In this document: in pieces, positions 1-64,000 of the stretch
Numbering within the stretch: position 1 is the stretch's first letter
Layout of the letters: every line of letters begins with the position of its first letter
NCBI GenBank assembly: GCA_017499595.2
Contig: CM039009.1
Span: forward strand, 124,001-188,000
Length of the DNA: 64,000 bases
Direction: 5' to 3'
DNA from: Psilocybe cubensis
Lineage: Eukaryota
Translations under genes and position numbers: made by a program
The notes under the pieces: model-generated
Told to the model about the DNA's origin: nothing
Seen by the model: only the letters and a program-made list of their open reading frames with translations
Database searches by the model: none

Positions 1-3000
1 TAGGAGGTAACCGAATGACTAACCTTTCATTTTGTTCCGCAGACACGCCCTCCGTTCCTTCTTTTGGTGACTTAACTTTAATTAGGCCACGCATACGAGC
101 GGCGAACTCGTCTGAAGTCTCAGGCCGTCCCGTTTCGGCACCTTCACGTTCTCGAATCCGTTTTGATCTCCGTCCCACAAAGTTTGGGTTAAGCGCCGAA
201 CATTCCGCTTCCAAACCAACCAAGACAGGGTGCGTTATCGCACTCAATGTGACTGCCATTGAATCCCCATTCTCTGGTGAGTCATACTCAGTGTATTCCG
301 ATGCCGAACGGACTGTTCCTGGCGCATCATTGGAGTAAATCCTGGATAGCGCATCACTAAGAATATTTTCTGTTCCCGGGACGTAAATAACCTCAAAGTC
401 AAACATCGCCAGTTGTTCCAGCCACCGAGCACGCCTTCCGCTGCTAGCACGATCAATATCTCGATGACTCAAGACTGTAACTAATCCCTTGTGATCTGTA
501 AACCAACGGAACTTCACACCAAGTAGTAAGTCCCGGTATCGCATCATAGTCTCTAACCCAGCTAACATTTCGGCTTCGTGAACTGGATAGTTCTGCTGCG
601 CAGGTGAGAGTTTTGCCGAGTAAAAGGCTGCAACTGGTGCAGTCTTCCAATCCTCTCCCTGACTGATGACGCCAGCTATGCCAGTAACACTGGCATCTGT
701 TATAACATTGACTGGTGGCGCTCCTTTTGAGTAATCAAGCGGGCGCCTATGGTGATTACGAAAAGCGCTTGCGCGCTGCTTTATCTCATCAAATGCACGT
801 TGGTGAGTGGGTTCCCACCGAAAGGGAACTTCTTTACTCGTTAAAGTGTGTAGAATTCCCATCGGAATTCGCACACTCTCAATATCATCCGCAAGATAGC
901 TTGCCGCACCTAAAAATCCACGCAATAACTCGCGATTTGTGGGTGTTTTCCACTTCAGAAGTGCGTCAACTTTATGCGGGTCCATTTGGATGCCCTCATC
1001 GTCGACAATCCGGCCTAGTATCTTGACTTTCTTGCACAGGAAGTCTAACTTGTTAGCTGATAGATAAAACTTCTCTTTCTGTAGCACATCTAAAACAATT
1101 AAAACATGCTCGATGTGTTCTTCCAGAGTGTCTGAATATATTACTAAATCATCAAGGTAAGGGTCCATAAATTTGCCAATGTATGGAGAAAAAATATGAT
1201 TCATCAGTGACTGAAATGTTGCAGGTGCATTACAGTCCCCTTGCTGCAATACATGCGAAACCATGTTTCCATTGGGTGTTGAAAAAGCCGTCTTCCACAC
1301 ATCAGCAGGTTCGATTCGGACTTGCTCATATGCATCTTTTAAATCTATTAAACTACGATACGGTTTACTTGATACTCGTCTCATGATGCCGTCGATGTCC
1401 GGCAAAGGGCTTGTAAGTTTCCTTGTATTATTATTACGAGCTCGTAGATCTATAACAGTCCGCAGCTTTGCCGGCTCTCCCGGTTTGGCAGGCTTTGGAA
1501 TGAACATCATAGGTACGGTATTCCTTGAATTTGTAATTTCCCACCGTCCTGTTCTAATGTAATCACTTCGTTTCTCAACCCACTGGGGCATGAATGCCTC
1601 GGGGCATCGTGACGGGCGCCATGGGTACTGTACTTCATCGTTTATTAAATCTATCTTATGATTAATTGCTCGAAGAGGTGGTAACGGGGTCTCAGCGGCT
1701 GTTTTACACAGCGGCGCGGCCTTATGTTTCAAGAAGTCTCGAACCTCGTCGAAATTTTCTTCCCTAATCCGAGCTGCTCTTGATTGTAAAGTACGAACGG
1801 CAGATCCTTTAATTGGTAACGCCGTGTTGCTACCAATAATTACTCGAGTTGGATTAAACCCAACTAAAGCTTGATGCTGGTACATGAATGGAGTACCCAG
1901 GATCAAGTCATAGCTGGATAAGTTAATTATATCAAAGGCTCTAACCTCATTGACGCCTTGATACGTCAGTTGGGCGCTTGTTTTATAATTTACCTTCGAT
2001 CTGGATCCCAAGACCGCGAGTTGCACGGTAAGTGGCGTTTTCAATTCGTATCTATTTAATCTTAGTTGATCAACTAATGTTGACGACATGAAATCACAGA
2101 GCGATCCGGTGTCGATTAATGCTCGCGCCGGTCGGCCCTGTATGTTCACCACAACTACTACGGGGTCTGGTACAACCCTAGAAGGATCTCGTACGATGGC
2201 TGCGTTTCTTTGGGCCGCAGGTAAGCTGTCTGCTGATGCTATTGGTTCCTGGGCGCTTAATTCAACTATCAACTCTTTATCCAACCGAGTCATATATGCG
2301 TCCTGGTTGAGGGTCTCATCCGAGTCGTAGTAATCAGACTCGTCAAATGATTCGTCACCCGGTTCGGATTCATGGTAGAATAATTCACTTAATCCAAATG
2401 AAGGCTGATTTTCAAGGGTTGATGTCACATAACCCTTGATTAGCTTAATCAGTTGTTTTAGGTACCAATCTTGAATGTTAAGCCTTGGTTCCTCCATCTC
2501 CTTAGCTGATATTCTAAATGTAAGATGTAGATCCCAGTCTATTATAATATACTCGAGCTTATCGAGATCCTTTGCATTATCTAGGTGAACTTCAAACCTT
2601 TTGGTGCGTTTGAGGCGAGATTCTTTACTTATGGTAAGATATTTACTGAAACTGCGTCCAGTAGCTAGTTTCCACTCGCAATTACGTTCCCAGACATTGA
2701 GCGAAGGCGTCTTACGATACCAGCGCTTGTTTGGTCTTACTTTGGGTACACGCGCTTCCTGCGTACATTTGATTGCATACCATCGACCAATTAGAAAGTC
2801 ACGACGTAAGACTAATCCTACATCGAGTAGTTGATCGGTATGGTTAACTGTATCGAGTATAGCCAATTTTTGACCACCATGAGTAGGGTATACTACAAAT
2901 CTGTCCGTAACTCGAGACTCCCAGCATGGATCACCGGGGTAAGGCCGCATTGTCTCTAATTGATGTTTTACTAGGTCACAAATTGGACTGTCAAGTGTAC

Positions 3001-5044
3001 CATTCGTTACGCAGTCTGTGTCTGGATCATACAGCACTCGAGCCACTTCCTCATACAATGGGGAATTTTGCGAGCCACTGTCGTTATCAATTTCACACAT
3101 AGACATGTCAACCTGCATGCAGTGTGATTCGATTGACGCTTCTGTGGTGTCCTGAAGGCCTAGCAGTGCGTTTTCGTTGTCTACTGCAACCTCTACGTTG
3201 AAACTTTTTACTCCAGGTGGTTTCCCACTATTTCCGGTTGATTTGACTACCTGGGAAGACCTACAGTGTCGTCCAATGTGTCCTGTTTCTCCACATCGAT
3301 AACATTTGATGTGGGAACCGTATCCTTCTGGCTTGGGTCTATTGTCTCCAAATCTTTTATTGGGCGCTAATCCCTTCTCGTCCCCTTTAGGTTTATTTGT
3401 ATTAGAATCCTTGCGATCGTCTCTGCGATAATCGCGTTTAATTTCATTATTTCCAAACCTAGTCTTCTCATGGAAAGTTCGCTTGTTGTCCGAATGCAGA
3501 TTAAACTTAACATTTCGGTGTGATGTCTTCTGATTGTTTTCAATCTGCTGAGCAATTTCATGACGAGTAGCCACTTGTATTACTTCGTCCCATGTGTTTT
3601 GCTCATAATCCAACCCTTCTTTCCAAAGTGCGGATTGCAATTCGGGCTTGAGTCCGTTCCATAAGCGGTCAACGCGTTGCTCTGGAGTCGATTTTCCAAT
3701 TATTCGGAACAAAATCATTAGCTCTGCAGCATATTCCGCTACAGTCATTGAACCCTGAGAGAAATTTTCAAGTTTCTTTCGTTGTTTCAATCTGTAGTCA
3801 GGTGGGAAACAGTAATTATAAAGTTCAGTAAAGAATCGTTGTCTATCCCAAGAGTCTACACTTATGGACACCATTGTAGAGTAGAATTTGTATGCCTTTC
3901 CGGCGAGGTAATCAGCACATTTTACTACTTGATCCTGGGGAGGTAATGCAGCCTCCTTACAAAACCTTTCACACTGAGTAATGTATTTATAAAATTTCAT
4001 GAAGTCCGCGTCACCGTGATACTTATCCGGGGCTGTAGGTGGCAACGGTTTGAATCTTGCGGGACTGATTATGTGTCCCTCGGTATCCAATGGTCCCAGT
4101 ACTCGGGCACTTGACTCAGCCTGTTCCTTGTTATTATTCCCTTTTGGGTTGGCAAGAAGTTGTCCAAGTAAGCTTTCCGCGGGTAACTGGTTGCTAGGTT
4201 TGATAGCCTCTGCCCGTTTAGCCTGCGTTCGTTGACGCGCCGCTTGCGTGATAAGATCCTCGACATCGTGAGACATGGGAGTGGTGGAAATACCACGTTT
4301 CTCCATCCTCGATTGGACTTCAATGGGTTGATTTTTATTTGCATATGCCTTCTTCATTTCGGCGAGTTGCCTTTCCATTTCCTGAATCTGTAAGTACTCA
4401 TCGTTTATTGTAATTTCCTGCGATTCTTCGCGAATTTCTGCATAGTTCTCTTGCGCGCGAGCGTGGGAATCGCGGATCTCACGCTCAATTACTCTTTGAA
4501 CTTCAGGGTTTAGTTCGTCTTCGGGGATCCTCAGATTACCCCAATTCCTGAGATCAATCCCCTTTCCTTTGTTGGATGGACCTGGCTCTGTGGATACTTC
4601 GCTTCGGTCCTTTTGTGTAGTTACCTTGTTTTTGTTACCACTCATGTTAATGGCATTTTCAATTTTACTTAACCTATCCATTAAGGATGTAATGAGCTCC
4701 TTAGTTTCAGTAACAACAGTCTGTGCATCATTCACAGAATTTCTATAGGCACTATTGACATCAGTGTCCGCTCTATACCTATTCAAACTATTCAAGCTTA
4801 AGCTTCTACGAGCGCGCCTGGCTGCAGCGGCTGCGCTCCCGGTGTTGTTTGGATTATTTCCGCGGTGGTCATCCCGACCACGCGCGCCGCCTTCCTCCAT
4901 TCCGGTAGGCAAGGCTTCCTGCTTGGGGTCGTCACCTCTCGAAGCAGGGGGATCCCGGTCAGACCCCGTGGTTGGCACGTCCCTGGCGGCCGTATGACCC
5001 CTCGGTGCTCGACCACTCCTCAACGTGGCTCCTCTAGTAGCCAT
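1..5044 (-). CDS. gag-pol: Ty3/Gypsy gag-pol polyprotein (partial; integrase lies beyond the window edge)
   Basis: ATG at 5044 (MATRGATLRSG). In the same frame: zinc knuckle CYRCGETGHIGRHC (~3304), protease ALIDTGS (~2113) and RT YLDD (1159). RNase H motifs TDAS, FTDHKGL and YVPGTENILSDALSR follow. The ORF track lists nothing in this frame, consistent with no stop before the window edge. Confidence 0.93.
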   Translation of the reverse strand, partial: MATRGATLRSGRAPRGHTAARDVPTTGSDRDPPASRGDDPKQEALPTGMEEGGARGRDDHRGNNPNNTGSAAAAARRARRSLSLNSLNRYRADTDVNSAYRNSVNDAQTVVTETKELITSLMDRLSKIENAINMSGNKNKVTTQKDRSEVSTEPGPSNKGKGIDLRNWGNLRIPEDELNPEVQRVIEREIRDSHARAQENYAEIREESQEITINDEYLQIQEMERQLAEMKKAYANKNQPIEVQSRMEKRGISTTPMSHDVEDLITQAARQRTQAKRAEAIKPSNQLPAESLLGQLLANPKGNNNKEQAESSARVLGPLDTEGHIISPARFKPLPPTAPDKYHGDADFMKFYKYITQCERFCKEAALPPQDQVVKCADYLAGKAYKFYSTMVSISVDSWDRQRFFTELYNYCFPPDYRLKQRKKLENFSQGSMTVAEYAAELMILFRIIGKSTPEQRVDRLWNGLKPELQSALWKEGLDYEQNTWDEVIQVATRHEIAQQIENNQKTSHRNVKFNLHSDNKRTFHEKTRFGNNEIKRDYRRDDRKDSNTNKPKGDEKGLAPNKRFGDNRPKPEGYGSHIKCYRCGETGHIGRHCRSSQVVKSTGNSGKPPGVKSFNVEVAVDNENALLGLQDTTEASIESHCMQVDMSMCEIDNDSGSQNSPLYEEVARVLYDPDTDCVTNGTLDSPICDLVKHQLETMRPYPGDPCWESRVTDRFVVYPTHGGQKLAILDTVNHTDQLLDVGLVLRRDFLIGRWYAIKCTQEARVPKVRPNKRWYRKTPSLNVWERNCEWKLATGRSFSKYLTISKESRLKRTKRFEVHLDNAKDLDKLEYIIIDWDLHLTFRISAKEMEEPRLNIQDWYLKQLIKLIKGYVTSTLENQPSFGLSELFYHESEPGDESFDESDYYDSDETLNQDAYMTRLDKELIVELSAQEPIASADSLPAAQRNAAIVRDPSRVVPDPVVVVVNIQGRPARALIDTGSLCDFMSSTLVDQLRLNRYELKTPLTVQLAVLGSRSKVNYKTSAQLTYQGVNEVRAFDIINLSSYDLILGTPFMYQHQALVGFNPTRVIIGSNTALPIKGSAVRTLQSRAARIREENFDEVRDFLKHKAAPLCKTAAETPLPPLRAINHKIDLINDEVQYPWRPSRCPEAFMPQWVEKRSDYIRTGRWEITNSRNTVPMMFIPKPAKPGEPAKLRTVIDLRARNNNTRKLTSPLPDIDGIMRRVSSKPYRSLIDLKDAYEQVRIEPADVWKTAFSTPNGNMVSHVLQQGDCNAPATFQSLMNHIFSPYIGKFMDPYLDDLVIYSDTLEEHIEHVLIVLDVLQKEKFYLSANKLDFLCKKVKILGRIVDDEGIQMDPHKVDALLKWKTPTNRELLRGFLGAASYLADDIESVRIPMGILHTLTSKEVPFRWEPTHQRAFDEIKQRASAFRNHHRRPLDYSKGAPPVNVITDASVTGIAGVISQGEDWKTAPVAAFYSAKLSPAQQNYPVHEAEMLAGLETMMRYRDLLLGVKFRWFTDHKGLVTVLSHRDIDRASSGRRARWLEQLAMFDFEVIYVPGTENILSDALSRIYSNDAPGTVRSASEYTEYDSPENGDSMAVTLSAITHPVLVGLEAECSALNPNFVGRRSKRIREREGAETGRPETSDEFAARMRGLIKVKSPKEGTEGVSAEQNERLVIRLPP

Positions 5045-5211
5045 GGTCTGAACTAATAGCAAAGTTAATACACAAAGAAAGTCCGTCACGACGTACCTGG
5101 TATCCTCGGGTGATCAAGCCGAGGGGGAACGCAATGGTAGATGTCGGCGACGGCAAACGCGAGTTAGAGAGAGTAGAGTAGTGCGATGAGAATAGACGAG
5201 AGTCAAAAATA

Positions 5212-5477
5212 TGTGACGGGGCGCGTTATTCACACGGGTCCCGGCACACTGTCGAAGCTCAAATGACTGGATAAAGTGGTCTATTCCAGCTCGTCCTACC
5301 ACTACTCAAACTACTCGTATTTATACTACTCTATCTACTTATTTACGTCATATGTTTATTGTTTTGAGCAAGGTTGAAGGCGACAGAAAGAAATAGAATA
5401 TCTTCGAACATATGAATAAATCTTCCGAAGATAAGATAAGATGTGCTTACAGATGAACGACTAGTGACTCCGTCACA
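5212..5477 (-). repeat. Putative 5' LTR (266 bp)
   Basis: Bounded by a perfect 8-bp inverted repeat TGTGACGG...CCGTCACA. Minus-strand TATAAATA at ~5318-5325 and AATAA near the end. The second LTR is not in the window, so this is unconfirmed. Confidence 0.65.
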
Positions 5478-6599
5478 CTTACACCTGCTTTGTAATACAT
5501 CCAGGAAATTTTCGACATCATTATCTTTGGGCCGAAACAGATAGGATACCTCCAAAACCTTTGAAGATGTGCCTCCTTGGTACAAAAAACCTTACCATGT
5601 TGATCTACAACGCATGAGATGACGTCGGAAACGATGTAAGAGAGTTACTAGACAGTTCAGCAATCTATCAAGTAGTATCAATAAATCACGTTTAAATAGG
5701 TGAAAACGCCACCAATCATGCGCGAATCTCGACTTGAAGGAGAGTGTAACCACATAAAGTGAATACCATTTCTCTCTCTCTGCTATTATCATAAGTTGAA
5801 ATCGGATGTTCTCATTGTCACTGCCACTGAGACAGATGATACAGGTTAAGTGAAATGGTGAAGTTTGTTTCATCAGGCGATAAGGTTTTCCGTTCATAGG
5901 AATGGGTGTCCCAAACGGGAAATGACCAAAAAATGGAGAGAAAAAGAGAGAGACTCACGATGCTTTATTTTTGTTAAAATTTTGAAGAGAAATGACTTGA
6001 AAGTACTCGAGAATATGTACGGATTGTCACAAACATCAATTTTGTGAAATACCGTGTGGAAAATTTTCAAAAATTTTGCGCTGACGCGCGTCAGAGAAAT
6101 AGTCCATGTAAACATGTACCTTTTACTTTGTCTGTACTCTAAATTTCTCTGATATTTTTTACCTGGGTATGATTTACTTTATATATGATCTAGAATATCA
6201 CTCAAAGAGCCTCAAAAAATCCAACCAGGATGCCCGTCGAGCGTGAATTGAATACGGAAGTGCGCAAATGTGGCTGTGTTGCGGCACCTCGGCTGGCAGA
6301 TAACATTGGGGGTGGCAGATAACATCCATATGTATTCTACTGATTTGACACTACTTACTTAAGTTTTAAAGGCACTTATGTGTATATACATTCTTTGCAT
6401 ACTTGAATATATTTTTTTTATCACAATCCATACGAGGTTTTATGGTGAAATGTCTGAAAAGAGCAAGCTTGGATTCTGCCGGGCAGATAACATGGCAGAT
6501 AACATACCCACACCTATGATCGGTGAACCGGCGATAAGACTCCTATACATTTTTGTGACGCTAATGTCAGGACATTTCGGTTGGGTATTGTGCCTTCAG

Positions 6600-6825
6600 T
6601 GGACATTTCGACGGGGTATCGTGCCCTTAGGGGACATTTCGACGGGGTATCATGCCCACAAAGGGCTTTATCGACGGGGTATCGTGCCCTTAGGGGACAT
6701 TTCGACGGGGTATCATGCCCACAAAGGGCTTTATCGATGGGGTATCGTGCCCTTAGGGGACATTTTGACAGGGTATCATGCCCACAAAGGGCTTTATCAA
6801 CGGGGTATCGTGCCCCACAGGGGAC
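6600..6825. repeat. Tandem repeat, 63-bp unit (two related ~31-bp halves), ~3.5 copies
   Basis: Repeated cgacggggtatcgtgcccttaggggacatttcgacggggtatcatgcccacaaagggctttat. Confidence 0.9.
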
Positions 6826-7686
6826 TGTCTGCCTGGATTTCTTGCCCATATTGAACCTCTCATCCACAGCTCGTATGCACAGGGGTGGTCTCGAGAAGGA
6901 GTGGCTATTGTAGGTGACTGACATGCTGAGCATTGTGCCTATATACTACCTAGCCTTGGCCACTAACTCAACTACTCCGTGCACTCGTCGACGCTCACAA
7001 CGCCCAAGGCTGGTGCTCTGGTTGTTCAAATAGAGTACACTGCGGCTGAGACATGGTTTCAGTAAACAAGAGGGACTGTGTGACTTTATTATGGAATATT
7101 GATGTTTTGATTTTAGCAAGGTAACTTATTCGGCGCCTATTGCTGTTATACAGATAATGAGGCAGGAGCTTCTTATTGTAAATGTCGTTCAGTGTCATAG
7201 ACGCATGCAAGTCGAGCGGATCCTGTTTGGTGTACCATGTGTTACAGGTCTTTGAAGAGGCTCCCATTTTCATCTTGTAAACTTACAGTATATTGTTAGA
7301 GGTTATTTGTATGCTCGCATATGGATCATGAATGGACTATAAATGAGATAAACTGTTGCTTTCAAATATGAAAGCAAACATGCCCATTAACTTTGGACTC
7401 ATGGATGCTAATCAGCGAGCCGGGTGCAGGGAAAGAATTGCCCTTGTCGCCCGTGACACAACTGCATGTGCCATGATGTTCTGTGTAGGACAGGGGAGGC
7501 TTCGGGCCCCTCCCGCTGCTACACACCGGGCGGCTCTGTTGAGGGCCGTTTGGTAATCTCGTAAACATAAACATAAACATAAACTATGTTATGGGTCCGA
7601 GGGATCGAGCATAAGACCAGTATGGCGTCAGACATCATTTCTACGCACAGAAAGCTAAACGAATGTACTTTGATGGTGCATCATTT

Positions 7687-8714
7687 AGGGCAACAAGAAA
7701 TGTCAGTGCATGTAAGTGCATGTAAGTGCATGTAAGTGCATGTAAGTGCACGTTGGCACTGACATGCACTGACATTACTTAGGATTTGTGAAAAAATTAA
7801 AGTCTGTACTTCTATACAATAAAACTATGTTTATTTTAGGATTACTTAGATGGATTTTGAATGGATTATAAGTGTCTAGAAATCTACTATCCTCCTAGAA
7901 TTATCTTTACACTGACTGCTAAGAGTTGATGCACTGACACATGCACTGACGGTGCACTCACATGCACTGACATACACTGATCTTCAGTAATGGTGCACTG
8001 ACGATGCACTGACATTGTTTTTACCTTATAATCATGTTATCTTTTATTTCAAACAAAGAACACAATGGTAGGTAGGTAGACTGTATGAATTACGTCCGGT
8101 CCATCAGCTGTCCCAAAGACCCGCTCAACTAGGGTGCTCCAATGGGACTTTTTAGTTCCCTTTCCCTTTTAGCTGTGTCATAGGGACATCCTCCCTACTA
8201 AAAAACCGCACTCCAAGCCAAGGCCAATATTTCAAAGCATTGTTGCGCCTGCAGCCAAGGATGATCCCAAATCATTGTCAAACAAGCATGTTGGATCAAT
8301 TATACAGAGGGATACTCTGAGGCGCCTATCTAATGATTCCAGCATAATTCATTCATTTTCCAACATCTATGCTTGATTTAGTACACCAGATTGTAACTTG
8401 AAAATGTAGAAAATATATGTCTACTTCTATATCTTGTTATTTAGCCATGTCTGGCCCAGAAATTCCGTGACTGTATGTTTTAATTCTCCCTAAGTTAACT
8501 TTCTCATGGCCCACAACTTTCAATTTAACAAGTACAAACTTTGCCACCACACGATGAACTACCCAATACACTAACATAACCCAGGACGCACTGACACACC
8601 CTGACCAATTTATAGATGATTGGAAACATGCACTGACATTGCACTGACATTGCTGTGGTATGCACTGACATGCACTGACCGCACTGACATTGCACTGACA
8701 TTTTCCAGTGCCCC
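7687..8714. mobile_element. Non-autonomous TIR element (MITE-like) with GCACTGACA subterminal arrays
   Basis: Left end agggcaacaagaaatgtcagtgca versus right-end reverse complement ggggcactggaaaatgtcagtgca. Many gcactgaca copies near both ends. TSD not clearly resolved. Confidence 0.6.
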
Positions 8715-9041
8715 ATCTAAACGATGGGCCCGGTCAATAATAGCTTCCTGTCATGCTAAATATAACGCACCTTTGCTAACCATCTGCAACAAAAATCCAG
8801 GTGTACATCACTTCAAGTTCATCATTCCATCTATCAACACTTACGTGTGAGAATTAATAAATCATATATTATGGTATCTTCAACCTTACTCTGGTTTCTT
8901 CAGACCCAGGCTGGCCCTTCGCTGTAGAAACGAGAAGGTGATAGTTGAACTTTCTAAGGTATGTTTCCTAGACTCTTAGGTCGATACAAGGTTGCATTCA
9001 CCCTTTACTCTGTAGATAAACGACCAATTACTACCTTCTTG

Positions 9042-10305
9042 ATGAGCTACAACTCATGCAATGACAAGGGTCCCCAATTATTCAACAGGTCATGGCAAGA
9101 AGGAACCTTTATCAGTACGGCTACATTTGGGGCAAACCTTGTTTTTTTCGTACTCAACTTAAATCTCCTATGGGATCGCCTTAAGTCCGAGAAAAAGCAA
9201 TATGGAAGGCCCTCAAAGCAATCTCTGCTGTTGTTTATATATATGATTTTTGTCATATTGCTCTGTATCGGTATAGAGGTGGCCGAGGTATATGTGACTC
9301 AGCCTGGCCAGACGCCAGTCGTAGCAGGCCCACTGAGTGGTTCCATTGATATACTGTTTGAAGGCGTTCCTGCCCAAGTTGGAGACCTTTGTTTTTCTTT
9401 GATCCACTGGCTTGTTTCAGTTTTACTTGTGAGTTCCTTGCGTGCTATCTCTTCATACCACTAATTCATTATTCGGTAGTTGTGGAGGTGTTTCATTATA
9501 TACAGGAACTCGAACTCCGCTATATGGGTCCTGATGTTTTTTCCGGTTGTAATTTTTCTATCGTCTTTGGGTATTACACAATTCCACTTTCTCTGCGATC
9601 AAAACTAACAGATGCACCAGCAATAGGAGTCCTTTTTATAATTTCGCTTTTTCTGGGACCGGGAAAGTCCCTAATGAACATGGACACCCTTGTGTTTGTC
9701 TACGGAATACTTTCGCTGTGTTCCAATCTCCTCTTTACTTGTATGATCGTCACACGACTTTTTCTATACCGCCAAGGGATCAAAATGCTGGTAGGAAAAA
9801 AATATGCCAGTCAATATACGAGCATATCCTCCATGTTCATTGAATCCGCAGCGGTTGTGAATGTAGCCATACTCCTTATTCTGATCGGGATAGGGATTAT
9901 GAGCCCAATCACAACACTAATACTTTTAAGTTTAACTGAAATAGAAGTGAGTATAGTTTATAATCCCGAAAGCCCATCGAGTCTGAAGCATTATTTCAGG
10001 TCCTGGCCTCATTTATCATTATATATCGGGTGGCCAAAGGGACAGCTTGGTCATTGGGAACGGCACATCAGTTGATCGCTCAAAACGTGGCAAGAAATGG
10101 GGGGTTTAATCCCAGTGTCCCGGACGCCGCACGAATTTCAGCAATGAGACATAGAGCGACTTCTCAGATGATGGAAGTCAGCACATCATTCAACTTTTCT
10201 CGAGCCACGAGGACATCGAACATGATCTCGACGGACATATCTGCACACAGTACATCATGCCAACAGTGTATGAAGTATGCAGTCGAGGAAGAAAACGTGC
10301 AATAG
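9042..10305 (+). CDS. Multi-pass membrane protein of the expanded agaricomycete STE2/GPCR-like family (4 exons)
   Basis: Hydrophobic segments. Splicing at GT..AG introns (~9430-9478, ~9571-9611, ~9947-9999) gives LWRCFIIY, SLCSNLLFTCMIVTRL, YTSISSMFIESAA and IIYRVAKGTAW. Confidence 0.7.
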
Positions 10306-10709
10306 GCTAATGGTGTACATTGTATTGTTTTGAATTTTGTGTAGAGCCAACGGACACAAACGTAAGAATAGACCCTAGTTATAAATTTGTAAAAAAATTG
10401 TGCACTTGCTCGATTAACGAACGAATGACAGACCAGATAGCAAGATGCAGAGTTACTCCAAACAACTCGAATAGTAAAGTGAAGTCTGGCACGGGCAGAT
10501 ACTTCATGTCGAAACATACCAATTATTTGCACGCCGTGCCATTTACACTAAGCACTGAGGAAAAGACCGTCTCACCTATTACTATTAACGGTGTCGGGTA
10601 CAGATGGGGGGCGGAATGGCGAACGACATTGACAAGTAGTCTCATGCTTCAAAACTTCAAATGTAAACATGGTTTGAAAATATCTCTTCTGAGCCAGTTT
10701 TACCTAATA

Positions 10710-11226
10710 CACGGCGGGCAAAAGTGCTGACTAGTCAGCCTGGGAGTTGGTCTGACCAGTCACCTGACCATGTCGTGGCGCGTTCCGTGACGAATCAACT
10801 GACCAGTCCGGAGAGGTCACACAAATGTTGTCACGCTGGTTAGTATTGGTAAATGAGTTCAGTAACATAAGATTAAATGGGAACAAACCATTGTCTTCCG
10901 AAGCACTCTCACTGAGGAAAAGCAATGAATGAATTGGATATTTCTTGTGTTTGGTTGAAATTCGGTCATTATTCAAACAAATGGACAATTAATGGATGTT
11001 GTACCAAAATTGTGTCGATGCATGCTAGATATCTTCAACAAGATTCATGAAAGAAGCAAATAATGTAAGTCTGGGGCATAGAAAAGAGATCCTCTGTTCT
11101 ACAATCAATGAGCGGAATTACAGAAACTTAGCAGCGTGACAATAAATGCGTGACAGCTACATGACTAGTCAGGTGACTGGTCAGACCAACTCCCAGGCTG
11201 ACTAGTCAGCACTTTTGCCCGCCGTG
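10710..11226. mobile_element. CMC/CACTA-type MITE (517 bp)
   Basis: Perfect 59-bp TIRs starting CACGGCGGGC (10710-10768 / 11168-11226). 3-bp TSD ATA on both sides. Confidence 0.92.
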
Positions 11227-12125
11227 ATAGTAATAGCTTTCCTAGGAGCTTGATTTAGTCCACAGTATCTTATTATCCAAGCCTTTGAAGCGGATCAGGA
11301 ACACAGTTACAGAACGACAGAAACATAGCAGGGTCCCCAACACGTGCAAAAAGAGGATTTGTTGCGAAAATTTCCGGAAGAAGTCGGCTTGGTTTAGGCC
11401 GACAACGGACGCAGGGTCGACCCCCACTGGGTCCGTGGTTCTCTGAACAGAAGAACCTCGAGGTGGGACACGAGGCTCTCTCAATTAGATAATATCATCA
11501 AGATATACTCACTTCATGGAGGTCCTGTCACTTGTGAGCGCTTGTTCAAGTCTATTACCACAGGAGACTATCCGGTGTATATCTCATCGTTGATGATGTC
11601 TGCCGTCGTGTCTTTTGTTCAATTGTTGTTAAATATTTGAGTCGAGAGGATGGTCAACCCTAACCTTAGGATGGCGGTTGAAGTTGCCGCGGGAATTTGA
11701 AAAACAAGGGCTTTTGGGCATTTGTAAGTTTCCTTGCCACCTGGTCTTGGACTACGATATTAACTTGAACCCAGAAGCCAAAGAAAAGGATATATAACTC
11801 AGATAACTGAAGATACGACGAATACCAAAATCAATAACACGACTGACACGATACATTACACCGACACGGACGTTAAGAGAAGACACGACACGCCAATCCA
11901 TCTACGACTACGACACACACGGTTCTAAGCCAAACAACATCGCCTCTAATACGCGTTTCTTACTGTTTCTTGAGCTGCATTTCTCTGGACTCAGAGACAG
12001 AGGTCGTACATAACACAACCCACACGTGGATGCAGACAGGCCGATTGGCGAGTGACAAAGTCGGGGCAGTGGGCCTTGTACATCACGTCCCGTCTATCGT
12101 ATCTCTCTAGGTATCGTCAGAACCG

Positions 12126-15100
12126 ATGGCTGCAGTTGGTCCTGGCGGGCTACCCATAGCGGCAGCGGGGACGCATCCTCTTTCGCTAGGTGCGTCAGGT
12201 CTTTCACTGCTGTTCTGTTTGCTTATGCACGCACCTAGAACCGTCTGAGAACTGGGACGATGATTTTGAGTTTCAACCCGACGCGGCAGGCAACGGGAAC
12301 TCGAGTTCTCGCTCTAAACCCAGCAAGAAGCGACGACACGCACATACGGGCGGCGGAGGGGCGGGTGACATCAGGAAGCTATCTGTGGCGAGCAGCATGC
12401 TGACGGAAGACTGGGATGCGGATCCCGATGGGGAGGTAGATGAGCTCGGAAACATGCTCGCATCATCGTCCATATCGATTTCGAATCTGCAAACCCCAGA
12501 GCGAGGAGGAACTAGGACGCGGAAGAAACAGGCAGAGGTGACGGAGAACTGGGACGACGACTTTGAAGACGCGCTCAATTCTCCAGATAAAGGCGTGCAC
12601 GAGCAGCGACAACGCGGTACTGCTTCTTCATCGCATCCGCTTCCCGGCTCGAACTCGCCGCACTGGGATGACGAGGACGAGCAAGTTCCCGACTCGCGGC
12701 GACTGCAGCGCCCGTTGCAGCCTCTACAGCTCAATCCCCAGCATCAACCCCAAGACGAAGATGATTTCCACGATGATGAATTTGGATTGTTCCCGGACGA
12801 CGAGGAAGACAGGACAGTGACTGCCAAATCGCGTCGAGCCATTGGGGCCACGGCTAGGCGATCACTGCAGCAGCAGCACCAGAATACACCGCCGCCGCCT
12901 GTACCCGCTCTCCCACCCAGCCTCTTCCCCCCTTCTATTTCCCACCCTCACCCGCCGATGCCCCGCTTGAACAGCGCTGCAACCACAGATCGCTCCCGCT
13001 CACCCTCTTCCTCTGTATTTTCAGTCCCCAATACCATAGCTACCGCGCACACCTATTCATCCACCGCACACCTACGTCCCATATCGCCGGCTTCACCTAC
13101 TTCTGCAGCATTTCCGTCTTCCTCACGGACCAACAACGCGCGGAACAACAACCCGTACGGCCACGCTGGCTCTGGCTTTGCCCTACTCCCACCATCTCCA
13201 CCGATACATAAAGAAAGAGAGAGGCGGCGGCTGAGGAAAAAGAGCCGACCGAAACCCGGTCCGAAGGAGGGTATGTTTGAGTTGGTGGATGTGATTGCTA
13301 GCGGAGACGACGCCGCGAGCGTTGCACATTCCCTTGGTGCAGGGCGAAGCTCGCGAGAGAGGTTCGCTGGAATGGGGATGGGGTCTAGGGAAAGGCTGGG
13401 ATACGGAATGAGCTCCAGGGAGCGACTTGGAGTTGGGAGTACAGAGAGTCTTGGTCGAATCGCTTATGATTTGGAAAGACGACGATTTTCGGTAGAGGAG
13501 GAGAGGGAAGAAGGCGTCGAAGAGGTTGACGAAGATCAGGACAATGTGGGGGTCGGCGGTGGTGCTCCCCGATATGATGCATCGCCGCTGTCGGACGTGT
13601 CCTCTACGGCCCAAGGTGGCGCGGGGCCGCACTCATATACCGTGCCTGTGACGCCGACCAAAGGCTCGTCGTCGACTGGAGGCGGAACTGGATTACTGAG
13701 CCGCATCGGAAGTGTGAAGAAATGGGGCGCAGGGGTACGCGCGAGACGGCGCGGAGGAAGTGTTACGCCGGCTGATATCCTTGGTACGTGTTTCCTTTCC
13801 TTTTTATTGGACGATCTTCAGGTTTCTAGTGTTGCGTGAAGAAGTTATTTCCTTATTTATCCACCTTTAAGCGCCCGTTTTGCTTCCAAACACACTGGGA
13901 TTTTTTCAATCTACCTATTTTGTCCATTTTTCTTCATTTGGTATCTTACTTGCCACTTTTACGCATTCAAGTTCTGGGCTCCTTGTTACTTGTCTCTACG
14001 CATTACCTTTTGTGGTATTTGAATAGTCTTATTTGGTACTAATTCATTCTTCTGCATTTTTACCTTTTACAGAATCCCAACCGAACCAGAACGAGCGCAC
14101 ACCGCGCCCCCAATCATCGCTTTCCTCCTTTCACCCTTCCTCACTCTCATCCCACCAGCAACAGCCTTATCCAGCGCCGTTTCCAGCTTCCAACCCCATC
14201 TCCCTCTCGTCGTCACTCACAACGCCCAAAAGCATCGTCAAACCGAAACGACACTCCGCGGGCAATCCTTCGTCGTTGACGACAGGTTCCCCTCCAGGCA
14301 ATTCAGGAACCTGGTTTTTTCGCGCCCCTGGCTCTACTTCGGGAAGCCCTCGGAGGGCGAGCGCCAGCGCTGTTGACGCGTCTACTGCCCGCGCAGGCAT
14401 CATGCGTGGATCAGGAACACCCTCGGCAGGAGGAGGAACCGGGCTGGCGAGAGGATCGAGCACGCGCACGACGGGGAGTACGCGGTCCCAGTCTAGTCGG
14501 GGGCATAGCCGGAGCCGGAGCCGGAGTCGCGCCGGGGCAAGTGCGCGAGCTCCCGGAGGAGGCTCTGGAGGTGGTGGTGGAAATGACGACCTTGCATTTT
14601 TCGAGTCAGGTTCTGGTCCTGCAGGAGGAGTTGCAAGCGCTTTCCAGCTGAGAGGCGCAAATATGAGCAGCGTGGCCAGTGGAACGGGAGCTGGTGCAGG
14701 TACGGCTACACCCAGCAAGCTCATCAAGCGGAAGAGTCTGGGATTCGTCAAACTTGGGATGGGATTCGGCGGTGGAGTATCATCTTCGACGAGCGATGCC
14801 GCGGCGCAGCCACAAACTCCCAGCAAAACTAGATACGATGGGCTTGGTCTCGGCCGTGCAGGTGCAGGCGGGGGTACAGGTACTATTACGGGTGGAGATG
14901 AGAGAGAAGGGATCGAACGGGAGAATCAGCGTCAGCCTGATGTAGGTGAGAGAAGTCGGAGTAAGTCGTTCTCGCGGTTTTTGAAGGACCGTGGAGATGG
15001 TGGTGGTAGTGGGGTTGCAAGCGAGACTCTATGCCCACCGTCTGCAACCGGCTCCAACCCAGTATCATTGACTGCATCGGCTTCAGCCGCGTCCTCGCCG

Positions 15101-18100
15101 TTTGTGCTTGTAGATACCACGCCTAATGCTCCTCAACCTCAGCATCATTCGCGTGCAAAGCTGCCCCCAACGACACCGACTCCTCATTCACACCTTAAGG
15201 ATAAAGAAGGAAGTAGGGGCTTCATGCAGTCCATGCGCAGACTCAGTTTAGTTGGTGCTGCTGTCGGTGTGGGAAGGCACAAGCGGTCGAAGTCGGGCGG
15301 GACGACGCTGGACGAGCACGCAGCGCCATCTGGAGTCGAACAGGACCGACGGGGATCTGTTGTTCCTACTTCCGTTAGTGGAACACCCAGTGTAAATGGG
15401 AACGGGGACAACAATTTTCCTTATTCCCTTCCGCCATTACCTGCTTCCACTAGCCAACTGTCCTTGAGGCTTCCTTCAAACTCAAACTCGTATACGTGGA
15501 GGATGGTATCTAGCTCCAGTCAGAGCCAGAGTCAAACTCAAAGCAGACGCAGCTCAGTCCTTCCCGCATCGTCGACGTCGTCCTTGGTGCGTGCACCCTC
15601 ACTGTCGCGCACACCTTCGTTGTCGCGCACACCGTCACTGGCTAGGGAGCGGAAAGTGGAACGCCACAGTCACCGCGGGGCAGATAAAGAACGAGCTGTC
15701 CCGGGAAGTGCGGGTGGAGGGAGCGCGAGGAGGGGCAGGGCATCTGAAGAGGGTCCACGGCGATCGTCGATTGGCGTTGCTGCAGGGATGGGAAGCGTGG
15801 GTGGTGTGTCAGATGGAAGGGCGAGAGCGAGCTTGGACTTCGATTTCGGGGCACAGATCGTACAGGCTGGGGTGCGAGAACGTGAGAGGCTAGAGAAGGA
15901 GAAGGAGAAGGATATAGACAAAGAGGGTAAGAACATGTCCACAACAATTGCAACAACAACAGCGGCATCGGTAGCACCTACAGTAAGTGTAGGCATGCTC
16001 CTTCCACCCATCGAACTCCAGCCACCCTCGCCACCAGAAACAGTCACACTACCCGCCGCTGCCCGTCGATCAAGGGCAAGCATTGACATGCAGTTGTTCG
16101 AAAACCCAGCGTCCAATATCAACACTCTTGGGTCGGCGTTCTCGTTGGGCGCGCCGAAGACGGCGACGACGACACTTTCACCCACAACATCGACATCCTC
16201 CATTTTCTTTACGCCAAATTCGTCGCCGCATCCACCGGCATCGCCGAGTAAGAATACCGGTGCGGCAGTCAGTGGCAGTGGCAATAAGCTTGCTGTGGGG
16301 TATTCACCGGGGAAATCACCATCAAGACAGTCTGCTTCGCTTGGTCGGGCGACATCGCCTGGTCAAGTTGGTGATGGAGGAACTCCGGGAGGTGCCATTG
16401 GTGATAAAGGAGCGAATGTCAACGGGAATGGGATTGCAGGTCCACCGAGGAGGAACTCATTGGGCGATTTGAAGATCCCTGCTCGTATCAGTCAGGCACA
16501 GGTTGGGTTGAGAAGGGATCTGGGCATGGTGCGAGAGTTTGCGAGTAATGTCGAGCGTACGTTATTTATTTCTGTTATCTCTAACACAACTAAATGCAGT
16601 ATCACCTATAGAGCTTAAGGAGCTCATGGAGAAATACAACACTCTGGTGGCAGAAGTGCAAACTATTCTTGATACTCATGCCCAGCGACACGCGCGGTTG
16701 GCTGTTGAAGCTGCAGCAGTTTCACCGCCTTCTCAACGGGCAACATCCCCCTCTTTCTTCGCCAATTTATCATCTAAAGCCAAGAGCCGAGGTAGATCCA
16801 ACACAAATCCATCGTCTACTCCCCCCAACTTGCAACCCGCCACCACTGCGCCTCCCCCCGACGTGACAACGTCTCAGTTCGCGTACAAGGACATGGCGTC
16901 CGCATTTTACACAATTAATTCGCGGTACAGAATTTCATGGGAATGCGCTGAGCTCCTCATAGAGCTTGGCGGCGGGGGACCGTCGTCCGGTGATTCTGGT
17001 GGACATGCGACTGCTCAGGCCAATTCGCCCCCTCCGACTAGCTCCTCTGTGCCTGTAACGCGGCATATTGATCACGACCCCAACGCCACACCAAATGGGA
17101 AAAGAGGACGCGAACGGGCAATCACGCTCGCTGGCGACGAAGGGAAACCCTCCATTCCAATGTCGCCATCTAGCTCACACGGATTGGCATCCAGTCCTGC
17201 AACAGTAAGTGGTGGGCCACCACCACCACACGCTTCTCCCCCGGCCAACACGTCGTGGCGTGCGTCCACGGGCCGCCACGATCTTAGCCACCGCCAGTTG
17301 GTACTCCTTCGCGAGATGTTGAATAATTCCAACGCCACCGCCGTCGTTGATGCGGAGGAGTCAGATCTATTTATCCCTGAAGACTCAATATCACCTGCAC
17401 GCCAGTCGTCACAAGCTATCAATCGTGATTGGCGATGGGGTGATGCGCGGAACAGTACAATCACGCTGCCTTCGGAGGAGAGCACCGGGCATAGATTTGG
17501 CACTGCACAGCAAAATGCGGATGTGGGAAATCAGCCAACGGTGAACGACAAGGAGAAGGAGAAGAAGCGAGGATTGTTGGGTATGGCCGGGATCAGGGAT
17601 ATGCTCCGGGCGATAAAAAAGAGCCAAACTGAAGTTCAGAGCTTGGCTATGGTTGAGTCTTCAACAGAGAGCCAACAACCAGTGCATTCGGCATTCCATT
17701 CGACAGCGTCGCTGAGTACTCAATCTTCTGCTGGAAGTCGAAGTCGCCATCGGTATGCACATCCTCGTGTTCCGAGTCAGTTACGGCGGCGGGGGAAGAG
17801 CAGTACTGGTCCCGAGTCTGTTCGTTCGACGACAAAAGATCGGAATCCACACCATCAAGACGACCAGTACAGCCCGCCACCGCCGTTCAACCCTCCCATA
17901 AAAGCCTCTCCGCGCCGACCGTCGCTGGCGTCTATCTTTAGAATTGGCAACAAGCATAGACCAGTCAGTGTTACTCATGATTCCTCGGCGACGGATACTG
18001 GGTATGATGGTGATGTTCCTACTCCTACGACTGGAGGCACGGCTACTGGAGAGGAAAGCAGCTCGAATGGTGAAGAAGAAGACTGGGACCGTATGGATTC

Positions 18101-18770
18101 TGCGTCCGATTTGGATGCTGCTGCTCGTGCGCTCGGCATTGATGGATCCGCCACAGTACGTGGTTTGGGTGAAAAAAAGCGTCGAGGTGTAGCGGTGGCG
18201 AAGGGAAGGAGTCCGTACCTCTATCATGATACATATCAGCCACCACTGCCGTTGCCAATTCCCGGCTCCGCGTCTTCTGCAGGGTACTCGCTGGCGCAGT
18301 CACAGTCGCAATCTCAGGCGAATCTCCATACCATCATCCCAAAGCGTTCTTTCATCGTCTCACAGTCTTCGCTGTGGACTAGCGAACATTATCATCAAGG
18401 TTCTCCTCTTGACACATCACATATGCCTTCTCGGACAACGAGACTTTCGAACGTGGAAGAACATAGTGACAATCCAGTTGCACATCCCCGTGTCTCGTCC
18501 CACCCTATTGCTGTGTCTCCTCGTCCTGGATCTTCGCGCTCACACAACCCCCAGTCGGACATCAAAAGCGGTTCGGTGAGATCCATGCCCCCGCAGCTGG
18601 CCGCCTCTTCTACCTTGCCCCTGCCCGGTACTGCTGATATTTCGAGGCTAGCTATGACCCCTGAAAATATCAAACCACTTCTGGAGAACGCAAAAGAAGT
18701 ACACGCGCGTCTTGCAGAATGCATCGACGAGATTCAGAGCTTGCTTCAACGGACCACCCTCGCAGCATGA
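12126..18770 (+). CDS. Large (~2000 aa) Ser/Gly/Pro-rich hypothetical protein, 4 exons
   Basis: ATG 12126. Introns at ~12190-12238, ~13784-14071 and ~16556-16611 join three long ORFs. Repeated ENWDDDFE motifs, plus helical blocks DLKIPARISQAQ..VREFA and LAMTPENIKPLLENAKEV. Confidence 0.8.
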
Positions 18771-19726
18771 TCAATGTTGTATTTTTTGTTCCTTGCTTTT
18801 CAATATCTTGTCTGTGTCATTGCGGTTCCGGTGTATATATCATTTCTTGTTCGTAACTTTACCCAACATTTTCGTTGCTGTCTTCTTGGATGTTTACATC
18901 TTTTTTGTTTCGTTTTGGGCTTCAATTATCCTTTTTTTACCATTGTTATATATTATTTACTCATTTCAACAGCATACTCTTCTTGCCGCATTTCATCGCT
19001 ACTCTTCATTCCAATCTCTGTCTGTTCTATCCTAAAATTATCCTGCTGTCGATTGTTGCTCTGAATTTGATTTATCTTCTTGATCTGCTAGATACCTAAG
19101 AAGGGACGTATTTGGCATTACCTAACTTCAGGGATATTGCGAAAGAATTATTCAGACATAACATTCAAGGAGGCCGTGAATCTCCTGAAATCGTGAATGA
19201 GCGTACCAATGACCTCGTAGACTCGTATACAATTACGAATCCACATCGACATCACTCACAACTCTGGGACTCATTACCACGGTCAAATCTACATCAGTAT
19301 CACTTAATCGACGTCGAGATTGTCCAACATATAGTTCCGATGGGTATGCGAGTACCATTTGTCTTAAAGAATTGAACATTTGTTTTGGGTGGACACGATT
19401 GCTTATAAAGAGTAGTGGTAGCTGAGATCCAGGTTGAAAAAGGGGCGCGCTACGTGGGCACCATCGTCGTATGATAGCACGTGAGTCATGGGATGCGAGG
19501 TGTTGAATTGTGGACATTGTGGACCACTCTGGGGGGTTCTCTATGTACCGTCTGTGACTGTTTCATACGATATAATGCGGGCATAATGGGTCGTGAGTAA
19601 TAAAGATAAGGATGGGAAAATAAAGACGAAAGCGAAATATAAAGCAGTGCAAAGCAATACGTGATTATAAAGTCCAATGATGGGAGATGTATGGAGGAGA
19701 TTGAAAACATAAAGGTTGAATGCTGC

Positions 19727-21003
19727 TTAACTGTTCTGTGCTGCCTTCAACTCTTCCCATGTCGGTAGCTCAAACCACGTAGGCAAACATTTCCATACTT
19801 CTTTCCTCCCTTCGAGATGCCTTGCCTGACAGTATGAAATGCAGTCTTTACAAACATTCATATTATCCCAGCCCTCGTACGCTCTAAGTGGGTGCGCAGA
19901 ACCCAGCCGCTCAATCTCGTGCCACTCCGCATGTGGTCCACGTGAATGCGCACACATGGCAGAGACACATACCGGAGAGCGTTGGAATACGAGCAAGAAA
20001 CGATGTGACAAACTCATCTGTGCCCACTGCAGCCTCTCCCTGCCGATGAGTACAATCATCTTATCCTTCCACGAAATGTCGTCCGGTCTGTCCTTAAGAA
20101 AACGTTTGTGCGGGAAGCGCGACAGGCAGTAGTATGCATAAGGGATAGCTTCTGGAACGTTGGTTTCCCGAGCGAGCTGGATGGCACGCATGATTGTGTC
20201 GGAACGATAGCGGTCTGGGGTGGTGGACAGAGATTTGGCTTCATAGCCTGCGAATGTGCTGGGGAGTTTGGCAAGGAAGAGGGTAATGCAACGCTGGCGA
20301 AGGTAGCGTATCATGTATTTTGTGCTGAGACGCAAGATACCGGTTATGAAGGTGAGGATGGATTCGAGATCTGACTCGACAGTGACGGATTCAAAGTGGC
20401 TAAATCACAATCAACATCAACAGAATGGCGAAAATTAAATAGGACGCACTCAGGGATATATACAGCTCTTAAAAGATCCTCGAAATCCTTCGCACTATCC
20501 TGGAGATGAACTAAGTGGCACCCATCCATGGTTTCCTCCCCTTCGGGCTGTGGCACTGTAAACAGGTCAGAGAAAACCTCGGAGTGATTGGCAAGTATAG
20601 TTTGATGAACACGGAAAAGGGTGTTTTGAACACTGAGCACGATGGATCCATCATAAAGCCAGAACTCTGGGTGGCGCGATGGCTGTATTGTAGGAGAATG
20701 GTTTGGAGTGGGTACATATAGCGTGGGGGGTATCAAATTGTCCTGCAAAATCGAGTCTCCGTCACCGGGAGACAAATCGCCCGTTGCAGACCATATCGTT
20801 GAGCGATGCGACGCGAGGTTTTGGGGGAAATCTGTTGAATGTTCACCGTGGAATGAATGCCTTGATCCTGGTGAAAATTGATCCGTCAACGATGATCTTG
20901 GCCTCGACATCGGTCGTGTGGAAGGACCAGCCACGGCGGGTGCTTGTGGTATACGCTTATCCATCCTCGCAGAACGTTTTGGAGATGAAGAAAGAGAGAC
21001 CAT
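19727..21003 (-). CDS. BTB/POZ-domain protein (agaricomycete type), 2 exons
   Basis: RHPEFWLYDGSIVLSVQNTLFRVHQTILANHSEVFSDLF..LQDSAKDFEDLLRAVY, then LRLSTKY and C-terminal CKDC..GR..VW..LP..F.L..W. Intron ~20400-20449. Confidence 0.88.
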
Positions 21004-22080
21004 CCCTGGGCTCACGGTGGGGTAGAAGCAAGAAAGAGAAAGCCCCTTTCGGGAAATAAATATGGATGGCTTTGCGCTTGTGCCACGCAGGCCGAAGTTC
21101 TAATGCAAGGCAGTCGAAATCAGCCTAAATGGCCCTTCCCAGTTTGCAGCTGCATCGCCTTTGTATTTTTCCCGCAGGATATATCGAAACGTAGTCGCTG
21201 TGGGCACCGACAAAGATGTAATATCGTGCTATTATACTTATCCAACAAGAAATATCAATTTGATTGATGGCTAGCGGTGCCGATTGGCTGCGTGGGATTT
21301 ATATTTAATTACACTTATCCACATAGATCCACATACACCTTTACTTGGAGTTACATCCTCCCGCCGACAATTGGTGGTTGAATGTTGATGCCATGAAAGA
21401 CTCGGACGGTAAAGACTTTTTTCAAAGCTTCATAAAAGATCAAAAACACAAAATCAGTGAAGAATAATCTTTAGTACTCATATCCGAATCACTCTGATTC
21501 TTTTCATTGAAGGAGTCGGCGGCGTGACGCTTTATTTCGTTGCTTTTCACACCCGGGTTCCTTTATCCAAGTGGATGCTATGCCCGCCACCGCTACTAAT
21601 TTAATAATTCTTTCCCTGAGCAAGTTTTTTAAGTTCAACAAGTCGGAAATCTCGGAACAAATTGGTGAGACTCGGACACACAGCGGAACTGTCGCTATTC
21701 TTCATTATCACACTACCTTCAGAGAAGCTCAAATCAACGTGTAGAAGATGTAGTTATTTATTTAGCACATTCTGACTTCATTGTACACGCTGAACATAGG
21801 GGATAAGGGCACAAGTACCGAATACCCTCCCTAACCCGATATTGTTTAGGAATCTCGAATCCGCACACGACTTTTGATCATGGATCCTACTAACCTCAAG
21901 TTTACGTGAAATATATGCTGGCAGCTCTGCCATAGTCGGCGCTTAACAAGGGTACGCTTGTGTAGTAATATACATTGCCACGATTACATTAATACATACG
22001 ACTAGAAATGACATTCTCAACTGTACAGTTAAAAACTTGACTCGGTAGACTTGGGGACATGGCGTGTAATTTAATACTGA

Positions 22081-23514
22081 TCAAGCAAAGTCATCTGCAT
22101 TCGGACGTCTCCATGAAATATCCACGTCTTTGAAACCGTTAATCTCTCCCGACTGATCAGCATTGTCGACCATATCAAATGTTTCTACCATTGTTTCCCG
22201 CATATGCTCAACGTCCAAGTCGCATAAGTATTGTCTGACTATAGATCCTTTCAAATAGTCCGCAGGCCTACGTGAATGTCGAAACTGCCTATATTCGAGA
22301 TCAAAGTTAGGAATGGCCATGATTATCGGATCGCCTAGGACGTCTGGTAATTGAACACAATCTCGCGAGTAGTGGTCGTGATATACCGAAAGATAATTGA
22401 TCCTGCATTTCGAGTGTTTGATGAATGGTATCAACCGCTCGTACAACGAATGCAAAGACACCTTTACTACTTCGAGGTACCGGAGGTTGGGGAAACTGAA
22501 ATAACTTAATACATTTGCCTGAAGATTGCACAATCTTAAGGCTAGAACCCTCAAGTACGGCCGATTTGCTCGTTTGATTTCCTTATCATTAAGGTGTCGA
22601 GGACGTGTTAAATATTTGTCAAAATATGATTCAAGGCGAATAACCTCAGCCACCTCCAGCATATTGATAATATGGATGGCGTCCAGGTAGGAAATAAAAC
22701 TTTTTTCGATAGTCAAGGTACGAATTTGATGTCGAATCTGTCTCGAATCTGGAAGAATCACCATTCCGGTTCGGCTCACGATATGGAGGTGGCGCAGAGA
22801 TGGAAACCTCCCGCACCAAATGCGTAGGTCCAGGTCAATCGACAGGGGGTTATTCAGGATATTCTCTCTGTGACGGTCGGCATTCAATATCAGAGTATCC
22901 AACCCGGACAGGGAATTTCTTGGATCCTTTATAAGCGCTTCATGGAAGTATTTAAGCATATCCCGGCAAACAAACCGGATAGCTAGCGACTTGACACGGG
23001 ATTGTACCTCGGGGGAAAAACACAGATCGATGTAATGTGCCACCTCTGGGCGGAAGGGAAGAAATGGGCCGCTTTGTACATAGTTGGGATCCAAAACCAA
23101 GGATAGAGGACTTGAGTGGCCAGCCAATACGATGCGTAGTTTTGTGCTCTCTATTCTCCTCTTTTCTTGAAAATCTTCTATGTATCCAGCGTGATCAAAG
23201 GCGATACGGAGGTTGGGTCTCATTAGAATAGTGGTCCAAAGACCAGGAAGTGCTGAAGTAATGTGGTACCACCGACGGCACACGTAGCGCACACCAAAAA
23301 GAATAGGATGGTAAATCTCTCCTTTTTCGTAAACCAGTGTACTGGAGTATTGTATCGCATCTTTACAGATCTCGTCGTAGTCTTCGATTAAAATGCCGAA
23401 AATGATCGAAAGAACTTCAGTTGGAAGGGAAGTTATTCGACATAACCGGGTCCCAACGGCACTGGTGGCTTCTAGTGGGTTATGGCTCTGGTAATTTAGA
23501 TGGAGCAGGACCAT
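22081..23514 (-). CDS. F-box protein with LRR-like C-terminus, single exon
   Basis: ITSLPTEVLSIIF..VCRRWYHITSALPGLWT, followed by FPSLRHLHI and FPNLRYLEV repeats. Confidence 0.85.
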   Translation of the reverse strand: MVLLHLNYQSHNPLEATSAVGTRLCRITSLPTEVLSIIFGILIEDYDEICKDAIQYSSTLVYEKGEIYHPILFGVRYVCRRWYHITSALPGLWTTILMRPNLRIAFDHAGYIEDFQEKRRIESTKLRIVLAGHSSPLSLVLDPNYVQSGPFLPFRPEVAHYIDLCFSPEVQSRVKSLAIRFVCRDMLKYFHEALIKDPRNSLSGLDTLILNADRHRENILNNPLSIDLDLRIWCGRFPSLRHLHIVSRTGMVILPDSRQIRHQIRTLTIEKSFISYLDAIHIINMLEVAEVIRLESYFDKYLTRPRHLNDKEIKRANRPYLRVLALRLCNLQANVLSYFSFPNLRYLEVVKVSLHSLYERLIPFIKHSKCRINYLSVYHDHYSRDCVQLPDVLGDPIIMAIPNFDLEYRQFRHSRRPADYLKGSIVRQYLCDLDVEHMRETMVETFDMVDNADQSGEINGFKDVDISWRRPNADDFA

Positions 23515-23765
23515 GACAATGTAGACACTAAGTAGCGGGCACTGTCAAGAGAGATCAATCAAAATGTATTCATTACTACCCGTGTAGGCATTTTATACAG
23601 TAATGAAGGTGCCTCATTTGTTGATAATTAGTTGTGGTGGCCCAGTCATGGTGGCCCAATCGATCACTTGAAGAATATGGAATCCGAACAAGGTGCCTAT
23701 TGGCACCAAACATGAAATGCCGATGATGGGCTAGTGTGCCGCTTAGATGCTCCCAAATCTTTTTA

Positions 23766-24176
23766 CAGCTACTTTCATATCGATAGACCTAAAATGAAAA
23801 TATACACATACAGGCGGACTTTAAACCTGTTGTAAACGAGTCATTTCGGCTATGTTTCTATTTTGAGCTGTTTTGAACAGTGGCACGATCTTCAACGATG
23901 TGTTGACATATTGCCAAAGTCGAGAAATAAATGGCCTTAAAAATGTCTTTGGAGTGCAATCTGAATGACACAAAACCTAACACCATAGCGTCACCCTATA
24001 ATCGACTCTGAAAAAATTATATCTTCCCCTAAACTTTTACGTGTTGTGTTCTATATATATACCCGCCGAATATCTTGGCATATTGCCGGACTCAAATCCA
24101 AGCTCCGCTAATTGAAATTTCATTCTCCGTGTATGTGTAAATTTTCATTTTAGGCCTATCGATATGAAAGTAGCTG
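23766..24176. mobile_element. Tc1/mariner-like MITE (411 bp)
   Basis: ~47-bp TIR CAGCTACTTTCATATCGATAG.. with 2 mismatches, flanked by TA on both sides. Confidence 0.8.
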
Positions 24177-24950
24177 TAAGTGGCTTTCCAGTGAAAATTG
24201 ACAATCAACAAGCAAGGCAAATCTCTCCCCGTTTTGTTTATTTTTGTGTCAACTTCCCGTTGGGGATACCCACCCATATACACAGCGAGCCATTTTTTTA
24301 CTTACTCATTAGAGATGGAAAACCTGGCCAATCCATGAAGCTGTCGAGTCAGATTTACAGACAAAGATCTACATTTCCACCCTAAACCTTGCACTTAGTT
24401 TCTCCCACATTACCAATGTTCCCAACATCCCAATCCAACTAACCAAAACGGCCAGTACTGTGACAACCACAATCCTGTTCACCCCAGATCCCATCCGCTC
24501 CGTATAATAAACCCCGACCAGTACCGGTATCATGTTGACATCATAAAAAGTGCGGGTAGATTACAAAGCATTGTAAACCCAATTAAATATTTTTTTATTC
24601 GAAATTCTCACACTGCGTTACAACCCTCTTGAAATGTTGTGAGAAACCGGAAATATTGCAGTGTGAATAAATTAATTTGAGGTTTACAATATTTTTGGGT
24701 ATTGCAATATGAAAGAATAAGCGGCTAGTTTATAATCTCAACAAATTACTGTATGAGATGACAAGGAATCAAGAGCGTTATAAAACATTGCGAGAATTTA
24801 TTGGGTTTCTCAATGATAAGGAGGATTGAATGGGATTTTGAGGCACCCAGCAGATTATAATAGAACAAATTTATTTATTCAGTAATAAAAGTACAGGCAT
24901 GGTATGTAAAGCAGGGCAGAGCAGAGCAATAATTACAGCAATGAGAGACA

Positions 24951-27074
24951 TCAGAATTTCTTAGCCTTACGTTTGATAGGTTGGCGCGTTCCCTTGGCCT
25001 GGGTCCTGGCCTTTTTAGCTGGTGGTTCTTCACCGTCGGCGGCGGTGGCGTCAGAATTGGGAGCAGGAACGGCATCAGCGTTGGGAGTAGGCAGGGCCTC
25101 ATCCCCGGTCTCGAAGGGGTCTGAAGGTGGTGCCTGTAGCTAATATGAGCCCTAGATAGAGAATGTAATAAATGCACTCACGTCTTTACGCTTTGGACCA
25201 GGGCGGCGTGGCGCCGCTTTCCTCTTTGCAGGGAGCTAATCATAATATTAGTGTAATGAACCAATCTCGAGTGAAAACGCACCTTGATCTTGATCGGGGC
25301 TGGTGGGGAAGGGGAGCGTTCGTTTTCGGAAGAAAGAGAGGAAGAATCCTCGGAAGGGAGGTCAGGGGGGGATTCTGAAGGGATCCTAATCGCGTTTAAT
25401 GCCATTCGGCGACGGGAGACTTGTTGAGGCACAGGTTCCGCCAGTGAAACAGCTGCAAATGCTTTAGCTAGCGCTGGTGCAGACCCATTATCTGGGGCGG
25501 GGTGGGAGGAGGGTGCGCGTGCTTGAGGAGATGCAGGTGCGGGTGTGGGTACACGAGCAGGTTCGGGTGTGGGTGCACGAGGGGGTGCGGGTGCAGGTGC
25601 ACGAGCAGGTGCACGAGCAGGTGCAGGTGCTTGAGCCGCAGCGGCCATTTGAGCTTTACGCCGTTCTACCGGGTCTCTGAGGCGTCCGTCGCGTGCACTA
25701 CCTTCCAAAGGGGACGACTTCTTGTCATGATCCACGGGCTCAGATGGCAAGATAATGTTCCTAGAAATTCATTAGCATAAAATCAAGCGCGTAAGGCACG
25801 CTTACTCTTGCCACCAAGCCACAGTCTCCTTGGCCCACGTATCGTCATCAGAAAGACCCGACAGAAGCGTCAGAATAGATGCGTAGAGGCGGTCGGCCTT
25901 CAAAATGCTCTTCGCCTCAGGCCAAGTCTTACCGCTGATTGCAATGACAAGCTTTGAAGGAGGTTAGCACTGACAGACTACTGACAATGTCCACTTACCA
26001 TCATGCAATAATAACATATGAGTCTTATCGTTAGTTCATATACTTTGTGAATCTGTCCTTTGCTGGCACGTCCTCCAAGCCTGTTGGCCTCGCCTACAAG
26101 CATACGTTGGACAAACTAGAGTGCCAATATGTATCAATGACATGTCAAAACATAAAAAAAAACTTACTTGGGGACCCAAGGGTGGTCGAAACAGACCTTG
26201 GACCTCGTCGTCTATGTCAAATGGGATGTCAGGGTCATACAAGCAAGCTGGCCAATCCAGCGTGTCTCCATTTTTGGTATCGGCTTCGAGTGATTCACAT
26301 CGCACGCTATCCACAAATAAATCAACTCATATTCGCAGAAAATAACAAGCCGACTTACAGAATTTCACGCGCATTGAGGTCGGCGAGCTCGGCGAACTTG
26401 ACACGCGGGATTAAAAGAGCGGCGTATGCAGGGTGTTTATAGCCCCGGTTCACCCTGGCACAGGCCAGTTTGTAGGCCTGTAGGTCAAGTGGGACCCTCA
26501 GATCAAATGGGATCAACTCCGGGATCAACTTATGTGCCTTGAAGAGATCGTCGGATCGCGAATGAGCTGCAGCACTCGATACCTTACAAGTATGGTTAGT
26601 CGATCTGTACATGCGACCTCACAAAATTCTTACCAAATCAATGACTTTGCCAATCAAGGCAGAATTGTCCTCGCACTTCTTGATGATATCCATAAGGTCG
26701 GGCATCAAGTCCTGCATCTCATAGAAGGACCAGAGCTTGGGTTGTAAACTAATATATGCATAAATCAATGCCCCAGGAAAAAAAAGGCGCATATACTTAC
26801 TCCAATATTTGTTGTCGGGTCATACCATCCGTTATATGGTTGGCCAGAAACTCGAGACCCTCTTGGATGACGCTCTTTACGTTCATAAATGGGTCGATGG
26901 ACTGGTGAATCCATCTCGCGCCCTTCAGAGTGTCTGCTAGTTCGGGGCATCTACAAATAACGTTAGCGGTTAACGCGCACGGGGACGGGGGAGGGGGGGG
27001 ATTCAGGCTTACTCGAGTTCTTTGTTGGTGTCGATAGCCGTGAGGGCTTTTTCAATCTGGGTCGGGGTGAGCAT
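24951..27074 (-). CDS. Plavaka cargo gene 1: DUF6698-like protein with Pro/Ala-rich tail, multi-exon
   Basis: Spliced translation MLTPTQIEK..GARWIHQSIDPF..WPACLYDPDIPFD..GLFR..WAKETVAWWQE..basic C-terminus KRKAKKF*. Many short GT..AG introns; exon limits are approximate. Confidence 0.65.
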
Positions 27075-27379
27075 GGTGGTGGATGGTGGTGGTACGGGAA
27101 GAAAAGGGATGAAAAAAACTCCCTTCCGCATATACCGAGCGCAGTGGTTATGTAATGGACACCTGAGGAGGTACAGATGTCCGCGCTATTCCGCGCCATT
27201 GCCATAACTAGCGGGCGAAGGAGGCGCGATCGCCATCGACAGCGAGCTGTCAGAGGATAAAAATAGCCCACCGCGAATCACCATAGCCAGGAGGTAGACA
27301 CCCAAGACGCCCCAGGTATACCCGTGCGTTGAAGCTTGTGGCCAGGGCTTTCGACGACGAGAAGGGGTGTATACGCGCA

Positions 27380-27872
27380 CCGAACGAACCCCCAGGTATC
27401 TCCGTGGGTTGAAGGGGGCTGGTAGTCCGTAGCAGCGACAGGAGCACCCTACAGAGTACAGAATTGCCATAGTCAAGCAGCCGCACCCAACGAACCCTCA
27501 GGTATTTCCGTGGGTTGAAGGGTGTGAGCACCAACTTGACCAGCCTACAGACTACGGAATCACCATAGTCAGCAGACTGCCACCAAACTCCGAGACGAAC
27601 AACCGCCAGACTACAGAAATACCATAGTCAAGCAGCCGCACCCAACGAACCCCCAGGTATTTCCGTGGGTTGAAGGGTGTGGGCACCGATTTGAGCAGCC
27701 TACAGACTACGGAATCACCGTAGTCAGCAGACTGCCACCCAACGAACCCCCAGGTATTTCCATGGGTTGAAGGGTGTGGGCACCGACTTGAGCAGCCTAC
27801 AGACTACGGAATCACCGTAGTCAGCAGACTGCCACCCAACGAACCCCCAGGTATTTCCGTGGGTTGAAGGGT
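27380..27872. repeat. Tandem repeat, ~97-bp unit, ~5 partial or complete copies
   Basis: Recurring ccaacgaacccccaggtatttccgtgggttgaaggg and agcctacagactacggaatcacc. Confidence 0.88.
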
Positions 27873-28004
27873 GGTAGTGGTGCGGAAGTCAACAGAGCCA
27901 ACAAACGGAACCCTACCCAAATTCAGATTCCGCCTGATGGCAATTTCAAACTCCGACACGCGTGGTGATCTCAACACGTTCCTGCGTCATTGGTTCTTCT
28001 TCGC

Positions 28005-28160
28005 TACCCAGGCTCATTGCTCGGGCAGCCTCACTACCCAGGCTCATTGCTCGGGCAGTACGCGCAAACTACCCAGGCTCATTGCTAGGGCAGAACGCGA
28101 GACACTACCCAGGCTCATTGCTAGGGCAGAACGCTTAAACTACCCAGGCTCATTGCCAGG
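28005..28160 (+). repeat. Array of 5 CCAGGCTCATTGC motifs upstream of cargo gene 2
   Basis: Five exact 13-mers at ~30-36 bp spacing. Confidence 0.9.
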
Positions 28161-28208
28161 GCAGTACGCACAGATAAATTGGAATTCCTGCTCCCCCGAC
28201 TGTCCATA

Positions 28209-31200
28209 ATGCCCCCGTATGTATCTTACAATATCGAGGTGTATTTGGTTGCTAATTCTACGTACAACAGACTACGCCCTCCTTTGACTGGTCCCAGGGC
28301 TCCGTCTTCCTACAAGACGGTATAATTTACTACTCTCCCAATTGTAACCGACCAGTCCGTATCAAGGCCCCAGAGCGGAATCACCCCCACCCATTCCCCG
28401 AACGTGCAGAGCCAGATCCCACTTCTGTCAAGCATCCTGTCTGGTGGACAGACACCTTTGGGTGGATGTCCTTCATACCGCTCAACCCATCCTTTATCTC
28501 CGACCCCTTCGACACCTTTACCTGGCAGCCTGAGCTGGATGTAACTCCTAGCTATAATACTCCACCCGGTCCCACTCTCTACCAGCTCGAAATTCATACT
28601 ATAAAGCATTGGCGGTTTAAGGAACAATGTTTACTGGAAGCTGCGCACAAAATGAAGCTATGGTACCACGTACCAGCCAGTCAACCACCCCCGCCTTCCA
28701 TCTTTAAATACGATGAGCCCTACACATCGAAAGAAGAAGCTTATCGCCAGATTAAATTGGCGCGAGATTGGTTTGCCGTATGGATGGGATTCTTTGCCTA
28801 TTTCGCTGCGTGTGCCAAATATGACAAGTATTGTGCAGGAAAGATGGTGAGAGAGAAGGGCGAGTTACTACCCCGATGGTATACCAGGCTGCTCGAGGAG
28901 GTTCCGATGTTACAGCGATCCTGGTTGGACGGGCTTTTGACATCGCCAGCGTGTGTATTCTCACCCAACACTCAGCGTGCAGGGATAGTTATTCCCTGGT
29001 ATGAATATGACAATCGGAGGCCCGAGATACAGTTCTTCCTGGACCAGCAGATTCCTGTTTTCTTTCCATGGTGTGCCATCGCAGAACAGGCCATCATAAA
29101 CAACCCCACCCTTCGCTATCTTGAGCCTCCTGCAAACCTTGTTCGGGATGCCCTTGAGAAGTTTCTGAACCGATTCCCCAGTGTTCCTCTCGCTGGCCTA
29201 ATCCTTAGGTCCTACTTTCGATTTCATGATCGCCCGCTGCACTCCACCAAACATATATTGAGAATGGAACACAGTACGTCGTTGGTCACGAAATATATGT
29301 ATGAAAAATTTGCCTCGCAAACCGACAAGGTCAAGGCGGCTATGGAGGAGAACCAGGTGGAGGCCACGGTTGCAGAATTGAGGGAGATAGTAAGCCGAGC
29401 CATGGACATGGACCTCGCAGAGGCCGAGCGAGCCATAGCAAATCTCCCCACTCACGATTGGATGGACAAAGGTGACTACCACCGGAGAGGAGAGTTGTAC
29501 GACCACGTCTCGATATTCTTGGAGAAACGCGAGAGAAACCAGCGCTTTATCATTGCGACTGAGACCGAGGACGCAAAGATCAAAAGGCTTCAAAGAGAGG
29601 AGGCCCTCCCGGGGTACAACACATCGGTCTATAGGTGGAAAAGTGTCACGACGCCGGGGGGGAAGGAATTATACATGCGAGTTCGCCTCCTTCGATCAAA
29701 GCACGAGAGACTGTTCGCAAAGGTGCCTCCCTCTCAACGAACATACAATGCAGTCTCAAACGAGTGGGACATTTTTGATGAAGTGGATTTGCCACGAAAA
29801 TATTTGCAATTTGTGGACCCCCCTCCTAGGAAGGACGGTTATATCTACGACTATCCTATCCAAGCCGCCCGCATCAATCCCCAGTCCATCATCCCCGACA
29901 ACGATGTACCCCGTGTGGAATCCGTTCCCGTCATCCCAGAACCCTGTGTAGACTCTTCCTCGGGTGGTGCGACTTCCCCTCATGAACCTCAGTACGAAAC
30001 ATTCCCCATGGACACGGAGGAATTTCAGGAGGGGCCTTCCCAGCCTCCGGTACATCGTCCAGAGCCGGGCCCCTCCACCATGGATACCGACACTGATGAA
30101 GCTTCGAAAATCCACGATTACGATTGGGACACCGCCGACCTCATCTCCAACTTGCGATACAGCTATGGATTCGTAGCCTCTGTAGTCCCGAAGAAGGAGG
30201 ATAAGACACCGGAAGGCTGGAAACACGCCTGTCAACACTTTGGGTTTAGGAAGGATGGGGCAGAACAGTTTGTCTCAAACACGGATCGTCAACTCATCTG
30301 TCAGTTTCATGACGGTTTGATGGGGTCAACTGACCGTCCGCTCCCTCAAGACATTCACGATCTCCACCCGCAAAATTACCTATCCCTTCAAGTTTTAGGG
30401 AATCTCAGCCTCATCCATCGGCCCATCCCAAATCTATTTGTTTTCGCTCATCACGACATACGTGCACCTCAGGAAGAGTCCGACAGAATGTCTGCTGATT
30501 GGAGTATTGGAGTCGAAACCCCAGAGGCTGCTTTATATGTCTTACGAGTCTTCCAGTCCCATCCTGGGCATACAGTTGTCAGTGTGGCACACAGACTTTT
30601 GTCCAAAGGAGTGCAGTTTCGAACTCTTGTCGGGCGTAAAAATGTGGTTCAGGTGCATCAACCCTACAAGGAAGTTACCTTTTACCGCAAAGTCAGCTAC
30701 AAGTTTACCAACGACGACTATGAGTCCTCGATGCTGGCCTGTCGGCAGATACTGGACCAACAACGCGGTCGTGCAGCGCTACTCATGGGTGGAATAGTAG
30801 GACGAATCGCCAAAGAGTATCTGAGCACAGAGTCTGTTCTCCAGGGCCCATCAGTGGAATTGCTGAGAAATGGACGCGGATATGTCGCTAATCCAGAGGC
30901 CGAGTTGCTGGCTTACTGCGATGACGGGCTTACAGAACACGATATTGCGATTATTATCGGGTCGTATTCTCTCATGACGGGTAAGTGTTCACTACATTTA
31001 ACTGATCGCTCTATTTAATGTCGTTTTTAGATTTTAAAAATCAGGTCGGAGTCAAGTCTTGGTTTCCTCCCCCGGCGGTATGGAATGAAATCGACAGGAA
31101 TGGGATAGGATGGCTGGAATGGACTGAACGCAACGAGTACTGGTACCAGACTAGGCTGGAATTAATTCGAAATGGCAAAGCGCAACCTTTAACGCTTCAA

Positions 31201-31317
31201 GACTGGAAGAGCCTTCTCAAAAATAAGCCAGTCCGTGTTCTAAGGGAATCGGTGCGAGCTCGATCAGCGGCATTTGTCCATGAACATATCCCCGTAACCA
31301 GGAATCCTCGTAGATAG
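28209..31317 (+). CDS. Plavaka cargo gene 2: ~1000-aa protein of unknown function (3 exons)
   Basis: 850-aa ORF extendable upstream to acceptor 28270 (YYSPNC). RGRAALLMGGIVGRIA, and a last exon SWFPPPAVW..W..RNEYWYQTRL after an intron at ~30981-31030. The start codon is tentative. Confidence 0.75.
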
Positions 31318-31648
31318 GTAGCACATTTTTCTTGTTTCTTCATTCACGGATCTACACCACTACTCACAGTGTATTTTTGCCTTTGTACATACTACAAAAC
31401 AAATTTTATGTATACTATCTATATTTCTTCGTACAGACTATTGGTCAGATATCATGTATACCACGGAAAAAATTGTTTGGACCTGCATCGAAACATGTGT
31501 GAATCAATTCTGAGCCCAAAAAACATAAAAAAAACATGAGATTGCTTACAGTAAGCCGGTTAGGCCAATCAAAACTCCGCTAAGTTTTGAACTCCGACAC
31601 CGCGCCCTATCACGCCTGAGGTTGATGTCTGCACTCTCCTTATTCGCT

Positions 31649-31937
31649 CTACCCAGGCTCATTGCTCGGGTCAGAACGAATCGGTGGCTCGCTATCCAGG
31701 CTCATTGCCGGGATAAGAGCTTCCTATCCACTGTCCAGGCTCATTGCTAGGACAAGGATTTTCTACCCCCTATCCAGGCTCATTGCTGGGATAAGGGTGT
31801 CGTTCGCCTGCCCAGGCTCATTGCTTGGGCAAGGATATCCCCCCTATCCAGGCTCATTGCTGGGATAAGGGTATCGTTACTCTGCCCAGGCTCATTGCTT
31901 GGGCAAGGATTTTTTACTCCCTATCCAGGCTCATTGC
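31649..31937 (+). repeat. Array of 8 CCAGGCTCATTGC motifs upstream of the transposase ATG
   Basis: Eight exact 13-mers at ~35-43 bp spacing. Confidence 0.9.
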
Positions 31938-31968
31938 GTGGATAGTTGTACTTCAGCAGGCCGTAATT

Positions 31969-34900
31969 ATGTCCGACGAAAAAAGACCCTGCTTAGGGTG
32001 CCATAAACTCTTCGTACCAGGTCGCTCCTTGAAGCAGCATACCAACAAATGTAAAAAATATCCTGCTGCAATGAGCAAGGTCCTGAAGGGGTTCCAGGAA
32101 AACTTCAGCAGGCAGAATCAGAACAGTAATGTTGCCAGTGGTTCTTCGCACCAGGCAACCCTTAATAATGAGCCCGGGCCTATGGACGTTGATGTCCATC
32201 ATGAGTATCTCGATGTGGATATGGTACCACCTCCAATGCCCCCTGCGCCTCCACCTAAATCACCAACACCACCACCACATCCCCCGACACCACCACCTCC
32301 CATTGAACGGCCCAGAGGACTTCCTCCACGCGTTATTAGATTGCCACAGCGCTTCCGAGACGAGGTCCCACCCGAACCTCCTCTAATTATACCACCAGTC
32401 GTGGAGGAGGAACCACCTCAGCCTCAGGAACCTCCATCTGTGGAGAGTCTGTATCGAACACCAATGAATGGCTATGGGATATTTCGAGAGTATACCTATG
32501 GTCCCCCTTCTATTACTCCTGACGAACATTTCACACTGTCATCAGTGTCCGATTCTCCAAATATTGCCAAAGACCCAGCCGACTCTTTGAGAAAGGCGTC
32601 AGAGGGAACACCAATGGCCCTACCTTCGGATTGGTCCTTGGATTCTGAGCCAAAAGACGACAAGAGCTTGCTATTCAAAAATCGTTCTACTCAACTTATC
32701 ATGTCTTGGTTTTACAACGGCCACGGTACTAAATCCTACGCTGATACCGACAAATTGATTCACCAAGTCGTACTGGACCCGGATTTTGACCCCAAGGACT
32801 TTGATTCCTCCTTTTCTACTGCTCGAGAGGCAGCGCGTCTGGACGAAATCTCCACCCAAAAAAATTCTACAGATCCTACTTTGTCAGAAGTGTGTCGACC
32901 GGAAGCTGGGTGGATCAAGGGCAGCTTTTCAATACCAGTGCCATGCGACGGTTTCATATTCGATTCGGAAGAGGAGGCTCCTCAATTTGTTGTTGAAAAC
33001 GTCATGTATCGAAAACCTCTAGAAGTTATCAAACAGGCCTTTGCAGAATGCACCTCTGAGACGTATACGACCATACCGTACAGAGAATTTTGGCGTCCCT
33101 CACCCGACGAACCACCCGAACGCTTATTCTCAGAGTCCTACGTGGCGGACATTTTCAATGAAGAGTATGAAAAGATCAAGTCAGAGCCACGCACAGGTCC
33201 CCACAGACACCTGGAGCCCTTTGTCGTTGGTATCGGGATTTTTTCAGATTCTACCCACCTGACCAGTTTTGGCGATGCTTCTATATGGCCGATCCTTATG
33301 TATATCCTCAACCAGTCAAAATACACCAGAGGGAAACCTAAAGAATTCGCTGCGCACCATATTGCGTATATCCCTAAAGTAAGTTTGTATTGACTGGCAT
33401 GTACTATTCATATTAACGTTTGGGTCATAGCTCACAGACACTTTTCAAGATTGGCATCAGCGACAGTTTGGCAAAGCTGCGACATCTGAAATGCTCACCC
33501 ATATGAGACGCGACGTCAATACAGGCGTCTGGGGGCTATTACTTGATGAGGATGTCAAACGAGCGTATGCTGAAGGGGAGGCCGTAGAACTGGCCGACAG
33601 AGTATGTCGAGCTATGTATCTCCGTTTTATTTTTAGTTCAAATGACTACCCCGAAAAGTAAGTCAACATCTACTCGCTATTTCGATTGATAACTAATGTA
33701 CAAGCAGAATGCTGCAGTCCTGCTGCAAGTGTCGCGGCACTTGCTTGTGTCCACGTTGTTTAATTCAGACTATGAATGTCCCAAAGGTTGGATCAAAGAT
33801 GGATATGCGAAACCGGCTCAAGCTAGCTCGCGTTGACAGCGAAACTCGTCAATTTGACATCGAAACTGCCCGTAAAGCATTGTTCTTGGGGAAAAAGGTT
33901 AACAGCAAGGCGGTTAATGGCTTGCTGCAACAGACCTCTGCTTTTCCAACTCGGGTATATTTTTATTTCCTCATATCTACGTATTTTGTCTAAGAATATT
34001 ACATAGAACGCTTTTTCCAAGGCTTTATTTGAATATGGCTTCAACTTTTATCGGATGTTTACTGTCGACTTCATGCACAAAGTGGAACTGGGTGTCTGGA
34101 AGGCCCTATTTAGTCACCTACTCCGGATTCTTTATACCTCTAGCAACCAGAACGCCATTGCAACTCTGAACGAAAGGTATTGTCGTGATATCTCGATTCT
34201 TACTCAAACTAACTATAGATTTAGATACCGCCAAGTCTCCCCTTTCGGCCTCACAACTATCCGACGTTTTGCTAGGAATGCTTCAGATATGAAGAAACTG
34301 GCAGCACGGGATTTTGAAGATCTCCTTCAGGTAGGCCTCAATTGCGTGTGATGTTTGATTTTAATTGTTAATGATTCCATAATAGTGCTCTATACCAGTC
34401 TTTGAGGGCTTGTTGCCAGAACCTGCACACAATAAAATTATTCAAAACCTCTTGTTTGAAATGGCGACATGGCACGCCCTAGCCAAGCTTCAACTTCACA
34501 CCGATACCACTCTGGACGAGTTGGGGAATTCGTGTACTCGGTTATGTGATCTCCTTCGTCAGTTCCAAAAGGAGGTTTGTAGTCAGTACGCCACTCGCGA
34601 GCTTCCATCAGAAACAGCCGCTAGAGGAAGAAGACAGGCAGCCAAGGCCAAAAAGGCAGCGAGTGCGGGTCTGCCAGTACCTCCGACTCAACCCAATGAA
34701 CCCAAGACCCGCACGTTCAATATGCAAACGTACAAATTGCATTCCCTTCCCGATTACGTCGATTCCATTCGCCAATTTGGCACCACTGACGGCACGAGCA
34801 CTCAGATGGGCGAAAGCGAGCACAAGAGAGCGAAACTCTTCTACAAACGGGTCAAGAAAGGTGATCATATTCGAGGTATCGCCAAACACATCTACCGAGA

Positions 34901-36137
34901 ACGTGTGGTACACCGCACTAGCCGTGTCGAGATGCGCAAGCTGCTGCGTGAGGACAGGGAGTTACTGGAGCCCACTCCTCCTGATTTACATTATCACATC
35001 TCATCAGACGTGCGTCGAAAGTTAGATATACTACCCTGGATGTCACAAAACCAAAACGATCCGGCGACAAGGGTAAGCCGGATTTTTCGCTTGTTTTTAT
35101 ATACTCAATGTCGTATTTAGGACTTTATGCTTCGTCTCAAAACTCACCTTTATGCCCGCTTATCAGGGGCAAACAAATTCAGTGATAGCATTGGTACCCA
35201 TGAGCGACTCCAAATCACAATACTCGGTGACCGAATTTACGAACATCAGGTTCTACGCATCAACTATACTTCGTATGATATGCGTCGAATACAAGATACC
35301 TTGAAGCCAAACTCTTCCCGATGTGACATCATGGTACTCGCTAGCAACAAAGGTGCAGATCAGCAGGTTCATCCTTATTGGTATGCCCGTATCATTGGAA
35401 TCTACCACGCCAATGTGGTAATATCTACCCCTGATGATTACTACCGTGCCTCCAAGCACAAAGTGGATTTTCTTCATGTCCGATGGCTGGGTGTTTGTGA
35501 AGATTGCCATTACGGTTGGAAATATAGAAGGCTTCCACAGTTGGCGTTTGGTGATATCAATGACTCTGCGTCGTTTGGTTTTGTGGACCCATCCCTCGTA
35601 CTTCGTGCAACCCATTTGATCCCTCGCTTCATTCTTGGAAAAATACCGACTCTCGGCCCATCTGTAGCTTATAGAAGCAAAGAAAATAATGAAGGGGAAG
35701 AATGGGAGAGATATTATGTCAATTTGTGAGTACATTTAGTCACTTCTTACCTTTTACTAATTTTTTACAGTTTTGTGGATCGCGACATGGTCATGCTGTA
35801 CAGAGGGGGTGGAGTTGGCCACGCTAGCACGCGAGCCGCTACCGATTCTCTTAGGCAAGACCCACGTGCAGACGACATTGCCTCTCGCAAAAAACGCCGC
35901 GAGGCACATGAAGCTCCCGATCCTGATCTGGAACCAGATGGGGCCTCAGACCAGGAGCAAGACGCTCAGGACCAGGCTGAAGTGGCACCTGAAAACAGCG
36001 CCGATTCTGATGACAATGAAGACGACAGCGACCAGCATACCAATTCTGAAGAGGAGGAGGAGGAGGAGGAGGAGGAGGAAAGCGACGAGGATGAGGACCG
36101 GGGTGACCTCGATGAACTCGGGTTCGCTGAATACTAA
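31969..36137 (+). CDS. Plavaka transposase, ~8 exons
   Basis: N-terminal Zn finger CLGC..H..KC. Then IFSDSTHLTSFG..WP..NQSKYTRGKP..HHIAYIP, DYPEK, CLCPRC, DFMH.VELGVWK, TYKLHSLPDY..FGTTD..STQMGESEH, HPYWYARIIGIYH and FGFVDP, with an acidic tail. Confidence 0.92.
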
Positions 36138-36357
36138 CTGTAGCTTTATGTGAGTCTGTCGTTGATTCTCTTGTACCTCTACTAACACCTTTTTAGATGT
36201 ATCCTTGTCTTGGCGAGTAATACACAATACTTTTCTTGATTTTCGCGTGATTCGGTAAGGAAATGTATTGATATTTAACTGAAATTTTATTGTAACATCC
36301 CTATACATCGCTGTACGCCCTTTGGGCTCTACTCTCTCATTGTGCAACTACGTATGT

Positions 36358-36469
36358 GTGCCTTACCCCCCTCACATCAACCCTCATACACCACCTTAGC
36401 TGCAGCCCGACACGTGCCTTACCCCCCTCACATCAACCCTCATACACCACCTTAGCTGCAGCCCGACAC
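36358..36469. repeat. Direct tandem duplication, 56 bp x2
   Basis: gtgccttacccccctcacatcaaccctcatacaccaccttagctgcagcccgacac occurs twice. Confidence 0.9.
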
Positions 36470-36552
36470 GATACCGCCCTTATATTTCAGCGATAAGGAC
36501 AGCACCGAGCATCGCCCCCCAACCCAGTTCCGCAGCCTATTTCGACCTGGAC

Positions 36553-36990
36553 GTGCCTGGCGCGCGCCACGCGTGTGCTGCGTATGCGTGCGCCACGCGT
36601 TTGAGGCGTATGCGTGCGCCACGCGTGTGCTGCGTATGCGCGCGCCACGCGTGTGTTGCGTATTGCGCGCGCCACGCGTTTGATGCGCGCGCCACGCGTT
36701 TGATGCGTATGCGCGCGCCGCGCGTTTGATGCGCGCGCCACGCGTTTGATGCGCGCGCCACGCGTTTGATGCGCGCACCACGCGTTTGATGCGCGCACCA
36801 CGCGTTTGATGCGCGCACCACGCGTTTGATGCGCGCACCACGCGTTTGATGCGCGCACCACGCGTTTGATGCGCGCACCACGCGTTTGATGCGCGCGCCA
36901 CGCGTGTGATGCGTATGCGCGCGCCACGCGTGTGTTGCGTATGCGCGCGCCACGCGTGTGTTGCGTATGCGCGCGCCACGCGTGTGCGTG
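36553..36990. repeat. CpG-rich minisatellite, ~20-26-bp unit gcgcgc(a/g)ccacgcgtttgat, ~20 copies
   Basis: Directly visible tandem array. Confidence 0.95.
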
Positions 36991-37118
36991 TTCGTCCAGA
37001 TACAAAGAGGCGTCGATACGGGGAGGGAGGGGTATACATGGATGTGTTTTGAAAAATAAAACTTGATTTCATTGTACACGCGTCACGGTAAACTCAGAGT
37101 GCCTGTCGAACGGGCCCT

Positions 37119-37637
37119 TTATTCCATCATCTCAACGTCCTGATCATCCCCCTCCCCATCGCGCATCTCGACGTCGCTGTCTTCGACGGTCCCCGAGTCC
37201 TCGATACGATTTTCGACTGCGACAACCTGTTCCTCCCACTCTCAAATTTCGCCGTGGGTCGAAACGACGGGTTCGGTGTCGACTCGCCCGGTCGTGGGCT
37301 CTTCTACGCTGACAACGATCTCGACCTTGTTGTCGGTATCGACGTTGACGCCGATTTTTGCGTGCCCGTTGCGGCCATCGACGGCGACGTTGAGCCTGAG
37401 GCCGTCGCGATCGATCGCGAGGCCGAATTGTACTCCTTGGGGTGCAAAAAAAAATTAACAGTGAGTACTTACTTTGAATATTGAAGACTCACCTTGCTCA
37501 TCCATTTGTCGTCTTCCGTTAACTCTTGTTATGCCGTTAGAAAGCTGTGGTGACTCGCTGGCGCGCTGTGGCGGGTTTGGTGGTGGTGGTGGTGGTGGTG
37601 GTGGTGGTGGTAGTTGAAAAGAAGCACGCGCCGCCAT
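37119..37637 (-). pseudogene. Plavaka cargo gene 4: small Pro-rich/acidic protein, 2 exons, premature stop
   Basis: MAARASFQLPPPP..DEQG | VQFGLAIDRDGLRLNVAVDG..HGEI*EWEEQ..VEMME*. In-frame TGA at 37242-37244. Confidence 0.5.
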
Positions 37638-39231
37638 CGTTGATGACTGCGGCGCGCTTTTCCACGCCCGTTTTGGTCATCGTCGTCGACGATGAGCTTG
37701 ATATCGACGAATTTTGAACGGATTAATGTAGTTATTACATGTATACGTAGAGAAATATAACGCTTACCGTGATTGGAACTTCGTTTGAGCGATCGTATGT
37801 TATATTTAACACACGCGCCGGGCCAAGACATACGGCCCCTATGTTGCCCGGTTATGTAATGTCCGGTCAACCGGACTTGTCGTAAACATACGAAAATTCT
37901 TACTTGATTTTGCAGGGTAAAACAAATAATTGTTTGCATATTGTAAAGCTAATAAAAATATTACTTAACATTGTAAACCGGGCCCCAAAATTTGGGTGCA
38001 TTTGTAAGACCAAAAATTTATTGTATTGGATTACATTGCTTTGTAATCTACTGTCTGTTTAGTTGATGGATATACAGCTGGATATATGTGTGCCGTGCCA
38101 GGAATCCCCAATCCTTCTTGGCCCATGCAGCTGAAGCATAATTACATACTATTGCATATGGGATGGTGAAAATACGAATGTGCACCAGATCACATAGAAG
38201 ATGGTGTGGAAGTTGAATCCAGGAGAAAGGAAGAAGTATTGATTTCTCGTGAAAATGAATTTTTGAAGAGATGAGGACCACTGTTGTGCAGCGGCTAGGG
38301 ATGTAGAAGAGATGATGATTGAGGCGCCTAGTACAATATACCCTCGAGTTGGTGTAAGGTTTACAAGCTCTGATGACTGGATGTAGGTGAAATTGACTCC
38401 CAATGTGTACGCAATTGCGTACCCGAGGGGCGCATCAAACGACGGAATGTCATTCGACACGTCACGATAAATGGGTAAGAATAAAACCTTCCCGCCGACA
38501 CAGCTAATAAAGATATATGCCGCCAAAGAGATGACTGAAAGTTCAATGCTCCTATTAAGTTGAGCTTGTGATGATGGGCGAATGAAACGCGTTAAAGCAG
38601 TGGTGATCGTATCAGGTGAGTGTTGCTTGCAAAAACGCATACCAAGGTGCAGACAATCCATCATCATGAGATAGGTGACATATACAACGGGGCCAGAGAG
38701 GTAAGGGTACACCCAACCGGAGTCAGGGCGTCCAAACACAGTGCTCCATAAAGAAGTGAGAATAATCACCTGTAGTGACTACTATTATGTATCATACCCC
38801 GGCAGTTTCCCAAGTGCCATGATATATCCTGGTGGGGAGTATCCCAACTGCCCAAGATGATGTATCAGAGGGTCTGTGGGGCGGTATAATCAGTGCCGGG
38901 GATAGTGATGGGTGCCGGGGGCATCAAAAAGCCAAACAACGCAGGAAATGGCCCCGCAGGGAAAATTTTTCAGTTTTATACACTCTCATGGGCATTTTGG
39001 CCACAAAAACTTGATAATTATATCTATAAATAAACCTACTACCTAATGCCGCCGTATGCGCTCAAATGTATGGGGAGGGCGGGGTGGATGGCTCTGGGGT
39101 CGTTTGGATGACGAGTTTTAAAATAGATGACTCCTCGCAACATGATGTCATTATGATTCCATCAGATTTGATTGCATCGGATGAAGTCCTATAAATAATT
39201 CATGACTATTATTGAATGACTAAAGTAAAAC

Positions 39232-40122
39232 CAAGGGGGTGCCGGTGTTCAAAATTCGGACACCACCTAGGTAGGTAGGTTGGCCGATCAGCCCCGAAAA
39301 AAAAAAAATGTACCATATTTTTTTTGTCTAATTTCTGAGGAATTTCATGGTCCAAAGTTGTCTGTAATCAAGTTTAGAGCATTTTGGACTGTATTTCATA
39401 GACAAATTATGTTTTTAAACAAACACAATGCCAATCTCGTTGAAATTCAGGTTAAAATCTTCATGATAGGTGGCCGGGCTTCAAACAACACAGATATTTG
39501 ACCTGATTTTGACTGAGATCATTGATTTACCGTCTGGACGCTGTCTCAAAGACATGGGTGTGCCACACATGTAAAGGGAGAAAAAGACATGGGTGTGCCA
39601 CACATGTACAGATATTTGACCGTCTGGACGCTGTCTCAAAGACATGGGTGTGCCACACATGTACAGATATTTGACCTGATTTTGACTGAGATCATTGATT
39701 TACCGTCTGGACGCTGTCTCAAAGACATGGGTGTGCTGTCTCAAAGACATGGGTGTGCCACACGGCACATACCCACAGTGTCCGGTGCAGGTTGCGATGC
39801 TCACTGCATGCCTCAGTGAAAGTCACCCAGCTCTGTGACCCAGGGCCAAATTTGCGCGGCAGGTCACAAAATGTCTGTGACCTGCGCCCAAGGAATGCCA
39901 CGGGGGTCTCCTTGTTCTATAACTACTTATTTACACTTTGACCTGTCCGATGTCGGGAAATTGAGTGAATTTTGATGAAGTTCAATGTCTTGGCCCTTGG
40001 CAATTCCCATTTTAGGCGATTTTGATCATTATGTAATGGTCACGAGGTAGGTAGGTTGCCCAAATTACCTCGAAATAAAAAATATGAGGTCGTGTTTTTT
40101 TTTGAACCCCGGCACCCCCTTG
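39232..40122. mobile_element. hAT-type MITE (891 bp) nested at the KDZ transposase stop codon
   Basis: TIR CAAGGGGGTGCCGG(t/g)GTTCAAAA. 8-bp TSD AGTAAAAC (39224-31 / 40123-30). Internal tandem repeats at ~39490-39762. Confidence 0.9.
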
Positions 40123-40129
40123 AGTAAAA

Positions 40130-43100
40130 CTACAGGGGCTCTTCCGTCTCATTCTCAAATTCTTCCTCCTCGTCTTCATCTGGAGGTACCTGATCAACCT
40201 GATCAACCTCATCTCCCTCATCGTCGTTGTCATCATCATCATCATTCTCTGTAATCTTGTCACTGAAAGGTGCTGCCCATAGCCTCTGAAAATGGTTTGC
40301 TAGAGATGTCTGGATTTCTGCTTGGGATTTCGCAAAGGCAGAGATTCCTTCTGCCAAATCCTTCCGAGTGCCTGGAAGCGCCGATTGCCGTTCTACCCAC
40401 CATGCCGACCTGTGCTTCAAGAACATTAACATTCTCCGCATTTCCTCCTTCAAAAGTAACACCTCCTCCTTGGCACGCATAACCCGAGCACGACTCTTCG
40501 CCCACTCTACTCGGAGAATGTTGTCATGGTCTTCTTCCGTTCGAACACCCACTGTAACCGTCCATATCCAAGATAATGTTCTTCGGGTCTGTCCTGTACC
40601 ATCTCTTCTATTCCTCTGCTGATTCACAAGGTCGATACTGTCATCTTCATCTACTTCAATGTTTGAGGGCTTGTGCCCATCTTCGTATATGCCTCGACGT
40701 CCTACATGAGGGCGTAATTGGTCTGGATCCTGGTATCCCCTCACATCCTTGTCCTCCAACACCTGGTATGTGTTTTCCCAATCACCTTCTCCTGCTAATG
40801 CCAGATGTGCAACTCGTGCAGACCGATACTTTGAGGCTGCAAAACGCGCTCGTACGTGGACACGATCAATTATTGTAGTCAATTGTGTGCCGTCCCGCTG
40901 TCCTCGGATGTTTTTGTTCTTGAAATCAATCATTCTGGATTTGATAATAAGAATTTGCCTGATCGAGGCCAGCGAATTGGACATCTGCGCAAAACGAAGC
41001 TCTTTCTCGATATTGGCGAGGCCAGGAGTACAGATGCGTGATTGAAACGGTTCAGGAATAAATGAGGGAAGATATAGAATGGCATCTTAAGCGTAGCTAA
41101 TCTTAGTCGTAATTGGATGATCTGCTTGATACTGTAGGATTCCTGGAATATAGACTGGCAATAGTTGCTCCCATGCCCGAATACGAGTTGCGAGAACATT
41201 TCGCTGTTCGGTCAAAGATCCTGCCTGCCGGATTGTTGATTGAGGTCCTACCCCCTTTGCCAGACGTCTAACACGTCGTCTATCACATCCTGTAAGCATA
41301 TGATCCTAGAGGTTGCAGAAAAACTTACTGGGCCTCTTCCAGCTCCAATCCAAGGGCGATAAAGATTGAAGATGTTGTGGCATGCGGGAATGAGCCACCC
41401 TGTGCCAAAAATTCGGCTTCCTTTTCTGCAAGATCTTTCTTGACCTGTGCCTCGCTCAATGCTAAACCACCCATGAGTATTGAAATTATTGGGAATTGAG
41501 AACGTGGAAGACTCACTTATACTTGGCATATAGTAGGGGTTTTTTTTCTTGTTCTTCGGAAACTCCTCTAATTCCCACTCAACACACATTTTCTCCCAAA
41601 CGTCTATCAGCTGGGGATTCTCCTTTTTTACAGATTCGGTCAGACCTCGATGCCCTTCCACCTGAGTGTTTCAATCTGCAACCGCCCGACGGTATCTTTT
41701 AAGTAGAGTTGTACCCATGGATGTGTACTTCAACCAATTCCAAAATCCAAAGTGGTCGTCAAGCGTGTCTTGTCTAGAACCAGGACCCATCGTTTTCGTC
41801 GCATTTCCAACAGCATTATGTGGGCCCCATACCCGTTCAGGGCATTCTCCATCGGATTGACCAGCCCCAGGGATAAGATTCAAAGAAAAGACGTCGTGGT
41901 TGGCATGGGATTGTTTATGCATCGATGCATGCAGTTTTGGGATTGCGGGCGTAAACTGCATGTCGGACGAAGGTTTAATTTCCGGTGGCCAATCTTCCTG
42001 CATTCTTTTCAGAAGGTTGAGGAACCACTGGCAGGCAATATCGTAGCTTGCGAGAATAGATATGACAGATAGCGCTTTCAGAATTGTCCCAAAGATATAA
42101 TCCATGTTGGCGTAACTATTATTATAGATTGTGAGTCAAGTAACCTGCAGTTGATAGCGTTAACATACCGTTCACCCTTATGAAGATTTCCAACTCCCAA
42201 AATCATTTCTGATCTGCCGCATACACCCATTCCCACTCCAGTATATCTCAGACCCTTTGAAAACTTGCTATTTGCCTTTGCAAGGGCCTGGAATCCCACA
42301 CAGGTACTGATCTATCTCAAATTGTTAGTCTTGTTCCTATGGTTTCTATGGGATGATATTCTTACGTCTTTCTCATTCGCTCTACTCTTTACATACTCCT
42401 CGTATTTTGTTCGGTGGATCATGTATGCGAGACCCAAGCCAAGCCCAGGATCCTGTGAATAATTTGATACCATTTGGTTTTTTAATCGGAAATTGGCGTC
42501 GAGACAAATCATTACAGTATATAAAAACCTAGCCAGCAGTCAGAAATATCATTCTATAAAGTTTAAATGACTTACTTCATGTTTTCCGGGGCATCTTTCC
42601 AGTCATTTGGCAAGTTAATGCCAGGGTGTGGACATGATGGACACTTTACCATCAACTCTCCAGGTAAAGTTCCTACAGCTCCTCGACTATCGTGGCCCCG
42701 CCCCGCCCACTTCAACATTTGCAAATGCCGCCACTGAAGTACCATTCTCATGAGTGCACGATAACGAGATTTTGGCACATCAATGCCCAGATTTGTTGTT
42801 GACTTCTCGAGACAGCGATAAAAATCATAAGTAGAGGCCTTTGTTGTGAGAGCGAGTCGGTGTAGATGGCGAAGAAGGTCAAATGTTGCACAGGTCTTTG
42901 TGGAAAGCTGTGATGCCGGATATATGCGTCGACGAAGAAGTTGGATATGTTGTGGAATCGCCCGTGAGCACCCACAATATTGAACTTTGCAGGAATGGAT
43001 GCCGTTTGTATGAAGTATCAACATTTTGGAGTGGCAGGCAATGGGATTGTCGCAGTATGCACCAGCATGGTTTAGCTGAATGACCAAACCTAGCTCCTTG

Positions 43101-43895
43101 AGTGAGATGTCCACAAAATTTGACCCGGTCCACCTCTGAAACAAAGAAAAAAAATTAATTGTCATATCAGAATAGGAATGCATAAGTACGTACTTCGATT
43201 CGATGGAATAGATTAAGCCTGTGTCGTCTAACGCAACATTCACAACACGTAAGATCGGGCGACAAGCACTCCCTACATCTGTGCTCTGCTTGGCCTGGTA
43301 TTTCTTCTTCTCGAGCAACACAATCTGGACATGATGTAAGATGGCGAAAATCGCCCCGACCCGACCACCGGATAATCTCGTCGAGGTATGTCTGTCGATG
43401 CAACGTATACCATACCACATTCGGATGTTTCTAGATATATACAATAAACATTGGTTAGTGTAAATTCAAAATGATATACATTGCTTTTAGTCTTACTGAA
43501 ACAAGACTTCGTTTCGCCTTATTCCGGGAAGCAGTAGTGTTGTTGTTGTTGTTAACCGTCACAGTTGGCGTTGACTGAGGCCCAGAACCCTGATTCCCAC
43601 TTTCTGTACCATCCGCCATTTCCTCCTCGTCCTCGTTGTTCATGAAATCGCCTTCAACAGCGAGGTCATAGCCAACACCATCCGGCATCAAAGCATATGT
43701 GTTGTCATCTTGAGGCGCCCAAGAGGTTTCATCGTCCCATGCCCCAGCCGATAGAACGGTAGCATAATATAACCTGCCCCCCATAGTGCCCTCGCTCGAC
43801 CAAATTGTTGTGAAGGTGTCCGGTAATGGTATTGGGTCCCGATATATTTCTGCCAAGCTTGCTTCCCCGGCTCGGCGTCTTTTGCGTGCATTCAT
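40130..43895 (-). pseudogene. KDZ transposase with CxC2 domain, multi-exon, two in-frame stops
   Basis: HTNGIH..V.YCGC, QLLRRRIYPAS..TCATF, CPSCPHPGINLP, DANFRLK, KGERY, SYDIACQW, IPKLH, DGECPERVW, GPGSRQDTLDDHFGFWNW, and RVEWAKSRAR..EEV.LL.EEMRR. Stops: TGA at 41671-73 and TAA at 41087-89. Confidence 0.92.
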
Positions 43896-44350
43896 AATAG
43901 CACAATATAGCGGGCCCTGGCGACCCCTGGCGACCCTCGCGATGTTGTGATTTGCGTGATATTGAGGCGGTTAATACCACCTTTAAGCTTTTTAACGAGT
44001 GATTCAAATTAAGTGATAACCCAAATCAGACTTAAAAAAAGCGCATTACGTCACGTGGCTCGACGTGTACCGCGTGACTCAATCAACAATTTGATTATGT
44101 CCATTGTTCAATGTGCTGCAATTCAACTTCGATGATCTAATAGGTATCAAACCAAGGTGTGTGCTGCAGTACCAATCCCCCACTATTCAAACCATTTCAA
44201 CACCCCAGTGGCTTAGGAATATTCGAGCCCGGACATACACTGAGCCACTGGGTCTGTTCTCCCATTTCTGTTTCTACTCCCCTTCCTTGCCGCTGTTGTT
44301 CTACCCATTGTTCACCATTTCAAATATCACACAGGTCTTCCTTTCTGATC

Positions 44351-45966
44351 ATGATGTCTACGACTCTTACTCTGCCTACCAACTTCTCGGCTGCGGTGGC
44401 TTTGGAGCAATGGGCAAACTTGTATAGTCATGCAGATAGCCTGTTCAGCCTTTCACCGCTCACATCACCAGAGCATACTCCGCCTTCATCCCCTATTCTT
44501 CCTTCTAATGTTGATCTCCAATCGCATGGCAGAATCACATCCGACGCGTTTGTCAACGATGGCTGTCAGTTGAATCCGTCACCATTGCCAGTACCACTTT
44601 TTCCACACTCCTCGCCTTCATGTGTTCCTGCAGTACAACCCCAACCATCATTGCCGGCGAGGGCCTCAGGGAACGTCTCCACGATGGAGGGTCCATCCTC
44701 CAACCCCAAGCTGCCAGTAAAAGACGCAAAGAAATCCAAACCGCCCCATCGCGCAGCTCGCCAGCATGCTGCTGCAAATGCTGCTCGAGCGCATCAACGA
44801 GACAAGGCCAAAGGCGGGCAAATCCTTGAGCCAGCTGTTCGTGAAGCCCCTCATCGGAAATATGTCAAGGGAGCAAAACAAATCAACACCACATTTGTAA
44901 CAGAATCCGCACGCGTTGCTCGAACAGGCTTCATCGGAATCAACGACCGCTCCAGATCAAAGAGGGTGTACCATCTAGAGGAGGTTACAGGAGTCAATTC
45001 AGAGCTCCAGTTCAAGCTTGTCAAGTGGGATGGAAGGTATGCAAATGTTTCATTACCCTTTTTTGTACTGAAAGAAAATTCATAGACAACCGATGTTCAT
45101 CTCGGACTCAGATGGACGCGCTCTCGTTATTCTGGCGGGATATCCGGAGGACCAGGGCTGGCCTATCCTCATGGAACTAGCTGCAGACTCCCTGGAGGTG
45201 GCACGAAGCCGTTTTGTCCCGCCCAAGTCCGAGAATCGTCGAGGAACGTTCGACTCTCTACACTGCGGTGTCTCCTTCGGCGGCGGTCAAACTTCGCCCT
45301 CCAATCTTCGGAACGAGAAGGTCAACAAGGTGATATTGGAATGGCTCTGCAACCTCGAACCCTTCAAGCGGTTGGCAGGATTTGCCTCATGTACGTTTTG
45401 ACATTATTTTGTTTAACCATACTGATCATTCTAATTTTACAGCTGCTATGCACACCTGGGCTAACGATCTATTCTGTGCATATGCAGAAAATCTGAAAGA
45501 ACTCCACAAAGACCCTGAGCTGAAGCGTGTCTTCCCCAACAGTATCTTTTCCGCGGCTACATTCAACATGGGACCTTGTACAGTATGCACTAAGCACAAG
45601 GACTTCTCCAACTTGCCATACGGATACTGCGCGGTGACTGCACTTGGCGATTTTGATCCAAGGCAGGGGGGTCATCTTATACTCTGGGAGTTAGGACTTG
45701 TTGTTGAGTTTCCCCCCGGATCTACGATTTTGCTTCCCTCCGCGCTGATATCCCATTCTAACACCGCCATCTCCCAGCATGAGAAACGCTACTCCTTTAC
45801 CCAATACACCGCAGGAGGTCTTTTCCGTTGGGTGGCTCACGGATGCAGAACAAAGGACAAATATCTGGCTACCCTCACTCCGGACCGCCTTGCATCGTAT
45901 GTTCAAGAGGAGTCAGTAAGATGGGTAAAAGGTTTGAAACTCATACCTATTGTTCATGGCATGTAG
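44351..45966 (+). CDS. TET: TET/JBP-family 2-oxoglutarate/Fe(II) dioxygenase (fungal transposon-linked type), 3 exons
   Basis: Introns 45037-45085 and 45391-45442. Motifs RRGTF..GVSFGGGQ..P.NL, HKDFSN (HxD), GGHLILWELGLVVEFPPGSTILLPSA..HSN (distal His) and RYSFTQY (2OG-binding Arg). No stops seen. Confidence 0.92.
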
Positions 45967-46730
45967 GAACGTTAATACATTGTAATTATGGTACACAGTT
46001 GACATATCATCATGAAATAAATGCTATATCAAGATTTTTGGGTTGGGATGCAGTGATTCTCGCCAAACCAGACATTAACATTACCACAATATTGTGTTAA
46101 AATTTAGTCCCGTGTATGCTTAAGTACATTAGAATGAAAGGTACATATATCTAGTATATCGATCTCATTAAAAAATTCCGTGAAAGAAAGCAATGTATGT
46201 GTAGTATCTCAAACACTCTCTTTTTGTGCGGTGATTCACGAAAACGCTTGTGCGGCTGTCCAAAAAAGAATGGTTAATAACAAAAGCATTTTCAATCCTC
46301 TGGTTTGGAAATTTCACCTATTGAAAGGTATAATTCTCCTTAGCAACATACCCAAAAATTTTGTGGAACACTTATGTGCATAATATGGGAGTCTCTTAAT
46401 CTCTCCGTACATTGACCCATCAAACATCGTTGTATGGTGTTGGCCTTCCGACCAAAAACATGCAACAAACTCCATTTTATTCCGGCCAATTTGACCCAAA
46501 ATCTTTTCAAAATTTTATTCTACGATTAATACAGAACCCATATGTGCAACTAATTATGGTCCCGATGCACTGAGTGATTGTTGAATGCAATCTCAAAAGT
46601 CGACAACTCGAGCTGACTTTGGGTATTTCCATTTTGGTACTGACCTCTATATTTAGCAACCAATCAAAATACTCACTGACCCGCTTGGCTTTTTTTTTGT
46701 TAGGCCGAGAACGTACACTTTGTGCACTCT

Positions 46731-46944
46731 CACCGCTGGCGCTCATATATATTTTCAAAGAAAATAAGACCCAGTAATTATGTTTCCTACATTTTTTTGA
46801 CGTATTTTATTGGAATATAGGCTTCGGGCTTCCCTAATTGGGTAACCCCGGACTCTATATACGAGAAAAATACGTCAAAAACCAACAGGAAACATAATTA
46901 CCAATACATATTTTTCTATCAAATATGTATCAGCGCCAGCAGTG
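46731..46944 (-). mobile_element. CMC/CACTA-type MITE, 214 bp (copy 1)
   Basis: TIR CAC(C/T)GCTGGCGCT. 3-bp TSD TCT. Near-identical inverted copy at 60939-61152. Confidence 0.92.
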
Positions 46945-47104
46945 TCTGTCCTCCTCTATGGCCCGTAAATACATCCATTTTAAATCTAACCCCGACCGCG
47001 ACTACGAGTTGGCAAGAAGGAAAAACTCTTATTATCTGTAAGTAATACGTATATTCAGATTACTCCGGTGACAGCTTTTTGATTCCTCTGGTCAAACAGA
47101 AACC

Positions 47105-47534
47105 ATGAGGAAGAAAAGCGAAAAGGATGTGAAAGAAAACGACGTCAGAAGTAAGTAGCTTAAGTCTATGTATAGCATCAGGATATAGAAAGTTTATGAT
47201 ATTTGATTATACATTGAAGGGATCGTTTGTCTCCTGAAGCAGTAGAAGCAGCCAAAGAAAGACATCGAGAAGCTCAGAGGCGCTATCATGAAACACATCG
47301 CCACAGAATTAATGAAAGGGCTAGATTCCTTCGGTATGTACTGTATTGCTTCTCTCTTGATAATTTTCGAAAGAGTGAACAAAATCTTTGCTAGTTTTTT
47401 TCGAAAACAGAAGGCTGAGGAGGAACAAAAGTTACAAAGCAGAATCAAGGTAAGATGCTTAACAGTTATACTTGACTTGAATGTGCTAATACGTAATGGT
47501 TGTCAATTTCTGTTTGCAGAAGTTGAATATGTAG
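47105..47534 (+). CDS. Small basic helical protein, KDZ cargo (4 short exons)
   Basis: Spliced MRKKSEKDVKENDVR..AKERHREAQRRYHETHRHRINERARF..RKQKAEEEQK. Canonical splice sites. Confidence 0.5.
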
Positions 47535-47684
47535 AGTCAGATCCAAGTCAGATCTCGATTGTTGAAAAAACACAATGTAATTTTTCACAAAAGAACAAAG
47601 CTCTGAGGCAACGGTTGAGTCGGCGTAAAACGTTTGATTATTGTAGCTACTACATGATGTTGTAAACTACAAGAGCATATTAAA

Positions 47685-48826
47685 TTAGTGCGCACAATGG
47701 CCCCTTTTCCCCTTGCAATTGGGGCAAGATGAAATCAACCTGTGGTTTTCAAGGCGTTGGGATTTCCTTGGCTCCGGAGTTGCTGAGGTTGATGCGGTGG
47801 GTGGACCCTCTACAGCCTTTTGCTTGCCTTTGAGGCGAGCAGAGTATTGGCAGGTCTGGACACTGATTGATTCCGGCAGGCCAGAGGTGTCGCTGTTGTC
47901 ATCGCTATCGACATCGCCCAAGTCAATGATGTCGGGGGAGTGCTGACGCCCTTGAGCAGAAGGAATGGTCGCCACGCCTTCAGAATCAATTCTTGCTAAG
48001 GCTGGCTGTTGCGAACGGCGTCCAACGCGAATTCTGGTTGAGGCAGCAGAGAGTTTGCCGACATATGGCCACCGGGTGTACACTGTGTCTGGAAGACGTT
48101 GAAGTCGGGTTGAAGGTGCATTTTTGTAGTCGGCAGACCACGATTGCGCAGGGACAAGCTGCAAAGCACCAGCCAGTCGGTGTTCGTCAAGGAAATTGTT
48201 GAAGACGTCCTTCGGCACGCTGAGTACGTGTTCAACTATAAAATCGCTGATGGCGTGTTTAAGCACAATATATGAAACATTAAATCACTCAAGACTCACA
48301 TTGCCATCCTCAACATATTCTCAATAGGCCCCCAAACTACCACCAGCACTGGAATGATTCGCCTTGGCCTTTATGGACCGTTCAGATGAGGGGGTTGGAT
48401 AAAATGGACATCCCCAGCCTCTTGACGAGACATCAAAAACTCCTCTAGGTCTCTTTTGGCCAGGGGAAGCAGAGTATCAACGCCAATAGAGCTATGATCA
48501 AATGAAAAAAAGGTTGAGCCATATGCAACAATAATAAACAAGAAAACTTACCGGTACTCGTTAATGATAACATGTAGTGGGGCTCTCACAATTAACACAA
48601 AGACGTTTGGCTGGTCATTGAGGAATTGAAGGTAGCCTGGATTATGTGATCGCCGATGAAAGGCGAGCTCTGGATTCATCCCGAAAGCGCCTTGGATGGA
48701 GAAAAGAGGGAGGAAAGCAACAACGGTCCCAAAAATGTATGGCTCTCGGAGTCGGGGGTTAAAAAAAAGAGGGCCATCGGAAGGTTCTTGACGCTGATAG
48801 GCTGGTAATGGCGGGTAATGTATCAT
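47685..48826 (-). CDS. Hypothetical KDZ cargo protein (3 exons) ending in a CxxC..HCxH cluster
   Basis: ORFs 48548-48901 and 47685-48266 are linkable through GT..AG introns. C-terminus CPNCKGKRGHCAH. Confidence 0.55.
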
Positions 48827-48986
48827 ACTTTTTCCGGCCAAGATAACAGGAGTACATACATTTTGGATTTGAATACTAAGGATCAACCATAGCATTAACA
48901 ACCTTTCTGTCGGTATAGCAGTAGGTAAGAGCCTTGAAAAACTTTTTAAACCGAAAACTCACTGGTATTATAAACCTAGATATAAT

Positions 48987-51381
48987 ATGCCCAATCCTGG
49001 CGGTTTTCAAGGCCTACAAAAGGCTTTTTTACTGGAGCAAAAGCCGTTGTATGAAAAAGCTGTCGAACAGCAACTAGTTTCTGAAACACTTGCCGATATC
49101 AGCCGTCGATTTTTAAAAAGGTTACCGCTGGATAAGCCTGAGAGCTGGGAGCCTACTGAAGATGAGTTAGCAGCCATCAATGACGATGAAGCAGAAGAAG
49201 AAATTCCTTGCCGCAACCCCGAAACACTTTCACCGGCAGAAAAGGAGATTGCAGAGAAGCAGAAAAAAGAGAGACAACAACTCCTCCAGACCTTTCGTGG
49301 CGTACGTCGCTTCCCATTTGGGTCACTTGATTAATTGACAGGCTGACGTCACGACGCCACTTTTTCATTTAGAAAATTAAGCGTTGGTTTAGATACCAAT
49401 ACAAGCAAGATCATAAGACTCAGGCTCGCAATGCATCATCGGCTAGCAGTGATAGCAAAAATCTTTTCACACTGCTCCTCCAACAGCTTGTAGGCAAAGA
49501 GCCTAATCGCCCAAGGTTGAAGACTCCAGTGAACATATGGAGAAAGGAGAAAGCCAATCGCGATTCTATTGAGGCCGAGATTGAAGCAATGGACCCACCA
49601 GTTCCTGTCAATTTACTAGTTAAGACCCGGGACGAGATTGCAAGACGCCTTTTTCAGGAGTTGACTTTGGAAGAGAAAAAGAAATGGACAAAGATTGCCT
49701 CAGATGAGCATAGCGCCGCAATAGCAAAGTATAACGCCGACATTGATATCAGTGGGGATCTATTGACTCCGGAAGAACGTCAGCGGTGCGGCTTTTTTTT
49801 AATTTTGAATTCCTATCTTTCTAACGGTTTTCTTAATCTGATATAGTGCTATCGAGGGAATTGGTCCTTTCATGTCTCCAATCTTAGACGCGCTCTGCAA
49901 TATCACTGGGTGGAAGTGCACATTTATAGCTGGTGGGCCTGAACCTGCAAATGGGGGGATGTTGGGTACTATTAGGTTTGTGTTTCTTTTTTATACAATC
50001 TCTAGTTCTGATTTCCTCTTCGGTATAACAGTGTTCATTCAGGAGTTACGTCTGGAGATATTAAAATGAACTTTGGCCGCGCAGAGCAAGCTAAATACAA
50101 GAACATTTTTATTCCGATCTTCGGTGATTTTCTTCGAAAATGCTACTGTAAGTTATATACTTTATTCTTGAACTAATTCCGCTTAAGCGTTGTATAGCAA
50201 AAAGCACTTGTCAAGAGTGGGCATTGCCGCAAGATCATGGCCAAACCCCAATGTTTGCTTCGGAAGCCTTCAGGAGCGAAGAGGAGTCAATTCAGGCCAT
50301 TCCGATTAATGAATCTCATGTCACTGCGGCTTCCGTACCCAAAAAGAAGAAGAAGAACAGAAAGAAAACGACTGCGTCTCCCAATTTGCGTCAGACCACT
50401 ACTCCAACTACACCTCCAGAATTTCCTGTGGCTGATAAAGATGTTTCTCTTAATTCCAACTTGCTAAATCATGAAAAGGGTCATAATCCCTTTCCCGAAG
50501 ACTGGCCGTACATTATGGAAGATGAGGACAACAACTCCGGATACGAAAGCAACAATGCCGACGATTTAAGCCAAGCATCACCTACCTCTGTGCCACCATC
50601 GCCATCTCTCTCTGTGCCACCATCCCCTTCCCTCTCTACGCCACCATCTCCTTCCCTCTCTGTAGTACATCAAGACCAACAAAACTCTACGACAACAAAT
50701 AGGACAGTGTCAACGGCGACTCCGAACCCTACAGTTGACAAAGTAGTCACGGTATCTTCATCGGATGCAACTACGACCTCACCAACGCTAAATCCACCCA
50801 GCGGCCTGCCACCTCGCGCAAACCACCCATCTGTGGCAGTAGCAGACCCGGCCCACGCCACGTCTATGCCTAGTACAGCAGCAAAGAACACGCCCAATAC
50901 AATTTCAACAAACACGGTGTCGGAACCTGGTGCCTGCAAGACGTCCTCAAAGCGTAAAGGAGAATTGAAGTCAAAAAATCCCCGCAAAAAGCGCAAGGCT
51001 AATAGGTGAGTATGCAACTCAAATTCAATACAAAGCCATGTCTAATTAATCATTCCGTTTGCCACACTTAGTACTCAATCAAGGTTGACTACAGGTACTT
51101 CAACATCTGCATCTGCATCAGCATCAGCATCAGCACCGGCACCAGCAACAGCACCAGCACCTGCTCGCAGCCAACGCCTGACACGAAGCACCGCTCCTAC
51201 AGCCGCTCCTGCGCAAGCAAAGTGAGTCTTTATATGGACATTTTGGAGAACATTGCTTATATCTTTTTATTACCTTTCGAAAAGATTGCCGCCGGTGCCA
51301 ACATCTTCGGTTGTCCTCACCCGAAACGGTAAACCCGTCAAGAGCTCTAAGTTCTGGGTATATGCGGAAGATGATAGCTAA
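48987..51381 (+). CDS. KDZ-associated HMG-box-like protein with Ser/Thr/Pro-rich tail, multi-exon
   Basis: MPNPGGFQG..FL; PRLKTPVNIWRKE..ARRLFQELTLEEKKKWTKIA (HMG-like); TGWKCTFIAGGPEPANGG..SVHSG; ends KFWVYAEDDS*. Confidence 0.7.
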
Positions 51382-51812
51382 ACTTATGCTGCGCAGCCAA
51401 AATCATATAGCGTCCGGGTAGTATACTTCTATTAGCTGCTCTATTTTACAAATGTCATCTTTATAATACAATCATACGAATTCTATTTAAGGTTCTTTGA
51501 ATTTACATGAAGCATAGTATCATAAGAATTTGCAATACGGACTTCGAAACATCAAGTTAGCGTCGAAATTAAATCCACGCGGCAGAAAAATATGAACATT
51601 GGGGAGTCGATCTCTCACCTTGCCAACCTCATACAATGATACATGACACGATACCCACTCGACGAAACGACTGTATAATTTGTACTATCTTGTGAGTACC
51701 CTACAGATTTCAGGATCCAGTATTAATCAGTTAAAAAATGAACGTCCCGGCGCTGTCTCGAACGCGGGGTGTACGCTGATATAGAAGTAGACACATTCCA
51801 ACCACACTATAC

Positions 51813-54107
51813 CACCTGTAGTCGCACCCTGAAGTCTTCATACCCTGGCAGTTGCCAGGTGTATGGGAAGTATCTACGCTGGCAACTGCCAGGTGCCACA
51901 ATTGAAGTCTTCAGCTGAGCGATGGTCAATACGACCAAACAAATCCCAAACACGGTGAGCGGGGCCCCGTCGGGGGCGAAAAATGGCTTTGCTCGTTGTT
52001 CGGCGCGGCCGTTTGGGGCGGGAAAAAATACGTCGGGGTCGGCTCGATGAGCAGACCGCATCGGCGTTGTTTGCGCGACGTTATGGACAGCGGGCGGGGT
52101 GGATGGGGCGGGGCGACGTTGGATGACGCTCGCATTATTTCTGGGTGATTTCCCGATTCGGGTAATAGATCATTGATGTACTGATGTAATCAAATTGATC
52201 ATCACCATCAATCCATCACGCCGCGGCCATCGATTCAGCCAGCGCATGCACCGTGCGCGCTGCGCGCGTTGAAAATGCGCACTGCTCGTTGGCCTGTAGG
52301 TCTTTCGCGCAGACGCTTTGTTATGAAACATAATATTACTAATAGAGGGACGTCCTGCGACGCCGTATGCTCACCAAATCAAACAAATGAGATATCTAAA
52401 GGATTACAATGCATTATGCAACACATAGTATCTTTACATGTTTCTACATAGTTGATGGACATGGCACATATTTTGAGTGACTATGGATTAGAAAATATAG
52501 TAGTAAGATGATCAATACATGAGTAATTTGGTAATACTCGTCAAATACAGTTCATGTAATGGCTTTTGATGAATATTGCTACTGTTATATCCACTGGCAC
52601 TTGTTGTGCCCTTCCTGTGCCACTCTGGATGCTATATTTGTTTGTATGTTGTTAAGAAAGTTTGACAATTATTGCTATATATGTAGATTCTTATGCACGA
52701 CTGTAAAGGATCGGAAAGCTTGCTCGAGAACACTTTATTATCTCAATATCTAAAAATAGCCACATTTCCGGACGCTCTTTCCACGTCAATTCCAACAGTA
52801 AATATTCAATTGGGAAACATCTTCATGCTGAAGTTGCAAATAAAATTATTGCTAAAATAATGTAAAATCATTCTATATCCAAATATACCGTGAAAAAAAA
52901 ATGGATGCCTCAAAAGGTGTGCTTCAGGCTCGGAAGGTCGACCTCAGAAACTACTAAATCCATAAATTCATCCAACAAGATCACCTTGTAGGATATTACA
53001 ACACACGGTATAAAGTGTATATATTTCAATTCATTTTTAAACCAGCTACATGTTGGTATCTTTTTTTTGATGTAATCTTCAGAATTGCGTTCAGAATTGC
53101 AAAATTACATAGAAAATTTTGAATCCGAGATCACCAAATTAGATTCCGGCACTGTATACGTGCTAAATATTGAGTGAGACAGCAAATATAACACTGTTTT
53201 TGTTTATACTTCCAAGATGAATACTCTGTAGAATAGGTTGGTTACTCATATGCCCTTTTATTTGATCTCGAGTTCATCAGAATGTGAAAATAATCAGTGA
53301 CCCCTTCTTTTTTGCATCATTGATACTGGCAAAGTAGCAGCAATCCCATTTTACATTAGATATTCTTACTATATATTGCTATATATGATCACATAAACGA
53401 GATACAGGCCTCTAGTGACATTAGTAGCCTATAGGTTGAGCTAAATAAGTTGTCTACTCTGTGCTTCTGCCAGTCAAGGTATCATACCACTGTTTTCCCA
53501 AGCCTACTCAAGGTAATTACCACAGCAGACTGACTGAACTCTACAAATGTGGGTCAATATTACCACTCACCACTGTTGCATGCCTGTATAGGTAACCTCT
53601 ATGCTTTATCTGCTCTGCAAGAGCGCCGGGATAACGAGCAGTGCGCATTTTCAACGCGCGCGCGCGCACGGTGCATGCGCTGGCTGAATCGATGGCCGCG
53701 GCGTGATGGATTGATGGTGATGATCAATTTGATTACATCAATACATCAATGATCTGCAACCCGAATCGGGAAATCACCCAGAAATAATGCGAGCGTCATC
53801 CAACGTCGCCCCGCCCCATCCACCCCGCCCGCTGTCCATAACGTCGCGCAAACAATGCCGACGTGGTCTGCTCATCAAACCTACCCCGACGCATTTTTTC
53901 CCGCCCCAAACGGCCGCCCGAACAACGAGCTACGCCATTTTTCGCGCCCGGCGGGGCCCCGCTCACCGTGTTTGGGATTTGTTTGGTTGTATTGACCATC
54001 GCCCAGCTGAAGACTTCAAATGTGGCACCTGGCAGTTGCCAGCGTAGATACTTCCCATACACCTGGCAACTGCCAGGTATGAAGGCTTCAACTAGCAGCT
54101 AAGGCTG
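51813..54107. mobile_element. Non-autonomous KDZ-family derivative (2,295 bp) with ~455-bp inverted arms, nested in the large KDZ element
   Basis: Same termini CACCTGTAGT..GGCTG. 7-bp TSD ACTATAC (51806-12 / 54108-14). Arms ~51830-52290 and ~53632-54090 surround an AT-rich spacer. Confidence 0.88.
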
Positions 54108-56511
54108 ACTATACTGGACTGGATACACAGGTTATAAGGAGGGTACAGGTCAATCTTATACCTTCATTCACCGAGTATTCACCGGCGCTATCAATGCATC
54201 GCCTAATCTCGTTATGATGTCAGTGAGCCTATTTTTAAATCGTCATCCAACTAGCCTCAAATGCATCCACCCCGCCACCCCCACATTGATGTGCGCAAAC
54301 GGCGGTTTTAGATGTAGACATATTAATAGATTATTTCGGCGTCCTTTTCTCGCCAAAACGCCTACAGAACAGTGCAAAATCCCCAAAATTTCCCCTGCGG
54401 GGCCGCCTGCTGCATTGTCTGGTTGGGATCAACCGGCAAGGCTTCGGCACTGATTATACCGCCCACAGACCCTCTGATACATCACCTTGGGCAGTTGGGA
54501 CACTCCCCACCAGGATGTATCATGGCACTTGGGAAACTGCCGGGGTATGATACATAAATATAGCTTACATGGCTGGAATAATGAACAGTAGGCGGTGTCC
54601 AATGACAGTGTATATCCAGGCAGGAAATCCAATCTTGACCATCCTCTTTACAAAAAATTGCCAATCAGTCGACGAAGATGACCCAAGCGCCAATGTTGCC
54701 GAGTATCCAGAGACAAAGAAGAAGAGCGCCCATAGAGCGGACTTGTTGATATTGATAAAGATATGGGTAGAAAGATTCGTCTGGGCGCATTCTACCGCTA
54801 CATGGTGGCAGATGAGCAGAATTGTGAGTGAAGCACGAAGGTTATCGACATATTGTATCCGTGTTGGCCTCGCCAGTCCGAGGAGTGGAAGAACTTCTCC
54901 ATGACTGCCCATTGTTTTGAACGCTGAATGTCTGAGGAAGGGAAACGGTTCAATTTCAGTTATTGTGTACAGTGGGACGAGACGATTCACGCACTGGTCT
55001 ACAGTAACAAGTAGCTGGGTAAATCTCAAATGCAACACCGTATCCTCAAGATAAACGCTCTCTTTCCACAGATCATCCCGCTTACCACGGGCGCAGCAAA
55101 GTGAGACTAAAAAAAACCAATCAGACGACATACCGTATGGGTTACTTATTTTCGGTTTCGTGTAGGCTTCAAAATACGCATTTTTGGTAAATTCAGAGGA
55201 TGCTTCTACCTTTTTAAGGTATTGAAAGATTTCTCACGAAAATAAAGGAAAGTGTCGGAAGACTGCAGCAAGGAGATTCGTATTGACCTTGCAAGACGAG
55301 AGGTCGGGGAGAAATTTGGGGCGGCAAGCTAGCCTCGCGAGCCAGGCCTTCTGTGAATCTCGTCTCTTTTCTAGATAAGGCAGGTACCGAGTGATATGTT
55401 TGTACAAATGTTGCCTTTATTTATGTCGTCAAACATTGATCGGAGTGCGAAAAGAGAGATATTCACAGAAGGCCTGGGACAAACGGTTCGGATTTGAGGG
55501 AATCCTCGTTTTGTGACTCGGACTTAGTGAAAAAAACGCGATTTGCCTCAACAACAACCTTCCACAACTTAAAAAAAAGTTGTCTACAGATTCATTTAGA
55601 TAGGTTTCTTTTATAATGAAATTCATTTTTACAAGGTCACGAAAAAAAAAAATTTTGAGAAAAAAATGACTTGTAATTTGAGCCGAAAAATCATATATCA
55701 TGGCGCAGGTGAACTGCTGGCGGTTAATGAACCCAGTCTCTGCAGATGAAACACACAATGAAAGAGACATACCTGCACATCCCACCTCCATCAAAAGTGA
55801 ACCTCTGGATACCCAGATTGTCCCAAATGCAGTCTCTACATCCTCTGTAGATTCAAATCATGCTTCAGCTTCAGACAGTATGGGCGAGTCTAGCATGCAG
55901 GGTTTGACCTTGACATGGATCTTGAGGAAATAGAGGAGGAGTACGATGTTATTGAGGATTCAGAGGATTCAGAATTCGAGGGGGAGGGGGACGGGTAGTG
56001 GTCGCAATCGACGTAGTTGTTCGAATTTCACCAAGTCCGACGTGACAAAGCGTGACTCTGCCAAAACCGAACCGTTTGGCCCAGCCGTTTCTGACGAAAC
56101 CGAGCGGAGCTCGAAATATGCTGAGTCAGAAACGACTGGTGTACGAGCCTAGCGGCAAGCGGCGAAGCTTTGGAGTTTCATTTCTCCGCCGCATATCCGG
56201 CAGCCATCGGCAGGCTTTAACGTGGGATAGGTGCGGCATATATGATTAAAAGCAATCTCTAGGCAGTCAGCTTCTGTCAAATCCAATATTTTTGCCAACA
56301 ACACGCTTAGATCAAGATTGAAAGTGGATATACATAATATCTAAGCTTCAAGAAAAAAGTAAGCATGCTACTGTACTTGATGTTGACCGTTATTTTTTTT
56401 TCGACAATATTACTGAAGGAAATTCGAGAGAAAAGATTGAAAGACAACGCTCGGGCACCACGCGCATCATCCGCAGAGTATAGCTATCCATTGTACAACA
56501 GACCAACTAAT

Positions 56512-57283
56512 TTACGCTGCAACACACTTGGGCTTGACAGCGGGCCAGAAGATGCTGGGGATGCAGAATTCGGTGTAAGTAGAAATGCTGCTGTCGAGAG
56601 AAATCGAAAGCGTTTTCTGGCTTTTCTGAATAGAGGATGACCGGGTTGGAATGAGGTGGATTAAAGCAAACGCCAATGCCTACGTATTTGATTATTAGAG
56701 ATTCGACCAAGTTAGAATTGCGAAAGTTAAATCATACATCAACCTGGGCCTCAAGGAGACGGAGGACAGCCGCGATGGGGGCGGTGAGAGAGAATTGGGC
56801 AAAGATGGAGTGTTTTCCGATGACAGTAGACAACAAAAGTTGGTGAACCAAGACAAACTATAGAACAGAGCACCGTCAGATACTGATATGTGATTCAAAG
56901 TGAACAACGACTTACATCGGTCAAAGCTTCGATGATAGCTTTACCTTCATCGTCCGGAAAGGTTTCAGTCGATGTAATCTTTGGGACGACAGCCGTGATG
57001 CTGGTTACAATATCTTTGAATCCGCTGACCAGTTTCTAGTGGGTAGGTAACAGTAAGGAAACCTCGGTCATGTCTGATAAAAATCTATACAAACCCTGCT
57101 GGCAAATGTAATTTCAGTAACGGAAGAAGTGGTTGTGATAACTGTAAGGGCGTCGTTGGTACTCTGTGAAGCTGTGGTAACTGCCTTGATGCTGGTTACG
57201 ACCTGCTTCGACGTCAAGGCAGCGTGAGCCGCCTGCGCATAGAGAGCGCCAATAAGGAAGGTGAAAACAGAGCGGAAAAGCAT
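56512..57283 (-). CDS. Small secreted protein (UVI-1-like fungal family), 4 exons
   Basis: Signal peptide MLFRSVFTFLIGALYAQAAHA; HQLLLSTVIGKHSIFAQF..PIAAVLRLLEAQVD; ALAFALIHLIPTR..CIPS..PKCVAA*. Confidence 0.75.
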
Positions 57284-57967
57284 TGTGAACTGGGAATTAC
57301 GAGTCTTTACGTAAGTAAAGATGAGTTCTTTTATCCCCACAACCCAGCGAGCAAAAATGTCCTCGCCAATTGTCCCCATCAAAATATTATTGATGCAATC
57401 AATGTCGTTACCGCTATCGGTATTTTCCTTAAGCGGTCACCGGACCCCCTAAGCAACCCCTTTCCAATTCATTCTACGACTTCTTTTTACCATTGGTTAC
57501 TTTAAAGGTTGTTTTTGATTTGTTTTGATCGCAATGTGAATGTGCGTTTCCATAAAATTAATTATACCCAACAACAATAGTCCTACTCAATTCACTTTTT
57601 TGCGTTGTTGTTTAATTTTTAAAACCATGTGGAACCGTCTAGCCAACGTGCTTATATATTGTACTAATACTTAGAGATGGAACAAATGCACTCTTTGAAC
57701 TATGGGTCTGAAAGGTTGGAAATAGAACTGTGCAGGCACACACGTTCCTTGATATCGGTAGCTTCATCAATCAGAGTTCAAATAGAAATAATTACGCGTT
57801 CTTGGGTTCTGGGCGTTCTGTACTATTTGAATTTGATTTTCTGATTCATGATTGTTTCTCACGCATACCAATTTGTTCTTCCCCTACGTCGGGCGTCTAT
57901 TGGCTTACGGTTAATATATTTATTGACGTAGTATAGACAATGCACTTTTCTCCACACTGTTTTACCC

Positions 57968-60923
57968 ATGGCTTCCGCGTTATCCCCCCGTTTCCAACAG
58001 TATGTTCACTGTTTTATCTCATTTGGTTATTACTTATTTTTTAGAGTCTTTCCGCCTCCCATGGACGATGTGTACATGGATCAGATGGATCTGAAAACCC
58101 TCTACCGTTTCTCTTGGACTTGCAAGGAGCTAAACGACCGCGTTTCGGGCTATATGCGCCGCGCCTTCCATCCCAAAAATTTATTTGCTCCTATCTTCAA
58201 ACCCAATGAACATTTGCTGTTTCGTCTTCTCCAGTTCAAGACTGGCCTGGTTATTTCAGGTTCCACCGTTTTGCATTTTACTTGTTTTAGTGGTCCAACG
58301 CAAAGCGTGGCATGACAAGACTTTACATCTCACAATTGTATAAAATATTTTTTAATCTAGATTTATATAACATAGTTAATATATATTAATATGTTCTGAA
58401 TGCACAGCCAGATACTGGGCAAGGTTATGATTAATTACTATGACTTAGGTCTACTACAAGCTTAGTTGTGTCAGACACAAAAAATAGCTGCACAGGTTAT
58501 AAGGCCTAATTGTAAGGAAGAACTTGTCTATTATAATTTTCATACCTGCTAAATATTGAAGAATTCCAGATCTGCTGAGAGAATCCCGTATGGAAAACTG
58601 ATGGAAGAATGCTCATGTGTATGGCTGCCCAAGTGGGGACATATTTCCCATAAATATAATTTTCTTATTTTTGAAAAGTGCATCAAGAGTGAAACAATAT
58701 TGTGTGCAAAAACATTTGTTTGGTGCGCATATTTCTTTTTGGCATAGTTTGATGTTGCTGTGAACACAATTGGCTGTGTGGAAACATATTTCAAGCATAA
58801 TTTGCAAGTGTTAGTGCATTATTTCTTCCCCAAAATACATTCAATGCATGGAAAACATTATTCAAAATGACCATCTCTTGACCAAAGTGGCCAGTGCTCA
58901 ATGCAAATTGAGTGTAGTGACCGTGGGAATATCCTGCGTACAGTGTGCGCAGGATATTCCCACGACCTGCTTATTAATTCACGGCCAGTACAAACACCAC
59001 AGCAAGTAAAATATAATAAGATCATCTAAACTAGGACTGAAAATAATTATTATTGCCAAAAATACTTGTATTTTACCTAAAGTATATGCAATGCATCTCA
59101 GTAATATATCAGGAATTACCAGAGAAGTTCAAGTTGCTCAATGCAAAGTGCGGCAACCGTGAGAATAACTTGCATACACTATATGCAAGTTATTCCCACA
59201 GTCTGCTTATTAATTCATGGCCAGTATGAACAGCACAACAAGTTTAATATGACAAGTTATTTGAAGTGGCATTAAAGATAATAGCTAGATACATAATGTT
59301 TATTATTCTTTATTCTATGCCACCACAGTCTGCTAGTCATTCATGCTAAATTTTTTTTGATAACAATAAAGCATTCTATTTACCTCTACTTGCCATTAGA
59401 GGTGTATAAAGCATGCAAAACAGTTGGTATGTAATTGATTGTGACTAATTAATGGCCTTAAATCAGTTGAATGAGGTCATTATTATAAAATTTTTGGTTA
59501 TGAGCGATGATTATCTGCGTCAAAATGTTTAACTTGCAATTAAAAAGTCATAATGTAATGGTATCTAATTTTGTTTTCTACCATATGGCAGCTAACCTAT
59601 CTACCTAGCTAATATCTAGTATTTTAATTTCCATATCCCCTTGGTAGGAACAAAAACTAACAGAAATTCTATGATAGTAACCGATTATTAAGTCAAGCAT
59701 ACCGGTTAAGTAAAAAACCGGTATTAATCACGCAATTTTGATGGCATCAATGATTTACTGATGGGGACAATTGGCAAGGACATATTGTTGTACAGTGGGT
59801 TGTGGGAATAAAAGAACTCGCTTTACTTACATAAAGTTTTGTAATCAATCGTGCTAATATATGGATTCCAGGTGACATGGACATGTATGTCGAGCACAGA
59901 TATGCTCTTCCCGTTCTTTCCTGGATGATGTCCATTGGATTTACTATCATGCCGCATCCCAAATATCCGGACAACACCACAGCGGAAAAAATTTTGAAAA
60001 TGGAAAAAATCGTCCTTCAGAAACATCCTCTTCATCAACATTACAATACCACTGGAGTGGTCGTTAACCTATGGTGCCAAGGTTCTTTTGTCCCACTGAT
60101 TACGACTTGTCAATCGGTGGTAGAGTGCATTTTGGGGTATCATAGCAGTATGTCCCCAATGTCATGTGTCAAAACAATGTTAACTTCAATTTTGTTCTAC
60201 TGCAGCCGGCGTCATGAATTTTGTTACCTTTGAGAAGGTGTACAGCTTGTATCCAAATGCTACCTTTGGACATCAAGTCTCTCTGTTGCAACCTTCTGCC
60301 GACCTCAAGCGCGCGCAAAAATTTCTTGCAAAATATCATTCCCGTGGCTTGAAATTTGTTCTTTCCATTCCATCGCAAACTTTGAAAATGGACTGCCATA
60401 TCCAAAGCAGGATACAGTCTATCAGGGACAACGTAAATGTTGGGTATAGTTCATCTCGTGGTCATGTTCTCGTTGTGCTGGATTACGATCCTTATCCAGA
60501 GTTGTTCTCTCCTGGGATTAGACGGGTTGGCGACAGGCATTGTTGGGTTTATTCTTTGCCTCTTTTACCCAAAGCAAATCAGACTTCCTTTGTTGAAGCC
60601 AATTCGTGGGCATTGTTGCTCAATGAATTTGATTGTTTGCATTTTGGTGTCCGTCGCATCAGTGGTATCGCATTAGAATTTCACTACACAGCGGCAGATG
60701 TTTACCAATTACACAAGCGTGTCAAAAAAGCTATCAAATCCTGGGAAAGGGGTATAAGGTGTGTGCTCTTTAGTTTTAGTATTTGTCAATTTAATTCCTG
60801 TAATGTAGGCAAAAAGATGACCGTGTACATGCAACTGTTTTGTATTTGCTATCCAGAAAGGCAGATATTTTTTGGTTGCATCGCCCTCAACCACAAAGCC
60901 TCTTGTGGAATGGATATTTGTAA
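57968..60923 (+). pseudogene. F-box-like / nucleotidyltransferase-motif protein interrupted by a 1.56-kb insertion
   Basis: TGLVISGSTVLHF|INRANIWIPGDMDMYVE is restored in frame by removing 58281-59844. Downstream motifs: ILGYHS..VMNF..YSLYP, KYHSRG, RRVGDRHCW. Confidence 0.7.
58281..59844 (-). mobile_element. Non-autonomous Helitron-like insertion (1,564 bp)
   Basis: Inserted between host A and T with no TSD or TIR. Minus-strand 3' end has a GC hairpin then CACTAAAACAAG. The same terminus recurs at 62533-62568. Confidence 0.65.
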
Positions 60924-60938
60924 TTTGTTCCATCCTTA

Positions 60939-61152
60939 CACTGCTGGCGCTGATACATATTTGATAGAAAAATATGTATCGGTAATTATGTTTCCTGTTG
61001 GTTTTCGACGTATTTTTCTTGTATATAGAGTCCGGGGTTACCCAATTAGGGAAGCCCGAAGCCTATATTCCAATAAAATACGTCAAAAAAATGTAGGAAA
61101 CATAATTACTGGGTCTTATTTTCTTTGAAAATATGTATGAGCGCCAGCGGTG
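60939..61152 (+). mobile_element. CMC/CACTA-type MITE, 214 bp (copy 2)
   Basis: Same TIRs as 46731-46944, with its own 3-bp TSD TTA. Confidence 0.92.
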
Positions 61153-61494
61153 TTAGTCAAATTTTTGTTTCAAAATAAACTTGTGTTCTCGTCCTCATTC
61201 TTTTTGTCTTAATTTGTAAGTTTGACTTGCGGATGAGCGTGGGAATATCCTGCGTACAGTGTACGCAGAATATTCCCACGGTCAACCTCTCCCGATATTC
61301 AGCCGAGTGTGGGAATATTCTGCGTACACTGTACGCAGGATTCTCCCATGGGGTGCCAACTAACACCTTCAGATAATTTCTGTCATGAAAATGACTTGAC
61401 AAATTATTCCTTGTTATTTACAATGTTCACGCAAATGGATTGATTGTTCATTCAGCACATTTATGATATCCTTGTCTTTCTATGTACATATGTA

Positions 61495-62469
61495 TTAATC
61501 TTGGGACATAGTATTGCTATTGTGGACTGTGTCCTCATTTAAGCGCATATGTGCCATCCTCTGTTGTGTGTCTTCAATGTCAATCTGACCTTTGTACAGC
61601 TGCCTCTTTGTCCTACACAAAACAGCAACCTGTCTTTTCGCTGGAGTATAGCACGACCGCATTCTGAGAATATCAGCTTTCTGTTGGAAGTTATGAATGG
61701 CTATGAGACTGTTCAATGTAACATTGCTTACCTCTCTTGCCTCCTGGTCCAAGACAAGCATTCCGCGAAGAGCGACAACAAATTTGTACTTGTTTCCTTG
61801 GGCAGGAAATGCGACAAAGGCAACACTGATCTCAATAATGTCTCCAATTCGTATGGAGGCAGGATTATAAGAATAATATCTGTTGCAACATGATATTAGT
61901 TTGGTTGTGATGTGTTGTTGGTATTTTCTAAACATACCTGGCTGTTCCGTCAGGAAGTATCTCCCAACGAAGAAACTGTACCTTGTTATCGATTGCGTGG
62001 ATGAAACTGTCCCCTACCATGGACGCCAACACGTTATCAGGGTCGACCAGGGGATGAAAACCTATGTTGTCAGATTTGTCTTGATATGCGGATACCTTCG
62101 TGAAATATTGGCTATGCGCATGGAAAACATTGAAACCCGTGTCTTTGTGAAGAACTGGGTCATAGCCGCTGACGCTGTCCGTGGGAAAATTGTTTGCAAA
62201 ACGGAGGAAAACTTCTTCTAGCTTTTCCATCACCTTATTGAACACAATGTCTCCGAGTCTCGTGATAGCAATGGCGGTACGTAAATATGGTTGTTGCTTG
62301 ACCGTTCTGTCGCGGCTGTAACAGTCCTCATTTGTAATTAATTCACCTCAATGGAGTGGACGTACGAAGCAGGCTTTGCCATTGGTGGTAGCATCTTGTT
62401 GCTAACTATGCCTTGGAGTCTGAATATCACTTCGTCCATTGCACCGATATCCACGTCAAAGTTGGACAT
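61495..62469 (-). CDS. Hypothetical protein, possible OB-fold/ssDNA-binding-like, multi-exon
   Basis: MDEVIFRLQGIV..LPP; HSQYFT..VDPDNVLA..FIHAIDNKVQF; PASIRIGDIIEISVAF..LRGMLVLD. The fold is an inference. Confidence 0.55.
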
Positions 62470-62532
62470 ATTTATATTATATTATATATATATTATATTA
62501 TTACAAAGCGTGACGCTGAATCGTAAAGACTC

Positions 62533-62568
62533 GTCATGCCACGCTCCGCGGTGGCCCACTAAAACAAG
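62533..62568 (+). mobile_element. Helitron-like 3' terminus (hairpin + CAAG|T) of an outer element; 5' end not located
   Basis: GTCATGCCACGCTCCGCGGTGGCCCACTAAAACAAG|T matches the reverse complement of 58281-58316. Confidence 0.55.
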
Positions 62569-63761
62569 TGTAAGTGTTGGCTGAATAGCGTTACCTGTAC
62601 TGCAAAACTAGGATGCTGGGACGTTTTCTTTTATCTATCCTGGATGTCTAGTGGAACCCTACATATGACGTTTTCCCTCCTGAATACAATGGCAAGAATC
62701 TGACGGTTTCGATGAGCTGCAAAGCGAGAAGCACTTTGTGAGATCCTGGTTCCTTTCTAGAATAGTAGAATGTATGATGGAACTAGACCGACAGTCCTGA
62801 CGTAGATGTCGATGGTGAGTGGTCATCGTGGTCGCAGGTATTCGCTAGTGCACAGACATGGAGATGCAATCACGTCTTCTATTAGGTTTCCGAGCCCCAG
62901 GACGTTCAAATGACTGCAATTGAAGAAGTCCCACTTGGTAAGAACCATTCGCGTGCACCACGGTACCTCCGATGGAAGTTTCTACCTCCAGAAATGGTAG
63001 TTGTTCCTAGTGAGAAGATTGCGTCAAAGGAACCGAGACATGCTTCAAGGTATTCGAAAAATACCAGAAGGACCGATGCACCACCTTGTAGCCCTCTGGT
63101 TGAAGTGTGTCGGCTGCACCTCAAGTAAACACCCGATCGTTCCTTGTATTCGCAGAGCAGTCAGAGAAGTCTGAGGTCGGTCAATCAGCGCTGTCTATGT
63201 CAACCTTGTACTCACCTAAAGCCCTGTTTGCCGTCGTCATCGTATTTAAGTTGGAGCATATGGTAATGGCTGAACCTGGTCGATGTTGCGTGTATCCGAG
63301 TTAACTTCAAATTTCGTAAAATTTGTTGAGAGCACGGTAGTAATTCAATCAATAGAAAGCCCCCTGAAACAGAAAGCCCCACCACCCACCAAATCCGGCT
63401 ACCTACGTAGTAAATAAGCTAATGTTGCTTGAATGGATTCTTGCGAACTATGAATAGGAAGATTGAAGTGAGAATGAATAGTGTGAGGATCTTAAAATGA
63501 AATGAAGACCGAATATTCGTGGTGACACGAATTTCCGTAGTTGCGTAGGGCTTTGGTGGAGAGTCAAAAACACTGCGGGCGTCGACTGCTGTAAGTTAAA
63601 CAAACAGGTATTTTATGTAAGTTCAGCTGTAAGTTCGACATACATCATGACTTACACTCAAATAATTTCCACAAAAGGAGAATATTTGAGTGAGTGTAAG
63701 TCGGCGCCCGCAGTGAATGTGACCAGAGTAAGGAATTCCCTCAAAGGACAATAAATGGATT

Positions 63762-63792
<31 letters not shown>

Positions 63793-64000
63793 GACCAGAG
63801 GCGAAAGTCACGTGATTGACAACATGTTCCATGACGCGCTGAAGACGCGACCAGGATGAACAGTGGATGAACGGATTTGAAGAGAAAACGGGCCGCCAAG
63901 GGCCTGAGAGCTTGTGTCAAAATTACGCCCAAAGTTTAAACAAGAGTTCCGATGTGGCTGTACCAAACACTGGTAAGAGAGAAGAGGAGAGAAGGGAGAG

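Follow-up and report, generated by a model that had tools for sequence, protein, structure and literature searches.

An intact PlavakaB transposon in Psilocybe cubensis, very probably a copy of PlavakaB-1_PsiCub, with two cargo genes that recur beside Plavaka transposases

The window analyzed here, a stretch of 64,000 nucleotides of Psilocybe cubensis DNA (contig CM039009.1, positions 124,001 to 188,000), very probably holds one intact copy of the cut-and-paste transposon PlavakaB-1_PsiCub, two of whose three cargo genes recur in company with Plavaka transposases and may serve the element itself. Its features are collected in Table 1. The exon maps were obtained from exact-word matches to P0053, P0036, and P0086 across their full lengths; the exons rest on database gene models together with open reading frames.

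Table 1. Features of the element, with positions counted from the first letter of the window.
Feature	Position	Strand	Description and basis
Left target-site duplication (TSD), GA	24537..24538	.	sequence; joint with 2 shared letters
Whole element, very probable PlavakaB-1_PsiCub copy	24539..38068	+	13,530 bp; empty-site joint and consensus start
Left terminal inverted repeat (TIR)	24539..24595	+	CATCA, unconserved 12-nt spacer, 15-nt identical block, then weaker similarity
DUF6698 gene	24951..27074	-	555 aa in 10 exons, tail basic and rich in Pro/Ala; exon map against P0053, Pfam
97/155-nt tandem repeats	27275..27884	.	between the divergently placed DUF6698 and 1008-aa genes
Array a	28001..28164	+	5 units with invariant core CCAGGCTCATTGC; repeat search, core search
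1008-aa gene, precomputed label PF28437	28209..31317	+	exons 28209-28238, 28271-30979, 31030-31314, then stop
Array b	31646..31945	+	8 units, same 23-bp imperfect palindrome as array a; repeat search, folding
Plavaka transposase gene	31969..36137	+	8 exons, open throughout; Pfam Plavaka, exon map against P0086, invariant residues
G+C-rich 20/26-nt minisatellite	36534..37012	.	separates the transposase and small genes at their 3' ends
Small orphan gene	37119..37637	-	2 exons, read from 37637 down to 37119; 112 aa here, in-frame TGA 37242-37244
Right TIR	38012..38068	-	inverted-repeat and gapped-pattern search
Right TSD, GA	38069..38070	.	sequence; joint with 2 shared letters

The two ends of the element mirror each other: On the left, CATCA (24539-24543) is followed by a 12-nt spacer and the block GTAGATTACAAAGCA (24556-24570), and on the right the reverse complement of this arrangement is found, consisting of TGCTTTGTAATCTAC (38037-38051), a 12-nt spacer, and TGATG (38064-38068). 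The gapped pattern has two exact matches in the window, one per strand, where 0.00 are expected from 100 shuffles. The two spacers are identical at 4 of 12 positions, and the TIR extends to 57 nt with 70% complementarity. GA flanks the element on both sides, a 2-bp match that would arise by chance in 1 of 16 cases and is weak evidence alone. The empty site was found in three other DNA runs, in which a joint from 24536 to 38069 skips 13,532 nt, with two letters fitting either side and a single GA remaining; it is carried by 24 reads in run X13, 32 reads in run X14, and one 15,997-nt contig in run X1. Because the reads join these two positions with one GA, both boundaries of the element are fixed to the base. 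A precise empty allele is thus present in other samples and the insertion is polymorphic between samples. The low consensus (0.41-0.46) of loose read ends at 24539 and 38068 additionally points to many different flanks at copies of the element. The preliminary description had proposed a full-length Plavaka element of about 13.5 kb with CATCA-N12 ends, an unconserved spacer, and a 2-bp TSD, all of which stands.

A Plavaka-type transposase, CATCA..TGATG termini, and a 2-bp TSD identify the element as a PlavakaB, a lineage that is described, in the part of the source consulted, by these same ends and a TSD of 2-3 bp (Kojima 2025, Biology 14:1741, PMC12730594) and that is placed in the EnSpm/CACTA-Transib clade, named CMCT. 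The family as such is already known: Its consensus, end motif, and TSD length have been in print since December 2025. The PlavakaB-1_PsiCub consensus (Data S1 of PMC12730594) counts 13,577 characters compared with 13,530 bp here and is identical to the window from 24539 on across its first ~400 letters, the part compared, over which no difference is known; a 32-nt string from the right end of the element had no match in the portion of the Data S1 text covered. The ends and TSD length of the element agree with what that paper gives for PlavakaB.

The DUF6698, 1008-aa, and transposase genes are all intact in this copy. For the transposase, described earlier as having no obvious stop, the last exon (35772-36134) ends in ...GFAEY and is directly followed by a stop codon at 36135-36137. 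The first exon matches the Pfam Plavaka family PF18759 with an E-value of 6.4e-11, and the close copy P0061 does so with 5.5e-20 (72.3 bits, cut-off 26.3). Across 11 transposases, D508, C526/C529, and D615/H618/E621 are invariant. The annotated model begins at 32071; the in-frame ATG at 31969, which is absent from the database gene models, would add a Cys/His-rich N-terminus.

Among the cargo genes, the first was previously called only 'DUF6698-like'. The assignment was right and the reservation unnecessary: The spliced 555-aa protein is a full member of Pfam DUF6698 (PF20414) with an E-value of 6.4e-25 and 88.5 bits (cut-off 23.7), covers positions 3-205 of the 206 in the profile, and has Basidiomycota DUF6698 clusters as its neighbours in the protein atlas. 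It lacks an HxD/HxE motif. The second gene, described as encoding some 1000 aa of no known kind, indeed encodes 1008 aa, and PF28437.1 is the precomputed label on all 25 of its database matches. A Pfam profile search assigned no family to P0036, P0011, or P0008, the PF28437 model probably being newer than the Pfam copy used. Structure prediction, which had been proposed for the cargo proteins, yielded a good model of the 1008-aa protein (pLDDT 75, pTM 0.75) and, in a comparison with solved folds, no match. The family has no conserved histidine. The third gene, announced as small, lies on the minus strand and is shortened in this copy: The other copies encode 150-153 aa, the TGA at 37242-37244 leaves 112 aa here, and 4 of the 8 annotated copies in its cluster encode 108-112 aa. 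Its relatives are confined to P. cubensis (2 real matches among 1.84 billion representatives). We regard it as a passenger that is young, limited to this species, and doubtful in function.

In distant relatives, the two larger cargo genes are again neighbours of Plavaka transposases. Of the 79 metagenome loci of the 1008-aa family, 12 have a Plavaka transposase no more than 10 kb away, and 7 others have a Transposase_21 (EnSpm-type) gene at such a distance; the set was not dereplicated and contains several near-identical pairs. DUF6698 genes adjoin both partners in three of the nine Plavaka loci scanned (L028, L057, and L068). Restricting the count to the 44 loci whose flanks total 5 kb or more gives a CMCT transposase in 18, the remainder being unexplained. 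The cargo relatives that accompany Plavaka transposases share 24-38% protein identity within the 1008-aa family and DUF6698, and dN/dS values of 0.19-0.35 in 13 of 13 pairs of the 1008-aa family clearly indicate purifying selection in relatives beside Plavaka transposases. Neighbourhood in repeat-rich DNA can, of course, also stem from nesting.

How this association came about may be read in a second way, to which we grant a minority share of probability: The 1008-aa gene could travel with DUF6698 or other companions as a self-contained cassette that crosses transposon lineages and confers a general advantage, for instance against silencing, rather than acting as a Plavaka-specific factor. When the 1008-aa family is arranged in a tree, members linked to Plavaka are mixed among those linked to EnSpm (5 changes, with 305 of 500 shuffles doing as well), and this mixing fits a moving cassette better than strict co-descent. 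The position of the 1008-aa gene relative to the transposase also varies between downstream, upstream, and divergent, and mobility of other accessory genes is described in the consulted parts of Kojima 2025 (PMC12730594) and of the Bostrychia preprint (bioRxiv 10.1101/2025.02.11.637652), the TET/JBP genes providing a parallel of movement between lineages. Against this stand a FastTree tree whose long branches were flagged unsafe, the relatedness of Plavaka and EnSpm, which may simply share an ancestral partner, and cassette boundaries that were not found.

Far less probable is that the cargo consists of captured host genes, passengers of one family that are useless to the element. The small gene, restricted to P. 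cubensis and truncated here as well as in roughly every second annotated copy, fits such an origin, and host genes for fatty-acid synthase, Chs7, HeLo, and kinases lie within 10 kb of some 1008-aa relatives. Yet the contigs concerned carry transposase genes too, the one with the fatty-acid synthase (L068/L072) a Plavaka transposase, no syntenic single-copy host version of the cargo genes was identified among the loci scanned, and both the recurrence of the 1008-aa family and DUF6698 with Plavaka transposases at 24-38% identity and the constraint on the 1008-aa family are at odds with useless passengers. The preliminary description had taken the cargo for integral accessory genes rather than host genes, expecting co-occurrence with Plavaka transposases instead of mostly single-copy, syntenic homologues. 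This is supported by the shared loci in other fungi and, within P. cubensis, by repeated gene orders and equal depth.

Specifically, the four-gene order recurs in the annotated P. cubensis proteome at nine sets of consecutive locus tags that represent close copies; all four genes are seen at three of these places, and the relative order is the same throughout. Read depth in X13/X14 is equal across the large genes, with 327/295 for the DUF6698 gene, 329/303 for the 1008-aa gene, and 341/323 for the transposase gene. The mean depth of the element interior is 327 (X13) and 294 (X14), that of the right flank 31 and 44, which corresponds to ratios of about 10.5 and 6.6. There are consequently about 7-10 copies of the element per genome, with four gene models open, and the non-transposase genes are part of the repeated unit along with the transposase. 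The notion that the 13.5 kb form a nest of at least two elements, whose CATCA ends do not move all four genes, could appeal to the repeat-rich window (Gypsy, KDZ with Tet_JBP) and to the internally rearranged and deleted forms seen among the reads, but is already close to refuted by the single empty site that removes the entire 13,530 bp together, the uniform depth of the large genes, the gene order repeated at nine annotated places, a published consensus of nearly equal length (13,577 characters), and the lack of a second long inverted-repeat pair detected within the element.

The transposase would recognize the 15-nt block beyond the 12-nt spacer and make its cuts at CATCA. If the two larger cargo genes do serve the element, as we favor, their products might act as transposition cofactors or protect the element from silencing, two options to which we assign about even odds. 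Two palindromic arrays precede genes of the element: Array a ends 45 nt upstream of the ATG of the 1008-aa gene, array b 24 nt upstream of the transposase's earliest in-frame ATG. The core CCAGGCTCATTGC was counted 13 times where 0.08 would be expected, with every copy on the plus strand and within the two arrays; the 13 units preceding these genes are putative binding or regulatory sites, perhaps bound by a protein encoded by the element. Stem pairs of the palindrome covary (CG:8/UA:5 and AU:5/GC:3), which may, with just 13 related units, reflect duplication history. Compared with shuffles, array b folds distinctly better (z -6.93) and array a no better (z -0.13).

A more far-reaching proposal, which we put forward tentatively and hold to be possible rather than likely, is that DUF6698 and PF28437 form a conserved Plavaka/EnSpm module across Agaricomycetes, in which the 1008-aa protein is an enzyme or nucleic-acid binder of undescribed fold that acts via the palindrome arrays. 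Its conserved Arg/Asp sites would include R844, R855, D894, and D895, its action on element DNA would promote transposition or avoid silencing, and the module would correspond, in fungi, to the PAG cassette of red algae.

The PAG cassette is known from the giant Plavaka elements of red algae (bioRxiv 10.1101/2025.02.11.637652), which, in the part of the preprint consulted, resemble the P. cubensis element in combining a transposase with three accessory genes (PAG1-3 in the algae) and in having inverted-repeat tandem arrays, adjoining an accessory gene in their case. The PAG2 domains, an N6-adenine methylase (PF01555) and SET (PF00856), were not found among the frames of the P. cubensis element. 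The same part of the preprint names TET/JBP as the sole Plavaka accessory gene known in basidiomycetes, and the searched text of Kojima 2025 (PMC12730594) describes the transposase and TET/JBP and no other Plavaka genes. TET/JBP-bearing PlavakaB elements of Agaricus bisporus and Gymnopus confluens (PMC12730594, as far as consulted) belong to the same lineage, have CATCA..TGATG ends, and carry an extra gene inside, whereas the cargo in P. cubensis comprises three other genes: Tet_JBP was detected neither at E ≤ 0.1 among the 72 frames of at least 60 aa scanned nor at E ≤ 0.01 in the two largest frames. A literature search for DUF6698, PF20414, and PF28437 found no paper, and, judged by the parts of the sources consulted, the accessory gene set of PlavakaB-1_PsiCub appears to be undescribed in print.

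Two families without assigned function, DUF6698 and PF28437, emerge as recurrent partners of CMCT transposases. For annotation, this means that DUF6698 and PF28437 genes of mushrooms are likely transposon-borne and not host genes. Psilocybe cubensis is culturable, and since the element is intact, polymorphic, and present in about 7-10 copies, the roles of transposon accessory proteins would be testable in this fungus.

In the related maize element En/Spm (CACTA), whose transposase belongs to a related clade, the transposase TnpD is joined by TnpA, a second element-encoded protein that binds the ends, where short motifs are repeated. A comparable motif of the P. cubensis element, TTTACAAT, has 4 of its 7 matches in the window within 150 bp of the element ends; its enrichment is weak (7 found, 3.29 expected), with 4 of 100 shuffles reaching 7. 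The tandem repeats between the DUF6698 and 1008-aa genes vary in copy number, as read joints show. Elsewhere, the repeat-rich window contains a Gypsy polyprotein (2-5113) and, at 41.7-46 kb, a KDZ transposase accompanied by Tet_JBP.

To locate the ends of the Plavaka-type element, we turned to its termini and to public reads. The terminal pattern reported in the preliminary description, CATCA followed by a 12-nt spacer and GTAGATTACAAAGCA, has two exact matches in the 64-kb window, one per strand, with 0.00 expected from shuffles, and the spacer is indeed unconserved, with mismatches between left and right at 8 of 12 positions. According to a repeat finder, the terminal arms reach 57 nt with 70% complementarity; the subterminal motif TTTACAAT is weakly enriched. 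Both ends are flanked by GA. Because a 2-bp duplication alone is weak, public reads were aligned to 24000–38600: The raw-read DNA runs X13 and X14 and the contig set X1 share a joint linking 24536 directly to 38069. Here 13,532 nt are missing and two letters fit either side; the joint is supported by 24 reads of X13, 32 reads of X14, and one uninterrupted 15,997-nt contig of X1. This joint is the empty site with a single GA. Consequently, the bounds 24539–38068 of the full-length 13.5-kb element are exact to the base, the target site duplication comprises 2 bp as originally proposed, and the samples are polymorphic for the insertion. Self-comparison revealed no second copy within the window. 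Without the element, a minus-strand open frame of 177 aa (24372–24538 and 38071–38434) crosses the insertion point; neither part matches a Pfam family, and the insertion may have occurred into an exon.

The frame 31795–33393 matches the Pfam family Plavaka. PlavakaB families are described with the termini 5′-CATCA..TGATG-3′ and duplications of 2 or 3 bp, and the supplement of the same work contains a consensus, PlavakaB-1_PsiCub, of 13,577 characters (Kojima 2025, PMC12730594). The start of this consensus, which is the part covered by our comparison, is identical in its letters to the window from 24539, and the family is therefore already published. The element and its ends are thus known, and the first observation was confirmed apart from three corrections. 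In the published literature searched, we found neither the accessory gene set nor its recurrence.

Gene models were built from database protein guides and exact-word mapping, by which four window proteins map full-length to JR316_0012055 to JR316_0012058 of Psilocybe cubensis. The DUF6698-like gene holds up, as its protein matches the Pfam family across the entire domain (E 6.4e-25), and the gene of roughly 1000 aa corresponds to a three-exon model of 1008 aa. The transposase, which had appeared to lack an obvious stop, has one directly behind its last exon; the annotated start is at 32071, with a further in-frame ATG upstream of it at 31969. The small gene, too, could be modeled, with an in-frame TGA (37242–37244) in the window copy at a position where other copies have arginine. 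The 3′ ends of the transposase and small genes enclose a minisatellite (about 24 units, each 20 or 26 nt long) with abundant ACGCGT and CACGCGTG palindromes; the length of this minisatellite differs among reads. Since the two contigs of the putative RNA run X15 that could be placed on 24000–38600 both lie on the left flank, the exons are database-guided predictions. Searched by sequence and profile against PDB chains, the guide model of the DUF6698 gene (P0053) reached E 0.034 at best, on a low-complexity stretch, and that of the transposase (P0086) gave no match.

Features of the element, with window positions
Feature	Position	Strand	Description
Left end	24539–24543; 24556–24570	+	CATCA, 12 nt, then GTAGATTACAAAGCA
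DUF6698 gene	27074 down to 24954	-	10 exons, 555 aa
Array a	28001–28164	+	five CCAGGCTCATTGC cores; ends shortly before start codon
1008-aa gene	28209–28238, 28271–30979, 31030–31314	+	exons from guide proteins and exact-word mapping
Array b	31646–31945	+	eight CCAGGCTCATTGC cores; ends shortly before start codon
Transposase gene	up to 36134; stop 36135–36137	+	8 exons, from guide proteins and exact-word mapping
Minisatellite	36534–37012		
Small gene	37637 down to 37119	-	from guide proteins and exact-word mapping
Right end	last letters TGATG at 38068	-	reverse complement of left end

Two lines of evidence bear out the earlier proposal that the cargo genes are integral to the element. First, among the cluster members listed, nine sets of neighbouring locus tags show the same relative gene order: three sets with all four genes listed (0012055–58, 0009311–14, 0009883–87), five with at least three (0011380–83, 0007786/87/89, 0005132–34/36, 0008588–91/93, 0009749–51), and one with at least two (0006478/80); further tags among these members are a diverged pair (0009345 and 0009347) and a single DUF6698 gene (0013303). 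Second, read depth in X13 and X14 is equal over the DUF6698 gene (327 and 295), the 1008-aa gene (329 and 303), and the transposase gene (341 and 323), corresponding to 10.5-fold and 6.6-fold the depth of the right flank, respectively. The lower depth of the small gene (about 153 and 125) was given no weight because this stretch contains a simple proline-codon repeat.

Scanning metagenome contigs with the 1008-aa family yielded 79 loci, which were not dereplicated and include several near-identical pairs. A Plavaka transposase was detected in the same 12 of these 79 loci by tblastn with the transposase exons of the element and by an HMM of 11 Plavaka transposases, and was Pfam-confirmed on large frames; the 12 are among 51 loci that extend 3 kb or more on one side, and where both sides extend that far, 10 of 17 loci carry a Plavaka transposase. 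Seven more loci contain a Transposase_21 (EnSpm-type) gene, identified by Pfam in L019, L071, and L078 and by BLASTP clustering with these three in L006, L024, L042, and L076. Either transposase is present in 18 of the 44 loci with at least 5 kb total flank, near-identical pairs included, and the position of the 1008-aa gene relative to the transposase is variable. DUF6698 exons turned up in L028, L057, and L068 when 295 smaller frames of nine Plavaka loci were scanned with Pfam (the first 150 of 327 frames measuring 75–169 aa, plus 145 frames of 80–169 aa from L056, L057, L061, and L068); in L068 these exons separate the 1008-aa gene from the transposase gene. By tblastn, the DUF6698 and small-gene exons of the element found no match in the 79 loci, which for DUF6698 reflects limited sensitivity because Pfam detected it in three of those loci. 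Relatives of the small gene were found in P. cubensis only. When 22 metagenome loci were searched for inverted ends of the CATC..GATG type, only internal inverted duplications and no clear element ends came up.

If the cargo were host genes, their homologues should occur mostly as single-copy syntenic genes away from Plavaka transposases; this pattern was not observed, and the reading of the cargo as accessory genes of the element is supported. In a FastTree phylogeny of the 1008-aa family, in which long branches were flagged, Plavaka-linked and EnSpm-linked members interleave, which counts against simple co-descent. The metagenome loci also hold other recurrent neighbours. Frames that come near the threshold for OTT_1508-like deaminase, all below the cut-off, occur at L058:4745–5143 (E 9.7e-6), L061:12808–13173 (E 2.3e-5), and L043:2996–3370 (E 0.021); the frame comes after a large unknown frame of 500–800 aa, and this frame family recurs beside 1008-aa relatives in 7–10 loci. 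In the Transposase_21 loci L006, L019, L042, and L076/L078 another recurrent unknown gene precedes the 1008-aa relative; this gene is covered by two frame families (12 and 8 loci), neither with a Pfam match.

Pairwise comparison of 1008-aa relatives gave dN/dS values of 0.19–0.35 in 13 of 13 pairs, under a 40% identity window filter that may reduce dN slightly. An AlphaFold model from 80 rows (pLDDT 75, pTM 0.75) predicts two domains, residues 11–524 and 633–1005, connected by a disordered linker; an earlier model from 22 rows was poor (pLDDT 49.6), and a Foldseek search on it was therefore uninformative. The 80-row model has no match at E ≤ 0.001 among solved structures (PDB) or viral ones (BFVD) in Foldseek. 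VIA-align against 48,161 chains yielded a best Z of 4.7, to helical bundles and for residues 81–241 only, and a repeat search a best Z of 3.2. We do not call the fold new because the C-terminal domain was hardly covered by the structure searches. Against PDB chains, sequence and profile searches gave no match for the query A2 and only one, at E 0.66, for the family alignment A3; an Atlas search gave no usable match. The conserved residues are mainly arginine and aspartate, including R844, R855, D826, D894, and D895, and would be compatible with a phosphate- or metal-binding site. No histidine is conserved, which speaks against an oxygenase of the TET/JBP type.

Thirteen copies of the 13-nt core CCAGGCTCATTGC are present in the element, all on the plus strand, compared to 0.08 expected, and each unit of both arrays forms an imperfect 23-bp palindrome. 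Covariation is seen at two stem positions (CG in eight units and UA in five; AU in five and GC in three with five unpaired), and 0 of 500 shuffles reach this score; the units being related by duplication, the covariation is suggestive only. Relative to shuffles, array b folds far better (z −6.93) and array a no better (z −0.13). Related loci likewise have tandem arrays directly upstream of the homologous gene, with different sequences. For red-algal Plavaka elements, tandem inverted-repeat arrays are described as adjoining an accessory gene (bioRxiv 10.1101/2025.02.11.637652).

With its defined ends, 2-bp duplication, several near-identical copies, and empty allele, the element is a mobile unit. 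By analogy with CACTA/EnSpm-type elements, this unit would be excised and reinserted by the DDE transposase, in which D508, D615, and E621, which we take to be the catalytic set, are invariant and C526/C529 lie between them. The two conserved cargo proteins may serve the element, with the palindromes as putative binding or regulatory sites of these proteins.

Reads over 24000–38600 differ from the window copy at 388 places in X13 and 356 in X14; C>T and G>A make up most of these (236 and 208, respectively), against 55 and 57 for the opposite changes, A>G and T>C; the other copies thus seem decayed by cytosine-to-thymine change, with the window copy near the unmutated form. In each run, 81–87 reads follow the element as far as 24708 and then continue into a single, consistent foreign sequence (agreement 0.98–0.99), which suggests a derivative or sister family that has no more than the initial 170 bp of the left end in common with it (24539–24708). 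Rarer joints, 34064 to 34918 and 32002 to 32293, mark internal deletions. Just left of the element, 23763–24179 contains two 50-nt inverted repeats with 96% complementarity, separated by 317 nt, and numerous reads break at 24130 and 24179; this stretch resembles a small non-autonomous element present in multiple copies. A second DNA transposon neighbours the element at 41674–45963, with KDZ transposase (E 8.4e-29) and CxC2 (E 1.9e-36) matches on the minus strand and a divergent frame weakly matching Tet_JBP (E 1.1e-5, below the cut-off). An open Gypsy-type polyprotein of 1704 aa (gag, protease, reverse transcriptase, RNase H) occupies 2–5113 on the minus strand and continues past the window start. 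Finally, three long G+C-rich frames of 549, 863, and 752 aa at 12190–18767 on the plus strand, which match neither a Pfam family nor the metagenome loci, encode Ser/Gly/Pro-rich low-complexity sequence and probably make up a single host gene whose product is disordered.

What the first reader, a model, noticed from the sequence alone, without database searches (positions are those of the whole stretch)
24369..54912. A ~1.2-kb host acyltransferase gene stretched over 30.5 kb by two independent giant transposons
Seen: three minus-strand fragments (337+691+168 = 1196 nt). Removing each element plus one TSD copy gives in-frame junctions (FII|LTSLW and LYI|NMIPVLV). One 1-nt deletion at ~38170 accounts for the missing base of a 399-codon ORF. 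This fixes the termini of both elements to the base. Inference: after the first hit the dead gene became a safe landing site.
Basis: seen in the sequence. Interest (0 to 1): 0.8.

Follow-up and report, generated by a model that had tools for sequence, protein, structure and literature searches.

The report
Gene split by two known transposons
A mushroom (Psilocybe-like) membrane acyltransferase gene is cut into three pieces by two large cut-and-paste transposons of already described families, and other strains still carry the unbroken site, so this is a clean but ordinary case of transposon damage.

Summary
Three minus-strand pieces (54912-54576, 38759-38069, 24536-24369; 1196 nt) join into one 398-codon reading frame. 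It is colinear, with no gap at either junction, with a 397-aa orthologue. One base is missing in the T-run 38169-38172.

Element A (24539-38068, 13,530 bp) is a PlavakaB transposon. It has CATCA..TGATG ends, a 2-bp TSD and an intact 1234-aa Plavaka transposase gene, and at least its sampled 3' end is multi-copy.

Element B (38767-54575, 15,809 bp) is a TET/JBP-carrying Kyakuja (KDZ) transposon. It has CA..TG ends, a 7-bp TSD (GAATAAT) and a transposase with two premature stops. It is single-copy.

Contigs or reads from three of four public runs show the exact empty B site. One run holds both forms at about 1:1. One 9.1-kb contig implies an allele lacking both elements and carrying one extra base.

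Both families and their end signatures are already published (Kojima 2025), and KDZ insertions into genes are documented in Cryptococcus.

The "safe landing site" idea is plausible but untested. The window is at least 56% TE, and a third polymorphic insertion lies 418 bp upstream.

Verdict: new members of known kinds, low-to-moderate interest.

The parts
24369..24536 (-). C-terminal fragment of the acyltransferase gene (55 codons + TAG), NMIPVLV...RVEM*
   Evidence: Colinear with P0001 residues 343-397.
24537..24538 (.). TSD copy of element A (GA on +, TC on -). The second copy is at 38069-38070.
   Evidence: read directly. Two bp alone is weak (a 1 in 16 chance), but removing A plus one copy restores the orthologue's frame.
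24539..38068 (+). Element A: 13,530-bp PlavakaB DNA transposon with ends 5'-CATCA..TGATG-3'. The TIRs are 57 nt and 70% complementary (24539-24595 / 38012-38068).
   Evidence: I6; the TIR core occurs only at these two places; 293 X11 reads end at 38068 with many different flanks. The PlavakaB signature is described in PMC12730594.
28256..31317 (+). Second gene of element A: a 920-aa open frame plus a following 103-aa frame, function unknown.
   Evidence: No Pfam hit, no usable Atlas hit, AF2 single-sequence pLDDT 34.
32071..36134 (+). Plavaka transposase gene of A, 8 exons, no premature stop.
   Evidence: P0140 (1234 aa, named as Psilocybe cubensis, Pfam Plavaka 72 bits) maps in near-exact segments over residues 1-1234. 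Pfam Plavaka 6.4e-11 on the first exon ORF.
38069..38759 (-). Middle fragment of the acyltransferase gene (691 nt), with one base missing in the T-run 38169-38172.
   Evidence: The X5 contig has 692 letters over these 691 positions (record 11).
38760..38766 (.). TSD copy of element B (GAATAAT on +, ATTATTC on -). The second copy is at 54576-54582.
   Evidence: At the empty-site joint, 6-7 letters fit either side.
38767..54575 (-). Element B: 15,809-bp Kyakuja-type KDZ transposon carrying TET/JBP, with ends 5'-CA..TG-3'. The TIRs are in register and about 130 nt long. The outer 18 nt match at 7 of 18 positions, followed by 96 nt at 97%.
   Evidence: (I3, I18). The empty site is seen in X5, X7 and X11. 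The interior has single-copy depth in X2 and is absent from X5 and X11.
40253..43898 (-). KDZ transposase gene of B (CxC2 + KDZ domains), 6 exons, with in-frame TGA at 41671-41673 and TAA at 41087-41089.
   Evidence: Pfam KDZ 8.4e-29 and CxC2 1.9e-36. tblastn with P0021 covers residues 1-1003 of 1038, with R and E at the two stop positions. Codons read.
44351..45966 (+). TET/JBP-like 2OG-Fe(II) dioxygenase gene of B (three exons inferred by eye), with an HKD...H motif.
   Evidence: Pfam Tet_JBP 1.1e-5, 25.2 bits, below the cut-off of 34.9. ORFs. The Atlas's nearest clusters are basidiomycete 2OG dioxygenases at 0.96-0.98, and one of them carries Tet_JBP on 12% of its members.
46731..46944 (+). 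214-bp CACTA-type MITE nested in B (CAC..GTG ends, 3-bp TSD TCT).
   Evidence: High copy depth and loose ends at both borders.
51813..54107 (+). 2,295-bp non-autonomous Kyakuja-type element nested in B. The 7-bp TSD ACTATAC lies at 51806-51812 and 54108-54114. It has the same asymmetric ends as B (CACCTGTAGT...GGCTG).
   Evidence: The joint 51805->54108 skips 2302 nt, with 7 shared letters, in X2, X7 and X11.
54576..54912 (-). N-terminal fragment of the acyltransferase gene (337 nt, MGSHG...LLFII + 1 nt).
   Evidence: Pfam Acyl_transf_3 35.0 bits.

Best explanation
A single intron-less Acyl_transf_3-type membrane acyltransferase gene (398 codons, minus strand) of a Psilocybe-like agaricomycete was hit by two separate cut-and-paste insertions.

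(1) A PlavakaB element inserted at a staggered 2-bp cut. It is 13.5 kb, has CATCA..TGATG ends and an apparently intact transposase, and at least its sampled 3' 2 kb is multi-copy.

(2) A Kyakuja/KDZ element inserted at a staggered 7-bp cut. It is 15.8 kb, has CA..TG ends and carries a TET/JBP dioxygenase gene placed divergently from the transposase gene. It is now a single copy, and its transposase has two nonsense codons.

The gene also lost one T in a T-run. The interrupted allele is one haplotype in a polymorphic population. Other strains keep the empty site or sites, and one sample holds the filled and empty B site at about 1:1.

Shown here:
- the fragments, junctions and frameshift;
- the element borders, TSDs and protein families;
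- the empty B site.

Inferred:
- the empty A site, from one contig's alignment border;
- the DDE staggered-cut mechanism and the anti-methylation role of TET/JBP, both from the literature on these families;
- that the insertions persisted because the locus is dispensable, already dead, or sheltered by the second nucleus.
For: Host gene:
- Splicing and orthologue colinearity are shown.
- Acyl_transf_3 scores 35.0 bits on the N-terminal piece. The homologue P0005 covers profile positions 1-325 of 326 at 36.9 bits.

Element A:
- The Plavaka domain is found.
- The transposase exons match P0140 near-exactly and without stops.
- The CATCA..TGATG ends and the 2-bp TSD match the PlavakaB definition in PMC12730594 (passages and section 18).
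- Depth at A's 3' end is roughly 10 to 30 times single copy. 293 X11 reads leave the sequence at 38068 with low-agreement flanks.

Element B:
- KDZ and CxC2 domains are found.
- The 7-bp TSD and CA..TG ends match Kojima's Kyakuja.
- The empty-site joint 38759->54576 (15,816 nt = 15,809 + 7) is seen in X5 (1 contig), X7 (1 contig) and X11 (37 reads, 25 start positions). It is not seen in X2.
- B's interior depth is 17-26 in X2, 25-57 in X7, 0-1.1 in X5 and 0-2.5 per strand in X11.

Other alleles:
- In X7 the filled form is at about 27-30, the empty form at 37.7 and the shared flank at 70.1.
- X5 record 11 (9,106 nt) aligns 38069-38759 and then 54576-55329. It has 6,940 nt before position 38069 that do not match A's end, and one extra letter in the middle fragment.
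Against:
- The 2-bp TSD is weak on its own.
- The place of X5's extra letter was not listed, so it is only inferred to repair the frame.
- X2 is identical to the window over all listed pieces. It may be the source sample, so it is not independent confirmation.
- X7's library kind is recorded as '?'.
- P0001 itself has no Pfam hit at E <= 0.001. Of the 4 homologues scanned, 1 passes the Acyl_transf_3 cut-off and a second scores below it.
- The Tet_JBP score is below Pfam's gathering cut-off.
- Placement in PlavakaB and Kyakuja rests on end signatures and domains, not on a phylogeny.
- Kojima's two Laccaria Kyakuja families are said to have no TIRs, whereas B has about 130-nt TIRs.
Confidence: 0.93

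Rival explanations
1. The first insertion killed the gene, and only because of that could the second element (and the frameshift) settle. On this view the dead gene acted as a safe landing site.
For: - Both elements and a frameshift lie together on one haplotype, while an allele lacking B, and apparently A, has one more base.
- A third polymorphic TE (55330-56151, 9-bp TSD) lies 418 bp upstream on the same haplotype.
Against: - The order of the three lesions is unknown. No run was shown to carry one element without the other.
- The gene may have been dispensable, or sheltered by the other nucleus, from the start. X7 holds filled and empty B forms together.
- The window is TE-rich throughout. 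At least 36 kb of its 64 kb is recognised TE.
- My own rough estimate, not a tool result: with some thousands of TE insertions in a roughly 45-Mb genome, a few pairs within 1 kb are expected by chance.
Confidence: 0.4
2. Assembly artefact. On this view the transposons were mis-joined into the gene by the assembler, and the locus is really uninterrupted in this genome.
For: - Both elements have repeated parts, namely A's end and B's TIRs and 3' region.
- X2 may not be independent of the window.
Against: - Each element has exact TSDs of the family-typical length.
- An X2 unitig, 38039-38796, spans A's end, the whole middle fragment and B's start with 0 differences.
- X7 contigs cover B's interior with 0-1 differences, alongside the empty form.
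Confidence: 0.02
3. The three pieces are not one gene. They would instead be fragments of paralogues, or gene pieces captured and carried by the transposons.
For: Only the N-terminal piece has a Pfam hit. Acyl_transf_3 relatives are numerous (19 representative hits).
Against: - The pieces do not overlap, are in order and on one strand, and lie outside the TIRs.
- They add up to the orthologue's full length, with no gap at the joins.
- A single X5 contig carries the middle and N-terminal pieces directly joined.
Confidence: 0.02
4. The elements are Starship-type giant cargo transposons rather than DDE cut-and-paste elements.
For: Their size is above 13 kb, and each carries several genes of unknown function.
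Against: - None of the 63 window translations scanned against Pfam gave a DUF3435 / tyrosine-recombinase hit.
- Both elements encode DDE-type transposases, Plavaka and KDZ.
- Both have TIRs and TSDs typical of those families.
Confidence: 0.01

Closest known systems
PlavakaB transposons (CMCT clade), as defined by Kojima 2025, PMC12730594 (passages and sections 11 and 18 read)
   Same: Element A shares the Plavaka transposase domain, the 5'-CATCA..TGATG-3' termini, a 2-bp TSD and an Agaricales host.
   Different: - No TET/JBP gene was recognised in A. Instead it has an unknown gene of 920 aa or more.
- Psilocybe is not mentioned in that paper (0 occurrences).
- Its Table S1 and Figure S2 are supplements and could not be seen.
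- The phylogenetic placement of A was not tested.
TET+ Kyakuja families (Kyakuja-1_LB and -2_LB of Laccaria bicolor, and others in Agaricomycotina), Kojima 2025; KDZ class of Iyer et al. 2014 (known only through citation; the paper is not held)
   Same: Element B shares the KDZ transposase with a CxC domain, an adjacent TET/JBP-like dioxygenase, a 7-bp TSD and 5'-CA..TG-3' termini.
   Different: - B has in-register TIRs about 130 nt long plus further subterminal inverted repeats, whereas the two Laccaria families are described as lacking TIRs.
- B's transposase has two nonsense codons.
- A 2.3-kb non-autonomous relative with the same asymmetric ends is nested inside it.
Cryptococcus KDZ1, KDZ2 and KDZ3 'gigantic' DNA transposons (PMC11343200, passages read)
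   Same: They are large (9-11 kb) KDZ elements with TIRs (236 bp in KDZ1) and TSDs, and they have been caught inserting into a host gene (FRR1).
   Different: - They belong to the Dileera clade, carry a CxC1 domain and make 8-bp TSDs.
- No TET/JBP is reported in the passages read.
- Their mobility was shown experimentally, whereas here it is inferred from presence/absence polymorphism.
Starship giant transposons of Pezizomycotina (recalled, not looked up)
   Same: They are large fungal mobile elements that carry cargo genes.
   Different: - They use a DUF3435 tyrosine recombinase, which was not found here.
- They are much larger.
- They occur in ascomycetes.

Membership tests
PlavakaB (Plavaka, CMCT clade) | Encodes a Plavaka transposase (Pfam PF18759) | tested here: met
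   E 6.4e-11 on the ORF 31795-33393. P0140, which maps near-exactly on 32071-36134, scores 72.3 bits.
PlavakaB (Plavaka, CMCT clade) | Termini 5'-CATCA..TGATG-3' | tested here: met
   24539 CATCA ... TGATG 38068. The border at 38068 is confirmed by many-flank loose ends.
PlavakaB (Plavaka, CMCT clade) | 2- or 3-bp TSD | tested here: met
   GA/GA at 24537-24538 and 38069-38070. Removing A plus one copy restores the orthologue's frame.
PlavakaB (Plavaka, CMCT clade) | Transposase falls in the PlavakaB clade of the phylogeny | not tested
   No reference set of PlavakaA/B transposases was available, because the supplements are closed.
Kyakuja (KDZ class) | KDZ transposase domain with an N-terminal CxC cluster | tested here: met
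   KDZ 8.4e-29 and CxC2 1.9e-36. The near-identical P0020 scores KDZ 184 bits and CxC2 124 bits.
Kyakuja (KDZ class) | 7-bp TSD (Zisupton and Dileera make 8 bp) | tested here: met
   GAATAAT at 38760-38766 and 54576-54582, with the neighbouring bases differing. At the empty-site joint 6-7 letters are shared. The nested relative also has a 7-bp TSD.
Kyakuja (KDZ class) | Termini 5'-CA..TG-3' | tested here: met
   38767 CACCTG ... GGCTG 54575.
Kyakuja (KDZ class) | Carries a TET/JBP dioxygenase gene (TET+ families) | tested here: inconclusive
   Tet_JBP E 1.1e-5 but 25.2 bits, under the cut-off of 34.9. An HKD...H motif was read. The Atlas neighbours are 2OG dioxygenases, one cluster with Tet_JBP on 12% of members. 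There were no PDB sequence hits.
Kyakuja (KDZ class) | Transposase falls in the Kyakuja clade rather than Dileera or Zisupton | not tested
   No labelled reference sequences were held. The nearest named hits are unclassified 'CxC2-like KDZ' proteins of Psilocybe, Galerina, Gymnopilus and Laccaria.
Acyl_transf_3 (PF01757) membrane acyltransferases | Match to the Pfam profile above the gathering score | tested here: met
   The N-terminal fragment scores 35.0 bits against 31, but covers only profile positions 2-89 of 326. The other fragments have no hit. Homologue P0005 scores 36.9 bits over positions 1-325 and P0002 scores 24.3. P0001 and P0003 have no hit.
Starship giant transposons | DUF3435 tyrosine-recombinase 'captain' gene near one end | tested here: not met
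   No such hit in any of the 63 window translations scanned.

The most novel reading that the evidence does not exclude
Element B and its nested 2.3-kb relative form an autonomous / non-autonomous Kyakuja pair. They share asymmetric ends (CACCTGTAGT...GGCTG) and, unlike the described Kyakuja families, have real TIRs.

B is a single-copy, TET/JBP-bearing element that is present, absent or heterozygous among conspecific strains, even though its transposase is truncated after the KDZ domain. This would point to recent mobilisation of Kyakuja elements in this species, possibly in trans. It would also offer a natural system for testing whether transposon-borne TET/JBP protects an element from methylation silencing.
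Probability: 0.3. Interest if true: 0.45.

Novelty: new member of a known kind. Interest (0 to 1): 0.27.

Why it matters
The locus gives base-exact borders, TSDs and gene content for one PlavakaB element and one TET/JBP-carrying Kyakuja element. No paper in the library searched links the genus to these families. In one search, 24 papers held at least 2 of the 4 terms, and none of the 10 listed mentions Psilocybe. In one search, Kojima 2025 has 0 occurrences of the name.

The empty site is documented in other strains and the insertion is heterozygous in one. This is useful for TE annotation, for strain markers, and as a starting point for studying the mobility of TET-bearing transposons. It does not reveal a new mechanism. 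TE-split genes and nested TEs are commonplace, and both families were already characterised.

Tried and rejected
- Whole-genome search: no genome is held for this window.
- Annotated intact allele: the word-indexed search for longer proteins returned only P0001, 59% identical and unnamed. No annotated uninterrupted protein of the same species was found.
- 920-aa ORF of A: no Pfam hit, no usable Atlas hit, and a single-sequence AF2 model with mean pLDDT 34 that could not be used for a fold search. Whether it is a distant 'PE-type' TET therefore stays open.
- TET exons against PDB sequences: no hits.
- Extra exon ORFs against Pfam: only sub-threshold noise.
- CpG depletion as an age or silencing signal: CpG observed/expected is 0.96 for A and 0.80 for B, against 0.73-0.98 for host segments, so it is not informative.
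- Further copies of the A or B termini in the window: none.
- Iyer et al. 2014: not held. Element sizes in Kojima's Table S1 are in closed supplements.
- TIR identity (A 70%, B 97%) as a clock: rejected, because the TIRs of DNA transposons are not identical at insertion.
- Starship reading: rejected, as no captain gene was found.
Full report
OBSERVATION

On the minus strand an ATG lies at 54912 and a TAG stop at 24371-24369. The open frame from the ATG runs to ...GHRLLFII at 54577. It resumes at 38760/38759 with LTSLW, leaves the frame near 38170, continues in another frame to ...HTYIQLYI at 38069, and resumes at 24536 with NMIPVLV...RVEM*.

Joined in a script, the pieces give 1196 nt. With X placed at the T-run 38169-38172, the product is 398 aa plus a single terminal stop.

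An all-against-all HMMER search with the middle piece found 19 proteins. The best is P0001 (397 aa, E 9e-65), which aligns residues 1-198 of the middle piece to its own residues 113-309. This is what is expected if a 112-aa N-terminal piece precedes it. The global alignment of the read-through product to P0001 has 250 identities in 400 columns and three small gaps, none near a junction. The sequences read ...LLFIV|LTVLW... and ...QMYV|NMIPILV... in P0001, against ...LLFII|LTSLW... and ...QLYI|NMIPVLV... here. At the frameshift, P0001 reads CTFVFLTIPY.

The N-terminal piece passes Pfam's Acyl_transf_3 cut-off, at 35.0 bits against 31. The other pieces have no hit. Of 4 homologues scanned, P0005 passes (36.9 bits over the full profile), P0002 is below the cut-off, and P0001 and P0003 have no hit. 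The gene therefore belongs to a divergent branch of that family.

ELEMENT A (24539-38068, 13,530 bp)

- Ends. The ends are CATCA...TGATG. The TIRs are in register, 57 nt long and 70% complementary. The TIR core occurs only at these two places in the window.
- TSD. The flanking dinucleotide GA (TC on the minus strand) is duplicated.
- Transposase. Pfam finds a Plavaka transposase domain. A 1234-aa protein named as Psilocybe cubensis (P0140) maps onto 32071-36134 as 8 exons. The segments are near-exact and the exons contain no stop.
- Published signature. Kojima 2025 (PMC12730594; I read sections 11 and 18 and the passages found) defines PlavakaB by exactly these features: CATCA..TGATG ends and 2-3-bp TSDs.
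- Copy number. The sampled 3' end of A (36000-38068) is multi-copy. In the laid runs its depth over those 2 kb is roughly 10 to 30 times single copy. In X11, 293 reads leave the sequence exactly after 38068 into many different flanks.
- Other content. A also holds an unexplained ORF of 920 aa or more. A 13-mer, CCAGGCTCATTGC, is repeated 5 times just upstream of that ORF and 8 times just upstream of the transposase gene. All 13 copies are on the + strand, where 0.08 would be expected by chance.

ELEMENT B (38767-54575, 15,809 bp)

- Ends and TSD. The duplicated target is 7 bp, GAATAAT (38760-38766 and 54576-54582), and the ends are CA...TG.
- TIRs. The TIRs are in register from the first base. 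They match at 7 of the outer 18 positions, followed by 96 nt at 97%.
- Transposase. The gene (43898->40253, minus strand) has CxC2 and KDZ domains. It is colinear with P0021, a 1038-aa Psilocybe cubensis protein at 80-90% identity, over 6 exons.
- Premature stops. There is a TGA at 41671-41673 where P0021 has R, and a TAA at 41087-41089 where P0021 has E. A 648-aa database protein, P0020, ends at the first stop and keeps the whole KDZ domain.
- Dioxygenase. Divergently placed is a three-exon 2OG-Fe(II) dioxygenase gene with an HKD...H motif. Its Tet_JBP hit is E 1e-5 and 25 bits, under the cut-off of 34.9. The Atlas places it among basidiomycete 2OG dioxygenase clusters.
- Published signature. 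A 7-bp TSD, CA..TG ends and a TET gene are Kojima's Kyakuja, whereas Zisupton and Dileera make 8-bp TSDs. One difference is that his two Laccaria families are said to lack TIRs.

Two elements are nested inside B:
- A 214-bp CACTA-type MITE (46731-46944, TSD TCT). A second copy lies at 60939-61152 with TSD TAA.
- A 2,295-bp non-autonomous element (51813-54107, 7-bp TSD ACTATAC). It has the same asymmetric ends as B.

OTHER STRAINS

Nine runs hold half or more of the words of the host flank 19700-24536. I laid 4 of the 12 listed runs on 36000-55500.

- The empty B site. The joint 38759->54576 skips 15,816 nt, which is 15,809 plus 7, and 6-7 letters fit either side. It is present in X5 (1 contig), X7 (1 contig, short side of 24 nt) and X11 (37 raw reads from 25 start positions). 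It is absent from X2.
- B's interior. Depth is 17-26 in X2, the same as the flanking single-copy contigs at 16.8-24.2. It is 25-57 in X7, 0-1.1 in X5 and 0-2.5 per strand in X11.
- Both forms in one sample. In X7 the filled form is at about 27-30, the empty form at 37.7 and the shared flank at 70.1. Both alleles are therefore present at about 1:1, as expected for two nuclei or two strains. The library kind of X7 is recorded as '?'.
- An allele without either element. X5's record 11 (9,106 nt) aligns 38069-38759 and then directly 54576-55329. The alignment starts exactly at the first base outside A, and 6,940 nt of the contig lie before that point. I infer from this that the allele lacks A as well. 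The contig has 692 letters for those 691 positions, that is, one extra base. The place of that base was not listed.
- X2. An X2 unitig spanning 38039-38796 has 0 differences from the window. X2 is identical over all listed pieces and may be the source sample.

INTERPRETATION

The 'safe landing site' step is not shown, because the order of A, B and the frameshift is unknown. Several facts point to a simpler reading:
- The same haplotype has an 822-bp TE with a 9-bp TSD (55330-56151) 418 bp upstream of the ATG. X5's contig also appears to lack it.
- A 417-bp MITE lies 190 bp downstream of the stop.
- Recognised TEs make up at least 36 kb of the 64-kb window.

Relaxed or sheltered selection on a dispensable locus is therefore sufficient.

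These are not Starships. None of the 63 window translations hit a tyrosine recombinase.

NOVELTY

Both families, their end signatures and the TET association are in print (Kojima 2025; Iyer et al. 2014, cited there but not held). 'Gigantic' KDZ elements inserting into a gene are documented in Cryptococcus (PMC11343200, passages read).

New here are the Psilocybe members and their exact borders, the TIRs of a Kyakuja element, its cognate non-autonomous partner, and the presence/absence polymorphism. I could not see Kojima's supplements (Table S1, Figure S2, Data S1), which may already list similar elements or their sizes.

SCORES

Interest is 0.27. Novelty is a new member of a known kind.

Noticed in passing
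window 28008-28156 and 31653-31937: The 13-mer CCAGGCTCATTGC occurs 13 times in the window (0.08 expected by chance), always on the + strand. The copies form two arrays with a spacing of about 35-39 bp. One array lies just upstream of the 920-aa ORF and the other just upstream of the Plavaka transposase gene of element A. This is a candidate shared promoter or binding array.
   Followed up: partly
window 51813-54107: A 2,295-bp non-autonomous Kyakuja-type element is nested in B. It has a 7-bp TSD (ACTATAC), TIRs of about 440 bp and the same asymmetric end motifs as B. Copies of the surrounding sequence that lack it exist in X2, X7 and X11.
   Followed up: yes
window 46731-46944 and 60939-61152: A 214-bp foldback MITE with CAC..GTG ends and 3-bp TSDs (TCT and TAA) has one copy inside B. 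Its copy number in all four runs is very high, with depth 256-2288 in its bin.
   Followed up: partly
window 55330-56151: An 822-bp element with TAGSCTCG ends and a 9-bp TSD GCGGCAAGC (55321-55329 and 56152-56160) lies 418 bp upstream of the acyltransferase ATG. It is multi-copy, with loose ends at 55329/55330. X5's contig leaves the window sequence there, so it is probably polymorphic as well. The TSD was read by eye.
   Followed up: partly
window 23763-24179 and 10710-11226: There are two small MITE-like elements. One is 417 bp with 50-nt TIRs at 96%, 190 bp downstream of the acyltransferase stop. The other is 517 bp with perfect 59-nt TIRs.
   Followed up: no
window 2-5113 (minus strand, runs off the window): An uninterrupted 1704-aa frame carries gag, zinc knuckle, aspartyl protease, RT and RNase H domains. 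It looks like an intact LTR-retrotransposon polyprotein.
   Followed up: no
window 12190-18770: Three consecutive long + strand frames (549, 863 and 752 aa) are rich in Ser, Pro and Gly and have GC of 55-57% against about 44% around them. Only one weak sub-threshold Pfam hit (Etd1, 18.9 bits against a cut-off of 27.5) was found. They look like one large disordered host protein gene rather than a TE.
   Followed up: partly
window 28256-31317: The second gene of the Plavaka element (920 aa or more) matches no family. It has no Pfam hit, no usable Atlas hit, and a single-sequence AF2 model with pLDDT 34. Whether it is a remote 'PE-type' TET/JBP, as in some PlavakaB families, is open.
   Followed up: partly
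window 41671-41673: The first nonsense codon of B's transposase (TGA where the relative has R) falls after the end of the KDZ domain. A database protein of 648 aa (P0020) ends exactly there. The truncated product would keep CxC2 and the full catalytic domain.
   Followed up: partly
window 36358-37012: A's 3' region holds tandem arrays: a perfect 56-bp duplication and GC-rich units of 20 and 26 bp. Their copy number differs among family copies in other runs, with joints that skip 56 and 227 nt.
   Followed up: no
window 57296-59845: Inverted repeats totalling about 105 nt (three adjacent arms at 83-86%) bracket 2.5 kb. This is probably another non-autonomous DNA transposon.
   Followed up: no

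Follow-up and report, generated by a model that had tools for sequence, protein, structure and literature searches.

The window, the 64-kb stretch of Psilocybe cubensis DNA analysed in this study, holds a large transposon that splits a host gene and itself contains a second, non-coding element. The features that bear on their identity are listed here, with target-site duplications abbreviated as TSDs.

38767-54575, + strand: outer Kyakuja-type KDZ transposon, 15,809 bp, 5'-CACCTGTAGT...GGCTG-3'
38760-38766: GAATAAT, left copy of the 7-bp TSD of the outer element
54576-54582: GAATAAT, right copy of the 7-bp TSD of the outer element
38767-38784, + strand: left tip of the outer element, 18 nt, mirrored at the right end only through a gapped CA-CC-TGTA match
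54558-54575, + strand: right tip of the outer element, 18 nt, ...TACATGGCTG; its reverse complement reads CAGCCATGTA...
38785-38880: left inset inverted-repeat arm of the outer element, 96 nt, 97% identical to the right arm
54462-54557: right inset inverted-repeat arm of the outer element, pairing with 38785-38880
within 38785-38880: TCATACCCCGGCAGTT (GGCAGTT at 38801-38807) and, separately, AACTGCC at 38846-38852, both in the left outer arm
39078-39113, + strand: conserved block GGCGGGGTGGATG ... TTGGATGACG on the left side of the outer element, 312-347 nt from the left end
54241-54276, - strand: the same conserved block, GGCGGGGTGGATG ... TTGGATGACG, in the right outer arm, 300-335 nt from the right end
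40130-43895, - strand: transposase gene with CxC2 zinc cluster and KDZ catalytic domain, with several short introns
45334-45966, + strand: main exon of a putative TET/JBP-like 2OG-Fe(II) dioxygenase gene, divergent from the transposase gene
51813-54107, + strand: nested non-autonomous Kyakuja-type element, 2,295 bp, non-coding, starting CACCTGTAGT and ending GGCTG
51806-51812: ACTATAC, left copy of the 7-bp TSD of the nested element
54108-54114: ACTATAC, right copy of the 7-bp TSD of the nested element
51830-52290: left inverted arm of the nested element, containing GGCAGTTGCC..GGCAACTGCC, GGCGGGGTGGATG (52093-52105) and TTGGATGACG (52119-52128)
53633-54090: right inverted arm of the nested element
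54577-54912, - strand: upstream exon of a host acyltransferase-family gene, split by the outer element; the exon resumes at 38766-38170

The boundaries of the outer element are fixed by three independent lines of evidence, namely an empty site, a split host homologue and a continuous host reading frame. Four public sequencing runs from the same or closely related strains (X2, X6, X8 and X10) were mapped on positions 37800-55800, and a joint leading from 38759 directly to 54576 was found in three of them, on one 11,973-nt contig in X6, on one 1,645-nt contig in X8, and in 37 raw reads with 25 start places in X10. The joint skips 15,816 bases, the 15,809 of the element plus 7, and 6-7 letters at the junction fit either side. 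These empty alleles lack exactly 38760-54575, and so bear out the ends and the GAATAAT duplication that the original prediction had assigned to the outer element. The unique interior of the element has a read depth of 0 in both X6 and X8, against about 1 in X10. Run X2 carries the insertion, with an interior contig depth of 26-28 against 42-51 in the flanks; it also yields an empty-form contig whose shorter side measures only 24 letters for a threshold of 31, a weak bridge that we did not count. The X2 data suggest that the insertion is present in one of two nuclei, and the outer element is polymorphic between strains.

The host gene leads to the same boundaries. The beginning of an Acyl_transf_3 / HGSNAT_cat domain (Pfam) is encoded by ORF 54568-55233 on the minus strand, and by tblastn an uninterrupted homologue of 397 aa (P0001) spans the insertion site, with residues 1-112 aligning to 54912-54577 and residues 111-308 to 38766-38170. 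Two residues of P0001 are therefore read twice, exactly as a 7-bp duplication within an exon predicts. The host frame is unbroken, in that 55233-54576 amounts to 219 codons and one base and resumption at 38759 is correct. The outer element is inserted into a coding exon of the acyltransferase gene.

Within these boundaries, both hallmarks of the KDZ superfamily, the PF18758 domain and an N-terminal CxC cluster, are found above their Pfam cut-offs. The CxC2 cluster (PF18803) scores E 1.9e-36 and 124.9 bits (cut-off 27), and the KDZ domain (PF18758) on ORF 41671-42135 of the minus strand scores E 8.4e-29 and 101.3 bits (cut-off 26.6), with the N-terminal half of the latter domain in upstream exons, as aligned to P0003. 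The closest relatives among the matches listed are Psilocybe proteins with 97%, 87% and 75% identity; all 120 of 120 relatives among these matches are Agaricomycete proteins carrying both the CxC2 and the KDZ domain, and a relative from Laccaria amethystina is 58% identical. The outer copy's own transposase is broken by two in-exon stop codons, a TGA at 41671-41673 where P0003 has R and a TAA at 41087-41089 where it has E, which appear as 'RRAVAD*NTQ' and 'ISYA*DAIL' when P0003 (Psilocybe cubensis, 1,038 aa) is aligned by tblastn. Because the X2 contig over the transposase gene differs from the window at one base only, faulty assembly of the window does not account for the stops, and this copy would yield a truncated product of 648 aa at best.

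The dioxygenase encoded beside the transposase may be TET/JBP-like. Its match to Pfam Tet_JBP (E 1.1e-5, 25.2 bits) lies below the 34.9 cut-off, nine of 30 homologues match the same family at E of 0.01 or less, and residues H88, D90, H141 and R152 (HxD...H...R) are invariant. Neither the ORF nor its alignment gave a sequence match among solved structures, and the AlphaFold2 model has a mean pLDDT of 51.9. In Galerina and Pholiota, gene numbers place members of the dioxygenase family beside CxC2-KDZ genes.

The outer and the nested element share 10/10 bases of the left tip and 5/5 bases of the right tip at unrelated insertion sites. In both, the last 17-18 nt at one end do not mirror those at the other, and long inverted repeats follow immediately behind them; a repeat finder starts the outer arms 18 nt, and the nested arms (461 nt, 95.2% identity) 17 nt, inside each end. 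This agrees with the earlier warning that TIR-finders mis-call these ends: because the arms are called 17-18 nt short of where the elements really end, software that relies on TIRs would overlook the ends as well as the duplication. The tips had also been called asymmetric; along their 17-18 nt the left tip does differ from the right one, but the two are not wholly unrelated, as with one gap CA-CCTGTAG can be aligned to CAGCCT-TAG or CAGCCATGTA. Each of the features read from the sequence in the original prediction (tips, TSDs, inset identity and motifs) is present where it was placed.

Behind the tips, the palindromic GGCAGTT..AACTGCC and the GGCGGGGTGGATG..TTGGATGACG block, both previously described as common to the arms, recur in all four arms, the former as TCATACC-YGGCAGTT and AACTGCC (4/4 each). 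The 64-kb window contains four matches to GGCGGGGTGGATG, one per arm, where 0.09 would be expected by chance, and five matches to TTGGATGACG, four of them within arms, where 0.16 would be expected. The distances of the motifs from the ends match across all four ends (70-79, 279-312 and 305-338 nt). Their conservation at set distances in two families with arms that cannot otherwise be aligned makes the motifs plausible candidates for transposase-binding sites.

The nested element, separated from the outer element's right end by 468 nt, was correctly delimited at the outset, as its tips are flanked by perfect ACTATAC copies at 51806-51812 and 54108-54114. It had also been taken for a derivative of the outer element; this is ruled out for a deletion derivative, as the arms of the two elements are only about 49-50% identical in a MAFFT alignment, blastn between them found zero similarity, and only the tips and short motif islands are held in common. 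The longest ATG-initiated ORF is 86 aa, and three ORFs tested gave no Pfam match. The family is multi-copy in the species: raw-read depth in X10 is about 90-270 over the nested element against about 26-34 in single-copy flanks (about 5-9 times single copy), the family is present in strains without the outer element, and at the right end the contigs of other copies diverge exactly at 54107/54108 (five contigs in X2, three in X6 and three in X8, or 11 contigs in three runs). With no coding capacity, end motifs shared with an element of autonomous type and a copy number above that of the latter, the nested element has the properties of a non-autonomous, MITE-like partner, and this is the pattern expected of a separate, different non-autonomous family that would rely on a related transposase. 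Without three nested insertions, the outer element measures about 12.4 kb.

Two other readings of these elements have to be weighed. Repeat finding alone yields arms 17-18 nt inside the proposed ends, and one could take the arms for the true ends and the tips and 7-bp flanking repeats for host sequence that matches by chance. We give this reading next to no credence: the segment absent from the empty alleles of X6, X8 and X10 includes the tips, which refutes the arms as true ends of the outer element, and the same 10 left-tip and 5 right-tip bases would hardly recur at unrelated sites. Chance matching was also assessed on 122 pairs of CACCTGTA and GGCTG within 20 kb of each other, in the window plus 80 related loci; three of the 122 have 7-bp flanks matching with at most one mismatch where 0.16 would be expected, and two of these three are the outer and nested elements, both with perfect flanks. 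The nested element encodes nothing and is classifiable by its ends alone, and hAT7 families with 7-bp TSDs are known from rust fungi according to the accessible part of a recent survey (Kojima 2025, PMC12730594, section 3.1.2); it might then belong to another superfamily with 7-bp TSDs, such as hAT7, and resemble the outer element by coincidence. That it has in common with the KDZ-encoding outer element a 10-nt left tip, a 5-nt right tip and four distance-matched motif islands, including a 13-mer (GGCGGGGTGGATG) absent elsewhere in the 64 kb, makes such a coincidence very improbable. A hAT domain was matched neither in 12 scanned ORFs of the outer element nor in six further ORFs. Both elements are, in our assessment, very probably DNA transposons of cut-and-paste type that belong to the Kyakuja group within the KDZ superfamily, the outer one of autonomous type and the inner one a non-coding member of a different family; the placement in Kyakuja would follow from TSD length, termini and domain set.

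In the literature available to us, Kyakuja ends are characterised only by Kojima (Biology 2025, PMC12730594), whose accessible part describes 7-bp TSDs, 5'-CA..TG-3' termini and no TIRs, states the 7-bp TSD for Kyakuja-1_LB and Kyakuja-2_LB (section 3.2.1), covers 30-odd further families from Agaricomycetes, and names five orders of Agaricomycotina in which such elements occur together with a TET/JBP gene. The combination of 7-bp TSD, CA..TG termini and no TIR at the tips is therefore already published for Kyakuja, as of December 2025. Clean duplications are found at only two insertions in the window; both are perfect 7-mers, and both elements have 5'-CA..TG-3' termini. Judged by these features, the window elements fit the published Kyakuja signature and differ from Dileera and Zisupton. 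The likeness to the Kyakuja elements of the accessible text extends from the TSD, the termini and the lack of an inverted repeat at the very tips to a size of 12-20 kb, a KDZ transposase with a dioxygenase that may be of TET/JBP type, and an agaric host. Unlike them, the window elements come from a genus, Psilocybe, that is absent with its family from the paper's table as available; they have inverted repeats of 96-461 nt that start 17-18 nt inside the ends, of which the accessible text makes no mention; and they include a non-autonomous partner family, whereas the main text in its available form uses the term 'non-autonomous' once, in another context.

The published consensus sequences allow the tips themselves to be compared. 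Among the 36 Kyakuja consensus starts visible in Table S1 of PMC12730594, for which the first 400 nt of each consensus were used, 23 begin with CAC, 10 with GAGCCC/GACCCC, two with CAG and one with CGC. The left tip of the window, CACCTGTAGTGAC, and the right tip read inward, CAGCCATGTAAGC, represent the same two end types; the left tip resembles the starts of Kyakuja-1_LB and -1_AuPo (CACATATGACAGTGAC and CACATAATGCAGTGAC), and the right tip, with the reverse complement CAGCCATGTAAGCTAT, resembles the start of Kyakuja-1_PhPo (GAGCCCATGTCATAGC). Set against known KDZ entries, here those of Table S1, the predicted signature thus matches in its two end types, but none of the visible consensus starts has exactly the window tips. 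Tip asymmetry is a trait of the whole Kyakuja group, visible in these published data and undiscussed in the accessible text of PMC12730594.

Other KDZ groups provide a poorer match. Zisupton and Dileera make 8-bp TSDs according to the available part of Kojima 2025 (PMC12730594), and for the Dileera-clade elements KDZ1-3 of Cryptococcus neoformans the accessible parts of two reports give 8-bp (4-8-bp) TSDs and TIRs of 139-241 bp (10.1101/2024.08.15.608186; 10.1101/2025.05.19.654958). As described there, KDZ1, KDZ2, KDZ3 and Zisupton are like the window elements in belonging to the PF18758 superfamily with an N-terminal CxC zinc cluster, in being large (9-11 kb) with extra genes, and in having been seen to insert into genes. 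They are unlike them in their 8-bp TSDs, true TIRs and CxC1 cluster, where the window has 7 bp at both insertions, inset repeats behind tips that are not inverted, and CxC2. The Chlamydomonas element Tcr1 is classed as Kyakuja in one paper, as far as its text is accessible, and a literature search for the ends of Tcr1 found no details.

An alignment of 16 CxC2-KDZ proteins was also used to look for relatives of the transposase in metagenome contigs; it recovered 208 relatives, and 80 loci were retained. Of the 23 loci of at least 9 kb, 11 carry inverted repeats on either side of the transposase gene at a spacing of 10.7-13.4 kb, so that repeats of the inset or terminal kind are common in the CxC2-KDZ clade. 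Most inverted-repeat arms in the 80 loci are cut by contig ends, where the tips are unreadable, and only two loci, L046 and L064, contain both ends and flanks. L046 is 12,999 bp long, starts CACCTGTAT / CACCTGTATATGC and ends CTAAGGCTG, with unlike tips of 21 nt and arms that total about 840 nt at 99% identity; its flanks, CCCATCT and CTCATCT, agree at 6 of 7 positions, and shifting the ends would allow a duplication of 8 bp to be read. In L064, whose tips are CACCACTAGCAGG / CAGCCATAGCTGC, the flanks have no repeat of at least 6 bp. A further set of eight left-type and six right-type ends was picked by motif and aligned (alignment A3), so that conservation within the motif is uninformative; outside it, these ends share GCTAC in columns 11-15 and ATGTATCAATAC in columns 21-32, and they are true homologous ends. 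In L030, L056 and the window, the end found about 1 kb downstream of the transposase gene is of the left type, whereas in L046 the end on that side is of the right type. The pattern TCATACC-N1-2-GGCAGTT-N28-40-AACTGCC occurred in none of the loci of the metagenome scan, a left-tip expression of the Laccaria/Auricularia consensus form (CAC..AGTGAC) gave no plausible end in the 80 loci except the window control, and shared alignment end-points between the 80 loci gave no clear boundaries.

These observations suggest how such elements might move. From what is generally known of DDE/RNase H-fold transposases, the Kyakuja transposase would cut its target with a 7-bp stagger, and it would presumably join CA-3' ends to the target. 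It may recognise the ends by way of the inset motifs TCATACC-YGGCAGTT, AACTGCC and GGCGGGGTGGATG..TTGGATGACG, with the CxC2 cluster as the likely DNA-reading part of the enzyme. Related transposases encoded elsewhere in the genome would mobilise the non-coding family in trans, and the nested element seems to keep only what such an enzyme would need to recognise, its tips and a small number of short motifs at set distances from the ends. In the CACTA/En-Spm and Ac/Ds elements, likewise, short motifs lie behind the tips in both orientations and are retained in non-autonomous relatives, and the two ends are unequal; those elements differ in belonging to other transposase superfamilies, in having 3-bp and 8-bp TSDs, and in that their tips carry short, perfect TIRs.

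Whether the two tip types matter to the enzyme is a separate matter. One possibility, which we raise tentatively and would not call probable, is that Kyakuja ends are functionally of two kinds, CAC... and (C/G)AGCC..., which may have been kept apart across the Agaricomycetes for a very long time while set-back sites position the transposase. If so, a transposing element would have to pair one kind of end with the other, as Mu, Tn7 and P elements do, and this would explain why TIR-based tools miss the group. We know of no earlier proposal of two functionally different ends for any KDZ element. The difference between the left and right tips could instead be functionless drift in a degenerate TIR, with the enzyme needing only CA/TG ends and inset repeats, a reading consistent with the one-gap alignment of CA-CCTGTAG and CAGCCT-TAG and with the simple description of the group as lacking TIRs in the accessible part of Kojima (PMC12730594). 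Drift would not, however, preserve two distinct forms and is therefore disfavoured, and we find it doubtful: both tip types recur in the outer and nested elements, whose arms are only about 49-50% identical, both recur in the metagenome families L046, L033, L030, L056 and L072, where the ends were motif-picked, and the published starts visible in Table S1 split likewise, with 23 CAC and 10 GAGCCC/GACCCC of 36. That two forms persist in many families speaks for functionally distinct ends, a reading that remains tentative.

Altogether, the window adds a Kyakuja family from Psilocybe, a genus absent from the accessible part of PMC12730594, and provides a cleanly bounded Kyakuja insertion with empty-site support, together with a non-autonomous partner family. 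Further additions to the description of the group are inset inverted repeats with motifs at fixed distances, the same tips in metagenome relatives, and an insertion polymorphism between strains. For annotation, it is of consequence that inverted repeats in the Kyakuja group start 17-21 nt inside the ends, and therefore tools that expect a TIR next to the TSD call wrong boundaries and report no duplication. We know of no biochemistry on end recognition by KDZ transposases, and the recurrence of two tip types raises a testable question about how these enzymes recognise the ends of their elements.

The 64-kb window is transposon-rich. Beyond the Kyakuja element, the outer KDZ transposon that interrupts a host acyltransferase-family gene, and the non-coding Kyakuja-type insert nested in it, we identified the following features.

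2-5113 (-): open Ty3/gypsy-type polyprotein frame, 1,704 aa, with gag, protease, reverse transcriptase and RNase H
24539-38068: Plavaka-type transposon, 13.5 kb, termini CATCA...TGATG, 2-bp flank repeat GA
31795-33390 (+): Plavaka PF18759 ORF within that transposon
39232-40122: non-coding element, 891 bp, terminal inverted repeats CAAGGGGGTGCCGG
39224-39231 and 40123-40130: 8-bp duplication AGTAAAAC of the 891-bp element
46731-46944 and 60938-61154: palindromic miniature element, 214 bp, two copies
47685-48284 (-): ORF in the Kyakuja element
48873-49334 (+): ORF in the Kyakuja element
49373-49846 (+): ORF in the Kyakuja element
50152-51009 (+): ORF in the Kyakuja element

The Ty3/gypsy-type frame extends past the window start. 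The Plavaka-type transposon splits the acyltransferase gene a second time, further downstream; residues 310-345 of the uninterrupted homologue P0001 align at 38167-38060, and residues 342-394 match 24539-24381. The transposon's termini agree with those described for PlavakaB in Kojima 2025 (PMC12730594). At 38069, contigs of the public sequencing runs X6 and X8 pass into dissimilar sequence, suggesting that this insertion, too, is absent from both, and 293 raw reads of run X10 have loose ends behind 38068.

Within the Kyakuja element, the 891-bp insert is a hAT-like miniature element, multi-copy by read depth, that immediately follows the transposase stop codon. Its position is nearly symmetrical to that of the Kyakuja-type insert, 465 nt from the left end versus 468 nt from the right. 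The 214-bp element, with ends CAC(C/T)GCTGGCGC...GCGCCAGC(A/G)GTG and 3-bp duplications (TCT, TTA), is CACTA/EnSpm-like, and in both X6 and X10 it is bordered by loose ends on either side. The four ORFs (153-285 aa, spanning 47685-51009), none of which has a Pfam match, are possible extra cargo genes.

In the 3.7-kb metagenome contig L033, a Kyakuja transposase gene lies between two outward-facing Kyakuja ends, one right-type and the other left-type.

L033:1-127 and L033:3487-3716: Kyakuja ends

The most plausible reading is that one miniature Kyakuja element has inserted on each side of the transposase gene and that the assembly breaks off within both. Autonomous elements may commonly carry nested non-autonomous copies.
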